Made by a program: the position numbers and the translations under genes
Shown here: piece by piece, positions 1 to 64,000 of the stretch
How positions within the stretch are numbered: position 1 is the first letter of the stretch
How the letters are laid out: each line of letters starts with the position of its first letter
From: a virus
Reading direction: 5' to 3' (one strand)
Length of the DNA: 64,000 nucleotides
IMG/VR virus record: IMGVR_UViG_3300042197_004918
Location: 32,001 to 96,000 of that record
The notes under the pieces: generated by a model
What the model saw: only the letters and a program-made list of their open reading frames with translations
Database searches by the model: none
Told to the model about the DNA's origin: nothing

Positions 1-17
1 CCGACCGTGAGAAGAAG

Positions 18-425
18 ATGAACCTCGATTTAAAGGGTGTAAAGGATTATTTGAAGGAGAAGTTGGACGACAAGAAATTGGATTACAAACAAACCGCCTT
101 CAACAAAGCGGCTTCTCAGGTTGAAGATGAAACCAAAAAGACAACCGGTTTGCCCGACAGCAAGATTAAAGATTTGAAAAAAGTCGGTGACACGAAGAAA
201 GACGACCTCGATTTCAACAAGAAAGAAGTTGAAAAAGAAGCCGACCTTCCCGACCAGCCCCTCGCTGAAGTTGGAGAAGTGAAGGGTCAATCATCCCACG
301 ACAGCGACTCTGGTAAAGCAAAGTATACGTTTCCAAAACAAGATAAAGAAGAGAAAAAGCACGTTTTGAAGGGTGGCAAGGGTAAAGAGTTGAAACTGCC
401 AGAGAAGAAGATAAAAAAGAAGTGA
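18..425 (+). CDS. Lys/Asp/Glu-rich hypothetical protein (may begin upstream of window)
   Basis: Open frame from window start; highly charged low-complexity sequence; no recognised motif. Confidence 0.6.
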   Translation: MNLDLKGVKDYLKEKLDDKKLDYKQTAFNKAASQVEDETKKTTGLPDSKIKDLKKVGDTKKDDLDFNKKEVEKEADLPDQPLAEVGEVKGQSSHDSDSGKAKYTFPKQDKEEKKHVLKGGKGKELKLPEKKIKKK

Positions 426-442
426 GTTATTTTAATTAGGGG

Positions 443-470
443 TTGACTCTACCGAATATCGTGATAGACT
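443..470 (+). promoter_or_regulatory. sigma70-type promoter with extended -10, probably leaderless transcript
   Basis: TTGACT-16 bp-TAGACT with TGn before -10; ATG 478 lies 7 nt after the -10. Confidence 0.6.
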
Positions 471-477
471 GTATCAA

Positions 478-1446
478 ATGAAACAGTCTGACGACATTAA
501 AAAGAAACTCTCCAAGTGTAGTTCCCTTATTCCACCATCGCTTATAATAAGCGACTTGAAGTGGAAATACCTATGTAGGAGTGTTTTACGTGGAAAGAAT
601 GTTTTAGTGGTAGGTCCGACTGGATGTGGAAAAACGTTGGCTGCCAAGAGTGTTGCCAAAGCACTGGCCTCTGATGAACAGTTCTTCTATTTCAATCTCG
701 GCAGCACACAAGATTCCAGAAGTTCCCTCATTGGAAATACACACTTCGATAAATCCACAGGAACAATTTTTAACGAATCCACCTTCGTCACAGCAATCCG
801 AACCCCCGGTGCAATAATTCTGTTGGATGAAATTTCTCGTGCTCATCCAGATGCATGGAACATCCTTATGACGGTATTGGATGATTTACAGAGATATTTG
901 AGGTTGGATGAAAAGCGTGACAGCGAGGTTGTCCATGTCGCCGATGGTGTCACCTTCATCGCAACGGCTAACATAGGAAACGAATACACTTCCACGAAAA
1001 TAATGGATAGGGCGTTATTGAACCGATTTAGTGTAAAGATTGAAATGGAACCGTTGGACGCCGAAAATGAATTCAATCTGTTAAAATCTAGGTTTGACAT
1101 AACTGACGACTCTCTTCTCGAAACGCTTAAACATATGGTGGAGATTGCCGGTCACACAAGAAAGGCTCTAAAACAAGAGGATTCGTCCTTGACGAATTTC
1201 CTTTCAACTCGTGACACGGTTGAGATGGCTGAATTGTTGACTGACGGTTTTAGCCTTTTGGAAATTGCGGAGAACGTAATATATCCGAACTTTGAACAAG
1301 AGGGTGGTGCCGACAGTGAACGGACGTATATAAAACAACTGGTCCAAAAATATGTGGTAGACCCTAACCTACCGAAAAATCTGTTCAAGACGCCGCCTGC
1401 AAAAACCGGAACTCCATCCGCACCGACGAGTAAGGTGCCATTCTGA
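478..1446 (+). CDS. MoxR/CbbQ/CobS-like AAA+ ATPase
   Basis: Walker A GPTGCGKT, Walker B LLDEI, sensor FIATAN, DRALLNRF arginine finger. Confidence 0.9.
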   Translation: MKQSDDIKKKLSKCSSLIPPSLIISDLKWKYLCRSVLRGKNVLVVGPTGCGKTLAAKSVAKALASDEQFFYFNLGSTQDSRSSLIGNTHFDKSTGTIFNESTFVTAIRTPGAIILLDEISRAHPDAWNILMTVLDDLQRYLRLDEKRDSEVVHVADGVTFIATANIGNEYTSTKIMDRALLNRFSVKIEMEPLDAENEFNLLKSRFDITDDSLLETLKHMVEIAGHTRKALKQEDSSLTNFLSTRDTVEMAELLTDGFSLLEIAENVIYPNFEQEGGADSERTYIKQLVQKYVVDPNLPKNLFKTPPAKTGTPSAPTSKVPF

Positions 1447-1447
1447 T

Positions 1448-3532
1448 ATGGAACCAACAGTCTATTCCGATTTTTGGATGGGTGATGACGGCATCAAACA
1501 AGATGAACCCGCAGAGTATTTACACCTAATCCGTCTTGCTCAATACAGAAAAGCCATAAGCAACTTTGTAAACATTTTGACCGGACGAAACATTCCCGTC
1601 CACTTCAATGTTAAAGACAAAAATGCCACCGATGGTGAAATCGTCTATCTTTCACCTAATATAAAGCAAAAAAAGGATTTTGACGTTGCGGTGGGGTTGT
1701 CTCTCCATGAAGGTGCCCATATAGTCCATAGTGATTTCTTGATACTAAAAACTCTCTGGCAAAGAACTCCCCGTAAGCTATACGACCTGGCGGTCAAGAA
1801 GAATATAACAAAATCCCGTGTAGCAGCTTTGGTAAAAACCATGCTTAATTACGTGGAGGATAGGTTCATAGATTCTCTGATTTATAGGGATGCTCCTGGT
1901 TACAGAGGATATTACATTTCATTGTATGACAGGTATTTTAACCTAGAAGACAACTCGACAGCGTTGAAGTCAAACGTCTATAGGTTTCCCAGCCTTTCAG
2001 CGTATGAGTTTCGTATCATAAACTTCACAAACCCTGCAACAGATTTGTCAGCTTTGCCTGGCCTTGAAGAGATTTACAATCTGATTGATATACCAACGGT
2101 TCTTAGACTCAAAACTCCAAATGATAGATTCTTGGTAGCTGTAGACATCTGTGAGATAATACTGAAAAATTTAGGAAAACAAAAGGGTGAATCCGCTGGA
2201 AAAAACTCAAAACCTGCCACCGGCGCTCCCGGCCCCTCGGACGGAAAATCTAACGGTGACAGTTCATCTCCGCCACCGGAGGAACCATCTGAACCCGAAG
2301 ATTCAACGAAACCGTCTGAAAAGCCCGAGGAGAAGCCCGGTGATGAAGAACCTAAAAAAGACGACATAGGTGGGTCTGACGCAGAAAACACGGTCACTGA
2401 TAAAGATGCGGCTAAAAGTGAGGACGATTTAGAATCTGGCACCGGTGATACATCCGGTGTAAACATTGATAAGTTAAACAAAGTCGTTGATCGCCAAAAA
2501 GCGTTTATTAACGGTGAACTAAAGAAACCCATATTGAATGACGCAGATAGTCAAACGGTATCTTCGATTGATAAGAGCGGCATGGTTTTAATACGTGTTG
2601 GAAAATCGTTATCAAAACAGTCTGATTTCAAAGGAATCGAATGTGTGTTAGTCAAAGAACTGACCAACGAACTGTTGGAAGATGCTGCCTTTCCAATGTT
2701 TACGTTCAAACTCAATTCTCCTTCACCTCACGAACCAGCTGTGCGTGCAGGATTAGTGATGGGCAGATTGTTAGGAAAGCGTTTACAGATACGTGACGAA
2801 GTAAGATCCACAAAGTATAATAGACAACCATCCGGTAAAATAGATAGAAGGCTTCTATCGGAACTTGGTCACGACATCTATAACGTATTTTATACAACCA
2901 AGGTAGACAAATTTAATGAAATATCAATTCATATTTCAGTTGACGCCAGCAGTTCAATGGCTGGAAAGAAGTGGTCTAAGACACTCACCAGCGTAGTTGC
3001 TATATGCAAAGCGGCGTCTATGATTTCTAATATAAAGGTGTCAGTGAGCTTCAGAACTACCCTACGGACGTCCTCCGGAGAGGTTCCTTATGTGGTAATG
3101 GCCTACGATTCCACGAAAGACTCAATCACCAAGGTAATAACTCAATTCAAGTATCTTTCCCCCAATAATACCACTCCTGAGGGTTTGGCGTTTGAGGCTA
3201 TTTTAACAAACTTGCCGCAACCAAAAATCGGTGAGGATAGATATTTTCTTAACTTCTCGGACGGTCAACCGTGCTTCCAAGGGAGCAGAGATGGTAAAAT
3301 ACTGTATATCGGTGCCCCAGCGGTAGAACACACACGCATTCAAGTTTCGGAGATAAGGAGGCTTGGATACAAGATACTGTCATACTTCATAGAATCCGAC
3401 CAGGCCGAGTTATCCGAAGAACTGAAAAAGGATTTTAGAAAAATGTATGGGAAAGATGCCGCATTCGTAGATGTAAATAATGTGGTGAAAATCTCAAACA
3501 CAATGAATGCCATGTTTTTGAAAAAAGACTGA
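1448..3532 (+). CDS. vWA-domain protein with N-terminal HExxH metallopeptidase-like domain (CobT-like MoxR partner)
   Basis: HEGAH, NYVED, acidic/Pro linker, SGKID, MIDAS DASSS, TPEG and FSDGQP motifs; directly follows the AAA gene. Confidence 0.85.
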   Translation: MEPTVYSDFWMGDDGIKQDEPAEYLHLIRLAQYRKAISNFVNILTGRNIPVHFNVKDKNATDGEIVYLSPNIKQKKDFDVAVGLSLHEGAHIVHSDFLILKTLWQRTPRKLYDLAVKKNITKSRVAALVKTMLNYVEDRFIDSLIYRDAPGYRGYYISLYDRYFNLEDNSTALKSNVYRFPSLSAYEFRIINFTNPATDLSALPGLEEIYNLIDIPTVLRLKTPNDRFLVAVDICEIILKNLGKQKGESAGKNSKPATGAPGPSDGKSNGDSSSPPPEEPSEPEDSTKPSEKPEEKPGDEEPKKDDIGGSDAENTVTDKDAAKSEDDLESGTGDTSGVNIDKLNKVVDRQKAFINGELKKPILNDADSQTVSSIDKSGMVLIRVGKSLSKQSDFKGIECVLVKELTNELLEDAAFPMFTFKLNSPSPHEPAVRAGLVMGRLLGKRLQIRDEVRSTKYNRQPSGKIDRRLLSELGHDIYNVFYTTKVDKFNEISIHISVDASSSMAGKKWSKTLTSVVAICKAASMISNIKVSVSFRTTLRTSSGEVPYVVMAYDSTKDSITKVITQFKYLSPNNTTPEGLAFEAILTNLPQPKIGEDRYFLNFSDGQPCFQGSRDGKILYIGAPAVEHTRIQVSEIRRLGYKILSYFIESDQAELSEELKKDFRKMYGKDAAFVDVNNVVKISNTMNAMFLKKD

Positions 3533-3550
3533 TCTTTTTAAGTTTACTGG

Positions 3551-3578
3551 TTGACATAAAACTTTCTTATGATAAGAT
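3551..3578 (+). promoter_or_regulatory. sigma70-type promoter
   Basis: TTGACA-16 bp-TAAGAT with TGn. Confidence 0.7.
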
Positions 3579-3603
3579 TAGGTCGTAGGTAAAAAACAAA
3601 ATT

Positions 3604-4026
3604 ATGAAACAAACAAACCAAACCGATACAACCACCTCAACGACACCCTCAACGACACCCTCAACCAAGACTGGTCGCAAGAACAGAACCAAGTTGGAGG
3701 TCACGTTGCCTAAGAGTGGTTTTTATACAAATGAGTCTCTCTACAAGGAATTCAATTCCGGGTTCGTTCCTATCACTCTGAGAGTTCGCGTCAAGAAGTT
3801 CGTCGCCACCGGTAAGATTGTCGAAGTCGGAACGCTCCATCAGCCAAAGGGCCGCCCATCCATTATCATGGCGACCACTCCCGTTAGCAAGGACACGTGG
3901 GCAGCCATCAATGCTGCTGGTGTGTTGTTGAACGAGAAGTATTCCGTGAACGTCGTTTCCATCGGCGCTCAGACCGAGGCCGCACCTGCTGAAACCGTCG
4001 CTTCCGCTGAGGCAGTGGTCGCCTAA
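3604..4026 (+). CDS. small probable DNA-binding (winged-helix-like) protein
   Basis: Own promoter and terminator; ITLRVRVKKFVATGKIVEVG..GRP pattern resembles wHTH; Thr-rich N-terminus from a 12-bp tandem repeat. Confidence 0.6.
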   Translation: MKQTNQTDTTTSTTPSTTPSTKTGRKNRTKLEVTLPKSGFYTNESLYKEFNSGFVPITLRVRVKKFVATGKIVEVGTLHQPKGRPSIIMATTPVSKDTWAAINAAGVLLNEKYSVNVVSIGAQTEAAPAETVASAEAVVA

Positions 4027-4040
4027 TCTAACACCAAATA

Positions 4041-4082
4041 ACGAGAGAAGAGGGGCACATCAGTGTCCCTTTCTTTTTTCGT
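4041..4082. terminator. hairpin terminator between convergent genes
   Basis: acgagagaagaggggcac-atca-gtgtccctttcttttttcgt inverted repeat with T-rich 3' arm. Confidence 0.7.
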
Positions 4083-4293
4083 AAATCTTCCCAATCTTTA
4101 TAAAATCTGTGTCGAGAGTGTAATAGTTTATCCGTATGGAAGGACTTAGGTTTTTTATCACCGCCGCCACACGATTTTTACTTCCACGAATCAAGGGAAC
4201 GTCCAATTCAGAGTCAAACAATACACAGTTCGTAGCGTCTATTTCTATATAATGAAACAGAGTTTCTTTTACATTGATTTTCTTGAATGTCAT
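4060..4293 (-). CDS. hypothetical protein
   Basis: 77-aa ORF filling the gap between + strand genes. Confidence 0.5.
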   Translation of the reverse strand: MTFKKINVKETLFHYIEIDATNCVLFDSELDVPLIRGSKNRVAAVIKNLSPSIRINYYTLDTDFIKIGKIYEKRKGH

Positions 4294-4310
4294 GGTATCG
4301 TAGAATACAT

Positions 4311-5492
4311 ATGAGTTCTCCTAACGATTTTTTCGACGTAATTGAATTCGATTACGAACTAGAGAAGAAAAGGTTCGTAGATAACATGAATTTGTTAAAG
4401 TCTATGGATGTCCGTGAACAGACATTCTATAAGAAGTGGTATGAACTACAAACTTACAGAAGCTTAGTAGCAAATTCGTCTATAACGAAGTCGAAAATTT
4501 GGGTTCCAAACGATATACAAGACGAGAAGGAGACTGTTAATCAGTTGGAATCCATGAATCCAACCATTGAACTTGTCACCAACTCCACGGAGAACGATTG
4601 GTTAATGCTGAGGCTTTTCTGTCACACGATGGAGTTCAGCCAAACGCCGGGAAGGTTTTTAAAACTAATCATACACGATGGAACACCTGAACGACGATTG
4701 TTGGGTGGGATTTCCATATCAAGCGACGTCATAGCCATAACTGACAGAGATAATTACATTGGATGGACTTCCGACGATAGGCTCAAGGGTGACAAGAGAA
4801 TCAACAATAGTGCGATTGGAAGCTGCATTATGTCTACACAACCCTTTGGATACAATTTCTTGGGTGGAAAACTTTCGGCTTGTTTGGTCACGACCGATGT
4901 TGTAAGAGACGCCTGGAAGAACGGATATAACAATGTAATGGCGGGCATGACCACCACGAGTTTATACGGAAGTTACAGTATGTATAATAGTCTGAAGTGG
5001 TGGCATAAATGTGGAACAAGTGCTGGAAAGATGCCCATAAAACCGGATGACACGGTTTATGAAGTCTGGCACCACTGGTTACAGGAAAATAAACCCCATG
5101 AGTATGCTGAGATGATGAAGCAGAAGGATGGAGTATCCGGCCCCGTGACAGGAGCGAAACAGAGGGTAATATCCAAGATATTCTCTCAGTTAAAGATGAA
5201 GACGTCGGATTACGTCCACGGATTTGAACGGGGAACATACTACAGTTCCTTCTATGAAAATACCAGAGAATTTCTTTGTAACAAGATTAAAGAGTCGGAT
5301 TTGAGAATGAAACCGCTCTACGCATCTGGGAAAACTTCCATATTAGATTGGTGGAGGCCCAAGGCCATAGACCGATACAAGAAGCTTAGAGCGGAGTCAA
5401 ATTTAAAGGGTGACATTCTCTATTACAATGATATGATCGGGATGGAATATAAAGAAGCCAAGGAGAAATACTTAAATGAAGTCGGAAGATAA
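4311..5492 (+). CDS. DUF4338 / Druantia DruA-like protein (putative Mom/GNAT-type DNA-modifying enzyme), paralog 1
   Basis: PGRFLKL, RDNYIGW, QPFGYNFLGGKL and TTTSLYG motifs; start moved to ATG 4311; N-terminal NDFFD peptide. Confidence 0.75.
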   Translation: MSSPNDFFDVIEFDYELEKKRFVDNMNLLKSMDVREQTFYKKWYELQTYRSLVANSSITKSKIWVPNDIQDEKETVNQLESMNPTIELVTNSTENDWLMLRLFCHTMEFSQTPGRFLKLIIHDGTPERRLLGGISISSDVIAITDRDNYIGWTSDDRLKGDKRINNSAIGSCIMSTQPFGYNFLGGKLSACLVTTDVVRDAWKNGYNNVMAGMTTTSLYGSYSMYNSLKWWHKCGTSAGKMPIKPDDTVYEVWHHWLQENKPHEYAEMMKQKDGVSGPVTGAKQRVISKIFSQLKMKTSDYVHGFERGTYYSSFYENTREFLCNKIKESDLRMKPLYASGKTSILDWWRPKAIDRYKKLRAESNLKGDILYYNDMIGMEYKEAKEKYLNEVGR

Positions 5493-5880
5493 AAAGCAAA
5501 TCAAAATACCCGACGTTGGTGATGACACGACGTTGTTCTTGACAAAAAATGGATACCGATTAGCGCAAGGATATAATCGTGTAGTTTTTGGAGGGCGAGG
5601 AGCCTATGTTGAGTTTCAACCGAAACACGTATTTCACACAAACATCCACATACCAGAAAATCAATTGTTTAGGTTAAGCGACCCCCGAATCTATTACATA
5701 GAGTTTAGAAGCGGTGATGAATCGAACGTGAAGGTTTATTATCAAATGAGAAGCGTAGCGTATGCCGACTACAAAATAGGTATGTTTTACATATGTCCGA
5801 CGCAACTCAAACTTCTCGATGGGGCTAGTGTGTTAAATCGGTCAACTGAAAATGAAAGAAGCGTAGACTTTTTTGAATAA
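5476..5880 (+). CDS. hypothetical protein ending in SVDFFE
   Basis: Overlaps upstream stop; GYNRVVFGGRGAYVEF and YADYK segments; function unknown. Confidence 0.7.
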   Translation: MKSEDKKQIKIPDVGDDTTLFLTKNGYRLAQGYNRVVFGGRGAYVEFQPKHVFHTNIHIPENQLFRLSDPRIYYIEFRSGDESNVKVYYQMRSVAYADYKIGMFYICPTQLKLLDGASVLNRSTENERSVDFFE

Positions 5881-5882
5881 TT

Positions 5883-6740
5883 ATGAAAACCATACAACTA
5901 GAAGACAGCGCGAAGGTTCCCACGTTAGACCAAATAAAGAAACACAGTGAGGACGGGTTAGTCCTGTGCTTCGCTGGTGTTGGTAATGCGTGGGCTAGAA
6001 AAAACGCCAACACGAGTTTGATTGTAGCGAAATACGGTAAGACAATATTGGTTGACTTAGGAACCAGTGTTCCTGTCTCATTGGAGTCACGCGGGGTGAG
6101 TATGTTAGATTTCGACTACTATCATTTTACCCATTCTCACGCCGACCACGTAGGCGCAGTCGAAGAACTTCTTCTAAAGTTGAGGTATATTAAGAAGAAG
6201 AAGGCAAAGGTGATTATCACACACGAATATCAACAGACGCTTTGGAACGAGACTTTGAAGGGTGGGTGTGAGATAAATGAAGACGGACTTTTGCGATTCA
6301 CGGATTTGATAGATGTAGTCCGACCTAATTGGGAATCGTGCCAACCGAGAGAGAAGTATCACATCAAACTTGACGGAATTTTGGATTTTGAGATTTTTAG
6401 AACATTCCATGTTCCGGGAGACGTAAACAGTTGGGAAAAAGCATTTTGGTCCACGGGATTACAATTGGACGGGAAGGTTGTATTTACAGCCGATACTCGA
6501 TTCGATTTGAGTATCTTTGAACATCTGGATTTTAGTTCGGTTGAAGCCATATTCCATGACTGTCAGTTATCCGGCCCAGGTTCAGTTCACGCAACGTATG
6601 AAGAACTTTCTCGACTTCTACCGTCATACAAGGAAAGAATGTATCTTACACACTACGGAGACAATTTTGATAAATTCTCTCCTGAGAAAGACGAGTTCGC
6701 TGGATTTGCTAAACCGTGGGTTTTGTATAAATTCGACTAA
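5883..6740 (+). CDS. MBL-fold metallo-hydrolase, Apyc1-like cyclic-nucleotide phosphodiesterase
   Basis: LVDLG, THSHADH, ADTRFD, IFHDCQL..PG.VHAT.EEL and HYGD motifs. Confidence 0.8.
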   Translation: MKTIQLEDSAKVPTLDQIKKHSEDGLVLCFAGVGNAWARKNANTSLIVAKYGKTILVDLGTSVPVSLESRGVSMLDFDYYHFTHSHADHVGAVEELLLKLRYIKKKKAKVIITHEYQQTLWNETLKGGCEINEDGLLRFTDLIDVVRPNWESCQPREKYHIKLDGILDFEIFRTFHVPGDVNSWEKAFWSTGLQLDGKVVFTADTRFDLSIFEHLDFSSVEAIFHDCQLSGPGSVHATYEELSRLLPSYKERMYLTHYGDNFDKFSPEKDEFAGFAKPWVLYKFD

Positions 6741-6768
6741 TATAAGAAACAAAATCGTAGAAATGTTG

Positions 6769-6797
6769 TTGACAGTTAATAACTCTGGTGGTAAAGT
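6769..6797 (+). promoter_or_regulatory. sigma70-type promoter
   Basis: TTGACA-17 bp-TAAAGT with TGn. Confidence 0.7.
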
Positions 6798-6861
6798 CTT
6801 AAACATAAGTTCGATATAACACTGTTGTTAGAGTCGAAACAAAAAAACAAACACAAAACAT

Positions 6862-7077
6862 ATGATCGCACGTAAAAACAAGAAAAACCGCACAGCATTC
6901 GTCTATGATACCGTTGGCAATTTTGAAGCCTTCGTTTCCCAGACATTCCGTGGAGCCAAACAGGGAAGTCAATTGACCCTTCGCACTGAAACCGACCGCG
7001 TTGACATCTCCGGCCGCGAACTCCGCGTCCTTCGTAACGTATTGACCAAGGCGAACGCATTGGCAGCTCGCGCCTAA
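6862..7077 (+). CDS. small basic hypothetical protein
   Basis: 71-aa ORF behind own promoter and A-rich leader. Confidence 0.7.
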   Translation: MIARKNKKNRTAFVYDTVGNFEAFVSQTFRGAKQGSQLTLRTETDRVDISGRELRVLRNVLTKANALAARA

Positions 7078-7091
7078 CCAAATTCCCACGA

Positions 7092-7382
7092 TTGATTAAA
7101 CGAATTTCAATTTCGGTGATCGTGGGTTTGGCGTGTTGGTTGTTTCCAAAATGTATGCCGGTAATCTTCGGATTGTCGGCATACATCTTTTTTGCATATA
7201 AATCCTCGGTGGAGGCAAACCTGATAAATCAAGACGAGAACAATAAAATTTTCCGAAGGGATATAAGTTCTTTGAATCAGCACATCAACGTGATACAGTC
7301 GTCTCTTAACAAGACATCCGCTCTGAATAGATATGGCAAAACCAAAAAAGAAAAGTTCGACAGAAGACGCTCCCAAGTATAA
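7092..7382 (+). CDS. putative small membrane protein
   Basis: Two hydrophobic segments then coiled coil; TTG start. Confidence 0.45.
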   Translation: MIKRISISVIVGLACWLFPKCMPVIFGLSAYIFFAYKSSVEANLINQDENNKIFRRDISSLNQHINVIQSSLNKTSALNRYGKTKKEKFDRRRSQV

Positions 7383-7821
7383 GTCTCTATTCGACCATAT
7401 CAATCAGATAAGGAACGTAAAAAGCCCCAAGTATTTCGACTCCCTCACCGATGGAGACAAAAAATCCTTCAATCATTACATGATATGTAGGTTTTTGAGC
7501 ATGGATAGTTCGTGCATCAACGAAGTCTCGTATCTTACCAAGATTTTTGATAAAATGGATAGTAAATCGTTTTACAAAGTTGCGTGTGCGTTGGTAAGTC
7601 CTGTAAAATACACACCATACATAAAGAGCAAAAACAAGAAATTTAATCCCACTCTTGTAGGATATATCTCCTCTAAATATGAAGTGAGCAGGTCAGATGC
7701 AAATGATTATTGCAAAACGTTGGTGTCAATAGAAGGTGGGATCGAAGAACTCGCCGAGATATGTAGGGGATATGGTTTGTCGGATAAAGAAATAGAAAAG
7801 ATTTTGAATGATGAAGACTAA
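7333..7821 (+). CDS. clamp loader small subunit (T4 gp62-like)
   Basis: SLFDHI, YMICRFLS, NE, YIK..KK and KYEVS..DA..Y pattern; size matches gp62. Confidence 0.7.
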   Translation: MAKPKKKSSTEDAPKYKSLFDHINQIRNVKSPKYFDSLTDGDKKSFNHYMICRFLSMDSSCINEVSYLTKIFDKMDSKSFYKVACALVSPVKYTPYIKSKNKKFNPTLVGYISSKYEVSRSDANDYCKTLVSIEGGIEELAEICRGYGLSDKEIEKILNDED

Positions 7822-8425
7822 ATACATAGGAATTTCCGGTGTCGCTAGAGTTGGAAAGAACTTATTCTGTGACATCGCGAGTGACATCTTAAAAGAAGAA
7901 TACGGAAAACGGTCGGAAACTTTCGCCTTGGCCACGTATCTCAAACGTGACTGTGAACCATTTTTGAAGGAAAAGTTCGGTCTAAACGTCTGGTCGGAAG
8001 TCACCGAGGAGAAAACCATTTTTAGACCATTTCTAATATGGTATGGTGGCGTTAAGAGAAACTGGTCAAAAGGTAGGTGCTGGATAGATATGTTAGACCC
8101 TGAGATTCGTGCCAGTAAAGCTGATGTATGCTTTGTCAGCGACGTCCGATTTGCTAAATATGCAAACGACGAAGCATTCTGGATTCAGTCGGAGTTATCC
8201 GGTAAACTCGTTCACTTGTCAAGATATAAAGGTTATCCCGGCAGCGAGTTGAGAGATTATACGCCGCCCGCATCAACTGATGAAAGCGAAAACGACCCGA
8301 TGTTAAAACGTATTTCGGATGCATCCTTAGAGTGGAAAGACTCTGGTTGTAAAACCCATGAAGACGCCAGAAAAAACTTGACTCTAAGAGAGAATGTCCG
8401 CCAGATATTATACAAGGTTTTGTGA
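7808..8425 (+). CDS. deoxynucleoside monophosphate kinase (T4 gp1-like)
   Basis: IGISGVARVGK P-loop, FALA..LK, VSDVRF..NE-like motifs. Confidence 0.75.
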   Translation: MMKTKYIGISGVARVGKNLFCDIASDILKEEYGKRSETFALATYLKRDCEPFLKEKFGLNVWSEVTEEKTIFRPFLIWYGGVKRNWSKGRCWIDMLDPEIRASKADVCFVSDVRFAKYANDEAFWIQSELSGKLVHLSRYKGYPGSELRDYTPPASTDESENDPMLKRISDASLEWKDSGCKTHEDARKNLTLRENVRQILYKVL

Positions 8426-9189
8426 AAGAGAATCTATACAATAATGGAGACACGTTTTTTGACATAGAGAAGTCTAAACTGCAAATCCAACTTATACAAT
8501 GCACTACGCCTGTGCAAAATAAGCTATTTCGTGATACCATAAATAAACACCACTCGTATGTAAAATACAAAGATTCTCCGACGAGGAATCTTAGATACTT
8601 GGTCTACGAAGGCGTGAGTGGAAATCACGTAGGAGCCGTGGGATTGAGCAGTGCCACAATTGCGGTGGCTTGCCGAGATGCATTTGTTGGGTGGAACAAT
8701 GAAACTAAGATGCGTCACCTAAACGAAGTCGCTAACAATAGTAGATTTTGCTTAATAAGAGACAACATCACCATAAAGAATGTGGCAAGTATGTGTCTTC
8801 GCCAGCTGCGCGAAGTTGGTGCAGTGGACTGGAAGAATCGTTACAACGACAGATTAATACTGCTTGAGACGTTTGTTCAGCCCGACAGAGATGTTTCATT
8901 AGACGGACACGTATCGAGAAACGGCAGTTGTTATAGAAGTGATAACTGGGTCGAGGTCGGAATGACATCTGGTGCAAGTATCCAAAAGTCTCCGTTATTG
9001 TTATGGGCGAAGGAGAAGGGAGAAAGAGGAAGGCTTGCCAGAGAAAACAAAGAGGAGTGTCTAAAGATATATGGAAAGTATCTTGGAGAACACAATGGTA
9101 GCGGATATAAAGTAACTGAAAGTAAGAAAAAAATTGTGTTTGTAAGACCTCTGGTCCATAATTGGAAAACCTTATTGAACCATGAGTGA
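8422..9189 (+). CDS. DUF4338 / DruA-like protein (Mom-like), paralog 2
   Basis: HHSY, RDAFVGW, ANNSRF, LLETFV and G.CYRSDNW..VG.T.G motifs; N-terminal DTFFD peptide. Confidence 0.8.
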   Translation: MKENLYNNGDTFFDIEKSKLQIQLIQCTTPVQNKLFRDTINKHHSYVKYKDSPTRNLRYLVYEGVSGNHVGAVGLSSATIAVACRDAFVGWNNETKMRHLNEVANNSRFCLIRDNITIKNVASMCLRQLREVGAVDWKNRYNDRLILLETFVQPDRDVSLDGHVSRNGSCYRSDNWVEVGMTSGASIQKSPLLLWAKEKGERGRLARENKEECLKIYGKYLGEHNGSGYKVTESKKKIVFVRPLVHNWKTLLNHE

Positions 9190-10510
9190 TTTTTTTGAAT
9201 ACGACAATCCGGAGGTAGAGTGTAAATATAGAATTTTGGTGTGGCCAAACATAACCTACTCCGAGGATTTGGAGAAGGATTCCTACGTGGTAGTGTTGTC
9301 AAACGTCATTCGTGAAGTCAACAAGATGGTTCCGGGAATATTTTGGTCTATAGTCACACCAAAAGAAGTCAAGAGTTTGAAATTCCCAAACACAGAACAA
9401 CTCATATTGGATTTTCCGACGTATCCAAATTCGATGAGGATAAATTTCGACTTCAAGAAAGTGATGAACCTTGTCGATTGGCGGAAAAACGATTACGACA
9501 TCATTTACAGCCATTTGCCAGAACACACGCTTCAACTTTCAAACCTCTTCAACAACCAGACTAATATACGTCCCAAGTTTTTGGGATACTGTCATTGGTA
9601 TGAAGTAGAGGAAAACACTGCCTACGAGAAGAACGTGTTTATGAACAACATCGCGGGAACTCTTGAAATGCAAGAGTGTGGGGTGAACTCGAACTGGCTG
9701 AAGAACCTCATTCTAAAGAAGGCTTCCAAATTCTACTCTGATTCTGTGTTGAAAGACTTGGAGAGAATAATTCAGCCTCACTATCTCGGAACGGATGTAG
9801 ATTTCGGAAACAATACGAACTTGATTCATAAATCCATTCTTTTCAACCACCGACCAAATGAGTATACGGGTTGGAATGAGTTTTTGAAATCAATGGATAA
9901 GTTATACGAAACTCGTCAAGACTTCACTGTGTATGTGACTCTTGCGGAAGTCGAACGGCCCTACATCAAGAAAGTGTGCCTCAATCGTAAAGACTACACG
10001 AATTTCTTAAAACAGATGCACGTTGGAGTTGGGTTCTTCAAAGACTACAGCGCATGGTCTATTTCCGCTACGGATGGGATGAGCCGTGGACTTCCATATC
10101 TTCTGCCTAAAAGACTTTGTTATCCCGAAATGGTTGGTGAGGATTATCCGTTGTTCTTCACAACCGACGCAGACTTTCTTTCAAAAATTGGAACCATTCT
10201 CGACGACCCTACCTTTAGAAAGACCCATACGGAAACTCTAAAATCCGTGGTTACAGACCTCTCGTGGAATAACACGGTCAAGGAGTGGTTTGGTGGGTGG
10301 AATGTCTTTGAGTTCGACAAACTCACCAAGGATACTCCTAGATACAATGATATTTTAAAATTGATAAAGACCAAAGGGTTTGTGTCAAAAGAAACCTTGA
10401 TGGATTTCCTCGGTTGGGGTGTCAATATCTCCATGTCTCCTTATAGAAATAGACTCCGAGACGAACCAAATATAACCCTCTTAAAGTCCGGTTATCAATA
10501 TAATAATTGA
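9182..10510 (+). CDS. GT-B (GT4-like) glycosyltransferase with C-terminal HTH-like domain; candidate DNA glycosyltransferase
   Basis: SHLPEH, ILFNHR, WSISATDG..GLPYL and YPEM motifs; extra C-terminal ~55 aa helical domain; begins MSDFFE. Confidence 0.75.
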   Translation: MSDFFEYDNPEVECKYRILVWPNITYSEDLEKDSYVVVLSNVIREVNKMVPGIFWSIVTPKEVKSLKFPNTEQLILDFPTYPNSMRINFDFKKVMNLVDWRKNDYDIIYSHLPEHTLQLSNLFNNQTNIRPKFLGYCHWYEVEENTAYEKNVFMNNIAGTLEMQECGVNSNWLKNLILKKASKFYSDSVLKDLERIIQPHYLGTDVDFGNNTNLIHKSILFNHRPNEYTGWNEFLKSMDKLYETRQDFTVYVTLAEVERPYIKKVCLNRKDYTNFLKQMHVGVGFFKDYSAWSISATDGMSRGLPYLLPKRLCYPEMVGEDYPLFFTTDADFLSKIGTILDDPTFRKTHTETLKSVVTDLSWNNTVKEWFGGWNVFEFDKLTKDTPRYNDILKLIKTKGFVSKETLMDFLGWGVNISMSPYRNRLRDEPNITLLKSGYQYNN

Positions 10511-10539
10511 TAATCTAATCTTTTCTAATCTTTTCTAAT
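10511..10539 (+). repeat. 10-bp-period direct repeat (CTAAT x3), candidate operator
   Basis: taatctaatcttttctaatcttttctaat immediately upstream of the RHH gene. Confidence 0.55.
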
Positions 10540-10563
10540 GTAGACCAATATGTATGGTGCATA

Positions 10564-10743
10564 ATGGTTACAGAAGAAGAAAAAACTTCAATACAAGTCT
10601 CGGTTTCAATCCGAGATCTTCTTCGGGAATTTTGTGACGAAAACGGATTCAAAATGAATCGTTTCGTCGAAAAAGCCATCCTACAAGCCATCTCAGGAAG
10701 TTACAGAATATCAAATTATGAAAATGACAAAAGCACAAGCTGA
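10564..10743 (+). CDS. ribbon-helix-helix DNA-binding protein (59 aa, not in ORF track)
   Basis: Translated by hand: MVTEEEKTSIQVSVSIRDLLREFCDENGFKMNRFVEKAILQAI..., strand-helix-G-helix pattern. Confidence 0.7.
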   Translation: MVTEEEKTSIQVSVSIRDLLREFCDENGFKMNRFVEKAILQAISGSYRISNYENDKSTS

Positions 10744-10903
10744 AGCGAAGGTCTACGAACTAACCGAATCTCTTCTCATAACTAAGCGAGATCAAAAAGA
10801 CGTTAATTCTGGTTACAAGGAAAAGATTAAGGACATCGAGTCTGAGATTAAAGCCATAATCGAAGAATATGACTCAACAGGTTCGGCACCAGCAAAACCA
10901 TAA
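10718..10903 (+). CDS. small coiled-coil hypothetical protein
   Basis: 61-aa ORF in operon. Confidence 0.65.
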   Translation: MKMTKAQAEAKVYELTESLLITKRDQKDVNSGYKEKIKDIESEIKAIIEEYDSTGSAPAKP

Positions 10904-10909
10904 TTATCT

Positions 10910-11464
10910 ATGAAAAAGAAAAAGATACTACTCTTATCAGACGACCTCCGAATGTTTAGTGGCGTCGCGTGCCAGTCTCGTGAAATTGTTTTGAACACTA
11001 TCCATCACTATGATTGGGTTCAAATTGCAGGTGCTATCCATCACCCAGAGGCCAACAAGATAGTTGATATGTCACAGGCGGCAGCGGAATACGCGAAGAC
11101 TAAGAAGGAAGAAACATATCTTAAACTTTATCCGGTTGATGGATACGGTAACGAAGATATGTTGCTGTCAGTTATGGATATGGAAAAGCCGGATGCTTTG
11201 ATGCACTTCACCGACCCTCGTTTTTGGGGATGGTTGTATCAGATTGAGAGAAAGATTAGACAGAAGATTCCATTGACGTATCTAAATATTTGGGATGACC
11301 TACCATATCCAATGTGGAACCGGCCATTTTATGAGAGCTGTGACTCATTGTTCAGCATCAGCAAGCAGACCATGAACATCAACAAGTGGGTATTGGGGCC
11401 CGAAAACTGTCGTTTAATCGAAGGTGATCTTGACAAGGACGGAAATTTGGTTAAACTCCAATAA
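10910..11464 (+). CDS. glycosyltransferase (GT4), N-terminal domain half
   Basis: KILLLSDD..SGVA, EKPDALMHFTDPRFW, WDDLPYP, SISKQT; lacks donor-binding domain. Confidence 0.8.
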   Translation: MKKKKILLLSDDLRMFSGVACQSREIVLNTIHHYDWVQIAGAIHHPEANKIVDMSQAAAEYAKTKKEETYLKLYPVDGYGNEDMLLSVMDMEKPDALMHFTDPRFWGWLYQIERKIRQKIPLTYLNIWDDLPYPMWNRPFYESCDSLFSISKQTMNINKWVLGPENCRLIEGDLDKDGNLVKLQ

Positions 11465-11467
11465 GTT

Positions 11468-11815
11468 ATGGAAACCATTGCAGAAAAAAACCTAAAATCA
11501 GTTATAGAACTCTACACTTGTTCGAGACAAGTCGGACATACCACCGCCGTAGTCGCCGCTGCTGAGGCTTGTGGTGCCGTAGTCGTGGTTCATAATGAGA
11601 GGATGAGAAGTCACATCGAAGATATGTCAGAGGAATATATCTCTACTGTATCCATAGATTCTCTGGACAAGTTGAGGGGTGTTTCTAAAGCAGTGGTGTT
11701 TGATAACGCGGCCATATTAGTCTTGGCCCAAGACTCTCTTCAAGAGATAAATAGACTTAATAGAATAATCTCAAAACTAAAACAGAACATTCAGTTTCAG
11801 TTGGACCAGGTCTGA
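11468..11815 (+). CDS. hypothetical protein with degenerate P-loop
   Basis: RQVGHTT (Walker A Lys replaced by His), LRG..AVVFDN. Confidence 0.55.
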   Translation: METIAEKNLKSVIELYTCSRQVGHTTAVVAAAEACGAVVVVHNERMRSHIEDMSEEYISTVSIDSLDKLRGVSKAVVFDNAAILVLAQDSLQEINRLNRIISKLKQNIQFQLDQV

Positions 11816-11819
11816 ACCT

Positions 11820-11987
11820 ATGAAAAAACACTCTGTAGAAATGACTATAACCGATTCGTGTGGAAAAAAGTTGACGGGAACAATGGAATCTGACGCAATT
11901 TCCAAATTAAAGGAACTTCATGGATTGGATGGAACATCTGAGATGTATGAGGTTTTGATGGAAGAATTAAATTCAAACGAAAAGTAA
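11820..11987 (+). CDS. small hypothetical protein (55 aa, not in ORF track)
   Basis: Hand translation MKKHSVEMTITDSCGKK...NSNEK; fills the gap between neighbours. Confidence 0.55.
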   Translation: MKKHSVEMTITDSCGKKLTGTMESDAISKLKELHGLDGTSEMYEVLMEELNSNEK

Positions 11988-11990
11988 AAT

Positions 11991-12308
11991 ATGCCACTAA
12001 TAGAATCTACACTTAAACGTCTGATGGGAACCAAAGAAGAAGTATCGGGTTGGTTCGACCGAGCGCGTGAGTCGTATGCCAAAACGATGTTTACCAAATC
12101 AACCGCATTGGACGACACCGAACTAGGTTCTCCCTACGCACAGTTGGACCAGATAAATGGTCAGGAGAAAAAACAAGGATTGGTCTTTTACATGACCGCA
12201 AAAAAGAAGTCTGACGACTTTCTTCCCGGACGAATTCCTGATATAGAGGTGAGACTAGAATCCGTATTCGTATCGTTGCTTGAAACATCTATACCGAACC
12301 CAGAATAA
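11991..12308 (+). CDS. hypothetical protein
   Basis: 105-aa ORF tightly packed in operon. Confidence 0.6.
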   Translation: MPLIESTLKRLMGTKEEVSGWFDRARESYAKTMFTKSTALDDTELGSPYAQLDQINGQEKKQGLVFYMTAKKKSDDFLPGRIPDIEVRLESVFVSLLETSIPNPE

Positions 12309-12312
12309 ATTT

Positions 12313-13293
12313 ATGCCAATCAAAGGAAAACATCTACTACATTATTTGCCACACGGAATTAACGGCACGGTTTTTAAACCGTTGCCAGATAACGACCCGT
12401 CGGTGGTTAAACTTCGCAAGAACGTCTTCAAAGACAAGGAATATGATTTCATGTTCTTTTATAACAGCCGAAACATAAATCGGAAGAGAACGGCCAACAT
12501 CATGTTGGCCTTCAGAACATTCTGTGACAATCTCCCGAAGGAGAAATCCGACAAGTGTATTTTGGTATTACATACCGAAAAGGTGTTGGATGCTGGAACA
12601 GATTTGAACGCGTGCGGCGAAGCGTTCCTCACGGGAATCAACCACATTGTTCTTGAAAACAGATATTCTCCGGAAGAAATGAATATCCTCTACAACATGG
12701 CCGATGTGACAATTAACGTGAGTTCAAATGAAGGTTTCGGTCTTAGCGTAGCTGAGTCAATTATGAGTGGAACTCCTGTGATTGTAAATGTCACCGGAGG
12801 ACTTCAAGACCAAATCGGTCAAGTGGACGACGAGGGGAAGCCGGTGGAATTCTCCAGAGACTTTGGCTCCAATAACGTCCGTAAGTATTCACGTCATGGA
12901 ATTTGGGCAAAACCAGTCTGGCCCGTAACACGAGTTATACAGGGTTCCCCGCCGACACCATACATCTTCGATGACTTGTGTAAGTGGGAAGACGTAGCCG
13001 ACGCCATGATGTATTGGTATACCGCCGGAAAGACGAAGTGCTCAGAATGCGGAGCCGTGGGGAGAGAGTGGGCACTCGGCGAAGGTGGACTCAACCATCT
13101 AAACCTGGCCGACCAGTTTATAAAGGCCATGGATTTCACGTTAGAAAACTTCACTCCACGTTCGAGGTTCAGTCTTCATACCGATTCCGAATATGTGGGT
13201 CACAAGATGCCAGGTAATAGCATGGGATGTGATATTCCAAAGATAGATGTTGATAAAATACACAACGAGTTGAGAGAGAGTAAAATAACTTGA
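12313..13293 (+). CDS. glycosyltransferase (GT4), C-terminal domain half
   Basis: YLPHGIN, NSRNINRKR, EGFGLSVAES, TGGLQDQ; start set to ATG 12313. Confidence 0.85.
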   Translation: MPIKGKHLLHYLPHGINGTVFKPLPDNDPSVVKLRKNVFKDKEYDFMFFYNSRNINRKRTANIMLAFRTFCDNLPKEKSDKCILVLHTEKVLDAGTDLNACGEAFLTGINHIVLENRYSPEEMNILYNMADVTINVSSNEGFGLSVAESIMSGTPVIVNVTGGLQDQIGQVDDEGKPVEFSRDFGSNNVRKYSRHGIWAKPVWPVTRVIQGSPPTPYIFDDLCKWEDVADAMMYWYTAGKTKCSECGAVGREWALGEGGLNHLNLADQFIKAMDFTLENFTPRSRFSLHTDSEYVGHKMPGNSMGCDIPKIDVDKIHNELRESKIT

Positions 13294-13317
13294 ATCCAAC
13301 ACATTAGTTGGTAATAT
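13290..13317 (+). promoter_or_regulatory. sigma70-type promoter, leaderless
   Basis: TTGAAT-16 bp-TAATAT with TGn; ATG 7 nt downstream. Confidence 0.55.
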
Positions 13318-13324
13318 ATCACAG

Positions 13325-13990
13325 ATGATACTACAAGTTTTAAAGAATGACACGTTTCTGGTCGAACCGTTATTACCTACTCGTGGGACAGAGAAATCCA
13401 CTGGGTATGACATAAAGGCCATATCTGAACCAGAAATAGTCGGTGTGAAAGATGCCGATAAAGAGTATTACTCTGAATATTACTCCTCGATAGATTATAT
13501 CCAATATAGGACTGGGTTGTTTGTTTCACCAAAATCCTCCACGAGCTTTACTCCGTTTGGAAACGATGTCGTTGAGTATGACATTCTATTGATGCCTAGG
13601 TCATCTATATCAAAATACAATTTATCCCTTGCAAATTCCGTGGGCCTCATAGACACTGATTATAGAAACGAAATCTTAGTTAGATTCAACTATATTTGGC
13701 AGCCGGAAGATTACACCGTCATCAATGGTAGGATTTTTGGAAAACCAAATCTTTCTAAAATCTACAAACGTGGAGACGCGGTGGCTCAGATTAAAGTCAC
13801 CGTGGTTGAGAGGGTAACTTTTCATCTAACCGATTCGTTAGATTCTACCACTCGGACCGGAGGATTTGGGAGCACTGATTCCAGTGCAAAGGAAACATTG
13901 CTCGAAAAGTTTAACTTAAAAACGCAAGAGTCAGCCGTATCTAAGAGATATTTGGACAACATCAAAGAAAGAGAAAAACAGTTTATATGA
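13325..13990 (+). CDS. dut: trimeric dUTPase
   Basis: TGYDI, PRSS, GLIDTDYR, AQI and RTGGFGST motifs. Confidence 0.9.
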   Translation: MILQVLKNDTFLVEPLLPTRGTEKSTGYDIKAISEPEIVGVKDADKEYYSEYYSSIDYIQYRTGLFVSPKSSTSFTPFGNDVVEYDILLMPRSSISKYNLSLANSVGLIDTDYRNEILVRFNYIWQPEDYTVINGRIFGKPNLSKIYKRGDAVAQIKVTVVERVTFHLTDSLDSTTRTGGFGSTDSSAKETLLEKFNLKTQESAVSKRYLDNIKEREKQFI

Positions 13991-15312
13991 ACAAACCATT
14001 ATGTATTTTACAGTCAGCATTATTCACCCGTAGTGGATACGGTGAATGGTCATTAGCGATGGCTAAATCGTTGCTTAGATACGGTAAGTTGGATTTGAAG
14101 ATCGTCCCTACTCGTTGGGGAGGATGTCCGTCCAAGACGTCGCTTTCCGACATGGAGACTCCTGAGGACATCGAATTGTTTAATCGTATTCTTCGACAGC
14201 CGTTACAAAAGCAGCCGGAAGTATTCATTCAAATGACTATTCCAAACGAATATCAGGCCCCCGCAAAGGTGAATATTGGTATGACCGCTGGAATTGAAAC
14301 CACAGTTCCACCGGGAGAGTGGATAGAGGGGATGAACCGGATGACGGCGAATTTCGTTTTATCCAATTTCGTCAAGGATGTGTTTCAAAAAACGGTATTG
14401 ACAAAACAAAACCCAAATGGGACGAAAGAAGAGATTAAACTGAAGAAACCCATCGAAGTAGTCAACTGGGGCGCAGACACATCCATCTATAAAAAGACGG
14501 ACGAGAAGTGTCCAACCTTAGATTCAGAACTTTCTGCGGTAAAGGAAGATTTTTGCTTTTTATTCGTAGGACAGTGGACGCACAGCAATGGATTGTTCAG
14601 TGACAGAAAAGACATCGGAATGTTGATTAAGACGTTCTGTGAAGCCTTCGCGAATCAGAAGAACAAGCCTGCTCTCATACTTAAAACCAGTGGAGTAGCG
14701 TTCTCTCAGGTAGATAAACACGAGTGTCTACGGAGGATAAACGCTATTAAGGCCACTGTCCAGGGTGACCTTCCAAACGTGTATCTTCTTCACGGAGAAT
14801 TGTCCGATGTCGAAATGAACGCACTATTCAATCACGAGAAGGTCAAGTGCCACGTAAGCTTCACTCACGGTGAGGGCTACGGCCATCCACTTTTACTGGC
14901 CTCTTTGAGCGGTAAACCGATAATGGCGTCGGATTGGAGTGGACATTTGGATTTCTTGAACAGAGACAATTCCTATCTTCTCCCAGGAGAAATCAAACCG
15001 GTCAGAGGAGATTCTGTAAATCAGTGGATAATCAGAGAATCGTCTTGGTTCCATGTAAACTATGAGAAAGCCAAGGAAAAGTTGAGAGGAATGGTCACGA
15101 ACTATGACAAACTAACTGAGAAAGCACTCGTAGCAAGCATAGTAAACAAAGATAAGTTCAGCAAGGAAGCGATAGACGTCCAATTCCATGCTATGTTGGA
15201 TAAATACATTCCGGAGTTTCCAACTACTAGCCAGATTGTTCTTCCGAAGTTGAAAAAACTTGAACTTCCTACGTTGAAGAAGATAGAATTGCCAACTTTG
15301 AAGAAAGTGTAA
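13987..15312 (+). CDS. GT4 glycosyltransferase
   Basis: RSGYG, FLFVGQW, DRKD, GEGYGHPLL and WSGHLDF motifs; C-terminal LPxLKK x3. Confidence 0.85.
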   Translation: MNKPLCILQSALFTRSGYGEWSLAMAKSLLRYGKLDLKIVPTRWGGCPSKTSLSDMETPEDIELFNRILRQPLQKQPEVFIQMTIPNEYQAPAKVNIGMTAGIETTVPPGEWIEGMNRMTANFVLSNFVKDVFQKTVLTKQNPNGTKEEIKLKKPIEVVNWGADTSIYKKTDEKCPTLDSELSAVKEDFCFLFVGQWTHSNGLFSDRKDIGMLIKTFCEAFANQKNKPALILKTSGVAFSQVDKHECLRRINAIKATVQGDLPNVYLLHGELSDVEMNALFNHEKVKCHVSFTHGEGYGHPLLLASLSGKPIMASDWSGHLDFLNRDNSYLLPGEIKPVRGDSVNQWIIRESSWFHVNYEKAKEKLRGMVTNYDKLTEKALVASIVNKDKFSKEAIDVQFHAMLDKYIPEFPTTSQIVLPKLKKLELPTLKKIELPTLKKV

Positions 15313-15313
15313 A

Positions 15314-15985
15314 ATGAATGATGTCATAATATCTTATCTGGTTACGTGTAAGAACGAAGGGGAACAGCTTAGGGATCTTTTACGAGTTCTATCGAATTAC
15401 AGTCTGGGTTGTGAGTGCGTCATCCTCGATGATTACACTGACCACGAACTCACCCGAGCGGTGCTTAACGAAACTAAGAACGACCCGTTTTTTAGAATAG
15501 AATTACACCACCTAAATAAGAATTATTCGGAACACAAGAATTACGGAAAGTCTCTCTGTAGAGGCAAATGGGTGTTTCAGATTGACGCCGATGAAATTCC
15601 TTCCGAGACATTGCTCCAGAATTTGCAGGAAATACTCCTTTCAAATGAAAGTGTGGAATTGTTTTGGCTTCCACGGATAAACAACTTCATCGGAGTGACC
15701 GACGCCCATGCGAAGCAGTGGGGATGGAATATAAACAATCCTAATAAGTGGGTAAACTGGAACAACGGAGATTATCAAGGTAGACTTTTCAAAAATCTCC
15801 CTCACTTGGAGTGGAAGCGACCGCTGCACGAAAAAATAGAAGGGTTCAGGGTAGAATCTTGGTTTCCGAAAGAAGAAGACTTCGCGTTGATTCACACGAA
15901 GACAATAGAGAAACAGATAGAGACTAATTTGGGTTACAACAAAAATTTCAGTGAAGAGTTGAATAAGGGGCATAACCTAAAATGA
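15314..15985 (+). CDS. GT2 glycosyltransferase
   Basis: CKNE, ILDD, QIDADE, PRIN, LHE motifs. Confidence 0.85.
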   Translation: MNDVIISYLVTCKNEGEQLRDLLRVLSNYSLGCECVILDDYTDHELTRAVLNETKNDPFFRIELHHLNKNYSEHKNYGKSLCRGKWVFQIDADEIPSETLLQNLQEILLSNESVELFWLPRINNFIGVTDAHAKQWGWNINNPNKWVNWNNGDYQGRLFKNLPHLEWKRPLHEKIEGFRVESWFPKEEDFALIHTKTIEKQIETNLGYNKNFSEELNKGHNLK

Positions 15986-16452
15986 ACGACAACAAGGTGA
16001 GATATTTACAAGAGACTCGTTGCCACGTCCGATCCGTGCAACTGTATCTAAGCGAGTTCTCAGGAGAGCTTTACCGCAGGGGAATCCTTCACGACAATTC
16101 AAAGTTTTATGAACCAGAGTTGACGGGATTTTCTGAAAACATAGACAACGTTCCGAATATTGTTTATGGGAGCGAAGAACACTCCAGGAAATTGCTGGAG
16201 ATGAAGCCTATTATAGATGTTCATCACGAAGAAAACCGACACCACCCGGAACACTGGGATAACGGTGTGGATGATATGTCATTGTTGGATATAATCGAGA
16301 TGTTGATTGATTGGAAGTGTGCATCGCAACGATACAAAGATGGAAGCCTACGAAAGTCGGTAGACATAAATTGTGAAAAATATAACATATCCCCACAACT
16401 CAAAAAGATACTCTTGAATACGATTCGAGATCATTTCCCGGAGGACGCGTGA
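15982..16452 (+). CDS. DUF5662-like HD-fold protein
   Basis: HDNSK, HH..NRHHPEH and EMLIDW motifs. Confidence 0.7.
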   Translation: MNDNKVRYLQETRCHVRSVQLYLSEFSGELYRRGILHDNSKFYEPELTGFSENIDNVPNIVYGSEEHSRKLLEMKPIIDVHHEENRHHPEHWDNGVDDMSLLDIIEMLIDWKCASQRYKDGSLRKSVDINCEKYNISPQLKKILLNTIRDHFPEDA

Positions 16453-17198
16453 AAACTTTGATTTACACCACAGCAATAGACTCCGATTCAACGAAGGTCA
16501 AGAACTCTGATTACAGCAGTTATGGTATCAAGAGTTGGGAACGTTGGTGTAACAAAAACCACATAGACTTTCATGTGATTCGTGACAATCATCCTAGATA
16601 TAAGTTCCCGGTTTGGAATAAGGACAGGATTTTCGAGATAGTCGGTGACACTTATGATAAGATTGGATATGTTGATTCCGACACGATTGTTAAATGGGAT
16701 TGCCCGAATCCGTTCGACCTCTACACCGATGAGTTCTGTGGTGTTAAGGAGATAAGCTCCCTCCGATGGATTTACAATTCAATACAATCGTATGGACACT
16801 TCTATAAGGGGGGTGTTGAACTACCACTCGATGAATACATAAACAGTGGGGTGGTATTCTTTAATAAAGAACACCGTTATATCTACGACGAACTGATAGA
16901 ACTCTACATCAAGAACCAAAGTGAACTGGATACCATAAAAGGTGTAGGGAAGGTCCAAACATTGCTTAACCTGTGTCTTAAAAAGAACCGGGTAAAACAG
17001 AAATATCTTGATGACCGATGGAATCTCTTCTCTATTCACAAGAAGAATATGTTCACTCACAACTGGCAATTGAATGAAGATATGGAACCGTTTTTTGTAA
17101 AGTATGCATATATCTGGCATTTTACCGGATTCCCAATCGAAAGTAGAACGGAAGTTATGAGAAAAGTATGGGAGGGATTTGAAAATCGTTATGAATAA
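16449..17198 (+). CDS. GT-A (GT8-like) glycosyltransferase
   Basis: YVDSDT (DxD), INSGV, QTLLN, WHFTG. Confidence 0.75.
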   Translation: MKTLIYTTAIDSDSTKVKNSDYSSYGIKSWERWCNKNHIDFHVIRDNHPRYKFPVWNKDRIFEIVGDTYDKIGYVDSDTIVKWDCPNPFDLYTDEFCGVKEISSLRWIYNSIQSYGHFYKGGVELPLDEYINSGVVFFNKEHRYIYDELIELYIKNQSELDTIKGVGKVQTLLNLCLKKNRVKQKYLDDRWNLFSIHKKNMFTHNWQLNEDMEPFFVKYAYIWHFTGFPIESRTEVMRKVWEGFENRYE

Positions 17199-17946
17199 CA
17201 TCGTCTTCATAATAAACGTAAAGAACGCCGGAAAACCAAAGCCGGAGTATGACCTTTCTATAAAGAGTTGGAAGAAGTTCTGTGAAAAACACGGTCACGA
17301 ACTATTCGTTCTGGATTCTCCGATTGTAGACCAAGAACAAATGGGCATAATCTGGCAGAGATACTTCCTATTTGATTTGTTGGATCACAATCAGATAAAA
17401 TACAATCAGATTTTGATAGTTGATGCGGATACGATTGTTCATCCACAGTGTCCAGATTTCTTTGAATTTACCGAGAACAAATACACTCTCGTTAAAGATG
17501 ACGGTGACTATGATTGGATACTTCGGTCTATGGAGAACTACAAGAAATTTGTATTTCCAGACGAACCGATGTTCGAGTGGTTTAATTACTACAACAGCGG
17601 ATTCCAGATAGTTAACTCGACCCACCGACCTTTTTTTGACACAATGCGTGGATTTTATGCGGAAAACCACGAAGCGATACGTTGGTGTCAAAAGACATTT
17701 GGTGTAGGAACTGACCAAACTCCACTTAATTTTCTTTTAAGACGTGAGAAGGTGGAGATTAAAGAATTGTCATATAAATACAATTGTGTTTGCCTAAATA
17801 AGAAGGAAGTGTTAGACTCCGATATGTTACATACTAAGGTAGCACACGTTATGCATTTTAACGGGCTGCCGGATAAGGATAAAAGTGTTCCGTATTGGAT
17901 GGAACTAACTTACAACCATTTATATGAAGATAGGAATAGTAGGTAG
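17191..17946 (+). CDS. GT-A (GT8-like) glycosyltransferase, tandem paralog
   Basis: VDADT, YNSG, DQTPLN, MHFNG. Confidence 0.75.
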   Translation: MNNIVFIINVKNAGKPKPEYDLSIKSWKKFCEKHGHELFVLDSPIVDQEQMGIIWQRYFLFDLLDHNQIKYNQILIVDADTIVHPQCPDFFEFTENKYTLVKDDGDYDWILRSMENYKKFVFPDEPMFEWFNYYNSGFQIVNSTHRPFFDTMRGFYAENHEAIRWCQKTFGVGTDQTPLNFLLRREKVEIKELSYKYNCVCLNKKEVLDSDMLHTKVAHVMHFNGLPDKDKSVPYWMELTYNHLYEDRNSR

Positions 17947-19717
17947 GGGATATTTTGGGACCAAAATATATGAGACGTTAAAGGATTCGCATGAGATCGT
18001 TTTCTTTACCGGACGAGAACTGCTTATTGATTACGACATAGATTGGGCCATCATCGCGTCTTCAAACGACTCTCATTACAAGTTGGTTGATGAGTTTATC
18101 AACCGTGAGATAGATGTATTTTGTGAAAAACCATTAACAACAAATTTCTCCGATGCAATTGAACTCTTAAACCGTGCAAAACGAACCGGTGTGAAGTTGT
18201 ATGTGGACGACATATTCTTATACAATTCCGAATATCTGGCGAAACGGGAAGAGATGCGCAATTCGTCAGAATTGACGTTCAGTTGGAAAAAATTCGGTTC
18301 GTTCAAAGATAACATCGTAAACAATCTGACTTATCACGACTTGTATCTATTGGTAGATTTGTTCGGATACCAACGGATTCGGGGACTACAATCCACTGTT
18401 AACCGTATAAACGAGAAGGTCTGCACGTTCTTGTATGGTTCCAAAAAAATCACGTTGGAATATAATCGACTTTTCATGGGAAAATCCGAGAAGACGGTGA
18501 CGTATGACAAAAATGTATGTGATTTCACAAAGAGTGATAACAACTCTCTGTTAGATATGTTCGCAGCCGTGTTTTCCGAAAAAGCGGATTTTAACAGAAA
18601 TGAAGAACTAACACGGTCGGTGCAATCTCTGATGCGTGCAAACTTTTCTGGTTACAACTCTAAACCGCAACTTGCCGTAGTCGGCGGCGGAATCTTCGGT
18701 GTGACCGCAGCGTTAGAACTTATGAAGGATTTTAACGTAACCCTTTACGAGTCTAATTATGGATTATTGAACAATGCGAGTTCTATAAATCAATATCGAA
18801 TCCACCGAGGGTATCACTACCCAAGAAGCAAGGAGACTGCACACTCATCAAAATCAGGAAACGACTCTTTTCTTAAAACATACAACTGCCTAAGTGATAC
18901 GGTTACTAAGAATTATTACTGCATCGCAAAGGTTGGGTCAAAAACTGATGCTGAGGGGTATTTGAAATTCTTGAAGGAAGCTGGATTGGAGTTCTGCCCG
19001 TTAAATCTGGACGTCTTAAAGTCGGAAAATTTAAGTCTGACTGTGGAGGTTTCGGAGAAACTGTTCGATGCAAAGAAGTTGCTGACGTCGGTTTATAACC
19101 TAATTGATTCATATGAACTTCCATGTATTCTCGGTTCGACTTTTACGAGGGATATGAAAGCGAACTATGATTATGTTGTGAACTGTTCTTACGCAAACCT
19201 TAATTACATTTTGGAGGACGAACAACAGTTCGATTGCCAGTTTGAGTTGTGTGAGAAACCTGTAGTAAAGATGCCTGCCTCCTATAAAGGAAAGAGTATT
19301 GTGGTGATGGACGGTCCATTTATGTGTGTGGACCCGTATGGTTCAACTGACAATCATGTGCTTGGAAATGTGGTTCACGCTATACATTGTTCTAATATTG
19401 GCAAGTTCCCAATAATACCCGACAAATACACTTCCTTACTAAATCGAGGTGTAATCCCATCAAATGAGTTGGTAGGAATCACCAAATTTGATAAATTTAT
19501 CACATCCGCAAGACCGTTTTTTAAGGATATAGAATCTTCGGAACACATCGGTTCTATGTTCACAGTTAGAACTGTTTTGCCGATGAAAGAACATGACGAT
19601 GCACGGCCGAGTTTGATAAAGAAACATGACGACAAGGTTTACACCATTTTTTCAGGAAAAATAGCGACGTGTGTAGATTGTGCAAAAAATTTGAAAGAAA
19701 CTCTTCTTAAACAATAA
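17924..19717 (+). CDS. fused Gfo/Idh/MocA NAD oxidoreductase and FAD-dependent (DAO-like) oxidoreductase
   Basis: N-terminal GRGYFG and CEKP; second domain VGGGIFG, RIHRGYHYPRS, SGKI. Confidence 0.8.
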   Translation: MKIGIVGRGYFGTKIYETLKDSHEIVFFTGRELLIDYDIDWAIIASSNDSHYKLVDEFINREIDVFCEKPLTTNFSDAIELLNRAKRTGVKLYVDDIFLYNSEYLAKREEMRNSSELTFSWKKFGSFKDNIVNNLTYHDLYLLVDLFGYQRIRGLQSTVNRINEKVCTFLYGSKKITLEYNRLFMGKSEKTVTYDKNVCDFTKSDNNSLLDMFAAVFSEKADFNRNEELTRSVQSLMRANFSGYNSKPQLAVVGGGIFGVTAALELMKDFNVTLYESNYGLLNNASSINQYRIHRGYHYPRSKETAHSSKSGNDSFLKTYNCLSDTVTKNYYCIAKVGSKTDAEGYLKFLKEAGLEFCPLNLDVLKSENLSLTVEVSEKLFDAKKLLTSVYNLIDSYELPCILGSTFTRDMKANYDYVVNCSYANLNYILEDEQQFDCQFELCEKPVVKMPASYKGKSIVVMDGPFMCVDPYGSTDNHVLGNVVHAIHCSNIGKFPIIPDKYTSLLNRGVIPSNELVGITKFDKFITSARPFFKDIESSEHIGSMFTVRTVLPMKEHDDARPSLIKKHDDKVYTIFSGKIATCVDCAKNLKETLLKQ

Positions 19718-19718
19718 T

Positions 19719-20288
19719 ATGACATTAGATTCAATATTGGAAATGGTTCCGGATAAATTTTCGGATATAACGACGACATCAAAGAAATTCAAGACTGACG
19801 TTTATACGTTTTTCAATACACCCGAGTTTTCTGACAAAACGTGTCTTGAGATAGGGTGTAAGAACGGGTATACAACACTTGTGCTTACATATTTGTTTAA
19901 AATGGTGTATGGGATAAACTACGATACGATTGTATCTCCGAACAATTTTTTGGTATCCAAGGATAGGAGTAATTTTAAACTATTTGCTCAGGACGTATAT
20001 AAACTCGGTCTTCCTGTGAACGACTCTGATGTGATTTTTGTGGATGCTATTCATACCTATCAAGCCGTTCTTATAGATATAGAGAATTCATTAAAACTGA
20101 AATCAGTTGGTAAAAAATATTTCATTTTCGACGACATTGGGTTATACCCAGAGGTGAGAGCGGCTGTATATGAGTGTGTCGATGCTGGGTTGTTGAAGGT
20201 GGAGAAGAAAATTGGGTATGGTCCGTTCGACGGGGACTTTGTAAGATTGCTGAGCGACTATGAAGGGGTGATTTGTTCTGAAAAATGA
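19719..20288 (+). CDS. class I SAM-dependent methyltransferase
   Basis: LEIGCKNGYTT, IFVDAIHTY, IFDD. Confidence 0.8.
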   Translation: MTLDSILEMVPDKFSDITTTSKKFKTDVYTFFNTPEFSDKTCLEIGCKNGYTTLVLTYLFKMVYGINYDTIVSPNNFLVSKDRSNFKLFAQDVYKLGLPVNDSDVIFVDAIHTYQAVLIDIENSLKLKSVGKKYFIFDDIGLYPEVRAAVYECVDAGLLKVEKKIGYGPFDGDFVRLLSDYEGVICSEK

Positions 20289-21292
20289 ATATCAAGATAT
20301 TAGAATTGGATAAGCACAGAAACGAAACTACGTTTCGACCATACCTTGCAGCTCAGAGTGAGTTCGAGAAAAACGGAATTTTCTTTGTAGAATCGGAAAG
20401 AGATGCCGATGTTCTCTTTGTTGGACAGGCCTCCATAATAGATAAGAAAATTCCCTTGCAGGAATCCGCAATGAAGGGGGTCAATTTTTTGAAAGAGTTG
20501 GATAAGCCTTACATCGTATTCGATGGACAGGATTCGTCAAGTTTGATTGGAGTTTGGGATGCCTGTAAATGGTTTTCCGGTATAAAGTGTGTGAAGAACG
20601 TGATATTGAAAGATTTGAATGGATATGGAAAAAGGTATCCGAATGGCAGATGGTTTTGGGGCAGAACCACTGATGGATATTCTTTGACAGAAGAATCGGT
20701 CAAAGAGTTGGATTCGTTTTTGGTTCCTGGCGCAACCAATTGGCTTAATACGTATGGGAACAAATTTCCACTACAGAAAATAAATAGAAACAAGAAATAC
20801 GACGTGGCCATATTGATTGGATTGGCTAAAGAAGGGGCTGAACATGGGTTTCATAGTGCCGATTATTATAACGAATCTCGACTGAATTTATTTGAGGTCG
20901 CAAAGAGGTTGAAGTGTAAAGTCATAACCACTGAGAAAACCGGGAAATTGGATCGCCAAAAATACTTGGAAACTTTGTGGGACAGCAAGTTCTGTATATC
21001 TCCATTTGGTTTCGGTGAGGTAAACATTCGTGAAATCGAAGCGTTAATGGTCGGAAGCGTAATCGTTAAACCTAACATCGAAAGTGTCATCACGACACCG
21101 AATATATACGGTCAGGGTATGTCTATTACGTGTAAGGATAATTACAGTGATTTACCTGACCTCATGGATGAATTGTTACCAGAATATTACGATTTCGCCG
21201 AAGCGATGATTGAGAACCAGTATGCTAAGTTCCAATACGAGTCAGCGGATTCAACGTTGGTGGCCAGAACGATTAAAAGTATATTAACATGA
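20285..21292 (+). CDS. GT-B-type glycosyltransferase
   Basis: SKFCISPFGFGE..IREIEALMVG motif. Confidence 0.7.
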   Translation: MNIKILELDKHRNETTFRPYLAAQSEFEKNGIFFVESERDADVLFVGQASIIDKKIPLQESAMKGVNFLKELDKPYIVFDGQDSSSLIGVWDACKWFSGIKCVKNVILKDLNGYGKRYPNGRWFWGRTTDGYSLTEESVKELDSFLVPGATNWLNTYGNKFPLQKINRNKKYDVAILIGLAKEGAEHGFHSADYYNESRLNLFEVAKRLKCKVITTEKTGKLDRQKYLETLWDSKFCISPFGFGEVNIREIEALMVGSVIVKPNIESVITTPNIYGQGMSITCKDNYSDLPDLMDELLPEYYDFAEAMIENQYAKFQYESADSTLVARTIKSILT

Positions 21293-22278
21293 AATACAAA
21301 TACTCCATTGGCACCCATGTAATGTTCTATGAGATAGAAATGCTCAATGATTTCATCTCTGGGCTCATAAACCTGATGCACGACGTGGAGACTAAGGAAC
21401 GTGTATATATTGACCTCGCCTTCAACGTATCACAGTTTTTTGAAGAAGTGGATTTTTACAAAATCTCGAAGGACGAACTCATAAATAAGTTCAATAAACA
21501 GTTGGATAGACTGAAACCTTTTATACACGAACCCAATTTATCCACCCGGGTTATTAACAATGACAATGAGTTTTATACTCAAACGGATTATAGACGTGAA
21601 TACAACTCAAAGTTCTGCAAGATTGTTGATTTCGTGATGTGGGGTGAAACGGACAGCTTTTTTCCAAAACAAGCGTTCTCTTGTTTGGAGGTTCTAGGAG
21701 ACTATTCCCGTGAGGTTGGTGTGAACCGATTTGTAGCAAGTTTTGCCGACAGAAAGATGTGGGATTCTAGTTGGGATGCAACAGTTCATCCAAATTTCCT
21801 CGACCACAAGTTCGTAGAGGACGACTTTGAAAACAAAAATCAGGCAAAGTCATTCATGTCAATCGAAGAAATGAATAGGATAAACGAGTCGGCTAAGAGC
21901 TTGGACCTAATCCACATAAACTACCCAAAGATAGACGGTTCGTGTTTGGTGTTAAGTTCGGATTTTATACGTTCCGGTATAAACATACCACCGTGTTTTA
22001 TTCACAACGACGACGAAAGTTTGTCTTTGGTTGCGAAGCAGATGCTTGGTGACCAGTATTATCAATTTATTTTCAAAAACATACTGAAGGTTCATGCGAG
22101 GAGACACCCTAGAAAGAGAACATATGTGTTAAATGAGAACAATCCCAACGGTTTTTGTAATGAGAAAAAGGGGGATTGGTGGAAACGTTTCATACAGATG
22201 TCTCAACATAATGTCGCGATTCTCATAAAAAACCAAGGTAAGTTTTTGACCTTTGAAGACTTTAAAAACAGCGTATGA
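21289..22278 (+). CDS. putative GT-A-like glycosyltransferase
   Basis: MWGETD (ExD), HNDD; cluster context. Confidence 0.5.
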   Translation: MKYKYSIGTHVMFYEIEMLNDFISGLINLMHDVETKERVYIDLAFNVSQFFEEVDFYKISKDELINKFNKQLDRLKPFIHEPNLSTRVINNDNEFYTQTDYRREYNSKFCKIVDFVMWGETDSFFPKQAFSCLEVLGDYSREVGVNRFVASFADRKMWDSSWDATVHPNFLDHKFVEDDFENKNQAKSFMSIEEMNRINESAKSLDLIHINYPKIDGSCLVLSSDFIRSGINIPPCFIHNDDESLSLVAKQMLGDQYYQFIFKNILKVHARRHPRKRTYVLNENNPNGFCNEKKGDWWKRFIQMSQHNVAILIKNQGKFLTFEDFKNSV

Positions 22279-22952
22279 ACGAATTGAATGTTGTAATTTG
22301 TATAGATGACGTCCATCCACAGAAAAACTGGAGGATTCACGGAGATGTAGTCGAATCCTATCTGGATTCTCTGAACAGCACCTTTGGAGCCAAGTTCAAT
22401 CTGTTTATACCGTCATATTACCATTCCCTCACACCCCTTCGTTTATACCGAGATTGGGTAACTTGGATGAAGGATATGGGATACTTTGAGTTATGCGCCC
22501 ACGGCCATTTTCACAGTTGCAAAAATTCTATGTTAGGCGAACAAGAGTTCCTTGAGATAGACTACATTGATGCCAAGGAGAGGGTGTCGATGATAGTTGA
22601 TGAATGGGATAAGGTGGGGGTCAAACCGAGGGGATTTAGAATGCCTGGCTGGGGATGCTCTCAAGGGTCAGCTCAAGCGGTGGGTGAGTCGTTCGACTAT
22701 GTTGCGGCCCACTCCGAGATAAACTATAACATCACATTTCCGACAAAGACTTTCTACGGTTGTGATGGAATCCACGAAACGTCCGGTATGACAATTCAAA
22801 AAAATCAAACCGTGGTGTTTCAGTCTCACATATTCGGTGACTGGAATAAGAATGTGTGGAACGAAAAGAATTACGAGAACTTCTTTATGGTTCTTGACTA
22901 CCTGAGAAATACCTATACTGTTAACTTTACAACTTTCGGCGAATTGACATGA
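22275..22952 (+). CDS. polysaccharide deacetylase-like (CE4/DUF2334) protein
   Basis: IDDVHP, HGHFH, GFRMPGW, QSH. Confidence 0.75.
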   Translation: MNELNVVICIDDVHPQKNWRIHGDVVESYLDSLNSTFGAKFNLFIPSYYHSLTPLRLYRDWVTWMKDMGYFELCAHGHFHSCKNSMLGEQEFLEIDYIDAKERVSMIVDEWDKVGVKPRGFRMPGWGCSQGSAQAVGESFDYVAAHSEINYNITFPTKTFYGCDGIHETSGMTIQKNQTVVFQSHIFGDWNKNVWNEKNYENFFMVLDYLRNTYTVNFTTFGELT

Positions 22953-23887
22953 AAATAGCATTTGTAACTGAGATGGGGTTCTTTGGAAAAGTTCCTAGAA
23001 ATCATAGGAACATGCGTGTGGAGTTTGCGTGGATGTGTGCGTTGGGAGCGGAGCATTTATGTTGTAACGCATCGGCGATAGATTCTTACGATTTAATTGT
23101 GGTTATTCTTCCTAAGAAAAATCTCAACGTATGGATACAGGAAGATTACATAGAAAAGTTCAGGAAACACACCAAACGCCTCGCGGTGATGCAAGAGGGG
23201 CCTCATTGGTATTTTCAAGATTACGATATACCGACTCAATTTTGGTTTTACAACATTTTGATGTCAGCGGATATACTGTTCACTCATAATCAGAACGATA
23301 AACGTTATTATGAGGGAATCACTTGTCATCCGATGGTGAAGGTTATGCCATCGCTTATGATAGAAGACCTTGTTTCTAACACTCAACCGAAGAAGTCTGC
23401 TGGAACCATGATAGGTGGAAACTTTGTCAACTGGTATGGTGGATTTGATTCATACATTGTAGCACAAGATATTGGAGAAAATATATACTGCCCAAGTATG
23501 GGTAGAAAACAGCCGAATGAGGATGCTATAGAAAACATTCAACATTTGCCATATCTCGATTGGGCGGGGTGGATGGATAATCTATCGGTTATGAAGTATG
23601 GCATCCATCTTATGCGAACCCACGCGGCGGGAACATTTGCTTTAAATTGTGCTTACTTCGGAATACCGTGTATAGGATACAAGGGGTTGGATACTCAAGA
23701 TATATGTCATCCGAGTTTAACGGTGGAGGTTGCCGATGTTAAACGTGCTAGGGAGCTGGCTAGAGAACTTTTGGATGAACGGTTTTACAAAAAGTGTTCG
23801 GAAGAGAGTCGGCATTTATACGAAAAAAACTACAGAGAACCCACCTTTATCTCTTACATGAATGAAATATTCTCTGCGTTGAATTAA
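22949..23887 (+). CDS. putative GT-B glycosyltransferase
   Basis: MKIAFVTE start; GTFALNCAYFGIPCIG. Confidence 0.6.
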   Translation: MKIAFVTEMGFFGKVPRNHRNMRVEFAWMCALGAEHLCCNASAIDSYDLIVVILPKKNLNVWIQEDYIEKFRKHTKRLAVMQEGPHWYFQDYDIPTQFWFYNILMSADILFTHNQNDKRYYEGITCHPMVKVMPSLMIEDLVSNTQPKKSAGTMIGGNFVNWYGGFDSYIVAQDIGENIYCPSMGRKQPNEDAIENIQHLPYLDWAGWMDNLSVMKYGIHLMRTHAAGTFALNCAYFGIPCIGYKGLDTQDICHPSLTVEVADVKRARELARELLDERFYKKCSEESRHLYEKNYREPTFISYMNEIFSALN

Positions 23888-23932
23888 AAGAAAATTCGCA
23901 AGTTTTTCGGCGGTATATATTTAGTGAAATCT

Positions 23933-24799
23933 ATGAAATACACATTTGAAGACAAACTTTTTTTAGTTACGGGCGGCAGCGGATTTTTGGGAAAACCTCT
24001 CGTTGAGAGGCTTTTGAAATCCGGTGCTCGCGTCAGAATATTAGCGAGGGACGAGGGAAAGCTCATCGAGACGAAACAACTATACCCATCGGTGGAAATT
24101 CTCACCGGAGATGTATCGGATGAATTCGAGGTTAAACAAGCAATGGTTGGGGTCAATGGAGTATTCCATTTAGCCGCATCGAAACACATTGGAATCGCTG
24201 AAAAACAAGTCCGTGAGTGCATCAAATCAAACACGATAGGTTCCATGAACATCCTATCAGAATCGCTTGAAAACTCTAACCTTGAATTTGTTATAGGCAT
24301 TAGCACTGACAAGACCGCACAAGTATCTGGGGTTTATGGGGCGTCTAAGTTTTTGATGGAACGTCTGTTCAAACAGTATGAAAGATTGAATCCGACGTGC
24401 GATTACCGAATAGTCAGATACGGAAACGTATTATACTCCACGGGGTCTGTATTGTGTAAGTGGAAGGATTTGATACAAGATGGGAAACAGATAACCATAA
24501 CTGACCCGAGAGCCACTAGGTTTTTTTGGACGGTTGACCAGGCGATAGATTTAATCTACGATTGCTTGACTAATGCCAAGGATGCCTCTCCGTATGTGCC
24601 GACCATGAAAGGTATGAACATGGAGAATTTGTTGCTGGCGATGGAGCAGAAATACGCGCCGAATGATGCACCGATGCCTCCCTGGAATATAATCGGACTT
24701 CAACCTGGTGAAAATCTACACGAAAAGATTTTAGAAAATGGATTGAATTCAAGCGAAGTCGAACAATACACCATTGAAGAAATTAAACAACTTATATGA
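23933..24799 (+). CDS. UDP-GlcNAc 4,6-dehydratase-like SDR (PseB/CapD, Polysacc_synt_2)
   Basis: TGGSGFLG, HLAASKH, ISTDK, YGASK, RYGNV..S.GSV, GENLHE. Confidence 0.85.
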   Translation: MKYTFEDKLFLVTGGSGFLGKPLVERLLKSGARVRILARDEGKLIETKQLYPSVEILTGDVSDEFEVKQAMVGVNGVFHLAASKHIGIAEKQVRECIKSNTIGSMNILSESLENSNLEFVIGISTDKTAQVSGVYGASKFLMERLFKQYERLNPTCDYRIVRYGNVLYSTGSVLCKWKDLIQDGKQITITDPRATRFFWTVDQAIDLIYDCLTNAKDASPYVPTMKGMNMENLLLAMEQKYAPNDAPMPPWNIIGLQPGENLHEKILENGLNSSEVEQYTIEEIKQLI

Positions 24800-25461
24800 A
24801 AATTGTTCAAATAGGAACAAACTCCGGATTTGACACTACAAATAGATTTTTGAAGTCATACGCTCTCACATACGATGTGAGTATGGATTTGGTCCTTCTA
24901 ATAGAACCTCTTAGAAAGTTGAATGCCAATATAATTTCCAATTATCAGGGGATGAATAATGTTCATATAGAAAACGTCGCTATAGTCAGTAATAATGACA
25001 CTAACTTTGTAGATTTTTTTTGCAATTTCTCTAAAGTCGGCCTTGACGAACACTCGTCGTTGAGTAAGTCACATCTTTTGTATAAAATTGGAAAAGACAG
25101 TGGACACGTTGAAGAAACGGTTGAAAAAATAACAGTTCCATGTGAAACTATAATGTCTATGTTGAACAGACATTTTGTAAAACATTTAGATATTCTTTTT
25201 ATTGACGCCGAGGGTAGTGACGGTGACATAATTATGTCTATAGACTTTGCATCTGTATCAATACACACAATTATTTACGAGGATCGTTTCCTTGAAACGG
25301 AGATGTCCAAAAAAATACAATCTTTATTAAAAGACAAAGGTTACTCTTCTTATTTGTTATCCAACGGTGATGTAATTGCTACAACTTTGGATATATACGA
25401 GAATCACATTATTCACCATTTATCCTCTGTTTATAAATCTAATTTTGAGACGAAAATATGA
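24796..25461 (+). CDS. FkbM-family methyltransferase
   Basis: VQIGTN.G, LIEP, NVAI, IDAEG.D, IIYE. Confidence 0.8.
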   Translation: MKIVQIGTNSGFDTTNRFLKSYALTYDVSMDLVLLIEPLRKLNANIISNYQGMNNVHIENVAIVSNNDTNFVDFFCNFSKVGLDEHSSLSKSHLLYKIGKDSGHVEETVEKITVPCETIMSMLNRHFVKHLDILFIDAEGSDGDIIMSIDFASVSIHTIIYEDRFLETEMSKKIQSLLKDKGYSSYLLSNGDVIATTLDIYENHIIHHLSSVYKSNFETKI

Positions 25462-26282
25462 AAATTCTTATATTGGGCGGAAACCGGTTCATAGGAAAGA
25501 AACTTGCTTCGAGATTATCCATAGAGGGTCACGATGTAACAGTGTTGAATAGAAGCGGCACCGGTCCAGAGGGGTGTGAAATCATAAAATCAGACAGAGA
25601 CGGGCTATCTAAAGTCGATAACGATTTTAACGTGGTCATAGATTTCTGTCTATTCAAACCGGCCCAAGCAGAAGCTTTAAAGTCTTTCCTAAAGCCTACC
25701 CAACATTATCTGTTTGTAAGTAGTGCAGCCGCATATTTAGATGATAATCGTCAGTGTTATGACGAGAGTATGAAAATCGGCGGGAGGGCTGGTTTTGGAG
25801 ACTACGGTAAAGAGAAGGCTGAGTGTGAATCCATAATATCAAACTCCAGTGCATACGAACTCATAGTTCGCCCACCTTATATCGTTGGGAATGATTGCCC
25901 TCGGCCCCGACTTAGGTTTTACATAGAGAAGATTTTGTCTGATGGAAAGTGTCCCGTCGCTGGTGACGGAAACGCTTTGTTTAGCATTGTATGGTCGGGA
26001 GATGTAGTGGATACTTTACATGATATGGTCGTCCAACCGTGGAAATACCTACATGGTTCCGCATACAACATATCATCATCTGACGTGTATTCTACGAAAA
26101 CCTTGATTAAGGAGATTGCTACATTTCTAAATCGTCCGTATGAAATTGTAGAAAACTCCAAGGACGTCCCGTTCTTGAATGAAAATTTGATAACATCTCC
26201 GGTCAAATTAAACAGAAAATTTAAACCGATAAAATATAGACTAAAAGAGTTCTGTGAGTATAGTAGGATAAGTTATGAATAA
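25458..26282 (+). CDS. NAD-dependent epimerase/dehydratase
   Basis: LGGNRFIG, VSSAAAY, YGKEK, VRP. Confidence 0.8.
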   Translation: MKILILGGNRFIGKKLASRLSIEGHDVTVLNRSGTGPEGCEIIKSDRDGLSKVDNDFNVVIDFCLFKPAQAEALKSFLKPTQHYLFVSSAAAYLDDNRQCYDESMKIGGRAGFGDYGKEKAECESIISNSSAYELIVRPPYIVGNDCPRPRLRFYIEKILSDGKCPVAGDGNALFSIVWSGDVVDTLHDMVVQPWKYLHGSAYNISSSDVYSTKTLIKEIATFLNRPYEIVENSKDVPFLNENLITSPVKLNRKFKPIKYRLKEFCEYSRISYE

Positions 26283-27417
26283 GTTACTAAGATCAAAACC
26301 ATACATTCCAGAGGAAACTATCCCATCCATAATGAGGAACTTGGAGGAAGTCATACGAAGCGGTATGTTCATTCAGGGGAAATACGTCTCACAGCTTGAG
26401 AAGATGTTCGCTGAATACTGTGGGACAAAATATGCTGTTGCAACAAACTCCGGTGCTACCGCATTGGAGGTCGCTTTAAGAGCAACCGGTGTAGAGGGGA
26501 AGAAAATCATTGTCCCGACCCAAACGTTCGTAGCGTCTGTAAGCGCCATAGTGAGGTCAAATAATATCCCCGTGATTGTTGATGTGGAGGAAGACACACA
26601 GAGTTTGAGTGCTAGGATTATTCGTGAGAATGTTGATAATGATGTTTTTGCTGTCATGTGGATTCATATGGCTGGCTTTATAAGTCCGGATTATTACAAC
26701 ATAAAGAAGTTGTGTGATTCTCTTGGGATTCTTTTAATTGAGGACGCATCTCATGCTGTAGGAGCTTCCATAGATGGAATTAAAGCTGGAAACCTTGGTT
26801 TCGCAGGATGTTTTTCATTGTTTGCCACCAAGATTATAACAAGTGGTGAGGGTGGAATCATAACCACCAACGATCACCAGTTCGCGGAGGAATGTAAGGT
26901 GATACGAAACCACGGTTGCGTCCGAAATCCCGCACCTTACGAGGGGATTGATTTTGGAGTAAACTGCACCTATGCGTCATCAAATTATAGGATGCCGGAG
27001 TTGTCGGCAGTGGTCGGTGTCAGTCAGGTTCCGATGATAGACCAGTTTGTGTTAAAGAGGAATTGCCTAGCCACTGCCTATGATTTGTATATTACGAATC
27101 CGAAGGTGACTAAACCGAAGATACCTTCAAACACGGTTATGACGTGGTGGCAGTATATAATTTCTCTTCCAGTTGGAACAAAGTTGGAAGAAAGGACGGC
27201 TCTTTGCACGGAGTTATTGAAAACACATGGTATTGCCACCGCAAATGCGTATTGGCCAGCCTGTCACGAACAACCTGCGTTTCTGAAGTATATAGATGGG
27301 CAGAAATACGAAGTCACCGACAGCCTCCTAAAAAGACACTTGTCGTTGCCACTTTATGTCGAAATGGATCTCGAACAGGTGAAGTATGTTTCTGATGTCG
27401 TCAATCACATTATATGA
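26275..27417 (+). CDS. DegT/DnrJ/EryC1/StrS sugar aminotransferase
   Basis: NSGATAL, IEDASHA, SLFATKIITSGEGG (PLP Lys), NYRM, LSLPL. Confidence 0.92.
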   Translation: MNKLLRSKPYIPEETIPSIMRNLEEVIRSGMFIQGKYVSQLEKMFAEYCGTKYAVATNSGATALEVALRATGVEGKKIIVPTQTFVASVSAIVRSNNIPVIVDVEEDTQSLSARIIRENVDNDVFAVMWIHMAGFISPDYYNIKKLCDSLGILLIEDASHAVGASIDGIKAGNLGFAGCFSLFATKIITSGEGGIITTNDHQFAEECKVIRNHGCVRNPAPYEGIDFGVNCTYASSNYRMPELSAVVGVSQVPMIDQFVLKRNCLATAYDLYITNPKVTKPKIPSNTVMTWWQYIISLPVGTKLEERTALCTELLKTHGIATANAYWPACHEQPAFLKYIDGQKYEVTDSLLKRHLSLPLYVEMDLEQVKYVSDVVNHII

Positions 27418-28109
27418 AAACCGTAGGAATCCATCAGCCTAACTATCTCCCTTGGTTGGGATACTTTGACAAAATTGCCAAAAGCGATACGTTTGTTGTA
27501 TTCGATAATGTTCAGTTTCCGAGAGGGAAACAACACTTCGGTCATAGAAACTTGATAAAATCTCCATCCGGTGAAGGAAAGTGGTTAACTGTTCCTCTTG
27601 TCGGTAAGAGTGACATGAAGAATTTCAACGAAATTGCAATAAACTACAATGGGTGGAACGACGACCATTTGAATCTTATGAAGTCGTATTATGCCAAAGC
27701 ACCTCATTTCAAGACATATTTTCCGCACATCGAGAATAAATTGAAAGTTCAATACACAACCTTATCGGAAATGAACGTGGAATTGATAAAGATGTTTTTG
27801 GGTTTGATGGAAATAAACACCGAAGTAGTTCTGTGTTCAGATTTGTGTAAGGATGAAGTTTCGGGTGGAGATAGAATAATGCATCTACTAAAGAAGTTGG
27901 GTGCAACTCACTACATTTCGGGAACAGGTACTGGCTCAATGAGATACATAAACGAGGAATCGTTCAAAGCCAATCAAATAGAACTTCGGTGGCAACACTA
28001 CCAACATCCACACTACACTCAACTTTTCGGAGAGTTTAAGGAAAATATGTCCATTGTGGATTTGATTTTCAATCGTGGAAAAGATAGCCGAGAAATTTTG
28101 GTAAATTGA
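27414..28109 (+). CDS. WbqC-family protein (putative glycyl transferase)
   Basis: HQPNYLPWLGYF.KI, RNLI, WLTVP, YISG, YTQ, SIVDLIFN. Confidence 0.9.
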   Translation: MKTVGIHQPNYLPWLGYFDKIAKSDTFVVFDNVQFPRGKQHFGHRNLIKSPSGEGKWLTVPLVGKSDMKNFNEIAINYNGWNDDHLNLMKSYYAKAPHFKTYFPHIENKLKVQYTTLSEMNVELIKMFLGLMEINTEVVLCSDLCKDEVSGGDRIMHLLKKLGATHYISGTGTGSMRYINEESFKANQIELRWQHYQHPHYTQLFGEFKENMSIVDLIFNRGKDSREILVN

Positions 28110-28110
28110 T

Positions 28111-28764
28111 ATGAAGAATGTAATGGCAATAGGAGCGCATCCTGACGACATTGAATTTGGTTGTGCAGGGACACTGATTCGTCACCGAGAGGTTGGCGAT
28201 ACAATCGTCTATGTGTGCATGACCGATACGGAGTCCCAGGACGGGACAACGGGTGAGATAATAAGGAGTGCTGAACAAGTCAGAAACGAAACGGTTGCAG
28301 CAGCGAAGGAGATAGGTTGCACCACGTTGAAATTTCTTCCGTTCAAGGATTTACACGTTCCGTTCTCATTTCAATCGGTTAGTATGCTTGAATCCATAAT
28401 AAAAGAGTATAAAATAGACACTCTATATACACATTGGGCTGGAGATGCCAACCAAGACCATATAGCCACATTTAAGTCTACTATGGCTGCCGCAAGATAC
28501 GTTCCTAATGTATTTTGTTACGAACAGATACCTATATCGAGAATGACCGACAATCAGATGGAAATCAATTACTATGTCGATGTAGAAAAACAATTTGAAA
28601 AGAAGATACGTGCGGCGCTGTGTCACGAAAGTCAGATAAGGAAATATTCAAAAATAGGATTGGATGTTGAGGAAAATTTGACCACGTTGGCAAAATTTAG
28701 AGCGATACAGGCTAAGTGCAAATACGCAGAAGCGTTTAAAATCCTAAAAATGGTAAATCACTGA
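28111..28764 (+). CDS. PIG-L family deacetylase
   Basis: AHPDDIEFG, QDH, CHESQ, AEAF. Confidence 0.9.
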   Translation: MKNVMAIGAHPDDIEFGCAGTLIRHREVGDTIVYVCMTDTESQDGTTGEIIRSAEQVRNETVAAAKEIGCTTLKFLPFKDLHVPFSFQSVSMLESIIKEYKIDTLYTHWAGDANQDHIATFKSTMAAARYVPNVFCYEQIPISRMTDNQMEINYYVDVEKQFEKKIRAALCHESQIRKYSKIGLDVEENLTTLAKFRAIQAKCKYAEAFKILKMVNH

Positions 28765-28767
28765 ATT

Positions 28768-29835
28768 ATGAATATCGAATTTGACGTAACACTGAACTGC
28801 AATTTTAGTTGTCTGAACTGTAATCGACACAGCAATTTCAACTCACTAACAAACCCATACGATTCGGAAAAATCTGCTGGGTTGAATTATTACGGAAACA
28901 CAAACGTTTCTCTTGAAGCTGTTGACAAACTTATCTCGGATATAAAGGAGAATAGGAACGTCGAGAAGATTCATATCATAGGTGGTGAACCACTCACACA
29001 CCCTAAGATTGACATGATAGTTGACCGATTGAGAGATGAATTGCTTGGCAATTATGTCCCCGATATTGTGATAATATCCAATCTCCATCCCAAGATGTTA
29101 AAAGCGGGAACGCTCGACACGCCTGAACAGTTTTTGAAGTTTTATCGTTTTGATAGACATGAACAAATAAAGTGGGGTTATTCACCGGAATTTCTTCCGA
29201 ATCTTCTAACATCCATAAAGAATTATATGAATTCGGAGAATGTGAGTGTAGAAAAATTCTCTGAGATGGCGAGTCTCATTAAAATCGAAGAATCTCCTAA
29301 TGGAGACATGAGCATCGCTGATATACTATCCAGAGTGAGGGCCTTTAGAGGGGTATTGGTGAGTAATTTTACTCCATTAGATGAGAAATCTGACGTTCAT
29401 AGATGTTCATTGGTATCACCGTATGACTCTGGTCAGGAGATGATTCCTCTTTGTAATATACCAAATCGTTGTGGAACCAATTATTCCTTCGATGGATATT
29501 GGCCGTGTTCCCAAGGAGCAGCCATTGCCCGTCTTTTTAATTTGAAACAGTTCAATAGAAAAGATATTCCCAAGTCATTTGAGGATTGGCCTGGTGTGGA
29601 TAAAAAAGGAAACGCTGCGGTTAACAAAAATTCTCCTATATGGGAACTGTGTAAACACTGTCAGTTGGCTGCCAAATCTAAGATGTTAGAAAAAGACCAC
29701 GGCCGGCCTATATCTGTGAGCTATAGAAAAGCTTTGGGTATAGAGGCAGGAGAAACCTCTAATTCCGAATATGTTGTAGCTGCACACAAGAAAAACCTCG
29801 CCTCATCAATATACTTAGACTCTGATAAAATTTAA
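28768..29835 (+). CDS. radical SAM protein
   Basis: CNFSCLNC, GGEPLTHP, C-terminal Cys cluster (CKHC). Confidence 0.85.
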   Translation: MNIEFDVTLNCNFSCLNCNRHSNFNSLTNPYDSEKSAGLNYYGNTNVSLEAVDKLISDIKENRNVEKIHIIGGEPLTHPKIDMIVDRLRDELLGNYVPDIVIISNLHPKMLKAGTLDTPEQFLKFYRFDRHEQIKWGYSPEFLPNLLTSIKNYMNSENVSVEKFSEMASLIKIEESPNGDMSIADILSRVRAFRGVLVSNFTPLDEKSDVHRCSLVSPYDSGQEMIPLCNIPNRCGTNYSFDGYWPCSQGAAIARLFNLKQFNRKDIPKSFEDWPGVDKKGNAAVNKNSPIWELCKHCQLAAKSKMLEKDHGRPISVSYRKALGIEAGETSNSEYVVAAHKKNLASSIYLDSDKI

Positions 29836-29838
29836 ATT

Positions 29839-30447
29839 ATGCATACATTTTTACCAAAAAAACGACTGGACTCTTTATTAGCTGTAGCTAAAAGGTCGTC
29901 CGCTCTATCCGGCCAAATGGCCGAATTAGGTGTGGCCTACGGATATGTTTGTGAAGAACTGGCAAAATCTTACACCGACAAAACGGTTTATGCGTTCGAT
30001 ACCTTTGAGGGGTTTTCTTTATTGCCCGACAGTTATTTTAACGCATCACCGAATTTCGACGTTAAGATCTATAAAGAGAGATTTGAAAGAACTACTGAGT
30101 GGGATAAAAACTGGGGATCTGAATTTCCTTGGGAGAAAATTTTGGAAAACTTGAACCGATATTCAAACATAGTAGTCAAGAAGGGACTCTTTCCGGATAC
30201 AGCAGTAGGATTAAACGAGTCGTTCTGTTTCGTTCACCTAGATGTAGATATTTATAAAAGCACTCTTCTCGGCCTCGAATACTTTTACGAAAGATTGGTT
30301 CCCGGTGGAAGTATTGTTATTGACGATTATTTCGAGGAACATCGTTATCCCGGAGTTAAAGACGCGGTTGATGAGTGTCGTAAAAAATTTGACATAAAAC
30401 ACGTCGATGCAAGCGTGTCAGGTCAGGGTATCATAATAAAACCATGA
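29839..30447 (+). CDS. TylF/MycF/NovP-family O-methyltransferase
   Basis: ELGV, FDTFEG, KGLFPDT, HLDVDIY.ST, IDDY. Confidence 0.9.
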   Translation: MHTFLPKKRLDSLLAVAKRSSALSGQMAELGVAYGYVCEELAKSYTDKTVYAFDTFEGFSLLPDSYFNASPNFDVKIYKERFERTTEWDKNWGSEFPWEKILENLNRYSNIVVKKGLFPDTAVGLNESFCFVHLDVDIYKSTLLGLEYFYERLVPGGSIVIDDYFEEHRYPGVKDAVDECRKKFDIKHVDASVSGQGIIIKP

Positions 30448-31388
30448 ACCTAAGTGTAAATCCTGAATTTGGTATAGAACTTACACTGGCGGTTCCCTAC
30501 GCACATTTCTTGCATAAGAATGGTCAATTAGAATCAGTGGAAACCTCAATGGGGATGAAACCGTTCTATTTTTTCTGTAAAGATGTCAGAGAGGTTTATC
30601 GGGGAAGAAGTTTAGATAATTTAGCCGCGTTAAAACAGGTTCCTAACAAATGGATACACCATAACGCCGAGGCAGTTCTGGGAAAAGATTATAGTCTCCT
30701 TACCGACGAAGAGAAAGCGTCTGTAAATGGGGTTCTTGACTACTCGGAATGGCTGCCGGTCGATTTCAAATCCCATTACAGAAACGAAGAATTCAAGTTT
30801 GATAAACCAATGGTCTTTGTGACCAATAAGTTTAATATAGAACATGGAGAAGTTCCAATGGGATACTTTGACATAGAATGTCTGTGTTGGATGTTCGACT
30901 TTTTTAAAAACAAAGGATACACAGTTATTTATAAACGGGCGACAAACCGAGAAACGGAATTTTCTAAGGATGCCAATGAAATTCAGTCTCTCGAAAATGG
31001 ATACGAAGACATATGCGCCGATGTTGCTGGTATAGGAGTCATTACCGACTTCCAGTTGACAAAATACTTTGATAATGTTATTCTCCTCTCTGATATTGTG
31101 GGAAAATCAAAACAGCCTTATAATGAAGTTCAACTGAAGGTTTTGGCTAACTGTGATAAGTTTGTAAGCGTATGTGGTGGAAATTCGATATTATCTTCCA
31201 TGTTCGGCGGAACCGTGATAAGTTACATTCATAAGGGAAAAGAACTCCGACCAAATTACTTTGGTGTAAATAGTTACTTCAGAAAGTTGTCAGGAGCAAA
31301 CGTAATACCTACAGTAGATAGAACAGTCATGTTTAACGGTGAACATGATTATTCTGAATTGAAGAGTGCAATAGAAAAGAATTTTTAA
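30444..31388 (+). CDS. putative glycosyltransferase (GT9-like)
   Basis: EFGIEL, CDKFVSVCGG motif; cluster context. Confidence 0.5.
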   Translation: MNLSVNPEFGIELTLAVPYAHFLHKNGQLESVETSMGMKPFYFFCKDVREVYRGRSLDNLAALKQVPNKWIHHNAEAVLGKDYSLLTDEEKASVNGVLDYSEWLPVDFKSHYRNEEFKFDKPMVFVTNKFNIEHGEVPMGYFDIECLCWMFDFFKNKGYTVIYKRATNRETEFSKDANEIQSLENGYEDICADVAGIGVITDFQLTKYFDNVILLSDIVGKSKQPYNEVQLKVLANCDKFVSVCGGNSILSSMFGGTVISYIHKGKELRPNYFGVNSYFRKLSGANVIPTVDRTVMFNGEHDYSELKSAIEKNF

Positions 31389-31391
31389 AAT

Positions 31392-32567
31392 ATGAACATT
31401 AGCTTCATTCAACCATCGCGGGACAATCTGAAATATCTTAAATGGTCTTACGACGCATTAAGAACCAATCTCAGTCACAGAAATCACGAGATATGCGTTG
31501 CCGACGATTTTAGTTCCGATGGAACGGAGGAGTGGTGTAAGGAGATGTCGGAAAAAGACCCACACTTTAAATACATTCGTAATAATGGCCCTAAACGAGT
31601 TGGACATACAATTCTTTACGATAGATTGATAAACGAAGTTGCCACTAATGATGTGGTGATGATTTATCATGCGGATATGTGGGCGTGCCCAAACTTCGAC
31701 CTAGCGGTGGAGAAACACATCAAGCCTGGGACGGTTGTAAGTTTGACCAGAATAGAACCACCGTTGCACCCACCGGGTCCAGAAAAGATTGTTGCGGGAT
31801 TTGGAACCGAACCGGAAGATTTTGACCCAGAGAAGTTTTTGACGTGGTTTAAGTCGCTCAAGAATACATACGAAAACGTCACCACAGAAGGAATCTTCGC
31901 TCCTTGGGCAATATACAAGGCAGATTTTCAATCAATCGGTGGTCACGATAAACTCTTCGCTCCACAGTCTAAGGAAGATAGTGACATCTTTAACAGATTT
32001 CTTTTGAATGGTTACAAGTTTGTTCAAACGTGGGATGGATTTGTGTATCACATGACTTGTAGAGGAAGTCGGTTCAACCCAACGCTTACGGTGGTTGGTA
32101 AAGAAAGCCCCGAGTGGTTAAAACAGAATGAACGGAGTGCTAGGAACTTCATACGAAAGTGGGGTCATTTTGTTAAACATGATTCGTATATGAAACCCAT
32201 CGTTCCGAAACGGTATAACGTTGGTTTTGTAATCCGAAACGCCAATGAGCAGTTTATTGCTGCGTTGGAACCGTGGTGTGACCGTCTATACTCGGATGTA
32301 AATTACAACCGGTATATAGAAATAGAACAACCGAACACGCTTTATGATTTGAGAAGCAAACTGAAATCCGCTAAATCAGAGGAACCTACCGCTGACGTTT
32401 TGGTTGAGTTTGACGCATCTGTGTTTAATAACAATCATTTTAACTTAATATCAAATCTGAGCGATGTCGTCACCGAGACTAACGAGGCCGGGTCGTTTGA
32501 GTTCGACATATTCAAGATAAAAATAAACCAAGTCAGGTCGTTTGAGAAAGACCTCATAAAACTGTGA
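31392..32567 (+). CDS. GT2 glycosyltransferase
   Basis: DDFSSDGT, HADM, GGHD..F, EDSD, YH. Confidence 0.85.
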   Translation: MNISFIQPSRDNLKYLKWSYDALRTNLSHRNHEICVADDFSSDGTEEWCKEMSEKDPHFKYIRNNGPKRVGHTILYDRLINEVATNDVVMIYHADMWACPNFDLAVEKHIKPGTVVSLTRIEPPLHPPGPEKIVAGFGTEPEDFDPEKFLTWFKSLKNTYENVTTEGIFAPWAIYKADFQSIGGHDKLFAPQSKEDSDIFNRFLLNGYKFVQTWDGFVYHMTCRGSRFNPTLTVVGKESPEWLKQNERSARNFIRKWGHFVKHDSYMKPIVPKRYNVGFVIRNANEQFIAALEPWCDRLYSDVNYNRYIEIEQPNTLYDLRSKLKSAKSEEPTADVLVEFDASVFNNNHFNLISNLSDVVTETNEAGSFEFDIFKIKINQVRSFEKDLIKL

Positions 32568-32731
32568 AGAACTTCAAGAAGTTGCTTGTAAAGTATCTTG
32601 ATTCCAATGGAAACGAGAAGTTGGAACCATCTGAGATATTGTATCCACTTGCACTATTCTTCGTCATAGACATAATGGCCGGGACAATCTCCAATCTTTT
32701 CTACGATTTTATGAAGGGTATACTAAAATGA
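32564..32731 (+). CDS. small membrane protein (55 aa, not in ORF track)
   Basis: GTG start overlapping upstream stop; LDSNGNEKLE loop followed by hydrophobic segment. Confidence 0.5.
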   Translation: MKNFKKLLVKYLDSNGNEKLEPSEILYPLALFFVIDIMAGTISNLFYDFMKGILK

Positions 32732-33072
32732 TTGAAATCTACCACAACATGATAGCCGTAAACCTATTCGTATTAATCGTTTGGTTTAAAACCGACGCTC
32801 TGATAGAGTATGCGAAACTTATCAGAGTCGGAAAGTGGATTTATGTAGATGACTTTGAGAAGAAACGGGCGGAAGATTTTGAACTGACATACCTCACTTA
32901 CCTGCGTCAGCACAGGAATTGCTTCTTTACAAGACTCATAACGTGTCCCATCTGTGTAACATCGTGGATGTTTCTTATAACCTTAATATCGGAAAATCCG
33001 ATTCCAAATTTTTCTCTAAATGCTACGATAACACTGGCTCTTTACTATTTATTCTCAAAGTTAATGAGATGA
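32728..33072 (+). CDS. membrane protein with CxxC (DUF1360-like)
   Basis: LITCPICVTSW and several hydrophobic segments. Confidence 0.55.
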   Translation: MIEIYHNMIAVNLFVLIVWFKTDALIEYAKLIRVGKWIYVDDFEKKRAEDFELTYLTYLRQHRNCFFTRLITCPICVTSWMFLITLISENPIPNFSLNATITLALYYLFSKLMR

Positions 33073-33353
33073 TTAGGATAAACCATTTTACAGATTTTTA
33101 CAACCTCATAAATTCAGTGGGGTTATCCTCAACGTCGCCATACGACAATTTCACCAGAACGGTCGATAGGTTTGTCTCACTTTGCGGATGTGACCAAGCT
33201 ACCAAGAAGGCTGAAGCCGGTGACGATTCAAAGAAATTGTATATGTCTCTGGCTCGGTCGGAAATTGGTTCTCAGATTCAAATGATAAAGAAAAAGAGAA
33301 ACGTGTCCAAGATAGAGTTTTATTCTGACAACTCTTTGTTGTCTAAGTATTAA
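33069..33353 (+). CDS. hypothetical protein
   Basis: ATG 33069 overlaps upstream stop; CGC motif. Confidence 0.55.
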   Translation: MIRINHFTDFYNLINSVGLSSTSPYDNFTRTVDRFVSLCGCDQATKKAEAGDDSKKLYMSLARSEIGSQIQMIKKKRNVSKIEFYSDNSLLSKY

Positions 33354-34246
33354 TCCTCTTTCGCGTCACACGCCACTTTTTTGTGTGGGCAGTATTTACA
33401 GTTCTTCTTCCCTTTTCCCGGAACCTTTGGATAGTTTCCATTTTTTCTAAACTCTCCGTTTTCGTGGAAACACTCTTCGACAAAGTTGGTGAACCCCGTT
33501 ATAGACTCCACCACTGCACCTTTATTGCTGCATGGCTGGAACAGTTGAATTCTATTCTGAGGGAACGCGACGTTCTCGAATAACTTCCGTTTAACTATAA
33601 AGAACTCGACTTCTATATCTTCAAGTGAGACATTGAATTTTTTGCTGTAGAACGCCTTGTATATTATGAGCTGACTGTATTTGCTTTCATCTTCCTTCAT
33701 ATAGGAATTCCAGCCTGCTGAAGAAGTTTTAAAGTCTATTATCTTGTATTTCCCCGAGGCCTTGTCACGCAACACCAAGTCTATGAAAGCGATGAATTGG
33801 ACATTGTGTTTGATGTCTAACTCAAGCGGCAATTCAGCACCAATGAATTCGTATTTTTTACTTGGGAAGTTCTTTAGACGGTTCACCGGTTTTGTGAAAT
33901 CTCCGATAATATCCTGAGCATCAAAGCAGAATTCGGTGTATTCATCCTCGGTGTATTTTAGTCCGCTTTTAGCTTTACCATCTTCAAGTTCACGTTCAAA
34001 TGCTTTCTTGAAAACATCAAAGAGGTTTAGAGAATCTGCCTCTACGTGAGTTTTTGTGTAGAGAGTTTCTATGTAAAGCTGAAGTGCTTCGTGCATAGCG
34101 GTTCCGAAACAGGTGTTTATGGAACCTTCAAACTTACGAAGATTCTCCAGATAATCCAATCGCCAAGCATTAGGACATTTAAACCATTTTGCGTATTGAG
34201 AATAGCTCACCCGCTTCTTTTTTATCTCGGTTTTTATATCATCCAT
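33350..34246 (-). CDS. PD-(D/E)XK Cas4/RecB-like exonuclease
   Basis: SYSQ..CP, GTAMHE, FIDLV, IIDFKT, QL..Y, CKYC..C Fe-S ligands. Confidence 0.88.
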   Translation of the reverse strand: MDDIKTEIKKKRVSYSQYAKWFKCPNAWRLDYLENLRKFEGSINTCFGTAMHEALQLYIETLYTKTHVEADSLNLFDVFKKAFERELEDGKAKSGLKYTEDEYTEFCFDAQDIIGDFTKPVNRLKNFPSKKYEFIGAELPLELDIKHNVQFIAFIDLVLRDKASGKYKIIDFKTSSAGWNSYMKEDESKYSQLIIYKAFYSKKFNVSLEDIEVEFFIVKRKLFENVAFPQNRIQLFQPCSNKGAVVESITGFTNFVEECFHENGEFRKNGNYPKVPGKGKKNCKYCPHKKVACDAKED

Positions 34247-34252
34247 ACACTT

Positions 34253-34280
34253 ACTATAACATGATTATCGTGATAGTCTA
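34253..34280 (-). promoter_or_regulatory. sigma70-type promoter, leaderless
   Basis: TAGACT-16 bp-TATAGT with TGn; ATG 6 nt downstream. Confidence 0.5.
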
Positions 34281-34292
34281 CTACTTATAGTT

Positions 34293-35060
34293 ATGAGACA
34301 TTTTATACTGATTGCTTTGTTTTTCTCGTGTTTGACGACCATCGCTGCCGTTTATCCGACCCCTACGTATTTATTGAAATCTGCCGGAAAAATCGAAGCC
34401 GTGACATTGAGTGACAATGGGGGTATATCTACAAATAAGTTGGTGGTCGGTGAAACGTATGTCAGAGAGAATTCTCAATCAGACTATAACACGCATACGA
34501 ACGCTTCTTTATCTTTGCTGCTTGCCAACGAAACGATTGTCAGTTTGGATGAAAACACTGAGTTCAAATTACATTCATCGACGGTAGATATTGTAAACCG
34601 AGGTTCACTCCCATCCAGCTCGTCGTTCACTAATAAAAACCATGTCGCATCGCTGATGGGTGGTTCCGTTGACATAATCAACACCTCTTCAAATGGAACA
34701 TTTTTGTTGCAGACGCCCAGAGTTTCTATGACAGTGGGCAAGGGTAAATTTAGGGTGATAGTGCAGGGAAAAACAACAATCGTGGTCGCCCTTGAAGGAA
34801 CGGTGACTTTACATAAACTTGTGGAATCGAAATCAGGAGTAATATCCGATGGGAAATTTGCCCACGTAACTACATACTACAGCCTCGTTACCAAAGGCGT
34901 AGATGTTTTGAATAATGGCAAGGCCACCGCAACGGTCAAACCAATCGACGAAGAAGATTCAAAGAAGATGACAGAATCTTTCAGCGACCTTCTACGCCTA
35001 GGGTCTTCGGTGATGTTCGTTGAGATAGATAATAAAACGGTTGGTGTAAAAATTCGTTGA
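34293..35060 (+). CDS. secreted FecR-like beta protein
   Basis: N-terminal signal peptide; L.NET.V.LDENT, LQTP and VALEGTV FecR-type motifs. Confidence 0.65.
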   Translation: MRHFILIALFFSCLTTIAAVYPTPTYLLKSAGKIEAVTLSDNGGISTNKLVVGETYVRENSQSDYNTHTNASLSLLLANETIVSLDENTEFKLHSSTVDIVNRGSLPSSSSFTNKNHVASLMGGSVDIINTSSNGTFLLQTPRVSMTVGKGKFRVIVQGKTTIVVALEGTVTLHKLVESKSGVISDGKFAHVTTYYSLVTKGVDVLNNGKATATVKPIDEEDSKKMTESFSDLLRLGSSVMFVEIDNKTVGVKIR

Positions 35061-35084
35061 CCATTTATCTATGAATGGTAATAT
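35057..35084 (+). promoter_or_regulatory. sigma70-type promoter of polymerase operon
   Basis: TTGACC-16 bp-TAATAT with TGn. Confidence 0.6.
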
Positions 35085-35087
35085 GGT

Positions 35088-35318
35088 TTGGTGACCAGTG
35101 AAACTTTAAAAACATTTACAGACGATGAATTGGCTCTACTCTTATATGTAGTCAATTCTCATACACCGAAACTTCTTAACGGTGAAGTAACTCCAAACCT
35201 GTTAAAATCCATACACCTGTGGAAACTATCAGAGATGCTCAAGAAAGCAGAACCGAATTTGTTGGATGAAGCCAAACCTATTTTTACTTGTGTTCTCGAA
35301 AAACTTGGTATAAAGTGA
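35088..35318 (+). CDS. hypothetical protein
   Basis: 76-aa ORF immediately before the polymerase. Confidence 0.55.
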   Translation: MVTSETLKTFTDDELALLLYVVNSHTPKLLNGEVTPNLLKSIHLWKLSEMLKKAEPNLLDEAKPIFTCVLEKLGIK

Positions 35319-35324
35319 GAGTAG

Positions 35325-37856
35325 ATGTATCAAAATATTTTCGTAGACAAGAAGACAGAAACCATTTTCATATGGGATGACCAAGCGGGCTTAGTGAAAG
35401 TCCCGATTTCTGACGCAACCTATGCTTACAGAAAGCGTGACGGTGGCCGATACAAATCCTTATATGGTGATGAACTTGAACGGATACGAGACTTTTCTCC
35501 CCGCGACCCGTTGCTGTTTGAATCTGACGTCCCGTTGACCACTAGGGTATTGATAGACGCTTATGAGGACTCTGACGAACCCTCCACTGGCCATGTCGTG
35601 CTGTTCCTCGACATAGAAATCGACATTACAAACGGTTTCTCCACTCCGCAGGACGCAGAAAACGAAATCACTGCGATTGCTTTATACGACGACATTACTA
35701 AGAAGTATACCGCGTTAATTCTCGATAAGAAAGGTGACTTGCCTGACGAATCGAATCAATCGGATGCAACTGTATTATCATTCAACTCCGAAGAATCTCT
35801 GCTTTCGTGTTTCTTGAACAAGGTTGAAGAAACTCGCCCAACCATTATTACGGGGTGGAACGTGGCCGAGTTCGATATGCCCTACCTCATTAACAGGATA
35901 ACAAAGGTGCTCGGAAGAAATCAGTCTTCCCGTATGTCACCTATCAACGTCTCATACATCAGCAAGGCTTTTGGAGACGTGGTTGTGGCTGGAGTTTCGA
36001 TTCTTGACTACATGGTTTTGTATAAGAAGTTCATTGGCCGAAACGAACCAAGTTATGCATTGGGAGCGATAGCAAAACGTGTAGTCCAGATGGATAAGTT
36101 GGCCTACGACGGAAACCTGCAGGATTTATTTAGGTCTGACATCAAGAAATACATCGAATACAACTTGAACGACGTCAAGATTGTGGTCGCTATAGACCAG
36201 AAATTAAAGTTCATTGATTTGGCGAGGAACATTTGCCACACGGGCCACGTTCCATACGAATACTTCGGTATGTCAAGCCGATATATCGAAGGAGCGATGT
36301 TGATATACCTTCGCAGGATGGGGCTTGTGGCTCCAAATAAATCGTTGGAAGGTCAAGCAGAGTTTGCTGCAAGGACTGAGGGCGACGAAGATGGGTTTGA
36401 AGGAGCATTCGTTAAAGACCCGGTTCCGGGAAGATATGATTGGGTGTATGACTTGGATTTAACCTCCATGTATCCCAACATTATGATAAGTCTAAACATC
36501 AGCCCGGAGACGGTCATTTCAAAGGTAGAAGGGTGGAACGTAGAGAAATATCTTAAAAACGAATATACGTCAGTCAAGATGTCGGGAACCGAATATCCAA
36601 TTGACGATTTCAAGAAGATGATGGAAGAGAAGAAGTTTTCTATCGCTTCAAATGGTGTAATTTACAGAAACGACAAACCGGGACTGATTCCTTCTATTTT
36701 GATAAAGTGGTTCGATGAAAGAAAAGCGTTGCGTAAGAAAGCCAAGGAATTCGCTGAGGCGGGAGACACGGAACAGTATGAATTCTATAATGGTCGTCAA
36801 GGCGTCCAAAAGATTCTACTCAACAGCGCATATGGTGTCTTGGGATTGGAAGTATTCCGATTTTACAACAAAGACAACGCCGAGGCCGTCACTCTAACGG
36901 GCCAGGATATCATCAAGACCACCAACAAAGCCATCAACCTCTATTACAAGAATGTCCTCCAGAAAGATGGAGATTATGTTGTATATGTAGACACCGATTC
37001 GGCCTTCGCAAGTGCCGTTCCTATCATCGAAAAGACGATGCCCGAAGTAGATTTGAAAGATGATAAACAGATGACGGTCGCAATATTGAAAGTTGCCGGT
37101 GACGTCCAACTGTTCGTCAATAAGTTTTACGATGTCATGGCTAAGAAGTTCTTTAACATCGAAAAACACCGATTTGATATTAAACAGGAAGTAATATCGA
37201 AGTCTAGTTTCTGGCTTGCCAAGAAACGGTATTGCCAACTTATCATAAACAAAGCCGGTTTACCTGTGGATGAACTTGAAATTAAGGGGATTGACGTCGT
37301 AAGAACCGGCTTCCCCGCGATTTTCAGAAAGTTTATGAAAGAGTTCATCGTTGATATTTTGAAGAAAGTTGACCAACGGAAGATAGACGATGATATTGTA
37401 AAGTTTCTGGAAGACATAAACACATTGTCGGTTGTGGAACTTGCTAAGAACACATCCGTAAAGTTTATCAGTTTGGATAAAACCAAGAATTACAATCCGA
37501 AGGAGAGGAAGCCCTTTCAGACCATGAAGGGCACGCCCGCACAAGTCAAGGCTGCCTTGATGTATAATGACTTACTTGAAAAGTGGGAATTGACCAAACA
37601 CGTCCAACCAATCTTTAACGGGCAGAAGATTAAGTGGGTGTATATCCGTGATAATGAGTATGGTATTGATGCTCTTGCTATGAAAGCGGATGGGAATGAC
37701 CCGAAGGAAATGATTGAGTTTATCGCTAAGTATATTGACCGAAAAGCGATGTATGACCAAGAGTTGAAAAGCAAGTTGGGTGACTTCTATTCAATTTTGA
37801 AGTGGGATTATCCAAGTCTGGAGAGTCGAAAAGCAGAGGAGTTCTTTTCTTTTTAA
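35325..37856 (+). CDS. family B DNA polymerase (T4 gp43-like)
   Basis: Exo DIEID, GWN..FD, YNLND; pol DLTSMYP, KILLNSAYG, YVDTDS, KKRY; ends AEEFFSF. Confidence 0.97.
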   Translation: MYQNIFVDKKTETIFIWDDQAGLVKVPISDATYAYRKRDGGRYKSLYGDELERIRDFSPRDPLLFESDVPLTTRVLIDAYEDSDEPSTGHVVLFLDIEIDITNGFSTPQDAENEITAIALYDDITKKYTALILDKKGDLPDESNQSDATVLSFNSEESLLSCFLNKVEETRPTIITGWNVAEFDMPYLINRITKVLGRNQSSRMSPINVSYISKAFGDVVVAGVSILDYMVLYKKFIGRNEPSYALGAIAKRVVQMDKLAYDGNLQDLFRSDIKKYIEYNLNDVKIVVAIDQKLKFIDLARNICHTGHVPYEYFGMSSRYIEGAMLIYLRRMGLVAPNKSLEGQAEFAARTEGDEDGFEGAFVKDPVPGRYDWVYDLDLTSMYPNIMISLNISPETVISKVEGWNVEKYLKNEYTSVKMSGTEYPIDDFKKMMEEKKFSIASNGVIYRNDKPGLIPSILIKWFDERKALRKKAKEFAEAGDTEQYEFYNGRQGVQKILLNSAYGVLGLEVFRFYNKDNAEAVTLTGQDIIKTTNKAINLYYKNVLQKDGDYVVYVDTDSAFASAVPIIEKTMPEVDLKDDKQMTVAILKVAGDVQLFVNKFYDVMAKKFFNIEKHRFDIKQEVISKSSFWLAKKRYCQLIINKAGLPVDELEIKGIDVVRTGFPAIFRKFMKEFIVDILKKVDQRKIDDDIVKFLEDINTLSVVELAKNTSVKFISLDKTKNYNPKERKPFQTMKGTPAQVKAALMYNDLLEKWELTKHVQPIFNGQKIKWVYIRDNEYGIDALAMKADGNDPKEMIEFIAKYIDRKAMYDQELKSKLGDFYSILKWDYPSLESRKAEEFFSF

Positions 37857-37859
37857 ATT

Positions 37860-38069
37860 ATGAATTCTAAATTAACTCACGCGTGTTTGCCTCCGGATAG
37901 AGAGGAAATATTTCGATTGTTGGATATGTTTGAAGGTGGTGCATATACGGAAAATTATATGGTTGCATCGGTGATGAAACATCTTAGAGGAAGAGCTAAC
38001 CCCGTATTAGTGAGAAACGTCGTCGCGGAATACTTTAAAGGAAGTAATAGAAAGATAAGAGTAGTATGA
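37860..38069 (+). CDS. small protein resembling the GatB/YqeY C-terminal helical domain
   Basis: MVASVMKHLRGRANPVLV pattern. Confidence 0.5.
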   Translation: MNSKLTHACLPPDREEIFRLLDMFEGGAYTENYMVASVMKHLRGRANPVLVRNVVAEYFKGSNRKIRVV

Positions 38070-38941
38070 AATACAAAAAATTACTTCCCTTCCACGATGA
38101 TGTCAAAGTTATGACTCAATTTGGAATGCTCCCATTGTCTGTTATGGAGTTTGCTAACGATGATAAATGGAACATTGCATACTTTGAACAGGATGAGTCT
38201 GAGAAACGTCGGTCGGATGATTGTGAATATCTTTCTGGATTGGGGATGAGCGAGTTCAGCAGTGCTATCTGTGAATTTATTGTGAGATATTGGAGTTTGG
38301 AGAATGCCAATATAGTTGACCCGTTCGCTGGAAGAGCTACGAGGGCCATCATTGCTTCAAAGTTAAATCGAAAGTATTGTGGATATGAAATCTCTCCAAA
38401 AACATACACTCGTAGTCAAGAACAATACTTAAAGGCCAAGGTTGACCCGATTTTATATCTATCCGACGGCTGTTTTATGAAAGAGACTCCGGATGACTTT
38501 GCCCACTTGGTTATGACCTGTCCGCCATACGGTTCGATTGAGAAATATGAAAGCGTTCCCGGTCAACTGAGCGACAAGAAGAATTATGACGAATTCTTGG
38601 CATCTGTAAGTGTCTGTGTATCCAATATACAACGTGTTTTGAAGCCTGGAGGGTTTTGTTGTTGGGTTGTAGGAGATTGGAGAGATGGGTCTGGGTATCA
38701 CCAGTTTGGTAGCGACAGTATTCAATTGTTTAAAAAGAACGGATTGATTCCCCATGACACCATTATTATAAAGAACAACTCCCCATTCGCGGCCCTACAA
38801 GCTGGTAAATCCGCCAGCAAGAGGATTTCTTCAAAGATTCACGAATACCTCCTTGTTTTCAGAAAAGAGGGTGAGTTGGATTTAACTGGTCTAAAGATGG
38901 AAGAGATTAACAAAACAGCAACGGAGTTTTTTGAATTATGA
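38066..38941 (+). CDS. DNA amino-methyltransferase (N4-C/N6-A)
   Basis: DPFAG SAM motif, TCPPY catalytic motif, LKPGG, HEYLLVF; ends TEFFEL. Confidence 0.88.
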   Translation: MKYKKLLPFHDDVKVMTQFGMLPLSVMEFANDDKWNIAYFEQDESEKRRSDDCEYLSGLGMSEFSSAICEFIVRYWSLENANIVDPFAGRATRAIIASKLNRKYCGYEISPKTYTRSQEQYLKAKVDPILYLSDGCFMKETPDDFAHLVMTCPPYGSIEKYESVPGQLSDKKNYDEFLASVSVCVSNIQRVLKPGGFCCWVVGDWRDGSGYHQFGSDSIQLFKKNGLIPHDTIIIKNNSPFAALQAGKSASKRISSKIHEYLLVFRKEGELDLTGLKMEEINKTATEFFEL

Positions 38942-39093
38942 GAATGTCAGATACACTACTGCTTGAATGGGAGAATTTGGTGATAGATTTTATAAATAGG
39001 GGAATGGGTGCGTCGGATGCTCGGACCCGTGCAACAGAAATAATGGAAGATAGGTATAACAAGTTTACAACGTCAAATGACGTGATAGAGTAA
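38938..39093 (+). CDS. small hypothetical protein (51 aa, not in ORF track)
   Basis: ATGA overlap with the MTase stop. Confidence 0.4.
   Translation: MRMSDTLLLEWENLVIDFINRGMGASDARTRATEIMEDRYNKFTTSNDVIE
39064..39091 (+). promoter_or_regulatory. promoter of clamp gene with palindromic operator candidate
   Basis: TTTACA-16 bp-TAGAGT; spacer contains ACGTCA-AA-TGACGT. Confidence 0.55.
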
Positions 39094-39112
39094 TAACAGT
39101 CTTAAACAAAAT

Positions 39113-39853
39113 ATGAAAAAACAACTCGTAGATACATTCATCAAGAAATATTCACTCAATGGAATCATAGATTCCGTAAAGTGGACTGTAGATTCCACCA
39201 AGAAGACGTTGACAACCAACGCCATCACCGAAGAGAAGAACGTCTTGATTGCGGTTGAGATAGCCAACTTCGACGCATTGACCGAAAACTGTGAGGTCGG
39301 CGTGTATGAAACATCAAGGCTTTCAAAGATGTTGGCGGTATTATCCGACACGGTTGAGTTGACCTTGAACAAGAAAGATGACCGTATTACATCCGTAAAC
39401 TTCTCGGACGACGTAACCACCGCCCAATTTATTACCTCGGATTTGTCCGTCATTCCGTCGGCCCCAAATTTGAAGAAACTCCCTGAGTTTACCATTGAAG
39501 TCGAACTTGACGCAGATTTCGTCGGACGATTCGTAAAGGCCAAGAATGCTCTTCCAGAAGTTGATACGTTCACACTTCTTATGAACAAGAAGAAGAAGCT
39601 TGAGATGGTTTTGGGCCATTCCAACTTGAATAGCAACCGAATCACCTTGGGCATCACCGCCAAGGATGGAATGAACACCGTCGAACGCAATCTCAGTTTT
39701 AATGCCAAGTATTTCAAGGAGATTCTCACCGCCAATGGAGACTGTGCAGCAGCCGTTCTTCGTGTAAGTAACTCCGGATTATCCACCGTAGAATTCAAGA
39801 ACTCTGACTTCACCTCAACCTATTACATGGTCGAAGTCAAGATGGTTGACTAA
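39113..39853 (+). CDS. sliding clamp (T4 gp45/PCNA-like)
   Basis: 246 aa two-domain alpha/beta pattern; GVYETSRL and FNAKYFKEIL..N; directly upstream of clamp loader. Confidence 0.8.
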   Translation: MKKQLVDTFIKKYSLNGIIDSVKWTVDSTKKTLTTNAITEEKNVLIAVEIANFDALTENCEVGVYETSRLSKMLAVLSDTVELTLNKKDDRITSVNFSDDVTTAQFITSDLSVIPSAPNLKKLPEFTIEVELDADFVGRFVKAKNALPEVDTFTLLMNKKKKLEMVLGHSNLNSNRITLGITAKDGMNTVERNLSFNAKYFKEILTANGDCAAAVLRVSNSGLSTVEFKNSDFTSTYYMVEVKMVD

Positions 39854-39865
39854 CTCACTAAAAAT

Positions 39866-40825
39866 ATGAGCTTCAGTTTTGAAGAGGATGATGCCCCAAG
39901 GGGCAAGAACGCCCACACACTCTGGGTAGAGAAGTATCGGCCAGACACACTGGAAGGATATATTGGAAATGAACACCTTAAAGAAACGGTCAAGGCGTTC
40001 TTATCTCGTAAAGATATTCCTCACTTGATGTTCTACGGAACCGCTGGTGTCGGTAAGACGACCCTTGCCAAATTGATAACCAAGAACATTCCGTGTGACG
40101 TATTATATGTCAACGCTAGTGATGAGACGGGGGTTGACACGGTAAGAACAAAGATAAAAGGTTTCGCCTCAACAACGGGGTTCAAACCCCTCAAGGTGAT
40201 TATTTTAGATGAGTCGGATTTCTTGTCACAAGAATCCCAAGCAGCGCTCCGTAACTTAATGGAGACGTTCAGCCTCTCTACGAGATTCATTCTGACTTGT
40301 AACTATCAAGAGAAGATGATTCCCGCTCTTGTTTCACGGTGTCAGACGTATCAGATAAATCCGATAAGTAAGAAAGAAGTGGCGCTTCATTTGAAGGGGA
40401 TTATTGAAAAGGAATCCATCAAATTTAAGATAGAAGACGTCGCACATATAGTGAACACCTATTATCCTGACATACGGAAGGTGTTGAACTACACCCAACA
40501 AAGTGTATTGGCTGGCGAATTGAAATTAAATGCCCACGACGCGGTGGGAACCGACCTAAAGAACAAATTGATAGAAGTGTTGAAGACGGATACTAACATT
40601 CAGTCGGCATTCACGACAATAAGACAGTTGGTTGCTGACAACGACATCAAAATGTTCGATGATTACTATTCTCTGTTGTATGAGAAGTCCGAAGAATATG
40701 CTCGTGGAAAAGACGTGGCGGTAATTCTGACCATCGCTGAATACGTCCACCAAAACACGTTGGTAGTAGATAAAGAAATTACCTTCATGGCTTGTATCGC
40801 CGCAATTCTGAAATCCTTGAAGTGA
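39866..40825 (+). CDS. clamp loader ATPase subunit (T4 gp44/RFC-like)
   Basis: LWVEKYRP, GTAGVGKTT, NASDE, ILDESD, SRC motif. Confidence 0.95.
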   Translation: MSFSFEEDDAPRGKNAHTLWVEKYRPDTLEGYIGNEHLKETVKAFLSRKDIPHLMFYGTAGVGKTTLAKLITKNIPCDVLYVNASDETGVDTVRTKIKGFASTTGFKPLKVIILDESDFLSQESQAALRNLMETFSLSTRFILTCNYQEKMIPALVSRCQTYQINPISKKEVALHLKGIIEKESIKFKIEDVAHIVNTYYPDIRKVLNYTQQSVLAGELKLNAHDAVGTDLKNKLIEVLKTDTNIQSAFTTIRQLVADNDIKMFDDYYSLLYEKSEEYARGKDVAVILTIAEYVHQNTLVVDKEITFMACIAAILKSLK

Positions 40826-41358
40826 CCAATATACTTAAAAACTCGAAGGTGTATCTGGCAGGGAATATGGAACACACTGCTGGTGCCGAGGGTTGGCGGG
40901 AATTTGTAAAAGAACAATTGTCTCCAATCGGCGTAAACATATTATCTCCAATAGATACAAAGTTCCGTGGATACCCAGTGGAGTCTCGTGAAGATATACT
41001 ACGGATGAAGCAAGAACGAAGTAACGGGAATTTAGAACTGGTGTCTGAATACATGAAACGTGTAATTAGGAAAGACCTGAGGCTCATAGATTTGTCAGAC
41101 TTCGTTATTGTGAACATGGAGGTCCTAAAGCCTACATTCGGAACCATGCACGAACTTGTTATAGCTGGACAACAGAAAAAGCCCATATTCCTATCCGTCT
41201 CGGAGGGTAAACGTGAATGCCCATTGTGGATATTAGGATTAGTGAACCCGAAGTTTATATACAACAGCATAGAAGATGTGGTGGAGACTGTTCTAAAAAT
41301 AGACAACGGTTCCATAGAAATGAACCCCGAACGGTGGAGACTGTTGGAAACCAGTTGA
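40822..41358 (+). CDS. nucleoside 2-deoxyribosyltransferase-like protein
   Basis: VYLAG, DL..ID.SDFVIV, GTMHE, KPIF; GTG start overlapping upstream stop. Confidence 0.75.
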   Translation: MTNILKNSKVYLAGNMEHTAGAEGWREFVKEQLSPIGVNILSPIDTKFRGYPVESREDILRMKQERSNGNLELVSEYMKRVIRKDLRLIDLSDFVIVNMEVLKPTFGTMHELVIAGQQKKPIFLSVSEGKRECPLWILGLVNPKFIYNSIEDVVETVLKIDNGSIEMNPERWRLLETS

Positions 41359-41378
41359 CATCAACTACATATTAAAAG

Positions 41379-41404
41379 AAACCGGCCAAACAGGTCGGTT
41401 TTTT
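41379..41404 (+). terminator. rho-independent terminator
   Basis: aaaccggcc-aaaca-ggtcggttt followed by T run. Confidence 0.75.
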
Positions 41405-41430
41405 AGTTTGTATAAACGGAATCGGCTTGA

Positions 41431-41437
41431 TATTTAT
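41431..41437 (+). promoter_or_regulatory. TATTTAT putative phage late promoter
   Basis: Motif 6 nt before ATG 41444; same motif and spacing at 48740, 50310 and 61741-61747 (-). Confidence 0.55.
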
Positions 41438-41443
41438 AGGATA

Positions 41444-41989
41444 ATGAAAATAAACGAGAACGATCTAGGGGATAGGATGATTCTAGGCCTACCGGCAAAT
41501 ACATTCGGTATAGTAAATCCTGGCGTGGGAACCTTCGCTTCCCCAGCGGTTTCTCAGAATCCGACCAGTTTCTTTCCCGATGGTTCGGATAAAGCCGGTC
41601 AAGTAAACCACAACGATGACGTGGGACAGTTGACCAAGAAGGATATTGAAAACATAAAATCCAAAGTCACTCCTGATGAAGTGTTGTGTGGAATTGAATA
41701 CGAACTGAAGCGGATGTTACAGCCCAATAAAGACCAAGCTAAAGCGATTGTTGTCAAACACCTAAAGTCTGACCCCAAATACTACTCCAGTCTTAATATG
41801 TTGATTAAAGGTGACGAACGAGTGAATGAGTCGGTTGACAAGGAAGCTGAGAAGAAAAAGGCTTTTGAAGAAATTTTTGCCGGTATATCAAACAAGCAGA
41901 AGAAATTGTCTGAAAGACCCGTGGATCAACGAGTAGTTGATGCATATAAGGAAACCGCAAAAGAACGTAAAGAAAGGTATGGACGATAA
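41444..41989 (+). CDS. DUF5661-like putative virion protein, paralog 1
   Basis: GIEYEL...AK.IV..HL..DPKYYS.L. Confidence 0.6.
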   Translation: MKINENDLGDRMILGLPANTFGIVNPGVGTFASPAVSQNPTSFFPDGSDKAGQVNHNDDVGQLTKKDIENIKSKVTPDEVLCGIEYELKRMLQPNKDQAKAIVVKHLKSDPKYYSSLNMLIKGDERVNESVDKEAEKKKAFEEIFAGISNKQKKLSERPVDQRVVDAYKETAKERKERYGR

Positions 41990-41992
41990 CTT

Positions 41993-42592
41993 ATGGATTT
42001 AAAAGACTTTTACCCAGAATTCCCCGCACAGGTCCACCAAGACGTCCTGCCCGGAGGCGTCGCCGACAATGCTTCTCCGACCCCACTAGATGTCAACGAA
42101 TTGGCTATGGGAATCAAAGTCGAATTGGAACACACGAACGACCCAAAGATCGCTGTGGAGATAGCCTTGGACCATATCAGAGAAACTCCTGATTACTACT
42201 CAAGACTGTCAACGACCGGACTTTCACCTGAAATCAGCCCGGAACCAAATCAGGCAAGTAAATCGACTCCTCCTATGGGCGGAGACAGCCCAACCGTTTC
42301 ACCTTGCTGCCAAGATAAAGCTGCGGTAGTCAGCAGCCCGGTTATGGAAGATAAATCCACAACCACTTACGACCAATACAAAGACATTGCTAGGAAAGTC
42401 ATAGGACATCTTATGAAAATGTCCAAGAAAAATCCAAAGAACTATTCTGAAGCTGAAAGGGAACTCACACCGAGTCTCGTCAAGAGTGTCTTGATAGGGT
42501 TGGGTGATAGTGACCCGAAATTAAGCGCTGAATTGACCAAGGCCGGAGAGTTTGCTCATAAACCAAAAAAGGTAAGAATGAAGTCAGAGTGA
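41993..42592 (+). CDS. DUF5661-like putative virion protein, paralog 2
   Basis: ELAMGIKVELEHT.D..IA.EIALDH..E.PDYYSRL. Confidence 0.7.
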   Translation: MDLKDFYPEFPAQVHQDVLPGGVADNASPTPLDVNELAMGIKVELEHTNDPKIAVEIALDHIRETPDYYSRLSTTGLSPEISPEPNQASKSTPPMGGDSPTVSPCCQDKAAVVSSPVMEDKSTTTYDQYKDIARKVIGHLMKMSKKNPKNYSEAERELTPSLVKSVLIGLGDSDPKLSAELTKAGEFAHKPKKVRMKSE

Positions 42593-42594
42593 TT

Positions 42595-43899
42595 ATGCTG
42601 ATAGAGAGCCCAGATAAACTCATTGTAAATGGGAGGAAACTGTCTTGGATAGACGGAACCACTTTCTTTGCGTTCAAGACTCCACAGGGAAAGACTCACA
42701 TAGCGATAACCTCTGGAAGCGGAACGGAGTTTCTTTTACAGATAAATCAAGTGGATCTCACGGATTATATCAAGAAAAATATGCCCGAGCTTGCGGTATA
42801 TTTGGACCATGAGAGTCTCGCAAACGTCCTACATCAGTTAAAGCCAGAGATGATAAAGGATAAGATGAATCGTGAAGAGTTTGAGTTCAGTGGAAGACTT
42901 TGGAACGGTAACGGGCGAAACTACATTTCATTTTGGAACAACAAAAAATCTGTAGATAAATCTCTCTTGGATAAGTTCATGGGATATGCAAAAGTAAATT
43001 ATCAGAACACGGTGTTTGAGTTCCCAAATAACCAAGGAGATTACAAGCCGTATGATGAGATAGTGGACAAACCCACAACGTCTTCTCAGAAAAGCGCGGA
43101 AGACAAATTCATGTCTCAGATACACACTTTACCTCCGGGAGCAAAAAAGTGGGCAATGAGAGGAATGAGTATGAGAGAGGCTCTGTTTAGCGAGTCTCCT
43201 GATAATATCTATCCGTTTGAAGGCGACCCCTCGGAGGAACTTACATTTGAATCTAATGAGGTAACGTCGGTATTTTCAATTTTCAAAGACACGGTTACGA
43301 ATAAAATCAGAATGATTGTGGCATTTTGTAAGAACGGAGAAGCATACAAAATAACGACCGGAGATAAAGATTTAGATGCTGAAATAGACGTTAATAAGAT
43401 GGTTGAGGATAATCGGGGATTTGCCATGATACACTCTAATCTACTTGCTCCGATTGCACGGAGAATAAGTGATTTCGGCGACACCTATGAGATGAGAGAC
43501 TTTGCTCGACTATCTGGAAGAACATTTCTGGTCGAAGGAAAAACCTTTATATCCGTTTGGAACGAAATACGTTTTCTTGTGAGAGAAAAACGACAGATAG
43601 ATATTCTCATTGAGAAACTAGGTGCGACGAAGGAGAAGGTTCTTTTTGAAACGGTGGATTTTCCTGGGGAGTATAAAAGTTACAGTGAGATTTACGGTTC
43701 AGTTGAGAAAAAGAAATCGGCCCTTTCTTCCGAACAGATAAAGGATTTGATGAAAAAACAACACTTAGACCCGAGAGCAAAGAAGATACTTCGCACTCTG
43801 GCGTCGAGCGACAAACACTTAGATTCACTAAGTCGTGCAGCCAACGGTATGAACATCACAGTAGCTCAGTTGAAGAATATGATGACCGCAGGAGATTGA
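42595..43899 (+). CDS. protein with two tandem homologous domains, putative head protein
   Basis: Repeated ESPD...SGR(LW/TF)..G..(Y/F)IS(F/V)WN...FE...G(D/E)YK.Y.EI. Confidence 0.65.
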   Translation: MLIESPDKLIVNGRKLSWIDGTTFFAFKTPQGKTHIAITSGSGTEFLLQINQVDLTDYIKKNMPELAVYLDHESLANVLHQLKPEMIKDKMNREEFEFSGRLWNGNGRNYISFWNNKKSVDKSLLDKFMGYAKVNYQNTVFEFPNNQGDYKPYDEIVDKPTTSSQKSAEDKFMSQIHTLPPGAKKWAMRGMSMREALFSESPDNIYPFEGDPSEELTFESNEVTSVFSIFKDTVTNKIRMIVAFCKNGEAYKITTGDKDLDAEIDVNKMVEDNRGFAMIHSNLLAPIARRISDFGDTYEMRDFARLSGRTFLVEGKTFISVWNEIRFLVREKRQIDILIEKLGATKEKVLFETVDFPGEYKSYSEIYGSVEKKKSALSSEQIKDLMKKQHLDPRAKKILRTLASSDKHLDSLSRAANGMNITVAQLKNMMTAGD

Positions 43900-43901
43900 T
43901 T

Positions 43902-44513
43902 ATGATAAGCGAAAAAAGAAAAAGAGCAATATTGAATGCCAAGTTAATCAAGGACACTCCTTTAAACGAGATAAATTACAGGAGCATTGCTGCGGCCGGA
44001 TTGCTTGGATTATCTTCGCTCACTTCTCCATCGGATGCAGCGGAGAAGAAACCGTTGGAGAAATCTGCTCCGGTTAAATATCCATATACGGTGGAGGATG
44101 TTATAGCAGCAACTCTTGTGGATGAAGCCGGTGGTGAGAAGGATGCCGAACGTGGTATGACTGCTGTTTTGAACGTTCTTATGAAACGTGCGAAGGGGGA
44201 TTTTAGACGTGCTGGAGCAGAATGTTTGAAACCAAAACAATTTAGTGGGTGGAATCCGGTGAATAAATCGGATATGAATAGTGTAAATAAGTTTATAGAA
44301 TCCAAGCGAAAACATTCTAAGTATAACATGGCACTAAAACTGGCCGCTCAGGCTAGAGCCGGTAACTTGAAAGATGTAACAAATGGTGCCGACCACTTTC
44401 TAAATGTAAATCTGACCAAGGCACAATCGTCGAAGTCAAGTCTACCAAGTTGGTTCGACCCAAAAAAAGTCACAACCACCATAGGAAATCACACGTTTTT
44501 GAAATTAGGATAA
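43902..44513 (+). CDS. cell wall hydrolase (SleB/Hydrolase_2)
   Basis: EAGGE, AVLNV..KR, QFSGWN, TNGADHF, IGNHTF. Confidence 0.88.
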   Translation: MISEKRKRAILNAKLIKDTPLNEINYRSIAAAGLLGLSSLTSPSDAAEKKPLEKSAPVKYPYTVEDVIAATLVDEAGGEKDAERGMTAVLNVLMKRAKGDFRRAGAECLKPKQFSGWNPVNKSDMNSVNKFIESKRKHSKYNMALKLAAQARAGNLKDVTNGADHFLNVNLTKAQSSKSSLPSWFDPKKVTTTIGNHTFLKLG

Positions 44514-44517
44514 ATTT

Positions 44518-44778
44518 ATGGAAGAGTTCAGAACTTTAAATTTTGGGGGTCACGACCCGATTCACAATATGCTTGTCCGTAGGAAAAACGGCGAAGCAGA
44601 ACTACCAGCGGTAGTTAAGCACAACGAACAAGATGTTCTTGAGCTGAAAGAATTTTGTCAGCGTCACGGCATCATTGGAGCTAATTTCGGAGGTATGTCT
44701 CCACGCGCAGCTCTGAATATGCTTAAATCTAGGTATGGAGAATCCATGAAGCCACAGAAGGTTCTATTGAAAGGATAA
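44518..44778 (+). CDS. hypothetical protein
   Basis: 86-aa ORF in operon. Confidence 0.65.
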   Translation: MEEFRTLNFGGHDPIHNMLVRRKNGEAELPAVVKHNEQDVLELKEFCQRHGIIGANFGGMSPRAALNMLKSRYGESMKPQKVLLKG

Positions 44779-44780
44779 CT

Positions 44781-45746
44781 ATGAAAATGAAGATAATGTT
44801 TTTGATTGGGTTGTTGGCCTTATCCACGAGTTGTGTACACGTAAGGGATTTGATTGGGTCATCCACGTCTAAATCTGAAGATAAACTTGATAAGAAAAAG
44901 ATAGAACTTCAGTTGAAGAAGGATGAACTTTCTAAAAACAACGAAGTCAAGTTGAAGCAAATTGGGACGCTTTCAAAGGGCGTCGATCATGCACTTAACA
45001 CTGAAACCAATAAATCCAAACCGATAGATGTTGCCAAAGAACTGAATGATAGGGTGTCGTCTTTGGCCAGTAATCCTGATATAAAAGATGTAAACCGAAT
45101 AAAGAAAGTCGTCGATGACCTTGTATCCGAAGTAGAGAAGGAGAGAAAGGTCGGGGAGATGGAATTGACCAAGTTGGACAAAGAACTCCAATATGTCCAG
45201 TCGGAAAGAGATTTGATAAAGACTGCCTACGAGAAGAAGTCGGCTGAATATGCTGCGATTAGTGAAAAAATTGCAGAAGACAATGATAAAAACGAAGCAA
45301 TAGTTGGTGAGATGGACAAGTGGTTTGGATTGGGTGCCGTTTGGTATGGTGTAAAGAAATTCTTAATATCTGCGGTATGGATACTCTCTATCGGAACCAT
45401 AGTGTTCTTGGTGTTGAGAGTGTTATCACAGACGAATCCGGTTGCTGCAGCGGTGTTTGGGTTGTTCGAGATGGCCGGCAGCGCAGTATTACAATTAGTG
45501 AAGGTAGCTATACCAAATTCATTCAGCTACGCGAAATTTGTTGACAAGGGAACGTCTGAAAAATACCGTGGAACATTGGATAAAATCCTAGATACTCTCC
45601 AAGTGTTAAAAGAACAGAACAAACTTGCTCCTGATGATAAGAAGATAGACCTGGAGATGATTTTTGCTGAACTCGATAAGAAATTGGACGATGCTGAGAA
45701 GAGGGTTGTTACCGAAAGACTCCAATCTATGAATTGGAAAATATAA
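44781..45746 (+). CDS. lipoprotein with coiled coil and internal TM segments (spanin-like)
   Basis: Signal plus lipobox-like LSTSC; long coiled coil; hydrophobic FLISAVWILSIGTIVFLVL. Confidence 0.6.
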   Translation: MKMKIMFLIGLLALSTSCVHVRDLIGSSTSKSEDKLDKKKIELQLKKDELSKNNEVKLKQIGTLSKGVDHALNTETNKSKPIDVAKELNDRVSSLASNPDIKDVNRIKKVVDDLVSEVEKERKVGEMELTKLDKELQYVQSERDLIKTAYEKKSAEYAAISEKIAEDNDKNEAIVGEMDKWFGLGAVWYGVKKFLISAVWILSIGTIVFLVLRVLSQTNPVAAAVFGLFEMAGSAVLQLVKVAIPNSFSYAKFVDKGTSEKYRGTLDKILDTLQVLKEQNKLAPDDKKIDLEMIFAELDKKLDDAEKRVVTERLQSMNWKI

Positions 45747-45790
45747 TTAGTTGAAATAACGTGGCGAAAGGTATATATTGCCAACACGTT

Positions 45791-46090
45791 ATGAAGTATT
45801 ATATTGTAGACACAACACAGTCGGACAAACCTAAAGCATTTGACACGCTACAGAGATTAGTAGAACATCTCGAAGGAACGGTAAAACGCAGATTTAGATG
45901 TGACCGGGCAGCTTACATGGATAACCTCGTAAGCCTCGGTTATGGTTACGATGATGCCGAGGGTGCTACGTTCACCACTTCTCTCTCCGAACATTTTAAT
46001 ATTGGGGTTGTTCGTGACGGGAAACTTCTTAGAACGAACGTCCACGAGGCCGCGACCCACAATAAGTTTCGGGGACAAACGGGAGATTAA
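45791..46090 (+). CDS. hypothetical protein
   Basis: Follows TTGAAA-17-TATATT promoter candidate at 45751-45779. Confidence 0.6.
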   Translation: MKYYIVDTTQSDKPKAFDTLQRLVEHLEGTVKRRFRCDRAAYMDNLVSLGYGYDDAEGATFTTSLSEHFNIGVVRDGKLLRTNVHEAATHNKFRGQTGD

Positions 46091-47728
46091 ATGGTTTCTC
46101 TTGATGTAAAGTGGTCCGAACCATACCAGTTCAAGACTGAATATGGTGATTGGTGGAAACGTGAGTGGCTTATCCCCGCCCAACATAGGTCGGAGTTTTT
46201 CATTTATTGGAGAGGTAATTCTTTTAAGTTGAAAGACCGTGGATACGGTGTCTTGAAGAAAAATGAAGACTGGTATCTCACCGAGTCTAAGCCCGAAAAA
46301 CACCTTTTTAAAGAATTTTCCCACCTCGCTCCAAAAGAAGTCGAAAAGAATGATTTCTTCCTCGCTCCAAAAGAAGTCAAAGATGTGAGCGGATTACGTC
46401 CTTGGCAGGTTTCCGCTGTTGGAAAAATATGTGCAGCAATAGAAAAATGGGGATGTGCAATAGATGGGTCGGATGTCGGCATAGGTAAGACCTACACGGC
46501 TTGTGGAGTTGCACGAGAGCTTGAAATGGATATTCTTGTCGTTTGTCCGAAGGCGGTCAAGGAGTCGTGGAGAAGGGTAATCAAGAACCATTTTAAAATG
46601 GCCGGGCGACTTGTAGGAATAACAAACTACGAACAGGTCAGGATAGGAAAAGAAGGCTCTGATATAGCTTCTTATGTAAGAAACAAGAAAACCCATGTAA
46701 AAGAGTTTATTTGGAAGATTCCCAAAGAAACACTGATTATATGGGACGAGAGCCAGAAATTAAAGGGAGCCAAAACACAAAACAGCGAAGTCTGTCTCCA
46801 TGCCCTAAAACAGGGGTATAAGATGTTGTTCTGTAGTGCCACGAACGCAACTAATCCTTTAGAATTAAGAACCGTGGGAATGTCCTTGAAATTGTTTGAA
46901 AACAATAAGCAGTATTATGCTTGGTTGTATCGTCACGGTTGTTCAAAGGGAAGATTTGGGTTGGAATTCAACAACAACAAAGAAGTGTTGACCAAATTGA
47001 ACAGAGATATTTTTGTGGACCGGGGAATCCGATTGACAAGAGATACTATTCCAAATTTCCCAGAGAGCCAGATAATAGCCGAGTGCTATGACATGGAAGA
47101 AGAAAGTCGTAATAAAATCGACGCGTTGTATGCTGAAATGAAGGCTGAATTGAATCGGCTTAACAAAAAGGAGAAACGTGGAAAGAAGGATAGCACCTCC
47201 CAACTTACCGCTATCTTGAGGGCTAGACAGAAAATAGAATTGGTAAAGGTGCCATTGTTCATAGACATGATAGAAGAGGGAATTGAAAATGGCATGAGTG
47301 TTGTGGTTTTCGTGAATTTCACCGAGACTTTGGAGACTATCGCGAAACGTTTAAACACTAAATGTATCGTAAATGGTAAAGTTAAAGACGACGACCGGCA
47401 GAGGAATATAGACGACTTCCAAGCAGATAAGGCCCGTGTCATCCTCGTAAACATAGCTGCCGGTGGAGCAGGACTGAGTTTACACGACCTCAATGGAAAA
47501 TATCCGAGATTATCTCTCATATCACCGTCATACTCAGCGGTTCAAATGAGGCAGGCCACCGGACGTGTTTGGAGAGATAGTGCAAAGAGTAAGAGTATTC
47601 AGAAGATTGTATTCGTGGCAAACACTGTGGAAGTCGATGTGTGTGAAGCTGTGAATAGGAAACTTGATAATTTAGACTTGTTGAATGACGGCGATATGGA
47701 AAACTATGGAAAAGCTGATAATAGTTAA
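46091..47728 (+). CDS. superfamily 2 (SNF2-like) helicase
   Basis: LRPWQ, DVGIGKT, WDESQ, SAT, AGGAGLSL, QATGRVWR. Confidence 0.88.
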   Translation: MVSLDVKWSEPYQFKTEYGDWWKREWLIPAQHRSEFFIYWRGNSFKLKDRGYGVLKKNEDWYLTESKPEKHLFKEFSHLAPKEVEKNDFFLAPKEVKDVSGLRPWQVSAVGKICAAIEKWGCAIDGSDVGIGKTYTACGVARELEMDILVVCPKAVKESWRRVIKNHFKMAGRLVGITNYEQVRIGKEGSDIASYVRNKKTHVKEFIWKIPKETLIIWDESQKLKGAKTQNSEVCLHALKQGYKMLFCSATNATNPLELRTVGMSLKLFENNKQYYAWLYRHGCSKGRFGLEFNNNKEVLTKLNRDIFVDRGIRLTRDTIPNFPESQIIAECYDMEEESRNKIDALYAEMKAELNRLNKKEKRGKKDSTSQLTAILRARQKIELVKVPLFIDMIEEGIENGMSVVVFVNFTETLETIAKRLNTKCIVNGKVKDDDRQRNIDDFQADKARVILVNIAAGGAGLSLHDLNGKYPRLSLISPSYSAVQMRQATGRVWRDSAKSKSIQKIVFVANTVEVDVCEAVNRKLDNLDLLNDGDMENYGKADNS

Positions 47729-48008
47729 ATGTGCTGGATGGGAAATGGATGTATCCGTCAACGCTGAGGATTTTGATGACATTTACATCGAGGCGTGCAC
47801 CAGGGCTTTGGAGAAGAACATCAAGTCGTCAAAAATGATTGTGGCCCCATTCATGGAGGCGAGATTGAAGAAATCAAAGACGGTCTACATATTCAACAGT
47901 TATAAGATATTAGCAAATGCAGGGTTTCACACGTTCGCAGAAAATCTCCGAACTAATGTTCGTAGAGAAATGAAAGTGGATTTAAGAAACGAACCGATGA
48001 AAGGCTAA
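47706..48008 (+). CDS. hypothetical protein
   Basis: ORF in operon. Confidence 0.6.
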   Translation: MEKLIIVKCAGWEMDVSVNAEDFDDIYIEACTRALEKNIKSSKMIVAPFMEARLKKSKTVYIFNSYKILANAGFHTFAENLRTNVRREMKVDLRNEPMKG

Positions 48009-48719
48009 ATGCAACCAGAAAATCAAGATGCGGTGTTGAAATCGGTCATGGAACAGTTGTCAAAACTGTCCAATGAGGTTGCTGAATTGAAACGTGATAT
48101 ACCCACACAGGAAGAAGTCGTAAAGGAGATTTCCATAACAAAGAACGCTGGCTTCACCATAAAGCCTTTTAAATCAAAAAGAAAACGCGGATTGGGTGCC
48201 ATTCCACTGTTAGAATCCGAGATTAGAGAGGCCCAGGCAAAAGCAAAGAGTGCTTCCCAAGCTTCAAAGTTTTTAAACGTTTCATACATCACCTATAAGA
48301 AGTATGCAAAACTTTACAATCTCCACACCACATTCTCAAATCGGTGTGGAAAGGGGATTCCTAAGCCAAAGGACCCAAATCAAGGAAAGTATCCTCTCAA
48401 TGACATCTTGGCGGGAAAGTTCCCGGAGTATCCGCTGTGGAAGCTCAAAGACAGATTGATAAGAGCGGGATTAAAAGAGGCCTGTTGTGAACAGTGTGGT
48501 TACAACGAACGTCGGATAACAGACAACAAAATCCCCCTTCTGTTGGTTTTCGAGGATAATAATGAAAAGAATCATGCTATCCAAAATATCCGAGTGTTTT
48601 GTTACAACTGTTCGTTTACCGCAGGTAAGATATGGGTAAAAATAAAGGACAGAAAGCGTTGGATAAACGATCCTGACCGATTACAGGGGTCTTCATACGA
48701 TACTGAACAAAGATATTGA
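48009..48719 (+). CDS. HTH plus degenerate HNH zinc-finger protein
   Basis: HTH-like SASQASKFLNVSYITYKKY; CEQC...CYNC with HNH His positions replaced. Confidence 0.65.
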   Translation: MQPENQDAVLKSVMEQLSKLSNEVAELKRDIPTQEEVVKEISITKNAGFTIKPFKSKRKRGLGAIPLLESEIREAQAKAKSASQASKFLNVSYITYKKYAKLYNLHTTFSNRCGKGIPKPKDPNQGKYPLNDILAGKFPEYPLWKLKDRLIRAGLKEACCEQCGYNERRITDNKIPLLLVFEDNNEKNHAIQNIRVFCYNCSFTAGKIWVKIKDRKRWINDPDRLQGSSYDTEQRY

Positions 48720-48753
48720 TTCTTATTTATTCCACATCCTATTTATAGGGTAA

Positions 48754-49266
48754 ATGGATAAAGGCATCAATCATATCCTAAACGTCGAAGGGATACTAAA
48801 AAACTTCAGTATCGCTAAGAAGATAAGTTCCTCTGAACTGCGAAGCATAAAGGCCCTTGCTTCAAAATCATGCGCCTCCAAGGAAGATTATTTGGAACTC
48901 CTAAAACGAGAAATCATCCGTTATACCGACGATTATGTGAAGAAGAATAAGATACCTGGTCTTATAATAAAGAAGAAGGATGGGTTGAAAAATTTCACGA
49001 TAAAGGATCCCGCCTACATTAAACTTTACAAAGAGGCGGCTATATTAGCCAAGAACCTAACCAAAAATCGAAACATGGAGAAACGTGAACTCATATTTCT
49101 CATCATGTCTCTTGTCGGAGCATTAGGGCTCACTCAAGAAGATTTTAACAAGTTCAACCGTGAGATAAATAGAAACCCAGACTTCGAGGAAAACGAGAAG
49201 TGGGGTGGTTTTGGTGAGTTTGATGTAGGTGACGAAGATGACGACGATGGTGATGAAATTATATGA
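48754..49266 (+). CDS. hypothetical protein with acidic C-terminus
   Basis: Preceded by TATTTAT motif at 48740. Confidence 0.65.
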   Translation: MDKGINHILNVEGILKNFSIAKKISSSELRSIKALASKSCASKEDYLELLKREIIRYTDDYVKKNKIPGLIIKKKDGLKNFTIKDPAYIKLYKEAAILAKNLTKNRNMEKRELIFLIMSLVGALGLTQEDFNKFNREINRNPDFEENEKWGGFGEFDVGDEDDDDGDEII

Positions 49267-50294
49267 ATAAAAAAATAGTTATAACCGGTGTGAGTGGACA
49301 AGTCGGTTCTTATATGTCTGAATATTGTCTTAAATTGGGCCACGACGTTTATGGAATCGTGAGGAGGACATCCACGCCAAATATTATAAACTATAAACAT
49401 CTAATCGGAAATCCTAAATTTAATATAGTCCACGCGGATTTAACGGATGGATCTTCTATAGAGAGCGCCGTCGGAAAAATTAAGCCGGATTATTTTATAA
49501 ACCTAGCAGCACAAAGTTTTGTGGGAGTCAGTTGGTCTATACCAGAAGAAACTTTTAACGTAGATACTTTGGGAGTCATACGGTGTCTGGAATCGGTCAG
49601 AAAATCCGTTCCAAAATGTAGGTTTTATAACGCGGGGAGTTCGGAACAATTTGGTGATGTGGATTACATTCCGCAGGATGAAACTCATCCATTCAAGCCG
49701 AGGAGTCCTTATGGTGCGGCTAAATGTGCAGCTCATCATATCATAAAGGTTTACCGGGAATCTTATGGTATATATGCAGTGCAGGGATTATTATTCAATC
49801 ACGAAAGCGAACGTCGAGGAGAAGAATTCGTTACAAGAAAAATCACAAAGGGGGTCGCGAGAATATTAAAGGAACTCGAATCTGATAAAATAACTGCTAT
49901 TGAACTTGGAAATATAGATTCAAAACGAGATTGGAGTCACGCTGAGGATTTTGTTGACGGTATATGGAAGATGTTAAATCAAGACTCCCCTCGCGATTTC
50001 GTGTTATCAAGCGGAGAAACACATTCTATACGAGAATTTGTCCAATTAGCATTTAAGTTTGCGGGCATAAAAGGTGAGTGGATAAAATCAAACGACAATG
50101 CTGAGAGTGAGGTTTTTGTTTTTGATAATAAAGTGCTGGTAAAAATAAATCCTAAATTTTATCGGCCAGCAGAAGTGGATATTTTATTGGGTTCGAGTGA
50201 ATGCATTCGGAGAGAATTGGGTTGGAAACCATCCGTGAGTTTTGAAGGATTGGTTGAGAGAATGGTCCAAAATGATTTAATTATTGTTGGTTAA
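49263..50294 (+). CDS. gmd: GDP-mannose 4,6-dehydratase
   Basis: ITGVSGQVGSY, NLAAQSFV, PRSPYGAAK, LFNHES.RRG.EFVTRKIT, RDWSHA.D, RPAEVD. Confidence 0.95.
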   Translation: MNKKIVITGVSGQVGSYMSEYCLKLGHDVYGIVRRTSTPNIINYKHLIGNPKFNIVHADLTDGSSIESAVGKIKPDYFINLAAQSFVGVSWSIPEETFNVDTLGVIRCLESVRKSVPKCRFYNAGSSEQFGDVDYIPQDETHPFKPRSPYGAAKCAAHHIIKVYRESYGIYAVQGLLFNHESERRGEEFVTRKITKGVARILKELESDKITAIELGNIDSKRDWSHAEDFVDGIWKMLNQDSPRDFVLSSGETHSIREFVQLAFKFAGIKGEWIKSNDNAESEVFVFDNKVLVKINPKFYRPAEVDILLGSSECIRRELGWKPSVSFEGLVERMVQNDLIIVG

Positions 50295-50324
50295 ACCGTC
50301 TCGTCTTTATATTTATAAAGAGAT

Positions 50325-52154
50325 ATGGCACTAAAAACCAAAATAAGTGAATTTCCGTCGTCTTCTTTTTTGTCGGGAAGCGATTTACTTCCGATAGTCC
50401 ATAATTCCTCCGGCAGTTTAACGAATTATAAGACTAATTTAGACGACATCAAGGGGTGGATGGTAACTACGATTCCGATTGGCGTTCCTACTGATGCTGT
50501 ATACACGGACGGATTTTTCGACACATTCACTTCCACAACCATTCTGGCTGATGCCATAGACGATATAAGTGAGGCATTTTTAGACTTAGCTCCTGTAAAA
50601 GCAGGAGTATTAACTTCTACAAACTTGACCATATCCGGTTTGACACTGTATTCCGGTTACTTGGCATCCGGTCTAAATTCTCATTGGTATAGCGGTTCTT
50701 ATTCAGCAGGAAGTTCAATTTCATCATTTGCAAATCAAACCAATCTAAAACTGTCATCGTCCGGGTCAGCTATATTTAGGTCAGGAAAATACAGCGACTT
50801 CTCAGCTCTGAGCGGAGGCGTCACTGCAAGCTTTGCTACAGGAAGCAATGCTTCTGTTGCAGCATCAAGTGCATCAATACTCCGTTCAACAAGTTCAATA
50901 GTGTCGAGCAGTTTAGCTGTAGGAACGGGGATCCTCCCATCTACCTACATCAATGGAACTTCTCGGTATAACACATTTTGGACACAGACCTCCGCTTCAA
51001 TAAGCCACTCCCTCTCAGTCACGGGTTCATCAACATACAAACTGACGGCGGACAATGGTGCTGGTTCTAGCCTACCGTATACGATATGGTTTGCTACTAA
51101 CTCAACTGATTATCCTGACCAGACCGTGTTTGCCACCGCAAGTATATCGTCCGTGACTTTAAAATATTTGAGCGGAATGGCATATCTATCGGGTTCGTCA
51201 ACGGTGAACGTGATGGTGTCTGCGAGCAATTTACACAATCCTGTCTATAATACCACGCCGATTTCATTTGCTTTTTCAAATCCTACAATCGGTTCTATAT
51301 CAGCTACAGGAAGCGTAACAACGCCAGCTCATGGTGCATCTATAGTTGTGACATCATCCTTTTCTTTGACCACGGGCAATTTGGTGGCATCTACTCCTTG
51401 GACAACAAACCCAACGGTAGTTCTCACCGCCACAAAGCCAGGAAAATCCTCGGCTGGCTCGGAAGCAGTTCCCGTCTATCCTAGACCCGTGAACACATAC
51501 GCAAATCCGGCATCAGGAACAACAAACGGTGCAAACACTATAACGGAGTTGTTCTTGGATGAGTATTACAGATTGGGTAACTTGAAGAGTGGTTCTTTGT
51601 CTACTTACGGTCCCGGATTCTCATCCTCTTTAAATTTACAAACGGTCGTTTCAAGTGCTGACAATGCACATCTTCAAGTTCAAAACGGAAGACTTATCGC
51701 CGGCGGTGCTTCCGGCCAAGGAGACTACAGCGGATTCGCTGCGGGGTCTTCGGGCGGAACATACGCAAATTATTTCAGGAGATTGGATATTATCTCTGAC
51801 AACGTGGAGAGTGGACAGTTAACCATGTCATTTAGCGGATTTACGACAGTCGAAGCGTGGGGAACATCGACAGGCGCTGGACCGGAGGTCGCATTGGTTC
51901 TTTCTTCAAGTATTACAAACAATTTGACAGCGAGCAGTTTATTTGATCTCGGACTTGGAACGGGGCTTTATTCGGGAGATAATGTTACAGGGTCGCAAAA
52001 CTCAGGGCTTTCGTCTCTATCGTCGGGAAGAGTGTATTGGGCTCTACCATTGGGGGTAAATACGGGTCCTGCATCGACGAATCATCTTATTCTATGGATA
52101 CGTTATAAGAACGCGACCACTAATTATATAGACGATCTAACCTTCAAAATTTAA
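50325..52154 (+). CDS. Ser/Thr-rich virion structural (fibre/baseplate-associated) protein
   Basis: KISEFP..L.GSDLLPIV N-terminal fibre-type motif; S/T/G-rich; TATTTAT motif upstream. Confidence 0.65.
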   Translation: MALKTKISEFPSSSFLSGSDLLPIVHNSSGSLTNYKTNLDDIKGWMVTTIPIGVPTDAVYTDGFFDTFTSTTILADAIDDISEAFLDLAPVKAGVLTSTNLTISGLTLYSGYLASGLNSHWYSGSYSAGSSISSFANQTNLKLSSSGSAIFRSGKYSDFSALSGGVTASFATGSNASVAASSASILRSTSSIVSSSLAVGTGILPSTYINGTSRYNTFWTQTSASISHSLSVTGSSTYKLTADNGAGSSLPYTIWFATNSTDYPDQTVFATASISSVTLKYLSGMAYLSGSSTVNVMVSASNLHNPVYNTTPISFAFSNPTIGSISATGSVTTPAHGASIVVTSSFSLTTGNLVASTPWTTNPTVVLTATKPGKSSAGSEAVPVYPRPVNTYANPASGTTNGANTITELFLDEYYRLGNLKSGSLSTYGPGFSSSLNLQTVVSSADNAHLQVQNGRLIAGGASGQGDYSGFAAGSSGGTYANYFRRLDIISDNVESGQLTMSFSGFTTVEAWGTSTGAGPEVALVLSSSITNNLTASSLFDLGLGTGLYSGDNVTGSQNSGLSSLSSGRVYWALPLGVNTGPASTNHLILWIRYKNATTNYIDDLTFKI

Positions 52155-52164
52155 TTTGTAACGT

Positions 52165-53577
52165 ATGTCACTTAACAAAACCGATTTGGCCTTTAAGAAA
52201 CTGATAAACCGTCAGTTTTCTACACCGAACCGAGCATTTTACCAAGAAGTAGGAGCGAACACTTTAGAAGTAGATGCTGGAATGATTTACTCCAGTAATA
52301 TACCAGAATCTCGTGCTGCCGCAATATCTTCCGGCGTAGTTAGATTGATGCAATGTGTTTTGACAAAGGATTACAGTGGAACGGTATCTACTTCTTCATT
52401 TTATGTCATATCTGGAAGCGGATATACAGTTGATTCAAACAACTACAACGCTGACTTCACAACTCGTGGAGCTAACTACTTCAGTGTAAGCAGTTCCCAT
52501 GTTCAGAGAAATTTTTTGAGTGAAAAGTATGGTAGTCAATATGCGGTAGATATAAGAAATAGTGCTGGAACACAGTTGTCGCAGGATTCTTCTATAAACT
52601 GGTATTTCGATTATAAATCCGGCGTTCTTCACGTTGCTGACCCATCTCTAAGCACCGCACCATATTCCATAACAGCGTCACAGTATATCGGAACGTTCTT
52701 ATCCACTACGTTCGCGGGGGCCTCAGTGTCAGCGAGCTATATAACCGCAAGTATTGTATCAGCAAGTGTCATAACTGCTAGCGCAATTCATACGGATAAA
52801 TTTGAACAGGGAAGTGTGGTGAATGCAGTGGGGTCATACTCTCACGCACAAGGAAACGGATCGGTTTCATACGGAAGCATATCTCACGCTGAGGGCGGCG
52901 CCACGGTTTCAAGTGGAAGTGGTGCTCACAGCGAAGGTGCTTACACGGTAGCTTTCGGAGAATATTCTCATGCCGAGGGTTATCTCACTAGAGCCGGAGG
53001 AGACTATTCTCATGCTGGAGGATTGCTTACTACCGCGAGTGCCACCGGACAGACAGTATTTGGAAAATATAACGTAGCCAGTTCTAACACAGACGACGTA
53101 TTCATCGTAGGAACGGGAACGTCTATCTCTGCTAGAAGTAATATGTTCGTGGTAAACACCACAAGCGCCCTTGTTGGCGGCAACATCAGTGCCAGCGGAC
53201 ATCTGATACTAGGTTCTTCTCCGGAACTTCTTACGTATCAAAAATCAAAAATCCGATCTGACGGAGCCTTGGTTGATTTCAAGAATATAGGATATTACAT
53301 AAACGCAGAATCGACCGGTGGATTCCACTCCGCCTTCTACGATTATGTTGTCGCTAAAGATTCCAATATAAGAGCGGGCACGATTCAAGCGGCCTTTGTA
53401 AGCGGAAGTATCGTTTATAACGACGTGGTTACGACTGATATAGGAAATACCAGTGAAATCACTTGCAGCGCAGTATTAGTGACCTCCACCGTCCGTTTTT
53501 ACGCATATGTTTTTACAGGATCTATCGGGTCTTCGCCTACTAATTGGACGGTAAAGGTAATGTCAAGATATGTATGA
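52165..53577 (+). CDS. virion fibre protein with 5 YadA-head-like SHAEG repeats
   Basis: WYFDYKSGVL; five 14-aa H(A/S)xG repeats; GKYN..DDVFIVG.G cap. Confidence 0.7.
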   Translation: MSLNKTDLAFKKLINRQFSTPNRAFYQEVGANTLEVDAGMIYSSNIPESRAAAISSGVVRLMQCVLTKDYSGTVSTSSFYVISGSGYTVDSNNYNADFTTRGANYFSVSSSHVQRNFLSEKYGSQYAVDIRNSAGTQLSQDSSINWYFDYKSGVLHVADPSLSTAPYSITASQYIGTFLSTTFAGASVSASYITASIVSASVITASAIHTDKFEQGSVVNAVGSYSHAQGNGSVSYGSISHAEGGATVSSGSGAHSEGAYTVAFGEYSHAEGYLTRAGGDYSHAGGLLTTASATGQTVFGKYNVASSNTDDVFIVGTGTSISARSNMFVVNTTSALVGGNISASGHLILGSSPELLTYQKSKIRSDGALVDFKNIGYYINAESTGGFHSAFYDYVVAKDSNIRAGTIQAAFVSGSIVYNDVVTTDIGNTSEITCSAVLVTSTVRFYAYVFTGSIGSSPTNWTVKVMSRYV

Positions 53578-53616
53578 TATAGAAGTTTTCCTGGAAATTG
53601 AAGGGAATTACAAATT

Positions 53617-56600
53617 ATGGCAAATGAATTTAAAGTAAAACATGGACTTATAGTCCACGGAAACACCGCCGTCACAGGTTCTCTAACCACCACGGGAGTT
53701 ATATCAGCGATCTCTTTCAGATTATCCGGCTCTAGCGCTGGAACCCCCGAGATGTATGGTGCAGTTGGTGATGGAACCACTGACGATTTCTTAGCATTCA
53801 AACACGCTCTTATAAGCCACAGTGTTGTAGAATTGGGTGCTAAGACATACGCCGTCCGTGGTTACATAGGAATGCCATCACACCGTTCTCTTATAGGAAA
53901 GGGAAAAGATAGAACGGTCATAAAACTGATGAACAATTCTCCGTATGGATACGGGTCTTCTGTTTATGTAATACAAAACACGGTTTTACAAGATACTGTA
54001 AACTGGACAGGTTCAGTAGTAGGAACGACCGATAATACGGGGTCAGTTCTATTGGATTACAGGGATACAACTGTTAGAGATCAATCCCCATCAAGCCCAT
54101 TTTATCAACAGACACAATCTCAACCTTTCGCTGGATTAGGTTACTGGCAATATGACACCAGCATCCAGTCTATTGGTGGACGAAGAGACATTTTAATCGA
54201 AGGATTGACGGTAGACTGTAACTTCGATAGACAGGCAAGACACGCGAGTTATAACCACTCTGATAACCCATATTCAGCGTCAAGGGTGACCGGTGGAACA
54301 TACTACATACCTCAGTATGCAAACCGAGTAAGGTCCACAGTTCACGCTATAGTTCTAAATGGTGAAAACATAATTTTAAAAGATGTAAAGGCTGTAAATT
54401 ATGGTTATGGATGTGATGCTGCGGCAAACGGTCCATTGAATTATGCTGACTCAACCACTATCCCACCATACAACGAGAATTTTCCTCTATTGGTAAATGC
54501 AGATAACTCCGCGTTAAATTATACCTCTTCTGATTACGACATAGGATCGGATTCGGCAGGTCTTTCACGTTGGAGAGGAAATTATGCCATAGGATGTGAA
54601 GTTCTTGCTCCAGGAAGCACGGATTTACTTAACCCATTCTCGAACGCCACTGCAATCTATGTAACAAATCAATCTGTAAATACTTCTACTGGACGAAGCA
54701 GTTTCTCATCCGAAGGTGGAATTTTTGATTCTATAGTTGACCCGGGAGAGAGAATCAAAGCACCATCTGCGAGCCTTTGGAGCGGTTCTTATCTCGACGG
54801 GTTTAAAAGTTCAAGCCTCAAACAGACAGCTGCATCCCTCGCTGAGTGGTTATATACGGCACAGGGATCTCTGACTGGATCGAACAACGACATCGCACTA
54901 AGCTATGGATCTCCTGCTGGAGCGGTAACGGTCCACATGAAGAAGATAAGTGGAAGTTGGTATCCAGTTGGTAACGGATATTCTGTTCAAGAACACTATG
55001 TTCAGGGATTCTCTGGATATAGAATGTCCAGATGTTTGGCTAGAAACCTTGAGATCGGTTTTTATTTGGACAGCTGGAGGAATAATGCTTTCTTGGATAA
55101 CAACCAGATGGTCGATGTTACAAGCGGATTCAGATATGTCGTATCTGATATAGGATTGACTTCGAGTTATAAAAACGTAGTTATAAAAGATAACTACATA
55201 AAACTTTCTGCACACGAAAGGCCCTATGATGCTCAGGGACATGGTGTGATAAACTATGCTGTGGATCTGTCAAATGGTTCCGGTTCAATGTTACGTCACA
55301 TAGATAACTTGGTTATTGAGGATAACGTTTTTGAACTTCCTATTTCCAGTTCAACAAACACGTATGGTTTGGGAAATACGACATTTAGAAACTATCCGAG
55401 ATATGTAGGATTTTATCTTCAACACGATGTAACTCCATCCGGGTCTTTGCCTAGGACCCACCGAGCTGCTTCGATAAAAAACAACAAGTTCTTTAACTGG
55501 AATCCGTTAAAATCCGCGACCACCTCTGCCGGAGAACTTTATGGATACAATCTTCCATTCTATTTTGCATTCACCACCGGAAGCATGGGTATGGACGCGG
55601 CCGATCCAGCAGCAGGACCATATCCTCTATCGGTAGAGAAGTTCAAACGAGAAGTTCTTCCAAACTGGATAATATCGGACAACACGTATTCGGATTCCGA
55701 TTATCCGTCCACGAGTTCTATTGTTCCAATTACAATACAGATAACAGGAACAGGAACAAACTACTTCTATCCGATTGACCAGGTAAACAGATTCGCTGGA
55801 GTCACCGCGAACTCAATCACAAGCACTACTGCTTCGATTAGAGTTCTTAATGCTACCGGAAGTTTACAAGGAAGTTCAAGTTTTGCCACAACCGCAAGTT
55901 ATGTTTTAACATCGAGCCACGCCGTGACATCAAGCTATTCGGTTAATGCTGGAACAGCAGCAACTGTAACCACAAATGCATTGACTGGTTCATCCTTGAT
56001 GTTAACTGACCATTTAAACAATGGAGCTTCAAACGTAATAGCTGCTGGTGCATCGTTCTCCCATGCTGAAGGATTTTATACAAGAGTAGAGGGTTTCGCT
56101 GCCCACGCTGAAGGATTCCAAACTTCAGGAAGCGGTCAGTATTCCCACGCCGAAGGTGGTTACACCCGCGCATCGGCAGATTATTCCCACGCCGAGGGTG
56201 GAACAACTATAGCATCTGCTCAAAGTTCTCACGCCGAGGGTGACACAACTCACGCTGCGGGATTCGGTTCTCACGCAGAAGGTTATATCACTCGTGCTGG
56301 ATCATCCGGAGCTCACTCGGAGGGTTATGCTACATCTGCGAGTGCAACGTATTCTCATGCTGAAGGAAGTTTCACTAGAACTCTTGCTTCATGGGCCCAC
56401 GCGGAGGGGTCATACACAACGGCATCTGGAATAGGAGCTCACGCCGAGGGTTCTTCGTCGTATGCTTCCGGATCATACTCTCACGCTGAGGGTGGTTCCA
56501 CTCGCACCGCAGCGGATTACTCCCACGCGGAGGGTTCTTCCACAAGTGCATCCGCTGAGGCCGCACACGCTGAAGGATTTATGACTAAGGCGACAGGGCT

Positions 56601-59436
56601 TTTCTCTCACGCTGAAGGCGGCGCCACGGTCGCAAGTGGTCAACAGAGTCACGCTGAGGGTGGAGTAACTATGGCTTCGGGACACTCGTCTCATGCTGAG
56701 GGAACCAATACAAGTGCTAGTGCTGATTATGCTCACTCTGAGGGGTCTTTCACGAAGGCCACTGCTGATTATGCTCACTCTGAGGGAAATTTAACATTGG
56801 CTACGGCTGCTGGTGCTCACGCCGAAGGATGGGAAACCTTAGCTAACGCATTATACTCCCACGCCGAGGGGTATCATTGCACCGCATCTGGACAAACATC
56901 CCATGCTGAGGGTCAATCGACCACTGCTGCCGGTTTAGGCGACCATGCCGAGGGATTGTTCACAAGAGCTGAAGGCGGAACATCGCACGCCGAGGGATAT
57001 GGAACATTAGCTTTGGGTGGAAGAGCGCACTCTGAGGGTTATTTCTCCACCGCAAGTGGTGATTATTCTCACGCTGAAGGTTACTTTGGACGTGCTGGGG
57101 GAGAATCTTCTCACGCTGAAGGATACTACTCAAGTGCAAGTGGATGGTTCGCTCACGCGGAAGGAAACAGCACGACGTCCTCCGGTCAGGGGTCACATTC
57201 CGAAGGTGAAGGAACTATTGCTTCAAACACGAGTGCCCACGCAGAAGGTTATCATACTATAGCAAGTTCGGCAGTTGCTCATGCCGAAGGAAACAGAACC
57301 ACCGCATCTGGAGTCGGTTCTCATTCTGAGGGTGATACAACCGTCGCTTCGGGAAATTATTCTCACGCTGAGGGATATGGTTCCACATCCACTGGGTTGT
57401 TGGCTCACGCTGAAGGTGTATTAACCCTTGCATCTGACGTCGGTGCCCACGCTGAAGGAAGATACACGACAGCATCTGCTGAATATGCTCACTCAGAGGG
57501 AACCTGTAGTAGAGCCATCACAAGTTACTCCCACGCAGAAGGATTTTTCTCTCAGACGTTCGGATCGGGATCACACGCTGAAGGACATTATACCAGAACG
57601 CACGGAAAATGGTCCCACGCTGAAGGAAGTAATAATACTTCAAGCGGAGATTATTCTCACGCTGAAGGGTTTAACTCTCAGGCATTTGGAACGGGTTCCC
57701 ACGCCGAGGGTTATTACGCCGTCGCTTCTGGTTCAAGTGCTCACGCTGAAGGTGGAAACTGTTACGCATTTGGAAACTATTCTCACGCTGAAGGCGACCT
57801 TGCCATGGCAATCGGTGTTTCATCTCACGCTGAAGGATATAACTGCACGACGTCTGGTTCATATTCCCACGCCGAGGGTCAATACACGAATGCTATCGGA
57901 ATATACTCACACACAGAGGGTTCTGCCACAAGAACTTCCGCTGGAGCTCTTTATGCTCACGCTGAAGGAGCTACTACACTGGCCAGCGGAAGTTATTCCC
58001 ACGCTGAGGGTGTAAACACTGTGGCTAATGCACCATATTCTCACGTCGAGGGTGGTCAGACAAAAACCATCGGAACCGGTTCTCACGCTGAAGGATATTA
58101 TACCACAGCGAGCGCTAATTACTCTCACGTCGAGGGTGATGCTACAATTACATACGGATTGTATTCTCACGCTGAAGGATATAACACGGTTGCTAGTGCA
58201 AGTTACTCTCACGCTGAAGGAGGTCTTGCCCACGCAAGCGGATTGTATTCTCATGCTGAAGGATCTTACACCTCAGCAAGTAATTATGCGGCCCACGCTG
58301 AAGGATACCTAACTCTCGCCAGCGGACAACAGAGTCACGCAGAAGGTGCACAGACCTTGGCATCGGGAAATGGTTCTCATGCTGAGGGACAACACACCAC
58401 TGCGAGCGCCCACTACCAACACGTTTCCGGTAAATACAACGTGGCGAGCGCCAATGCCGACGACCTATTCATGATCGGTGCAGGAACAGCACACACTCTC
58501 CGTTCTAACATAGTGTTGGTAAATCGTAAGGGTGTATATATAAACAACGGCGGGTATGTGTCTGGAAGCGGATTCAATACTGTCTCACAGAGTTCGTTGT
58601 GTATCAATACCACAGAACCTTACGCCGACCGTGAATTTTGGAGTGCTTCACTATCAGTTGCTGGTGGAATGATTATCAAAAACGGTATATTACTTGTTAC
58701 CGGTTCCGAGGCCAACGGTGGAGGAAATGATGCGGGGTCGATATTTGTTAAAGGCTGCGGGTCTGCTCCATTCTTGACTTTGGCCTCAAAACAGGATGGA
58801 CCTACGGACACCCAGAGATACGGTTTGGTTCAGTCTTCCGGAAAACGTCTCTGGCTCGCTGCCGGAACATCTCCCGGAATCCTTTGTATAGGAAATGACG
58901 ACGAGGATAACGCGGTGTCGATAGGAACCACTCCGATTAGTTCGTATACTCTTAATGTGGGTCCTGGAACAGGAACATATTCGATACTCGCACAGGGTGG
59001 TATATCTTCCAGTGGAAATATTTATTTACAGGGAAACATAGATGCGTTATCAGGTGTCACTTCGAGTGTCACTTCGAGAGTAGGATTCTCTGGGTATATG
59101 CCTGCTGAGTTTATGGTTGCTGTATCCGATGAAATAAGCAACTTGGCTTCGGGAAGCAATAAACTACGATTCATATTCCCATATGCTATGACGGGTTCAT
59201 CATTGACCGCATATGTTCACACCGCTCCAGAGGGTGCTTTCATAACCTCAAGCGTTAGACTTGCTGGGGGAATAACGATAAGTGCTTCCATAAGCGGTTC
59301 GATGTTGTCTGGTTCCGATGACCAAGAGTATTTTATCGAAAAATACCAAGAGTTGTCGGTGGACGTAGAACAGGTCGGCTCGGTTACAGCCGGTGTGGGA
59401 CTCAAACTTATATTCAATGGAATTCGCAAGGTATGA
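53617..59436 (+). CDS. large tail fibre/adhesin: pectate-lyase-like beta-helix (depolymerase-like) plus 56 HAEG repeats
   Basis: YGAVGDGTTDD..AF beta-helix start; 14-aa repeat array; C-terminal LSVDVEQVGS..AG.GLKL domain. Confidence 0.8.
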   Translation: MANEFKVKHGLIVHGNTAVTGSLTTTGVISAISFRLSGSSAGTPEMYGAVGDGTTDDFLAFKHALISHSVVELGAKTYAVRGYIGMPSHRSLIGKGKDRTVIKLMNNSPYGYGSSVYVIQNTVLQDTVNWTGSVVGTTDNTGSVLLDYRDTTVRDQSPSSPFYQQTQSQPFAGLGYWQYDTSIQSIGGRRDILIEGLTVDCNFDRQARHASYNHSDNPYSASRVTGGTYYIPQYANRVRSTVHAIVLNGENIILKDVKAVNYGYGCDAAANGPLNYADSTTIPPYNENFPLLVNADNSALNYTSSDYDIGSDSAGLSRWRGNYAIGCEVLAPGSTDLLNPFSNATAIYVTNQSVNTSTGRSSFSSEGGIFDSIVDPGERIKAPSASLWSGSYLDGFKSSSLKQTAASLAEWLYTAQGSLTGSNNDIALSYGSPAGAVTVHMKKISGSWYPVGNGYSVQEHYVQGFSGYRMSRCLARNLEIGFYLDSWRNNAFLDNNQMVDVTSGFRYVVSDIGLTSSYKNVVIKDNYIKLSAHERPYDAQGHGVINYAVDLSNGSGSMLRHIDNLVIEDNVFELPISSSTNTYGLGNTTFRNYPRYVGFYLQHDVTPSGSLPRTHRAASIKNNKFFNWNPLKSATTSAGELYGYNLPFYFAFTTGSMGMDAADPAAGPYPLSVEKFKREVLPNWIISDNTYSDSDYPSTSSIVPITIQITGTGTNYFYPIDQVNRFAGVTANSITSTTASIRVLNATGSLQGSSSFATTASYVLTSSHAVTSSYSVNAGTAATVTTNALTGSSLMLTDHLNNGASNVIAAGASFSHAEGFYTRVEGFAAHAEGFQTSGSGQYSHAEGGYTRASADYSHAEGGTTIASAQSSHAEGDTTHAAGFGSHAEGYITRAGSSGAHSEGYATSASATYSHAEGSFTRTLASWAHAEGSYTTASGIGAHAEGSSSYASGSYSHAEGGSTRTAADYSHAEGSSTSASAEAAHAEGFMTKATGLFSHAEGGATVASGQQSHAEGGVTMASGHSSHAEGTNTSASADYAHSEGSFTKATADYAHSEGNLTLATAAGAHAEGWETLANALYSHAEGYHCTASGQTSHAEGQSTTAAGLGDHAEGLFTRAEGGTSHAEGYGTLALGGRAHSEGYFSTASGDYSHAEGYFGRAGGESSHAEGYYSSASGWFAHAEGNSTTSSGQGSHSEGEGTIASNTSAHAEGYHTIASSAVAHAEGNRTTASGVGSHSEGDTTVASGNYSHAEGYGSTSTGLLAHAEGVLTLASDVGAHAEGRYTTASAEYAHSEGTCSRAITSYSHAEGFFSQTFGSGSHAEGHYTRTHGKWSHAEGSNNTSSGDYSHAEGFNSQAFGTGSHAEGYYAVASGSSAHAEGGNCYAFGNYSHAEGDLAMAIGVSSHAEGYNCTTSGSYSHAEGQYTNAIGIYSHTEGSATRTSAGALYAHAEGATTLASGSYSHAEGVNTVANAPYSHVEGGQTKTIGTGSHAEGYYTTASANYSHVEGDATITYGLYSHAEGYNTVASASYSHAEGGLAHASGLYSHAEGSYTSASNYAAHAEGYLTLASGQQSHAEGAQTLASGNGSHAEGQHTTASAHYQHVSGKYNVASANADDLFMIGAGTAHTLRSNIVLVNRKGVYINNGGYVSGSGFNTVSQSSLCINTTEPYADREFWSASLSVAGGMIIKNGILLVTGSEANGGGNDAGSIFVKGCGSAPFLTLASKQDGPTDTQRYGLVQSSGKRLWLAAGTSPGILCIGNDDEDNAVSIGTTPISSYTLNVGPGTGTYSILAQGGISSSGNIYLQGNIDALSGVTSSVTSRVGFSGYMPAEFMVAVSDEISNLASGSNKLRFIFPYAMTGSSLTAYVHTAPEGAFITSSVRLAGGITISASISGSMLSGSDDQEYFIEKYQELSVDVEQVGSVTAGVGLKLIFNGIRKV
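56062..58389 (+). repeat. coding tandem repeat, 42-bp period, 56 units
   Basis: First and last His codons 2316 bp apart = 55 x 42 + 6 (one 2-codon insertion); synonymous divergence between units. Confidence 0.9.
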
Positions 59437-60134
59437 TACTGCTAAGTCCTTTACAAAGTTATCCATTAAGCCAGACTAATCTGTTGAAGGTATTTGTCTT
59501 GTTTAATGGAAAAAATAACACGGATTTTTTAACAAATGGAGTCGGTGTATACGGTTATAGCGCGGATTACAGTTCGTCGCTCATACCATCACAGATAATA
59601 ACATCCGTCGTCGAAGATTCTACGGCCACACTGATTAATGGTTCCGGTCCGACATATAACAGAACCAGAGTTGTAAGTGGTCTGGTGACCGGGTATAACG
59701 ATGTATACAATAACTCATCGAGTCTGACCATGAGCATCGGAGCCAATGCGGGATTGTATGGGTATGTAGGTGGTCCTTATAGTCCAGGAATAATGTGTTC
59801 GACGTATCAATATTTATACGGAGCGCCAACATACATAACCATGTCTGGATTGAACGTGGGAACATATGATTTATACCTTTACGCGGTCGTAGACGACGAC
59901 GGAAGTAATCAATATAGCAAATTTACTTTACAAACTGGATCGGGGATAGAAAAATCTACATCGAACGTTGCCAGTCTAGGAAACGGAGATTTTCCGGTAT
60001 TTGTTGAAAACAACTCATACGTAAAATTTTCAAACCATTACACTTCCGATGGAATTATACGAGTGGCGTGGGCAATCGCAGATGGGGCGGATTATGGACC
60101 AATAAACGGAATACAGATTGTCCAAACTAAATAA
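59433..60134 (+). CDS. beta-sandwich putative carbohydrate-binding virion protein
   Basis: SGLNVGTYDLYLY, NSYVKF and INGIQIV motifs; follows the fibre gene. Confidence 0.55.
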   Translation: MILLSPLQSYPLSQTNLLKVFVLFNGKNNTDFLTNGVGVYGYSADYSSSLIPSQIITSVVEDSTATLINGSGPTYNRTRVVSGLVTGYNDVYNNSSSLTMSIGANAGLYGYVGGPYSPGIMCSTYQYLYGAPTYITMSGLNVGTYDLYLYAVVDDDGSNQYSKFTLQTGSGIEKSTSNVASLGNGDFPVFVENNSYVKFSNHYTSDGIIRVAWAIADGADYGPINGIQIVQTK

Positions 60135-60136
60135 GT

Positions 60137-60301
60137 TTAACTGGAAAACTTTTTTAGAAGATTAGAGAAAAACTTTGTCAATCCACGTTCGGTCAATCGA
60201 ATCCGCTTAGTCTCTTGTTTGTAAAAATTGAGCGTAGTTTCGGTCAACTCTACTTTTTCGGTTTCCCCTGTCGTATTTACAAGCGTGATTGTTTTCTTCA
60301 T
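60137..60301 (-). CDS. small hypothetical protein
   Basis: 54-aa ORF from ATG 60301. Confidence 0.5.
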   Translation of the reverse strand: MKKTITLVNTTGETEKVELTETTLNFYKQETKRIRLTERGLTKFFSNLLKKFSS

Positions 60302-60303
60302 AT

Positions 60304-60346
60304 AAAAGGTTTCTCCCAAAGGGAGTTAACCCTTCGGGAGAAATTT
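60304..60346 (-). terminator. hairpin/terminator after HNH gene
   Basis: tttctcccgaaggg-ttaact-ccctttgggagaaa followed by ccTTTT on the - strand. Confidence 0.65.
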
Positions 60347-60349
60347 GTT

Positions 60350-61003
60350 CTAATTCGTTCCACTCGCTTCGAGGAAGTGCTTCCAGTCAGCGTGCTTCGC
60401 CTCGGTGATTAAGTCACAGACTCGGACCGGTCCAGGAGCGATAGGCTTCCGAATCAACTTCAATCCGACTTCCTCATTCAACTTGTTTCCCTTACGGGTG
60501 TTGATTTCTCTGGAAGTAACCACCATGTTTGTCCACGTGTCCTTACCACCCCTGCTCGACGGGACAATATGGTCAATGTTTGCCTCATTCTTATTCAAAG
60601 GCTTTCCGGTGTATTGGTCAATACCACCGTCACGTCTCCAAAGAGCTTCCTTTGTAGGCTTGCCTCTGAACATTCTGACAGGCATCTTGGTGTAATTCGT
60701 TGCAACCACGACTGTAGGAACTCGGATTTCACTCTGAGCACTATTGATAGTTACATCCCAAGAACGGATTGGGAGTTTGACCCACTCATCCCACGTTAAA
60801 GGGATTATTTGAGTTGGCTTGTCAAAGTCCGGGTTTCCATCGACATCAACCTCGTAGTGAATATCCAAAGCAACCGAAGACGGTTCCGTTTCAAAGGATG
60901 CTCCACAGAGCTGAATGATTGTATCCTTGACGGTTTTGTAACCAACAACCTTCCAGTTGCGGTTAAGACTCAAACAGATTAACTTTTGTGCGATGTTGCT
61001 CAT
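60350..61003 (-). CDS. HNH endonuclease family protein (zinc-less)
   Basis: RRDGGIDQYTG, IDHIVPSSRGGKDTWTNMV, IN..KGNK. Confidence 0.85.
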   Translation of the reverse strand: MSNIAQKLICLSLNRNWKVVGYKTVKDTIIQLCGASFETEPSSVALDIHYEVDVDGNPDFDKPTQIIPLTWDEWVKLPIRSWDVTINSAQSEIRVPTVVVATNYTKMPVRMFRGKPTKEALWRRDGGIDQYTGKPLNKNEANIDHIVPSSRGGKDTWTNMVVTSREINTRKGNKLNEEVGLKLIRKPIAPGPVRVCDLITEAKHADWKHFLEASGTN

Positions 61004-61013
61004 AACAGTATTA

Positions 61014-61042
61014 AATATACACGGACTTATGAAAAAAGTCAA
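61014..61042 (-). promoter_or_regulatory. sigma70-type promoter
   Basis: TTGACT-17 bp-TATATT. Confidence 0.65.
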
Positions 61043-61088
61043 CGACTTTTTTTACATCTACGGAAATCTGTAGAATGTGGGGAATTAT

Positions 61089-61733
61089 CTATATGATTTC
61101 GTCAATCAATCCCAATTTGAGACACTCCTCGGGGGACAAACAGAGGTCGTGCTTGAGGAGTTCGTTCAACTCTTTTTCTTTGAATTTGGTATGTTTGAGG
61201 TAGATTTTTTTAATCATCGACATAACCAACTCCAAATTCTTCATTTCGTCTTCAAATTGTGCAAAATTTCCCCACATAGCGCTCGAACACTGATGGATAA
61301 GCATATTAGCGTTTTTACGCATATATCTGCGACGGCCAACGACACTCAAAAGTGTTGCAGCAGAGGCGGCAATGCCCTCTACATAAGTATCCACTGGAAT
61401 TTTGCTTGAGAGAATCCTATCCACAGCGGTAAAACCGCTATAAATCTCTCCGCCTTCACTCGAAATATACAATTCTATCGGAGGAACGACCGGTATATTG
61501 TATTGAATTTGAACAAGCCTTAATTGTTTCTCAACTTCCACCATCTGTCGGTTTAAGTTGTAAATACTTTCTCGGGTAACATCGCTATAGAAAAACAATT
61601 GATTGGTCTGACTAGAAAAATTCCCCAAATCTCTTTGGGGTTTTGATTCGTCACCTTCATCAGCTGAGATTGATAGGGAATACCGTGGGGTTCTTTGAGG
61701 TGATTTCATAGTAATAGGAACATAACCTTTCAT
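61089..61733 (-). CDS. clpP: ClpP-like serine protease
   Basis: ISSEGG, GIAASAAT (catalytic Ser), MLIHQ, LGLIDEI. Confidence 0.85.
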   Translation of the reverse strand: MKGYVPITMKSPQRTPRYSLSISADEGDESKPQRDLGNFSSQTNQLFFYSDVTRESIYNLNRQMVEVEKQLRLVQIQYNIPVVPPIELYISSEGGEIYSGFTAVDRILSSKIPVDTYVEGIAASAATLLSVVGRRRYMRKNANMLIHQCSSAMWGNFAQFEDEMKNLELVMSMIKKIYLKHTKFKEKELNELLKHDLCLSPEECLKLGLIDEII

Positions 61734-61781
61734 GCTATTCATAAATATCAAACGGTCAGAACAAAGTATGATTTTTGATTA

Positions 61782-62246
61782 TTAAACTAAGATGACTTCA
61801 TCGAACCCTTCCGACGTAGATGGACGCACGTATTTGGAAATCATCTTATCAATCACAAACTCGGGAACTTCTCTTCCGCCGGCGGCTTTTCTTTTGGCTT
61901 GATTTTTCATCAAGGTGTTCTTATCACGTTCGAGAACATACGCCACAACTTTAGCGGAATATCTCTTCGCCGTGAGAATATAATCCTTACGTTCACGCGG
62001 ATTAAGGCTCGTCGCATCAACCATAACGTCTTTACCTGCTGCCAAGTCCCGATTTAAGTTGTATTTGATTGTAGAAAATACTTGAGCCGTCACCGACTGG
62101 TCGGTTTCATCCCTACCGAGAATCCCCCTAAGTTTGTCGCTGCTGTGGACAATGACGTTGGGATGAGACTTCAGAAAATTTTCAATAAATGTGGATTTTC
62201 CTGCGCCTGAAATTCCAACCATGACATATAGTGTGTTCAGATTCAT
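61782..62246 (-). CDS. polynucleotide-kinase-like P-loop kinase (AAA_33)
   Basis: GISGAGKST, SSDKLR, VDAT, REVPEFVI, EGFDE. Confidence 0.8.
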   Translation of the reverse strand: MNLNTLYVMVGISGAGKSTFIENFLKSHPNVIVHSSDKLRGILGRDETDQSVTAQVFSTIKYNLNRDLAAGKDVMVDATSLNPRERKDYILTAKRYSAKVVAYVLERDKNTLMKNQAKRKAAGGREVPEFVIDKMISKYVRPSTSEGFDEVILV

Positions 62247-62647
62247 AATAGTTCGTATGCTCTCTTAAAGTTTTCGATATAAGACTCGATATTTGTCTTT
62301 CCAATCGGATTCATACTGTGACATACGTAACCAGGAAAAGTCAAACCGTTTTTCATACAGTAATCTACTGCCCACTTAGCACAATGATATCCAGTCTTCT
62401 CTTTGAACGAATCGTAAAGTTGGTTGTAATCCCGTGGGTTATCGCTATACATGGCCGGATGGTATTGGTCCGGTCCGAGGTCGTGGTCAAATGAAATGAA
62501 TTCGGGCATTCCACAACTCTCAATTTTTGAAACAAATTGGTCGTAACTTCTGACAATTTCCCAAGGAACCAGAGGCAGATTTACCCAAGTGACGGCTTTT
62601 GGAATCCGAATGTCATCCAAAAATAAGTAGTAAAGTTTTTTATCCAT
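62243..62647 (-). CDS. cyclic-phosphate-processing receiver-domain protein
   Basis: LFLDDIR.P, ISFDHDLG, TGY.CAKW, HSMNP.G. Confidence 0.8.
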   Translation of the reverse strand: MDKKLYYLFLDDIRIPKAVTWVNLPLVPWEIVRSYDQFVSKIESCGMPEFISFDHDLGPDQYHPAMYSDNPRDYNQLYDSFKEKTGYHCAKWAVDYCMKNGLTFPGYVCHSMNPIGKTNIESYIENFKRAYELL

Positions 62648-62656
62648 TCACCTATC

Positions 62657-62684
62657 AATGTAACACGGATATTCGAGGTGTCAA
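62657..62684 (-). promoter_or_regulatory. sigma70-type promoter
   Basis: TTGACA-16 bp-TACATT with TGn. Confidence 0.7.
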
Positions 62685-64000
62685 TTAACAAAAACCATCT
62701 CGTTGCTTAATATAAGAATGTGAGTGTATCTTTCCCAACTATTAAGCTCTCTGTCAGATTTTTTAAGAGGTCCTTTGAAGTCTAACTTTGAATCCCAGGT
62801 TACAGGGGTGAGTGAATCTGCGTCTTTGACCTCGGATACCTTTACTGCCAGTGTGTAATCTTTATTAATATTGGTTTCGTTAGACATAACGAACTCCAAT
62901 TTATCGTTTACAGCAAGAGTGACGTTGAAATTGAAAGGAACCTCCGTTGTTGGGTTTATCGAAACCTTGTTTTGAAAGACGCCATTTTTATAAACCAACA
63001 GTTGTGAGGATTCTCCAACGCGACCTTTCGCTCCAACTGACCCTGAAACTGTGAACGAACCGTTTCTAGGAGAAATCCACTGTCTCACTGATTTTATGGA
63101 TGGGTTTTTCGACAACGTTCCACCATTTCTGGTCACTGTTACCCCTTTGAAGAAGTCGTTGGTTGAACCATAGACCTCTTTATCAAACTTTTGAAACTCG
63201 AAGAACGAGGAAGAACTTCTGGCATCGGAAACACGATACCCATATCTCCAATTGTATTCTTTTTTCACGTCCGACATATCCTCTTTCATTGCACTTTCGA
63301 TGTATCGGATTCCGATTTTAATCTCCAAGTCAGATGGTTCACGTTGAAAGCAGATTCTATACAAAGTCCTGATTCTCTCTTCCTCGGTTATAATACGGGT
63401 GAACTCTGGTCGAGTGACCATGTTTCTTACCTGTTCTATCACCATCGCATTGTTCATTAAAAACAATGCCTGTTTTGGAACGGTTGTCTGGAACCTTTTT
63501 CCTGTGGTCATTTCCGGGGTGGCAAAGTCAAACGTGGTAAAAACCTCCGGTAGGCGACCTCTATCAACCAAACCGTAAACGGTTCTTCTCGTGGAATACT
63601 CCCCACCATTGGCGGCAACAAGATTAACACCCTGTCCTCCCATGTTAGTATCCAATTTTCCTCCAAGGAATAGAATCGTGTCTCTAAGAGTCTCGAAATC
63701 CAATCGAGTGTTGTTCATCTTCCAATAAAGCCTGTTGTAAGGGTCAACCAACGATTTCTTTCCGTCACCATTCGATACTTGCCGGTAAGTCGAAGAAGAC
63801 ATGATAAGACGGTGCATATCCTTAACCGACCAACCGCTCTTTATAAATCTATCCGCAAGGTAGTTCAGAAGGTCGTAGTGAATTGGCTGTGGAGTGTTTA
63901 TTCCGAAGTCATCTACTGACGTTACCAATCCTTCACCGAAATGAAACTGCCATATTCTATTGACGATGACACGCGGAGTCAGTGGGTTCAACGGGTGAGC
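62681..64000 (-). CDS. DUF1553 (PSD1) domain protein, 5'-truncated by window end
   Basis: NPLTPRVIVNRIWQFHFGEGLV..VDDFG, GWSVK.MHRLIM.SSTYRQ, RLDFE.LRD, RRTVY, FDFA.P, TTVP.QALFLMN. Confidence 0.9.
   Translation of the reverse strand, partial: AHPLNPLTPRVIVNRIWQFHFGEGLVTSVDDFGINTPQPIHYDLLNYLADRFIKSGWSVKDMHRLIMSSSTYRQVSNGDGKKSLVDPYNRLYWKMNNTRLDFETLRDTILFLGGKLDTNMGGQGVNLVAANGGEYSTRRTVYGLVDRGRLPEVFTTFDFATPEMTTGKRFQTTVPKQALFLMNNAMVIEQVRNMVTRPEFTRIITEEERIRTLYRICFQREPSDLEIKIGIRYIESAMKEDMSDVKKEYNWRYGYRVSDARSSSSFFEFQKFDKEVYGSTNDFFKGVTVTRNGGTLSKNPSIKSVRQWISPRNGSFTVSGSVGAKGRVGESSQLLVYKNGVFQNKVSINPTTEVPFNFNVTLAVNDKLEFVMSNETNINKDYTLAVKVSEVKDADSLTPVTWDSKLDFKGPLKKSDRELNSWERYTHILILSNEMVFVN

What the first reader, a model, noticed from the sequence alone, without database searches (positions are those of the whole stretch)
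4311..38941. Shared acidic-FF terminal peptide links the polymerase to five putative DNA-acting proteins: candidate clamp-tethered DNA hypermodification system
Seen: the polymerase ends ..AEEFFSF*. The same [D/E/T]-F-F-[D/E/S] peptide sits at a terminus of the MTase (..TEFFEL*, 38941), DUF4338 paralog 1 (MSSPNDFFD, 4311), the unknown 134-aa protein (..SVDFFE*, 5880), DUF4338 paralog 2 (..GDTFFD, 8422) and the HTH-tailed GT (MSDFFE, 9182). I did not see it at the termini of the ~20 glycan-cluster enzymes or the fibre proteins. Known: T4/RB69 gp43 dock on the gp45 clamp via a terminal hydrophobic peptide (SLDFLF/LFDMFDF type). Inference: this is the phage's clamp-binding motif, and acyl-, glycosyl- and methyl-transferases ride the clamp to modify nascent DNA. 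The motif would also label which unknown genes act on DNA.
Basis: partly seen in the sequence, partly recalled or inferred. Interest (0 to 1): 0.9.

Follow-up and report, generated by a model that had tools for sequence, protein, structure and literature searches.

The report
Clamp-docking tails on phage DNA-modifying enzymes
In this 174-kb uncultured phage, the DNA polymerase, a Mom-type and a methyl-type DNA modifier, two DruA-like acyltransferases, a glycosyltransferase and a small unknown protein all carry the same short Phe-Phe peptide at one end; it most likely hooks them onto the phage's own sliding clamp so that new DNA is modified as it is copied, but binding has not been measured.

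Summary
[DET]FF[DES] occurs 9 times in the 258-ORF proteome, and 7 of these lie within 20 residues of a terminus (0.84 expected; 0 of 300 shuffles reach 7).

I add a seventh, a Mom-family enzyme just upstream of the window that ends in FF.

The peptide is conserved at the same terminus in relatives:
- 115 of 116 homologues of the 134-aa protein
- 113 of 117 Mom homologues
- 113 of 118 glycosyltransferase homologues (an aromatic pair; FF itself in 32)
- 68 of 75 DruA-like homologues (an aromatic pair, FF or FW)

It sits on variable, disordered extensions that Mu Mom lacks.

The polymerase tail occupies the position of the RB69 gp43 clamp-binding 11-mer. ORF 39113-39853 is a confident PCNA/gp45-fold clamp. 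The clamp loader's large subunit also has an aromatic-acidic N-terminal extension.

Clamp docking is therefore the best explanation (about 0.6), but binding is untested because the complex predictor was unavailable. A single "hypermodification pathway" is not shown: the thymidylate synthase is ordinary and no hydroxymethylase was found.

The scan has made the same kind of finding on other phage genomes (e1-5361891, e1-5361909, e1-5643168, e1-5643181). I rate it a new variant of a known kind.

The parts
35325..37856 (+). Family-B (gp43-like) DNA polymerase. Its last 13 residues (37815-37853) form the tail ending EEFFSF.
   Evidence: Pfam DNA_pol_B and exo1. The best solved relative is RB69 gp43, E 1.8e-63. 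That alignment ends at residue 830 here and 892 of 903 in RB69, so the tail is the positional equivalent of the RB69 11-residue clamp peptide. The tail is kept as EFFxF in relatives at 46-79% identity.
39113..39853 (+). Sliding clamp (gp45/PCNA fold), the proposed docking hub
   Evidence: No Pfam hit. A profile of 61 homologues hits the RB69 and T4 gp45 clamps and PCNA as the top four PDB sequences. AF2 mean pLDDT is 97.2. Foldseek TM is 0.72-0.76 to PCNA chains, E about 1e-13.
39866..40825 (+). Clamp-loader large subunit (gp44/RFC-like) with an N-terminal aromatic-acidic extension, SFSFEE (39866-39892)
   Evidence: phrog_168, E 8e-73. The extension before the conserved WxEKYRP box is present in G000, G001, G002 and L003-L008/L016. 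It is absent in the L009-L011/L015 lineage, whose polymerase tail also differs.
38066..38941 (+). Amino-type DNA methyltransferase with the C-terminal tail TEFFEL (38921-38938)
   Evidence: Pfam N6_N4_Mtase, E 2e-21, and PHROG DNA methyltransferase families. DPFAG and CPPY motifs are present. FF is kept in two orthologues although the flanking residues change.
4311..5492 (+). DruA/DUF4338-like protein 1, with the N-terminal motif DFFD at 4326-4337
   Evidence: Pfam DruA, 78.6 bits against a cut-off of 27. 68 of 75 viral homologues have an aromatic pair (FF or FW type) in the first 24 residues. The most distant homologues lack the N-terminal extension altogether.
5476..5880 (+). 134-aa protein: a beta-tent-like globular domain followed by a disordered tail ending DFFE (5866-5877)
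   Evidence: No Pfam, PHROG or PDB sequence hit. AF2 mean pLDDT is 87, with residues 121-134 mostly below 50. The top structural matches are all beta-tent folds (Mis18/Yippee, MsrB, cereblon CULT, RIG-I CTD), Z 5-8.2. F132 and F133 are invariant in 50 aligned homologues. 115 of 116 homologues have FF in the last 10 residues. In the L003-L008/L016 lineage the gene lies next to the polymerase gene, directly downstream in all but L003.
7333..7821 (+). gp62-like clamp-loader small subunit, embedded in the cluster
   Evidence: phrog_225 'clamp loader of DNA polymerase', E 1.3e-13.
7808..8425 (+). dNMP-kinase-like protein, overlapping the gp62-like gene and DruA-like 2
   Evidence: phrog_139, deoxynucleoside monophosphate kinase, E 8e-11.
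8422..9189 (+). DruA/DUF4338-like protein 2, with the N-terminal motif DTFFD at 8449-8463
   Evidence: Pfam DruA, 90.6 bits. The motif is kept in the G001 orthologue.
9182..10510 (+). GT4-like (GT-B) glycosyltransferase, with the N-terminal motif DFFE at 9188-9199
   Evidence: No Pfam hit for this sequence. Near-identical viral clusters in the ESM Atlas carry PF00534 Glycos_transf_1 in 92% of members. 113 of 118 full-length homologues have an aromatic pair or a hydrophobic-F-x-F pattern in the first 12 residues. The DruA-then-GT gene pair is conserved in a distant marine T4-like phage.
5883..6740 (+). Apyc1-like metallo-beta-lactamase-fold hydrolase, a neighbour in the cluster. Membership of the motif set is uncertain.
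   Evidence: Pfam Anti-Pycsar_Apyc1, 109 bits against a cut-off of 50. The C-terminus VLYKFD (VVYKF in G001) resembles the hydrophobic-Y-x-F variant but may belong to the fold.

Best explanation
The terminal aromatic pair (FF, usually flanked by acidic residues) is this phage clade's clamp-interaction peptide.

The gp43-like polymerase uses its 13-residue C-terminal tail to dock on the trimeric gp45/PCNA-fold clamp (39113-39853). The clamp is loaded by the gp44-like and gp62-like subunits. The same peptide has been grafted, through short variable linkers at either terminus, onto:
- a Mom-type GNAT
- an amino-type DNA methyltransferase
- two DruA-like GNATs
- a GT-B glycosyltransferase
- a beta-tent protein

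These proteins would therefore be recruited to clamps on, or left behind on, freshly replicated duplex DNA, and would modify it before host nucleases can reach it.

Shown here: the motif, its enrichment and conservation, its position on disordered add-on tails, the clamp fold, and the positional match to the RB69 peptide.

Inferred: that the clamp is the receptor, and that all clients act on DNA.
For: 1. Enrichment at termini: 7 of 9 occurrences against 0.84 expected.
2. Deep conservation of FF while the flanks vary: 115 of 116 homologues of the 134-aa protein, 113 of 117 for Mom, an aromatic pair in 113 of 118 for the GT and 68 of 75 for the DruA-like protein.
3. The peptide sits on add-on segments:
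- Mu Mom (8bv8) ends at residue 241 of this Mom, so the last 22 residues are an extension.
- tblastn matches in the 40 cultured-phage Mom records sampled (of 278) stop at about 241-247.
- The 134-aa tail is predicted to be disordered.
4. The polymerase tail starts where the RB69 gp43 alignment ends, 11 residues before the RB69 C-terminus. Those 11 RB69 residues were co-crystallised with the clamp, and T4 gp43, gp33 and gp55 share interchangeable 'hydrophobic and acidic' clamp-binding C-termini joined by divergent linkers (PMC2988020).
5. The clamp fold is confirmed.
6. The clamp loader, which must bind the clamp, has an aromatic-acidic N-terminal extension in the same lineages.
7. The gp62-like gene sits inside the 4311-10510 cluster. 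In relatives the 134-aa gene lies next to the polymerase gene.
8. Unrelated transferases carry the tail in sister lineages: a 128-aa GNAT and a GT2.
9. Mom acts after replication on dsDNA (PMC13219725), which fits tethering to loaded clamps.
Against: - No binding test of any kind was possible.
- The peptide is neither a canonical PIP box (no Q, no aliphatic residue at position 4) nor a bacterial beta-clamp motif.
- The DruA-like N-terminal peptide lies only 3-8 residues from a conserved segment and may be partly structural.
- Motif variants (FW in DruA-like proteins) do not co-vary with the polymerase tails, which stay FFxF in the same genomes. That test gave no positive support.
- In T4, the one earlier claim of this kind (alpha-glucosyltransferase with gp45) was not reproduced in a 2025 preprint.
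- No gp55 homologue was found, so the second classical class of clamp client could not be checked.
Confidence: 0.6

Rival explanations
1. The peptide does dock on the clamp, but some clients do not modify DNA. The GNATs or the glycosyltransferase might modify replisome proteins. The 134-aa protein might be a regulator or competitor that occupies clamp pockets, for example to time polymerase exchange or to block host factors.
For: Only Mom and the MTase belong to families with a shown DNA substrate. The 134-aa protein has a beta-tent fold with no catalytic assignment. No modified-nucleotide precursor pathway was found.
Against: The DruA-then-GT pairing and the co-occurrence with Mom and the MTase are most simply read as DNA modification. 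GT-B enzymes that glycosylate DNA exist in T4 (established knowledge).
Confidence: 0.15
2. The peptide docks on a different shared hub of the replication factory, not on the clamp. Candidates are the gp32-like SSB, the helicase, or the polymerase-accessory 69-aa protein.
For: Acidic-aromatic tails that recruit partners are also used in SSB-centred networks (established knowledge: the E. coli SSB tail, T7 gp2.5 and gp4). This phage's SSB has its own conserved FDxLF tail, so several tail codes coexist.
Against: The polymerase copy sits at the RB69 clamp-peptide position. SSB and T7-type tails are ligands carried by the hub, not by its many clients. The clamp loader shows a related N-terminal peptide.
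Confidence: 0.12
3. There is no common partner. The terminal FF has separate structural, solubility or turnover roles in each family, and the resemblance to the polymerase tail is convergent or coincidental.
For: The motif is short. The genome-wide p value is only about 0.07 after correction. The DruA-like N-terminal peptide is close to a conserved segment.
Against: FF is near-invariant on otherwise variable, disordered or add-on tails in at least four unrelated families. The tail has been acquired independently by other transferases in sister lineages. It is absent from the Mom homologues sampled from phages of other lineages.
Confidence: 0.08

Closest known systems
T4/RB69 gp45 clamp clients (gp43 polymerase, gp33, gp55)
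   Same: A phage-encoded trimeric clamp. Short hydrophobic-plus-acidic peptides at the extreme terminus, joined by divergent flexible linkers and shared by functionally unrelated proteins. The polymerase tail is at the homologous position.
   Different: The clients here are DNA-modifying or transferase enzymes rather than transcription factors. Half of the peptides are N-terminal. The core is an FF (or FW) pair. No gp55 or gp33 homologue was detected.
PIP-box clients of PCNA, including eukaryotic DNMT1 and the archaeal RFC large subunit
   Same: A PCNA-fold clamp used as a toolbelt. An aromatic pair inserts into a hydrophobic pocket, the motifs lie at either terminus, and a maintenance methyltransferase is tethered to replication (established knowledge; PCNA-peptide complexes are listed).
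   Different: The canonical Q-x-x-[ILM]-x-x-[FY]-[FY] pattern is not met; only the aromatic pair is shared. The organism is a phage, and several chemically different modifiers are involved.
Phage Mu Mom (tRNA-dependent adenine N6-carbamoylmethylation)
   Same: The 263-aa protein upstream of the window is a Mom-family GNAT (PF25680, E 3e-43; 8bv8, E 6e-11).
   Different: It has a 22-residue C-terminal extension ending in FF that Mu Mom lacks. Its catalytic activity and cosubstrate were not tested.
T4 alpha-glucosyltransferase proposed to bind gp45
   Same: The same idea: a DNA-modifying enzyme riding the clamp during replication.
   Different: That proposal rests on in-vitro binding, which a 2025 preprint using C-terminally tagged enzymes did not reproduce. 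No shared sequence motif was described there. Here the evidence is a conserved motif and there are no binding data.

Membership tests
T4/RB69-type clamp-interaction peptide clients | The phage encodes a gp45/PCNA-fold sliding clamp. | tested here: met
   The profile hits RB69 and T4 gp45 and PCNA. AF2 pLDDT is 97 and Foldseek TM is about 0.74 to PCNA.
T4/RB69-type clamp-interaction peptide clients | The polymerase carries the peptide at its extreme C-terminus, after the last conserved thumb segment. | tested here: met
   The alignment to RB69 gp43 ends 13 residues before this C-terminus and 11 before that of RB69.
T4/RB69-type clamp-interaction peptide clients | A short hydrophobic/aromatic-plus-acidic peptide on a variable, flexible linker, shared by unrelated proteins. 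| tested here: met
   FF is invariant with variable linkers. The tail is predicted disordered. It is an extension absent from Mu Mom.
T4/RB69-type clamp-interaction peptide clients | Physical, motif-dependent binding to the clamp. | not testable with these tools
There is no experiment.
Canonical PIP box | Q-x-x-[ILM]-x-x-[FY]-[FY] | tested here: not met
   None of the tails has Q at position 1 or an aliphatic residue at position 4. Only the aromatic pair is present.
Bacterial beta-clamp-binding motif | The QL[SD]LF or QxxLxF type. | tested here: not met
   The tails have no Q or L in the required positions. The phage also encodes its own PCNA-type clamp.
Mom family (PF25680) | HMM match above the curated cut-off, with homology to solved Mu Mom. 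| tested here: met
   148 bits against a cut-off of 27.1. 8bv8, E 5.7e-11, over residues 66-241. Activity was not tested.
DruA / DUF4338 (PF14236) | HMM match above the curated cut-off. | tested here: met
   78.6 and 90.6 bits against a cut-off of 27. The other Druantia genes (DruB-E) were not searched for in this genome, so this is domain membership only, not a Druantia system.
N6/N4 amino DNA methyltransferases (PF01555) | HMM match, plus a SAM-binding motif and a (D/N/S)PPY-type catalytic motif. | tested here: inconclusive
   The HMM gives 77 bits. DPFAG is present. The catalytic motif reads CPPY, an unusual first residue.
Beta-tent fold (Yippee/Mis18, MsrB, CULT, RIG-I CTD) | Structural match covering the domain. 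Many members also have a Zn-binding cysteine set. | tested here: inconclusive
   Z is 5-8.2 over about 90 residues and the top of the list is coherent, but Z is near the background level. No invariant cysteines are seen in 50 homologues.

The most novel reading that the evidence does not exclude
A replication-coupled 'modification toolbelt'. In a large clade of environmental phages, the phage clamp recruits a set of chemically different DNA modifiers through one interchangeable terminal peptide. The set includes a Mom-type and DruA-type GNATs, a GT-B glycosyltransferase and a methyltransferase. The peptide can then be used to predict which orphan phage genes act on DNA. A corollary is that the DruA domain of Druantia defence systems would be a DNA-modifying (marking) enzyme.
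Probability: 0.3. Interest if true: 0.85.

Novelty: new variant of a known kind. Interest (0 to 1): 0.72.

Why it matters
If the tails do bind the clamp, the phage protects its DNA by coupling several modification chemistries directly to the replication fork. That would be a viral counterpart of PCNA-DNMT1.

It would also give a simple sequence rule: a terminal aromatic pair matching the polymerase tail. The rule could flag DNA-acting enzymes among the many unknown genes of uncultured phages.

It would assign a working hypothesis (DNA modification at the replisome) to three families that now have none:
- phage DruA/DUF4338 proteins
- a family of more than 1,000 glycosyltransferase homologues
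- a beta-tent protein family

It would also reopen the contested T4 alpha-glucosyltransferase and gp45 question from a different angle.

Tried and rejected
There is no verdict either way.
- hhalign of a 6-sequence DruA-like alignment against a 3-sequence Mom alignment found no similarity. The alignments are too shallow to say anything about a GNAT relationship, so I rely on the literature (PMC10853773; PMC13219725).
- Co-variation test: DruA-like N-termini come in FF and FW variants, but the polymerases of four FW-type genomes still end in FFxF. The test is uninformative rather than supportive.
- Search for a hypermodified-nucleotide route: the only PF00303 gene is a standard thymidylate synthase (TIGR03284 above its cut-off) with an insertion.
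- phmmer with HTVC008M gp55 found no homologue in this genome. Classical transcription clients of the clamp could therefore not be examined.
- Sequence searches of the PDB with profiles of the 134-aa and 442-aa families gave nothing significant.
- The Pfam, PHROG and NCBIfam libraries searched gave no hit for the 134-aa or the 442-aa protein.
- Other terminal aromatic candidates (the DUF5662 protein, the DUF5661 protein, a baseplate-hub homologue and others) were dropped. Their peptides lie inside a domain or are not conserved.
- A literature search found no paper describing clamp-binding tails on Mom, DruA or phage methyltransferases. This is absence in the held library only.
Full report
**Context.** The window is bases 32001-96000 of a 173,817-bp viral record. 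IMG/VR classes the record as a 'provirus' and CheckV estimates 49% completeness. The nearest named relative is Microcystis phage Mel-JY01, with 44% polymerase identity. IMG/VR holds relatives with 46-79% polymerase identity. I fetched three of their contigs whole: G001 (79%), G002 (63%) and G003 (47%).

**Observation.** In my 258-ORF call of the whole genome, [DET]FF[DES] occurs nine times. Seven occurrences lie within 20 residues of an N-terminus or 15 of a C-terminus.
- Per-protein shuffles give 0.84 terminal hits on average and never more than 5 in 300 trials.
- FF is the most terminus-enriched of 364 dipeptide cores in this frame (binomial p 2e-4).
- One of the seven is probably chance (a hydrophobic 106-aa ORF).
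- The motif was defined after the fact and the corrected p is only about 0.07, so conservation has to carry the argument.

**A seventh member.** Just upstream of the window, at genome 30548-31339 (L041:10548-11339), lies a Mom-family protein that ends in TETFF (PF25680, E 3e-43; phrog_1384). Mu Mom (PDB 8bv8) aligns to it only up to residue 241, which is Mu Mom's own C-terminus. The last 22 residues are therefore an added acidic linker plus FF. In the 40 cultured-phage Mom records sampled (of 278 with a match), the tblastn matches also stop at residue 241-247 or earlier.

**Conservation.** In G001 all seven proteins keep FF at the same terminus while neighbouring residues change. G002 has homologues of four of them (polymerase, DruA-like 1, the 134-aa protein and Mom), and all four keep it. 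Across public proteins and viral contigs:

| Family | Homologues with the peptide |
|---|---|
| 134-aa protein | 115 of 116 have FF in the last 10 residues; F132 and F133 are invariant in a 50-sequence alignment whose preceding dozen columns are variable |
| Mom | 113 of 117 have FF within 0-3 residues of the C-terminus |
| 442-aa glycosyltransferase | 113 of 118 have an aromatic pair or a hydrophobic-F-x-F pattern in the first 12 residues |
| DruA-like | 68 of 75 have an N-terminal aromatic pair, in FF or FW variants; the most distant members lack the N-terminal extension altogether |

The AF2 model of the 134-aa protein has a confident globular domain (residues 1-120) and a low-confidence tail carrying the motif. 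Sister lineages put the same tail on other transferases:
- a 128-aa GNAT
- a GT2 glycosyltransferase, and possibly a sulfotransferase-like protein beside the polymerase

This is the behaviour of a portable short linear motif.

**Why the clamp.**
- ORF 39113-39853 has no Pfam hit. A profile of its homologues finds the RB69 and T4 gp45 clamps and PCNA as the four best PDB sequences. Its AF2 model (pLDDT 97) matches PCNA at TM about 0.74.
- It is followed by a gp44-like clamp-loader subunit.
- The polymerase is a gp43 homologue, and RB69 gp43 is its best solved relative. That alignment runs to residue 830 here and residue 892 of 903 in RB69. The 13-residue tail therefore replaces the 11 RB69 residues that were co-crystallised with the clamp.
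- T4 gp43, gp33 and gp55 share interchangeable 'hydrophobic and acidic' clamp-binding C-termini on divergent linkers (PMC2988020).
- Related polymerases keep EFFxF. The T4-like pelagiphage HTVC008M ends its polymerase in EDFF and its gp55 in an aromatic-acidic peptide.
- The clamp-loader large subunit has an N-terminal SFSFEE-type extension in the lineages with FF tails. The extension is missing in a lineage whose polymerase tail differs. This is weak but independent support, and it shows that N-terminal placement is plausible.
- The gp62-like small subunit and a dNMP-kinase-like gene sit inside the 4311-10510 cluster.
- In the L003-L008/L016 lineage the 134-aa gene lies next to the polymerase gene, directly downstream in all but L003.

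**What the clients are.**
- Mom is a GNAT that modifies adenine after replication on dsDNA, using glycyl-tRNA (PMC13219725).
- The MTase is an amino-type DNA methylase with DPFAG and an unusual CPPY motif.
- The two DruA/DUF4338 proteins pass the Pfam cut-off. The literature describes DUF4338 as a GNAT domain (PMC10853773). Their substrate is unknown.
- The 442-aa protein is GT4-like, judged by ESM-Atlas neighbours. Its gene follows a DruA-like gene with overlapping stop and start codons, both here and in a distant marine phage.
- The 134-aa domain resembles the beta-tent fold at modest Z. One viral hit is a helicase fusion.
- The cluster also holds an Apyc1-like anti-Pycsar hydrolase.
- I found no precursor pathway for modified nucleotides, because the thymidylate synthase is ordinary. 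Any modification would therefore be post-replicative.

**Limits.**
- Binding was not tested.
- The peptide is not a canonical PIP box or a beta-clamp motif.
- The FW and FF variants do not co-vary with the polymerase tails.
- The only earlier claim of a clamp-bound phage DNA modifier (T4 alpha-glucosyltransferase) was not reproduced in a recent preprint, although that study used C-terminal tags.

**Novelty.** Clamp toolbelts and terminal clamp peptides are textbook, and PCNA-DNMT1 is a known analogue. I found no paper describing such tails on Mom, DruA-like, glycosyltransferase or methyltransferase enzymes of phages. Earlier agents of this scan reported the same kind of pattern, with other peptide variants, in other large phage genomes. 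Those are unchecked notes and not independent evidence, but the FW variant seen here in DruA-like homologues matches one of them.

**Verdict.** This is a new variant of a known kind. Confidence in clamp docking is about 0.6. Confidence in a unified hypermodification pathway is about 0.3.

Noticed in passing
window 478-1446 and 1448-3532: A MoxR/CbbQ-like AAA_5 ATPase whose C-terminus ends in a conserved proline-phenylalanine (VPF or PPF) in G000, G001 and G002. It is followed by a 694-aa protein with no family hit. That protein's N-terminus carries a conserved acidic aromatic peptide (SDFW or SDYW, then acidic residues) in G000, G001 and G002, with a similar ADFW in G003. This may be a further tail code or a variant of the same one.
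   Followed up: partly
L041:2203-3045 (genome 22203-23045): A gp32-like single-strand DNA-binding protein (phrog_1192) ends in a conserved F-D-x-L-F peptide. Similar tails occur in Mel-JY01 and in a marine phage (L048:11335-12078). This is a second, distinct terminal motif in the replication module.
   Followed up: partly
window 5883-6740: An Apyc1-family (anti-Pycsar) metallo-beta-lactamase hydrolase, 109 bits against a cut-off of 50, sits between the 134-aa gene and the gp62-like gene. This puts an anti-defence gene inside the cluster.
   Followed up: no
window 40792-41358: A nucleoside 2-deoxyribosyltransferase-family protein (PF05014, 33.7 bits against a cut-off of 28.8) lies directly after the clamp loader. 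It may remodel the nucleotide pool.
   Followed up: no
L042:14921-16093 (genome 110921-112093, minus strand): The thymidylate synthase is 390 aa long, with an insertion that splits the HMM match. It scores as an ordinary ThyA, not as a hydroxymethylase.
   Followed up: partly
L003:15668-16054 (-), L003:12541-13137, L009:17138-18343: In sister lineages, a 128-aa GNAT, a weak sulfotransferase-like protein next to the polymerase, and a GT2 glycosyltransferase each end in an FF- or FY-type aromatic tail.
   Followed up: partly
L048:8805-11338: The DruA-like then GT4-like gene pair, with overlapping stop and start codons, is conserved in a distant marine T4-like phage that carries PhoH, Hsp20 and gp25 genes. 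Both proteins there also begin with aromatic-pair peptides.
   Followed up: partly
window 62681-64000 (runs off the window): A protein of about 1,124 aa on the minus strand, which another first-reader note (e1-5699412) describes as PSCyt/DUF1553-like. It has an internal DFFE at residue 29 that is probably unrelated. The record is classed as a 'provirus' with 49% completeness, so host or foreign DNA at this end cannot be excluded.
   Followed up: no

Follow-up and report, generated by a model that had tools for sequence, protein, structure and literature searches.

Mom of phage Mu is a tRNA-dependent GNAT that transfers glycine from Gly-tRNA to the N6 of adenine in double-stranded DNA. The enzyme acts post-replication on double-stranded DNA, requires H58, R111, S124, and Y159 for activity, and is superposed by GNATs that acetylate tRNA (PMC13219725). 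The DruA protein of type I Druantia belongs to Pfam family PF14236 (DUF4338), whose assignment to the GNATs is already published; DruA-like genes of cyanophages have been published as well. The latter include the cyanomyophage “T4-like gene cluster 1216” proteins (S-PRM1 gp050, S-SSM7_173, and S-SM2_144), which were termed DruA-like by Phold (2025); one GenBank record names such a cyanophage gene “methylcarbamoylase mom”. With respect to replication, the tail of T4 DNA polymerase gp43 binds gp45, and clamp-binding tails are also used by T4 gp33 and gp55.

The window described here is a 64,000-nucleotide stretch of a large uncultured phage (positions 32,001 to 96,000 of IMG/VR record IMGVR_UViG_3300042197_004918) that carries two DruA-family genes in a replication block. 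The features relevant to this block, in window coordinates, are as follows.

4311..5492, + strand: DruA paralog 1, 393 aa, by sequence of the true Druantia-DruA type (PF14236, PADLOC DruA model)
5476..5880, + strand: 134-aa protein, C-terminus ...SVDFFE
5883..6740, + strand: Apyc1-like metallo-beta-lactamase-fold hydrolase (PF23023, 109.3 bits, cutoff 50)
7333..7821, + strand: clamp-loader small subunit, gp62-like (phrog_225, E 1.3e-13)
7808..8425, + strand: dNMP kinase, gp1-like (phrog_139, E 8e-11)
8422..9189, + strand: DruA paralog 2, 255 aa, short Mom-like DUF4338 branch (PF14236)
9182..10510, + strand: putative GT-B/GT4-like glycosyltransferase, 442 aa (language-model feature search only)
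35325..37856, + strand: family B DNA polymerase (PF00136, E 1.3e-38), C-terminus ...RKAEEFFSF
38066..38941, + strand: N6/N4 DNA methyltransferase (PF01555, E 2.3e-21), C-terminus ...TATEFFEL
39113..39853, + strand: probable sliding clamp, 246 aa (position and feature search)
39866..40825, + strand: clamp-loader large subunit, AAA+, gp44-like (PF00004, E 2.1e-17; PF13177, E 1.6e-10)

The phage also encodes 24 tRNAs, a dUTPase-like gene, and a ThyA homolog.

Both DruA-family genes match PF14236 far above its cutoff of 27 bits, with 78.6 bits (E 5.9e-22) for the ORF at 4287-5492 and 90.6 bits (E 1.4e-25) for that at 8422-9189. Because the homologs of paralog 1 are 393 aa long, its true start is M9 at 4311, the position chosen in the initial annotation. 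The two proteins share only 22% identity over ~200 residues (BLASTP E 1e-7), and alignment of the profiles of their families gives a probability of 95.8%; they are thus divergent paralogs of different subtypes and, as had been described, are interleaved with the gp62-like and gp1-like genes. The reported overlap of paralog 2 with both neighbors is likewise borne out: its GTG start (8422) and the kinase TGA form a GTGA, read from the sequence, and the ATG of the downstream gene (9182) lies within paralog 2, 8 nt ahead of its stop. The end of paralog 1 is itself overlapped by 17 nt by the 134-aa ORF.

Paralog 2 is predicted to adopt a GNAT fold (pLDDT 87.9), in which a ~40-residue insertion of three helices separates the last two strands of the core, the place occupied in Mom by its HTH-like, DNA-binding insertion. 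Among solved structures, Mu Mom (8bv8) is the best match in Foldseek (E 8.6e-7; runner-up 1.1e-4) and in VIA (Z 14.0 with 174 residues aligned; runner-up 12.7 with 135). Residues H44, Y46, R108, S123, and Y171 of paralog 2 align to H58, Y59, R111, S124, and Y159 of Mom, and H44, R108, S123, and Y171 are among the nearly invariant residues of DUF4338; the Arg and Ser, which are essential in Mom, are more than 90% conserved across the family. Like Mom, paralog 2 lacks the glycine-rich CoA-binding loop Q/R-x-x-G-x-G/A, as read directly from its sequence. The initial annotation had instead proposed kinship with Mom from the ETFV...G.CY..NW..G motif. This motif is present (ETFVQPDRDVSLDGHVSRNGSCYRSDNWVEVG), but its G.CY..NW..G portion falls at what we take to be generic GNAT motif B and is therefore uninformative by itself; the telling residues are H44, Y46, R108, and S123, which lie outside of it.

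The DUF4338/DruA and Mom families are related. In hhalign, the Mom-family profile and a diverse DUF4338 profile match at 94.9-95.2% probability (E 2.9e-8 to 4.5e-8, 132-136 columns), a link that is not significant when the profiles are of low diversity. In the ESM Atlas, one cluster consists 100% of PF14236 proteins, 12% of which are also Mom matches. Differences from Mu Mom are also apparent: the Mom Pfam model recognizes neither paralog, and no clear equivalents exist for D149 and R151, with D149 aligned to Q153 of paralog 2 and R151 not kept even in the phage's own Mom. The latter is a canonical Mom (PF25680, 148 bits) that is encoded 5 kb upstream of paralog 1 and retains the H, Y, R, S, D, Y, and W residues. 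In bacteria, DUF4338 domains often occur as fusions to DDE transposases, in which they could serve in DNA binding rather than catalysis.

Paralog 1 differs in architecture, having a GNAT core flanked by large N- and C-terminal helical regions. Its model (pLDDT 82) also has the GNAT fold and finds Mu Mom 8bv8 as the top PDB match (Foldseek E 3.5e-3; VIA Z 9.2, 180 residues aligned), so the fold and Mom resemblance suggested for comparison hold for both proteins. For paralog 1, other GNATs reach a Z of 8.7, a tie within 1 Z that places the lead of Mom within the noise of the model comparison. On sequence grounds, paralog 1 is of the true Druantia DruA type: the PADLOC DruA model matches it with 70.7 bits over positions 88-376 of 407, as compared to ≤32 bits for most bacterial DUF4338 proteins. 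With four real DruA proteins it shares a full-length architecture and the motifs YN.LGGKL.ACL, TT[ST]S..G..S.YN.LK, and HG..R[EG], despite an identity of 20-22%. Paralog 1 and these DruA proteins also lack the NN.RF Arg and the Mom-type Ser; in paralog 1, a glycine-rich GGK loop is found instead, presumably at the position of the GNAT CoA-pyrophosphate loop. Since Arg and Ser are essential in Mom, paralog 1 may be inactive or perform a different chemistry. It retains many invariant polar residues in its core (H105, R115, R146, D147, Q177, N182, GGK, TTTSLYG, Y225, and N226), a pattern suggestive of a conserved site for catalysis or ligand binding.

The paralogs show a strongly conserved linkage to genes of replication. 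Of 50 related viral contigs (47-87% identity), most have the genes in the order DruA1, clamp loader, kinase, DruA2, and Mom is present in most of these loci whose flank extends far enough. In nearly all of the 50, the next gene after the clamp-loader small subunit is the kinase or paralog 2, and in ~40 paralog 2 adjoins the kinase. Four cyanomyophages have a gene of the DruA1 type flanked by gp44 and gp62. The cluster 1216 proteins are homologs of paralog 1 (23-30% identity) that share its QPFGYN.LGGKL motif, and their genes immediately precede the gp62 clamp-loader gene; they differ in being single copy, with no paralog 2 detectable by tblastn. Linkage to a glycosyltransferase, also put forward in the initial annotation, is not conserved: the gene at 9182..10510 adjoins paralog 2 in only 7 of the 50 loci and paralog 1 in 3, and it is the clamp-loader subunit and dNMP kinase that are conserved as neighbors. 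Its label as a GT finds no match in the Pfam, PHROG, and PADLOC HMM searches but agrees with the feature search, which returns Glycos_transf_1 clusters from viruses and bacteria at scores of 0.96-0.99, including viral clusters at 0.99 with 92% of members carrying Glycos_transf_1. The Apyc1-like hydrolase between the paralogs, a gene that had gone unmentioned, is confined among the 50 loci to the closest relatives (L006-L008 and L017). The 134-aa protein has no Pfam or PHROG match and occurs in 10 related loci.

A short acidic peptide with two phenylalanines marks the termini of several of these proteins. Paralog 1 begins with MSSPNDFFD and paralog 2 with ..GDTFFD, and similar peptides occur at the ends of Mom, the DNA methyltransferase, the putative GT, and the 134-aa protein; the polymerase tail is alike. 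In the proteome, 9 of 29 occurrences of [DET]FF are terminal versus 2.6 expected (P 0.0016), and 7 of these 9 belong to the polymerase and the six proteins just named. Across orthologs, the FF motif is conserved while the flanking residues vary. The polymerase tail reads KAEEFFSF or KASEFFGF in relatives, the sole methyltransferase ortholog recovered ends in NAFFEL, and the 134-aa protein retains a [DE]FFE end in 9 of its 10 loci. The putative GT starts with MSDFFEY, of which [DE]FFEY is kept in the seven closest loci, while three more distant copies start with MEFWD. The Mu Mom and bacterial DruA proteins examined lack such FF tails, and the N-terminal FF is absent from pelagiphage and cyanophage homologs. 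The polymerase tail resembles that of T4 gp43 (EEKASLDFLFG); T4/RB69 gp43 likewise ends in a short acidic-aromatic peptide, and in both systems a similar peptide appears on further proteins; here, these are putative DNA-modifying enzymes that bear it at N- as well as C-termini. By this analogy, the peptide may bind the clamp, and the 246-aa protein is likely its docking partner. In 14 related loci, the gene of this candidate is flanked by the polymerase/methyltransferase genes on one side and that of the AAA+ clamp loader on the other, and the feature search, a language-model lead, links it to gp45 and PCNA clusters with a score of 0.94; BLASTP against T4 gp45 is not significant.

The presence of two DruA-family genes in a replication block is confirmed. 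We consider it most likely, at about an even chance, that both paralogs are replication-coupled, clamp-tethered, DNA-modifying transferases related to DruA and Mom. Canonical Mom, paralog 2, and paralog 1 would then be three related enzymes of one replication block, produced together with the replication proteins, with paralog 2 keeping the Mom catalytic set and a similarly placed insertion. The acidic-FF peptide, like the polymerase tail, would dock them on the sliding clamp behind the fork, as in the gp43 analogy, where they would decorate nascent phage DNA with different acyl or aminoacyl marks. The equally tagged DNA methyltransferase and putative glycosyltransferase would work alongside, and the marks would shield the phage genome from host nucleases. 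Clamp binding, the DNA target, the type of reaction, and the donor are all inferred.

The very wide substrate range of GNATs raises the prospect that the paralogs are acyltransferases on a non-DNA target, such as a protein of the host or phage, an aminoacyl-tRNA (cf. the TacT and AtaT toxins), or a small molecule, in host takeover or counter-defense. The superposition of tRNA-acetylating GNATs on Mom, the 24 phage tRNAs, and the anti-Pycsar Apyc1-like gene that the closest relatives carry between their paralogs fit such a role. It is nonetheless rather unlikely given the replisome-block position conserved from the present lineage to cyanomyophages, the terminal peptide common to the polymerase, DNA methyltransferase, and canonical Mom, and the best structural match to Mom, insertion included. 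Paralog 1, perhaps together with paralog 2, might alternatively be a non-catalytic DNA-binding or clamp-associated accessory, e.g., one that confers specificity on or recruits Mom, paralog 2, or the replisome. Its missing Arg and Ser, its extra helical regions, and the transposase fusions of DUF4338 at the place expected for a DNA-binding domain are in line with this proposal, but the many invariant polar core residues and the GGK loop, if it is indeed the CoA-pyrophosphate loop, make it quite improbable.

There is only a slim likelihood that the enzymes act before replication, on nucleotides, making modified dNMPs that would be phosphorylated, together with the dNMP kinase, and then incorporated. 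Such a pathway would account for the translational coupling and frequent adjacency of paralog 2 and the dNMP kinase, and the dUTPase-like and ThyA genes would suit it. However, Mom acts after replication, a putative clamp-docking peptide would make little sense on such enzymes, and paralog 2 still adjoins the clamp loader in five loci where the kinase is missing (L020, L024, L025, L036, and L055). It is very unlikely that paralog 1 is a decoy copy of DruA that binds or poisons the host type I Druantia complex: the almost end-to-end PADLOC match would be expected of a mimic, but the identity to real DruA is low, the gene is fixed in the replication cluster of phages of very different hosts, its terminal peptide is that of the polymerase, and no DruB-E genes or other Druantia link were seen with the phage paralogs.

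The DNA-modifying transferase reading had been extended in the initial annotation to bacterial DruA, an extension that is weakened by the grouping of real type I DruA with paralog 1, lacking the Mom-essential Arg and Ser, while paralog 2 represents another DUF4338 branch. Two Mom-related DruA-family genes in a replication block offer a testable lead on the unexplained role of bacterial DruA. Among the four DruA proteins compared, DruB-E were seen downstream of two.

Both DruA-like proteins of this phage, paralog 1 and paralog 2, are DUF4338 GNATs homologous to Mom, the DNA-modifying enzyme of phage Mu (PDB 8bv8, PF25680), and they represent two subtypes fixed in a block of replication genes. 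Against a PF14236 (DUF4338/DruA) gathering score of 27 bits, paralog 1 scores 78.6 bits and paralog 2 scores 90.6 bits. Metagenomic homologues were aligned for each (50 sequences for paralog 2, alignment A1; 33 for paralog 1, alignment A2), and PF14236 matches every sequence of A1. The paralogs share 22% identity, with a probability of 95.8% for the alignment of their family profiles, in agreement with the initial annotation of two divergent DruA-like genes of different subtypes among replication genes. The block and the canonical Mom gene ahead of it are as follows.

Genes of the DruA block and the upstream Mom gene (window coordinates unless stated)
Record bases 30548-31339 (L005:18548-19339): canonical Mom, PF25680 148 bits, phrog_1384
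4287/4311-5492, +: DruA/DUF4338 paralog 1, PF14236, 78.6 bits
5476-5880, +: 134-aa ORF of no family
5883-6740, +: Apyc1-like MBL hydrolase (anti-Pycsar), PF23023, 109 bits
7333-7821, +: gp62-like clamp-loader small subunit, phrog_225, E 1.3e-13
7808-8425, +: dNMP kinase, phrog_139, E 8e-11
8422-9189, +: DruA/DUF4338 paralog 2, PF14236, 90.6 bits
9182-10510, +: 442-aa ORF (putative glycosyltransferase, GT), no HMM match

All genes between 4311 and 10510 lie on the + strand. The source is an IMG/VR virus record of 173,817 bases with a CheckV completeness of 49%, of which the window covers bases 32001-96000. The start of paralog 1 is placed at 4311 because its homologues are 393 aa in length. The GTG start of paralog 2 and the stop of the kinase gene overlap (GTGA), and the following gene begins 8 nt ahead of the paralog 2 stop, so the overlaps described initially are confirmed on both sides. 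The Mom gene lies 661 bases ahead of the window start and 5 kb upstream of paralog 1. Around the Mom and DruA genes are found gp32, RecA/UvsX, a flap nuclease, DnaB, ribonucleotide reductase, and a MoxR-VWA pair, and farther along the record a family B polymerase, an N6/N4 methyltransferase, and an AAA+ clamp loader.

This arrangement was followed across 50 related viral contigs carrying paralog 2 at 47-87% identity. Most of them keep the order DruA1 (paralog 1), (134-aa ORF), (Apyc1), clamp-loader small subunit, dNMP kinase, DruA2 (paralog 2), and Mom stands upstream in most loci with sufficient flank, directly adjoining paralog 2 in two. The Apyc1-like gene is confined to four of the 50, all among the closest relatives, and one sub-lineage (L030-L034) carries paralog 2 alone. 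The neighbourhood proposed initially thus stands for the clamp loader and the kinase; the 442-aa ORF comes after paralog 2 in just seven loci and after paralog 1 in three, so its linkage is not conserved. The gene itself is present at 9182-10510 as annotated; its identity as a GT is putative, the label deriving solely from a language-model lead to Glycos_transf_1 clusters. Its derivation as a paralog of a 441-aa GT1-like gene (13987-15312) was rejected on a nonsignificant BLASTP comparison. A hydroxymethylase route for the GT was set aside; the ThyA homologue (266 bits) resembles ordinary thymidylate synthase, and a search for ThyX found none.

Among cultured phages, paralog 1 homologues occur in phage records of Synechococcus (25) and Pelagibacter (three), and in S-PRM1, S-SSM7, S-SM2, and S-SCSM2R the homologue lies between the gp44 and gp62 clamp-loader genes. 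One cyanophage record labels a DruA1-type gene “methylcarbamoylase mom”, and six such cyanophage proteins are called DruA-like in the Phold preprint. A tblastn search of cultured phages returned nothing for paralog 2 or the putative GT, and Megablast of the region gave no match.

The structural models (pLDDT 87.9 for paralog 2 and 82 for paralog 1) predict that both paralogs are GNAT folds, and in the Foldseek comparison with Mom and other GNATs suggested at the outset, 8bv8 ranks first for each. For paralog 2, Mom (Foldseek E 8.6e-7; VIA-align Z 14.0 over 174 residues) precedes the next entry in each ranking (an ordinary acetyltransferase at E 1.1e-4 in Foldseek; Z 12.7 over 135 residues in VIA-align), all 50 entries listed are acyl- or acetyltransferases, and 672 of the 999 chains ranked highest by Foldseek have a Z of at least 8. 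For paralog 1, 8bv8 is matched with E 3.5e-3 and Z 9.2 over 180 aligned residues, a lead over SpeG-type GNATs (Z 8.7) that is within noise; 75 chains reach a Z of at least 8, and those listed are acetyltransferases nearly throughout. At the presumed site of the acyl-CoA pyrophosphate-binding loop (Q/R-x-x-G-x-G/A), paralog 2 has IKNVASMCL, which contains no glycines, Mom has RNSESRAIS, and paralog 1 has NFLGGKLSA, which is glycine-rich with noncanonical spacing. The paralog 2 model places helices 192-196, 201-208, and 210-217 between strands 185-189 and 229-233, and its 174 residues aligned to 8bv8 compare with 135-159 for the other GNAT entries listed. Mu Mom has an HTH-like insertion between its last two strands that is essential for activity, and DUF4338 has already been called a GNAT domain (PMC10853773). 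In BFVD, the paralog 1 model also has matches among giant viruses of eukaryotes, to uncharacterised proteins of Faunusvirus (E 1.7e-14), Yasminevirus, and Dasosvirus; DruA-like proteins therefore extend beyond phages.

The relationship to Mom in sequence is reached only with a diverse DUF4338 profile. With the Mom HMM (PF25680), paralog 1 gives no match at an E threshold of 0.1, and the 50 relatives of paralog 2 give none at a threshold of 10; profiles of close homologues show no significant alignment with Mom in hhalign, forced global hhalign pairs only the FF termini, and phmmer and hmmsearch against PDB sequences yield no relevant match. An exhaustive profile search gathered 2,786 DUF4338 representatives, and a diverse alignment of 102 of them matches the Mom-family alignment at 94.9-95.2% probability (E 2.9e-8 to 4.5e-8) over 132-136 columns, the whole GNAT core. 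In one ESM Atlas cluster, PF14236 is found in 100% of members and a Mom match also in 12%. Nearly invariant in DUF4338 are, in paralog 2 numbering, H44, G90, N106, R108, S123, L126, W137, T150, G168, Y171, A173, W176, G180, T182, and G184.

Seven residues are needed for Mu Mom activity (H58, Y59, R111, S124, D149, R151, and Y159), among which R111 and S124 are essential while H58A, Y59A, and Y159A reduce activity drastically (PMC13219725). In the profile alignment, H44, Y46, R108, S123, and Y171 of paralog 2 fall on five of the seven, H58, Y59, R111, S124, and Y159; D149 aligns to Q153, and D155-R156 lies two residues farther along. The G.CY..NW..G motif, initially likened to the Mom-type GNAT signature, is indeed present, and its specificity to Mom was set aside: it falls at what we take to be the position of generic GNAT motif B and is therefore the weakest part of the resemblance. 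The phage's own Mom keeps H, Y, R, S, D, Y, and W and has about 1,200 metagenomic homologues, many on contigs also carrying both DruA paralogs.

Four annotated DruA proteins from plasmids served as the comparison for real DruA (alignment A5), and two of these have DruB-C-D-E directly downstream, including a 1,840-aa helicase. The PADLOC model of type I Druantia DruA proper (PDLC00002) matches paralog 1 with 70.7 bits over positions 88-376 of 407, paralog 2 with 24.4 bits over positions 86-171, and ten other bacterial DUF4338 proteins with at most 32 bits. Real DruA and paralog 1 have in common YN.LGGKL.ACL, TT[ST]S..G..S.YN.LK, and the C-terminal region, and neither has the NN.RF arginine or the KN.AS serine, which are common to paralog 2, generic DUF4338, and Mom. 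By these sequence features, paralog 1 is of the true DruA type and paralog 2 of the Mom-like type. The absence of the arginine and serine from the DruA type makes the case for Mom chemistry in bacterial DruA, advanced in the initial annotation, a weaker one. The phage locus does not have the type I Druantia arrangement (druA followed by druB, druC, druD, and the large DruE helicase) and was rejected as a Druantia system for want of DruB-E; the phage genes instead neighbour the 134-aa ORF, the Apyc1-like gene, the clamp loader, the dNMP kinase, and the putative GT, and PADLOC matches only the two DruA genes among eight local proteins.

A conserved terminal peptide is common to the paralogs, the polymerase, and two recognisable DNA-modifying enzymes. 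[DET]FF occurs 29 times in the 235 called ORFs, with nine terminal occurrences against 2.6 expected (P 0.0016), and seven of the nine are on proteins acting, or probably acting, on DNA.

Terminal peptides
Family B polymerase (35325-37856): ..AEEFFSF
DNA methyltransferase: ..TEFFEL
Mom: ..TETFF
134-aa ORF: ..VDFFE
Paralog 1: SSPNDFFD..
Paralog 2: ..GDTFFD..
442-aa ORF: MSDFFEY..

In the phage Mom, the peptide ends a C-terminal extension of about 20 residues that Mu Mom lacks. The FF motif is constant in orthologs while the surrounding residues vary, and FF tails are absent from Mu Mom, bacterial DruA, and the pelagiphage and cyanophage homologues. Changes in the N-terminus of paralog 2 go with changes in the polymerase tail (L063-L065 and L069): on contigs whose polymerase ends in IIFDCE rather than EFF[SG]F, FF is missing from paralog 2, and neither paralog 1 nor Mom occurs within 10 kb. 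The T4 polymerase gp43 ends in a similar peptide, EEKASLDFLFG, and this tail binds the gp45 clamp. At the level of sequence, the phage peptide thus resembles a clamp-binding polymerase tail, as in T4-type clamp-interacting proteins. The clamp itself is probably the 246-aa ORF at 39113-39853, just before the AAA+ clamp loader, a call based on synteny and a feature-search lead; BLASTP of this ORF against T4 gp45 is not significant, and the Pfam DNA_PPF model has no match in the genome.

From these features we infer that the terminal peptide docks on the clamp and that the enzymes modify nascent phage DNA, with paralog 2 possibly performing Mom-like chemistry and paralog 1 either using a different mechanism or serving as a non-catalytic partner. 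Action of the paralogs on the nucleotide pool together with the overlapping kinase, or on some substrate other than DNA, would account less well for the synteny and the shared peptide. The same is true of a Druantia decoy and of a non-catalytic role for paralog 1. An extended form of the clamp-docking reading appears unlikely: Mom, paralog 1, paralog 2, the methyltransferase, and the glycosyltransferase would form a clamp-tethered hypermodification suite, each docking through its FF peptide and writing a different mark on nascent DNA, and bacterial DruA would by extension be the self/non-self DNA-marking enzyme of type I Druantia, in the place held in type II by the DruM methylase. Type II Druantia includes this methylase.

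For DruA, the signature protein of type I Druantia, the literature searched yielded no mechanistic study. Already known are DUF4338 as a GNAT, the cyanophage DruA-like genes, and one “mom” annotation. The same search did not find the specific homology between DUF4338 and Mom that extends to catalytic residues, the placement of true DruA on a branch without them, the Mom/DruA1/DruA2 triad, or the link of DruA to a clamp loader and a terminal peptide. The relationship to Mom, with one branch keeping the catalytic residues and the true DruA branch replacing them, suggests specific mutants and assays for work on DruA and related proteins. Mom's use of charged tRNA for DNA modification was shown only recently, and a search for new DNA marks and donors could well start with a phage lineage that has three neighbouring enzymes of this kind. 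If the terminal peptide binds the clamp, it would represent a general phage means of coupling DNA modification to replication and a simple sequence tag by which more DNA-modifying enzymes could be recognised in phages that have not been cultured.

Several other features were observed in and around the block. DDE transposases (IS4, ISAs1, IS66, Tn5-like) occur fused to many of the bacterial DUF4338 domains in ESM Atlas clusters, which suggests a DNA-directed role of the domain in transposons. Ahead of the DruA block, window 478-3532 holds a MoxR/CobS-like AAA+ gene and a VWA gene. A comparable placement is seen in cyanophage S-PRM1, where a CobS-like gene immediately precedes the genes for the clamp, clamp loader, and DruA. 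A 77-aa ORF on the minus strand (4060-4293) lies immediately ahead of paralog 1; its protein is matched at the equivalent position in several distant relatives (L024, L028, L039, L043, L053, and L055), and it is the sole conserved opposite-strand ORF of the block. After paralog 2, window 10910-32567 contains a long series of glycosyltransferase and sugar-modifying genes, including the following.

12280-13293: GT4
13325-13990: dUTPase-like gene
Within 10910-32567: GT2, two GT8 genes, and an oxidoreductase

This stretch is variable and often on the opposite strand in distant relatives, which places the end of the conserved replication block at paralog 2. Directly after the clamp loader, 40792-41358 gives a weak nucleoside 2-deoxyribosyltransferase match (phrog_1817, E 2.5e-4).

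Beyond the window, record bases 124718-136545 encode 24 tRNAs. One has a CUA anticodon, is amber-suppressor-like, and is called tRNA-Pyl by ARAGORN; the window genes are open under the standard code. The Mom family carries out aminoacyl-tRNA-dependent modification of adenine in dsDNA (PMC13219725), and the phage tRNA set, which includes two tRNA-Gly, is compatible with a putative tRNA-dependent donor.
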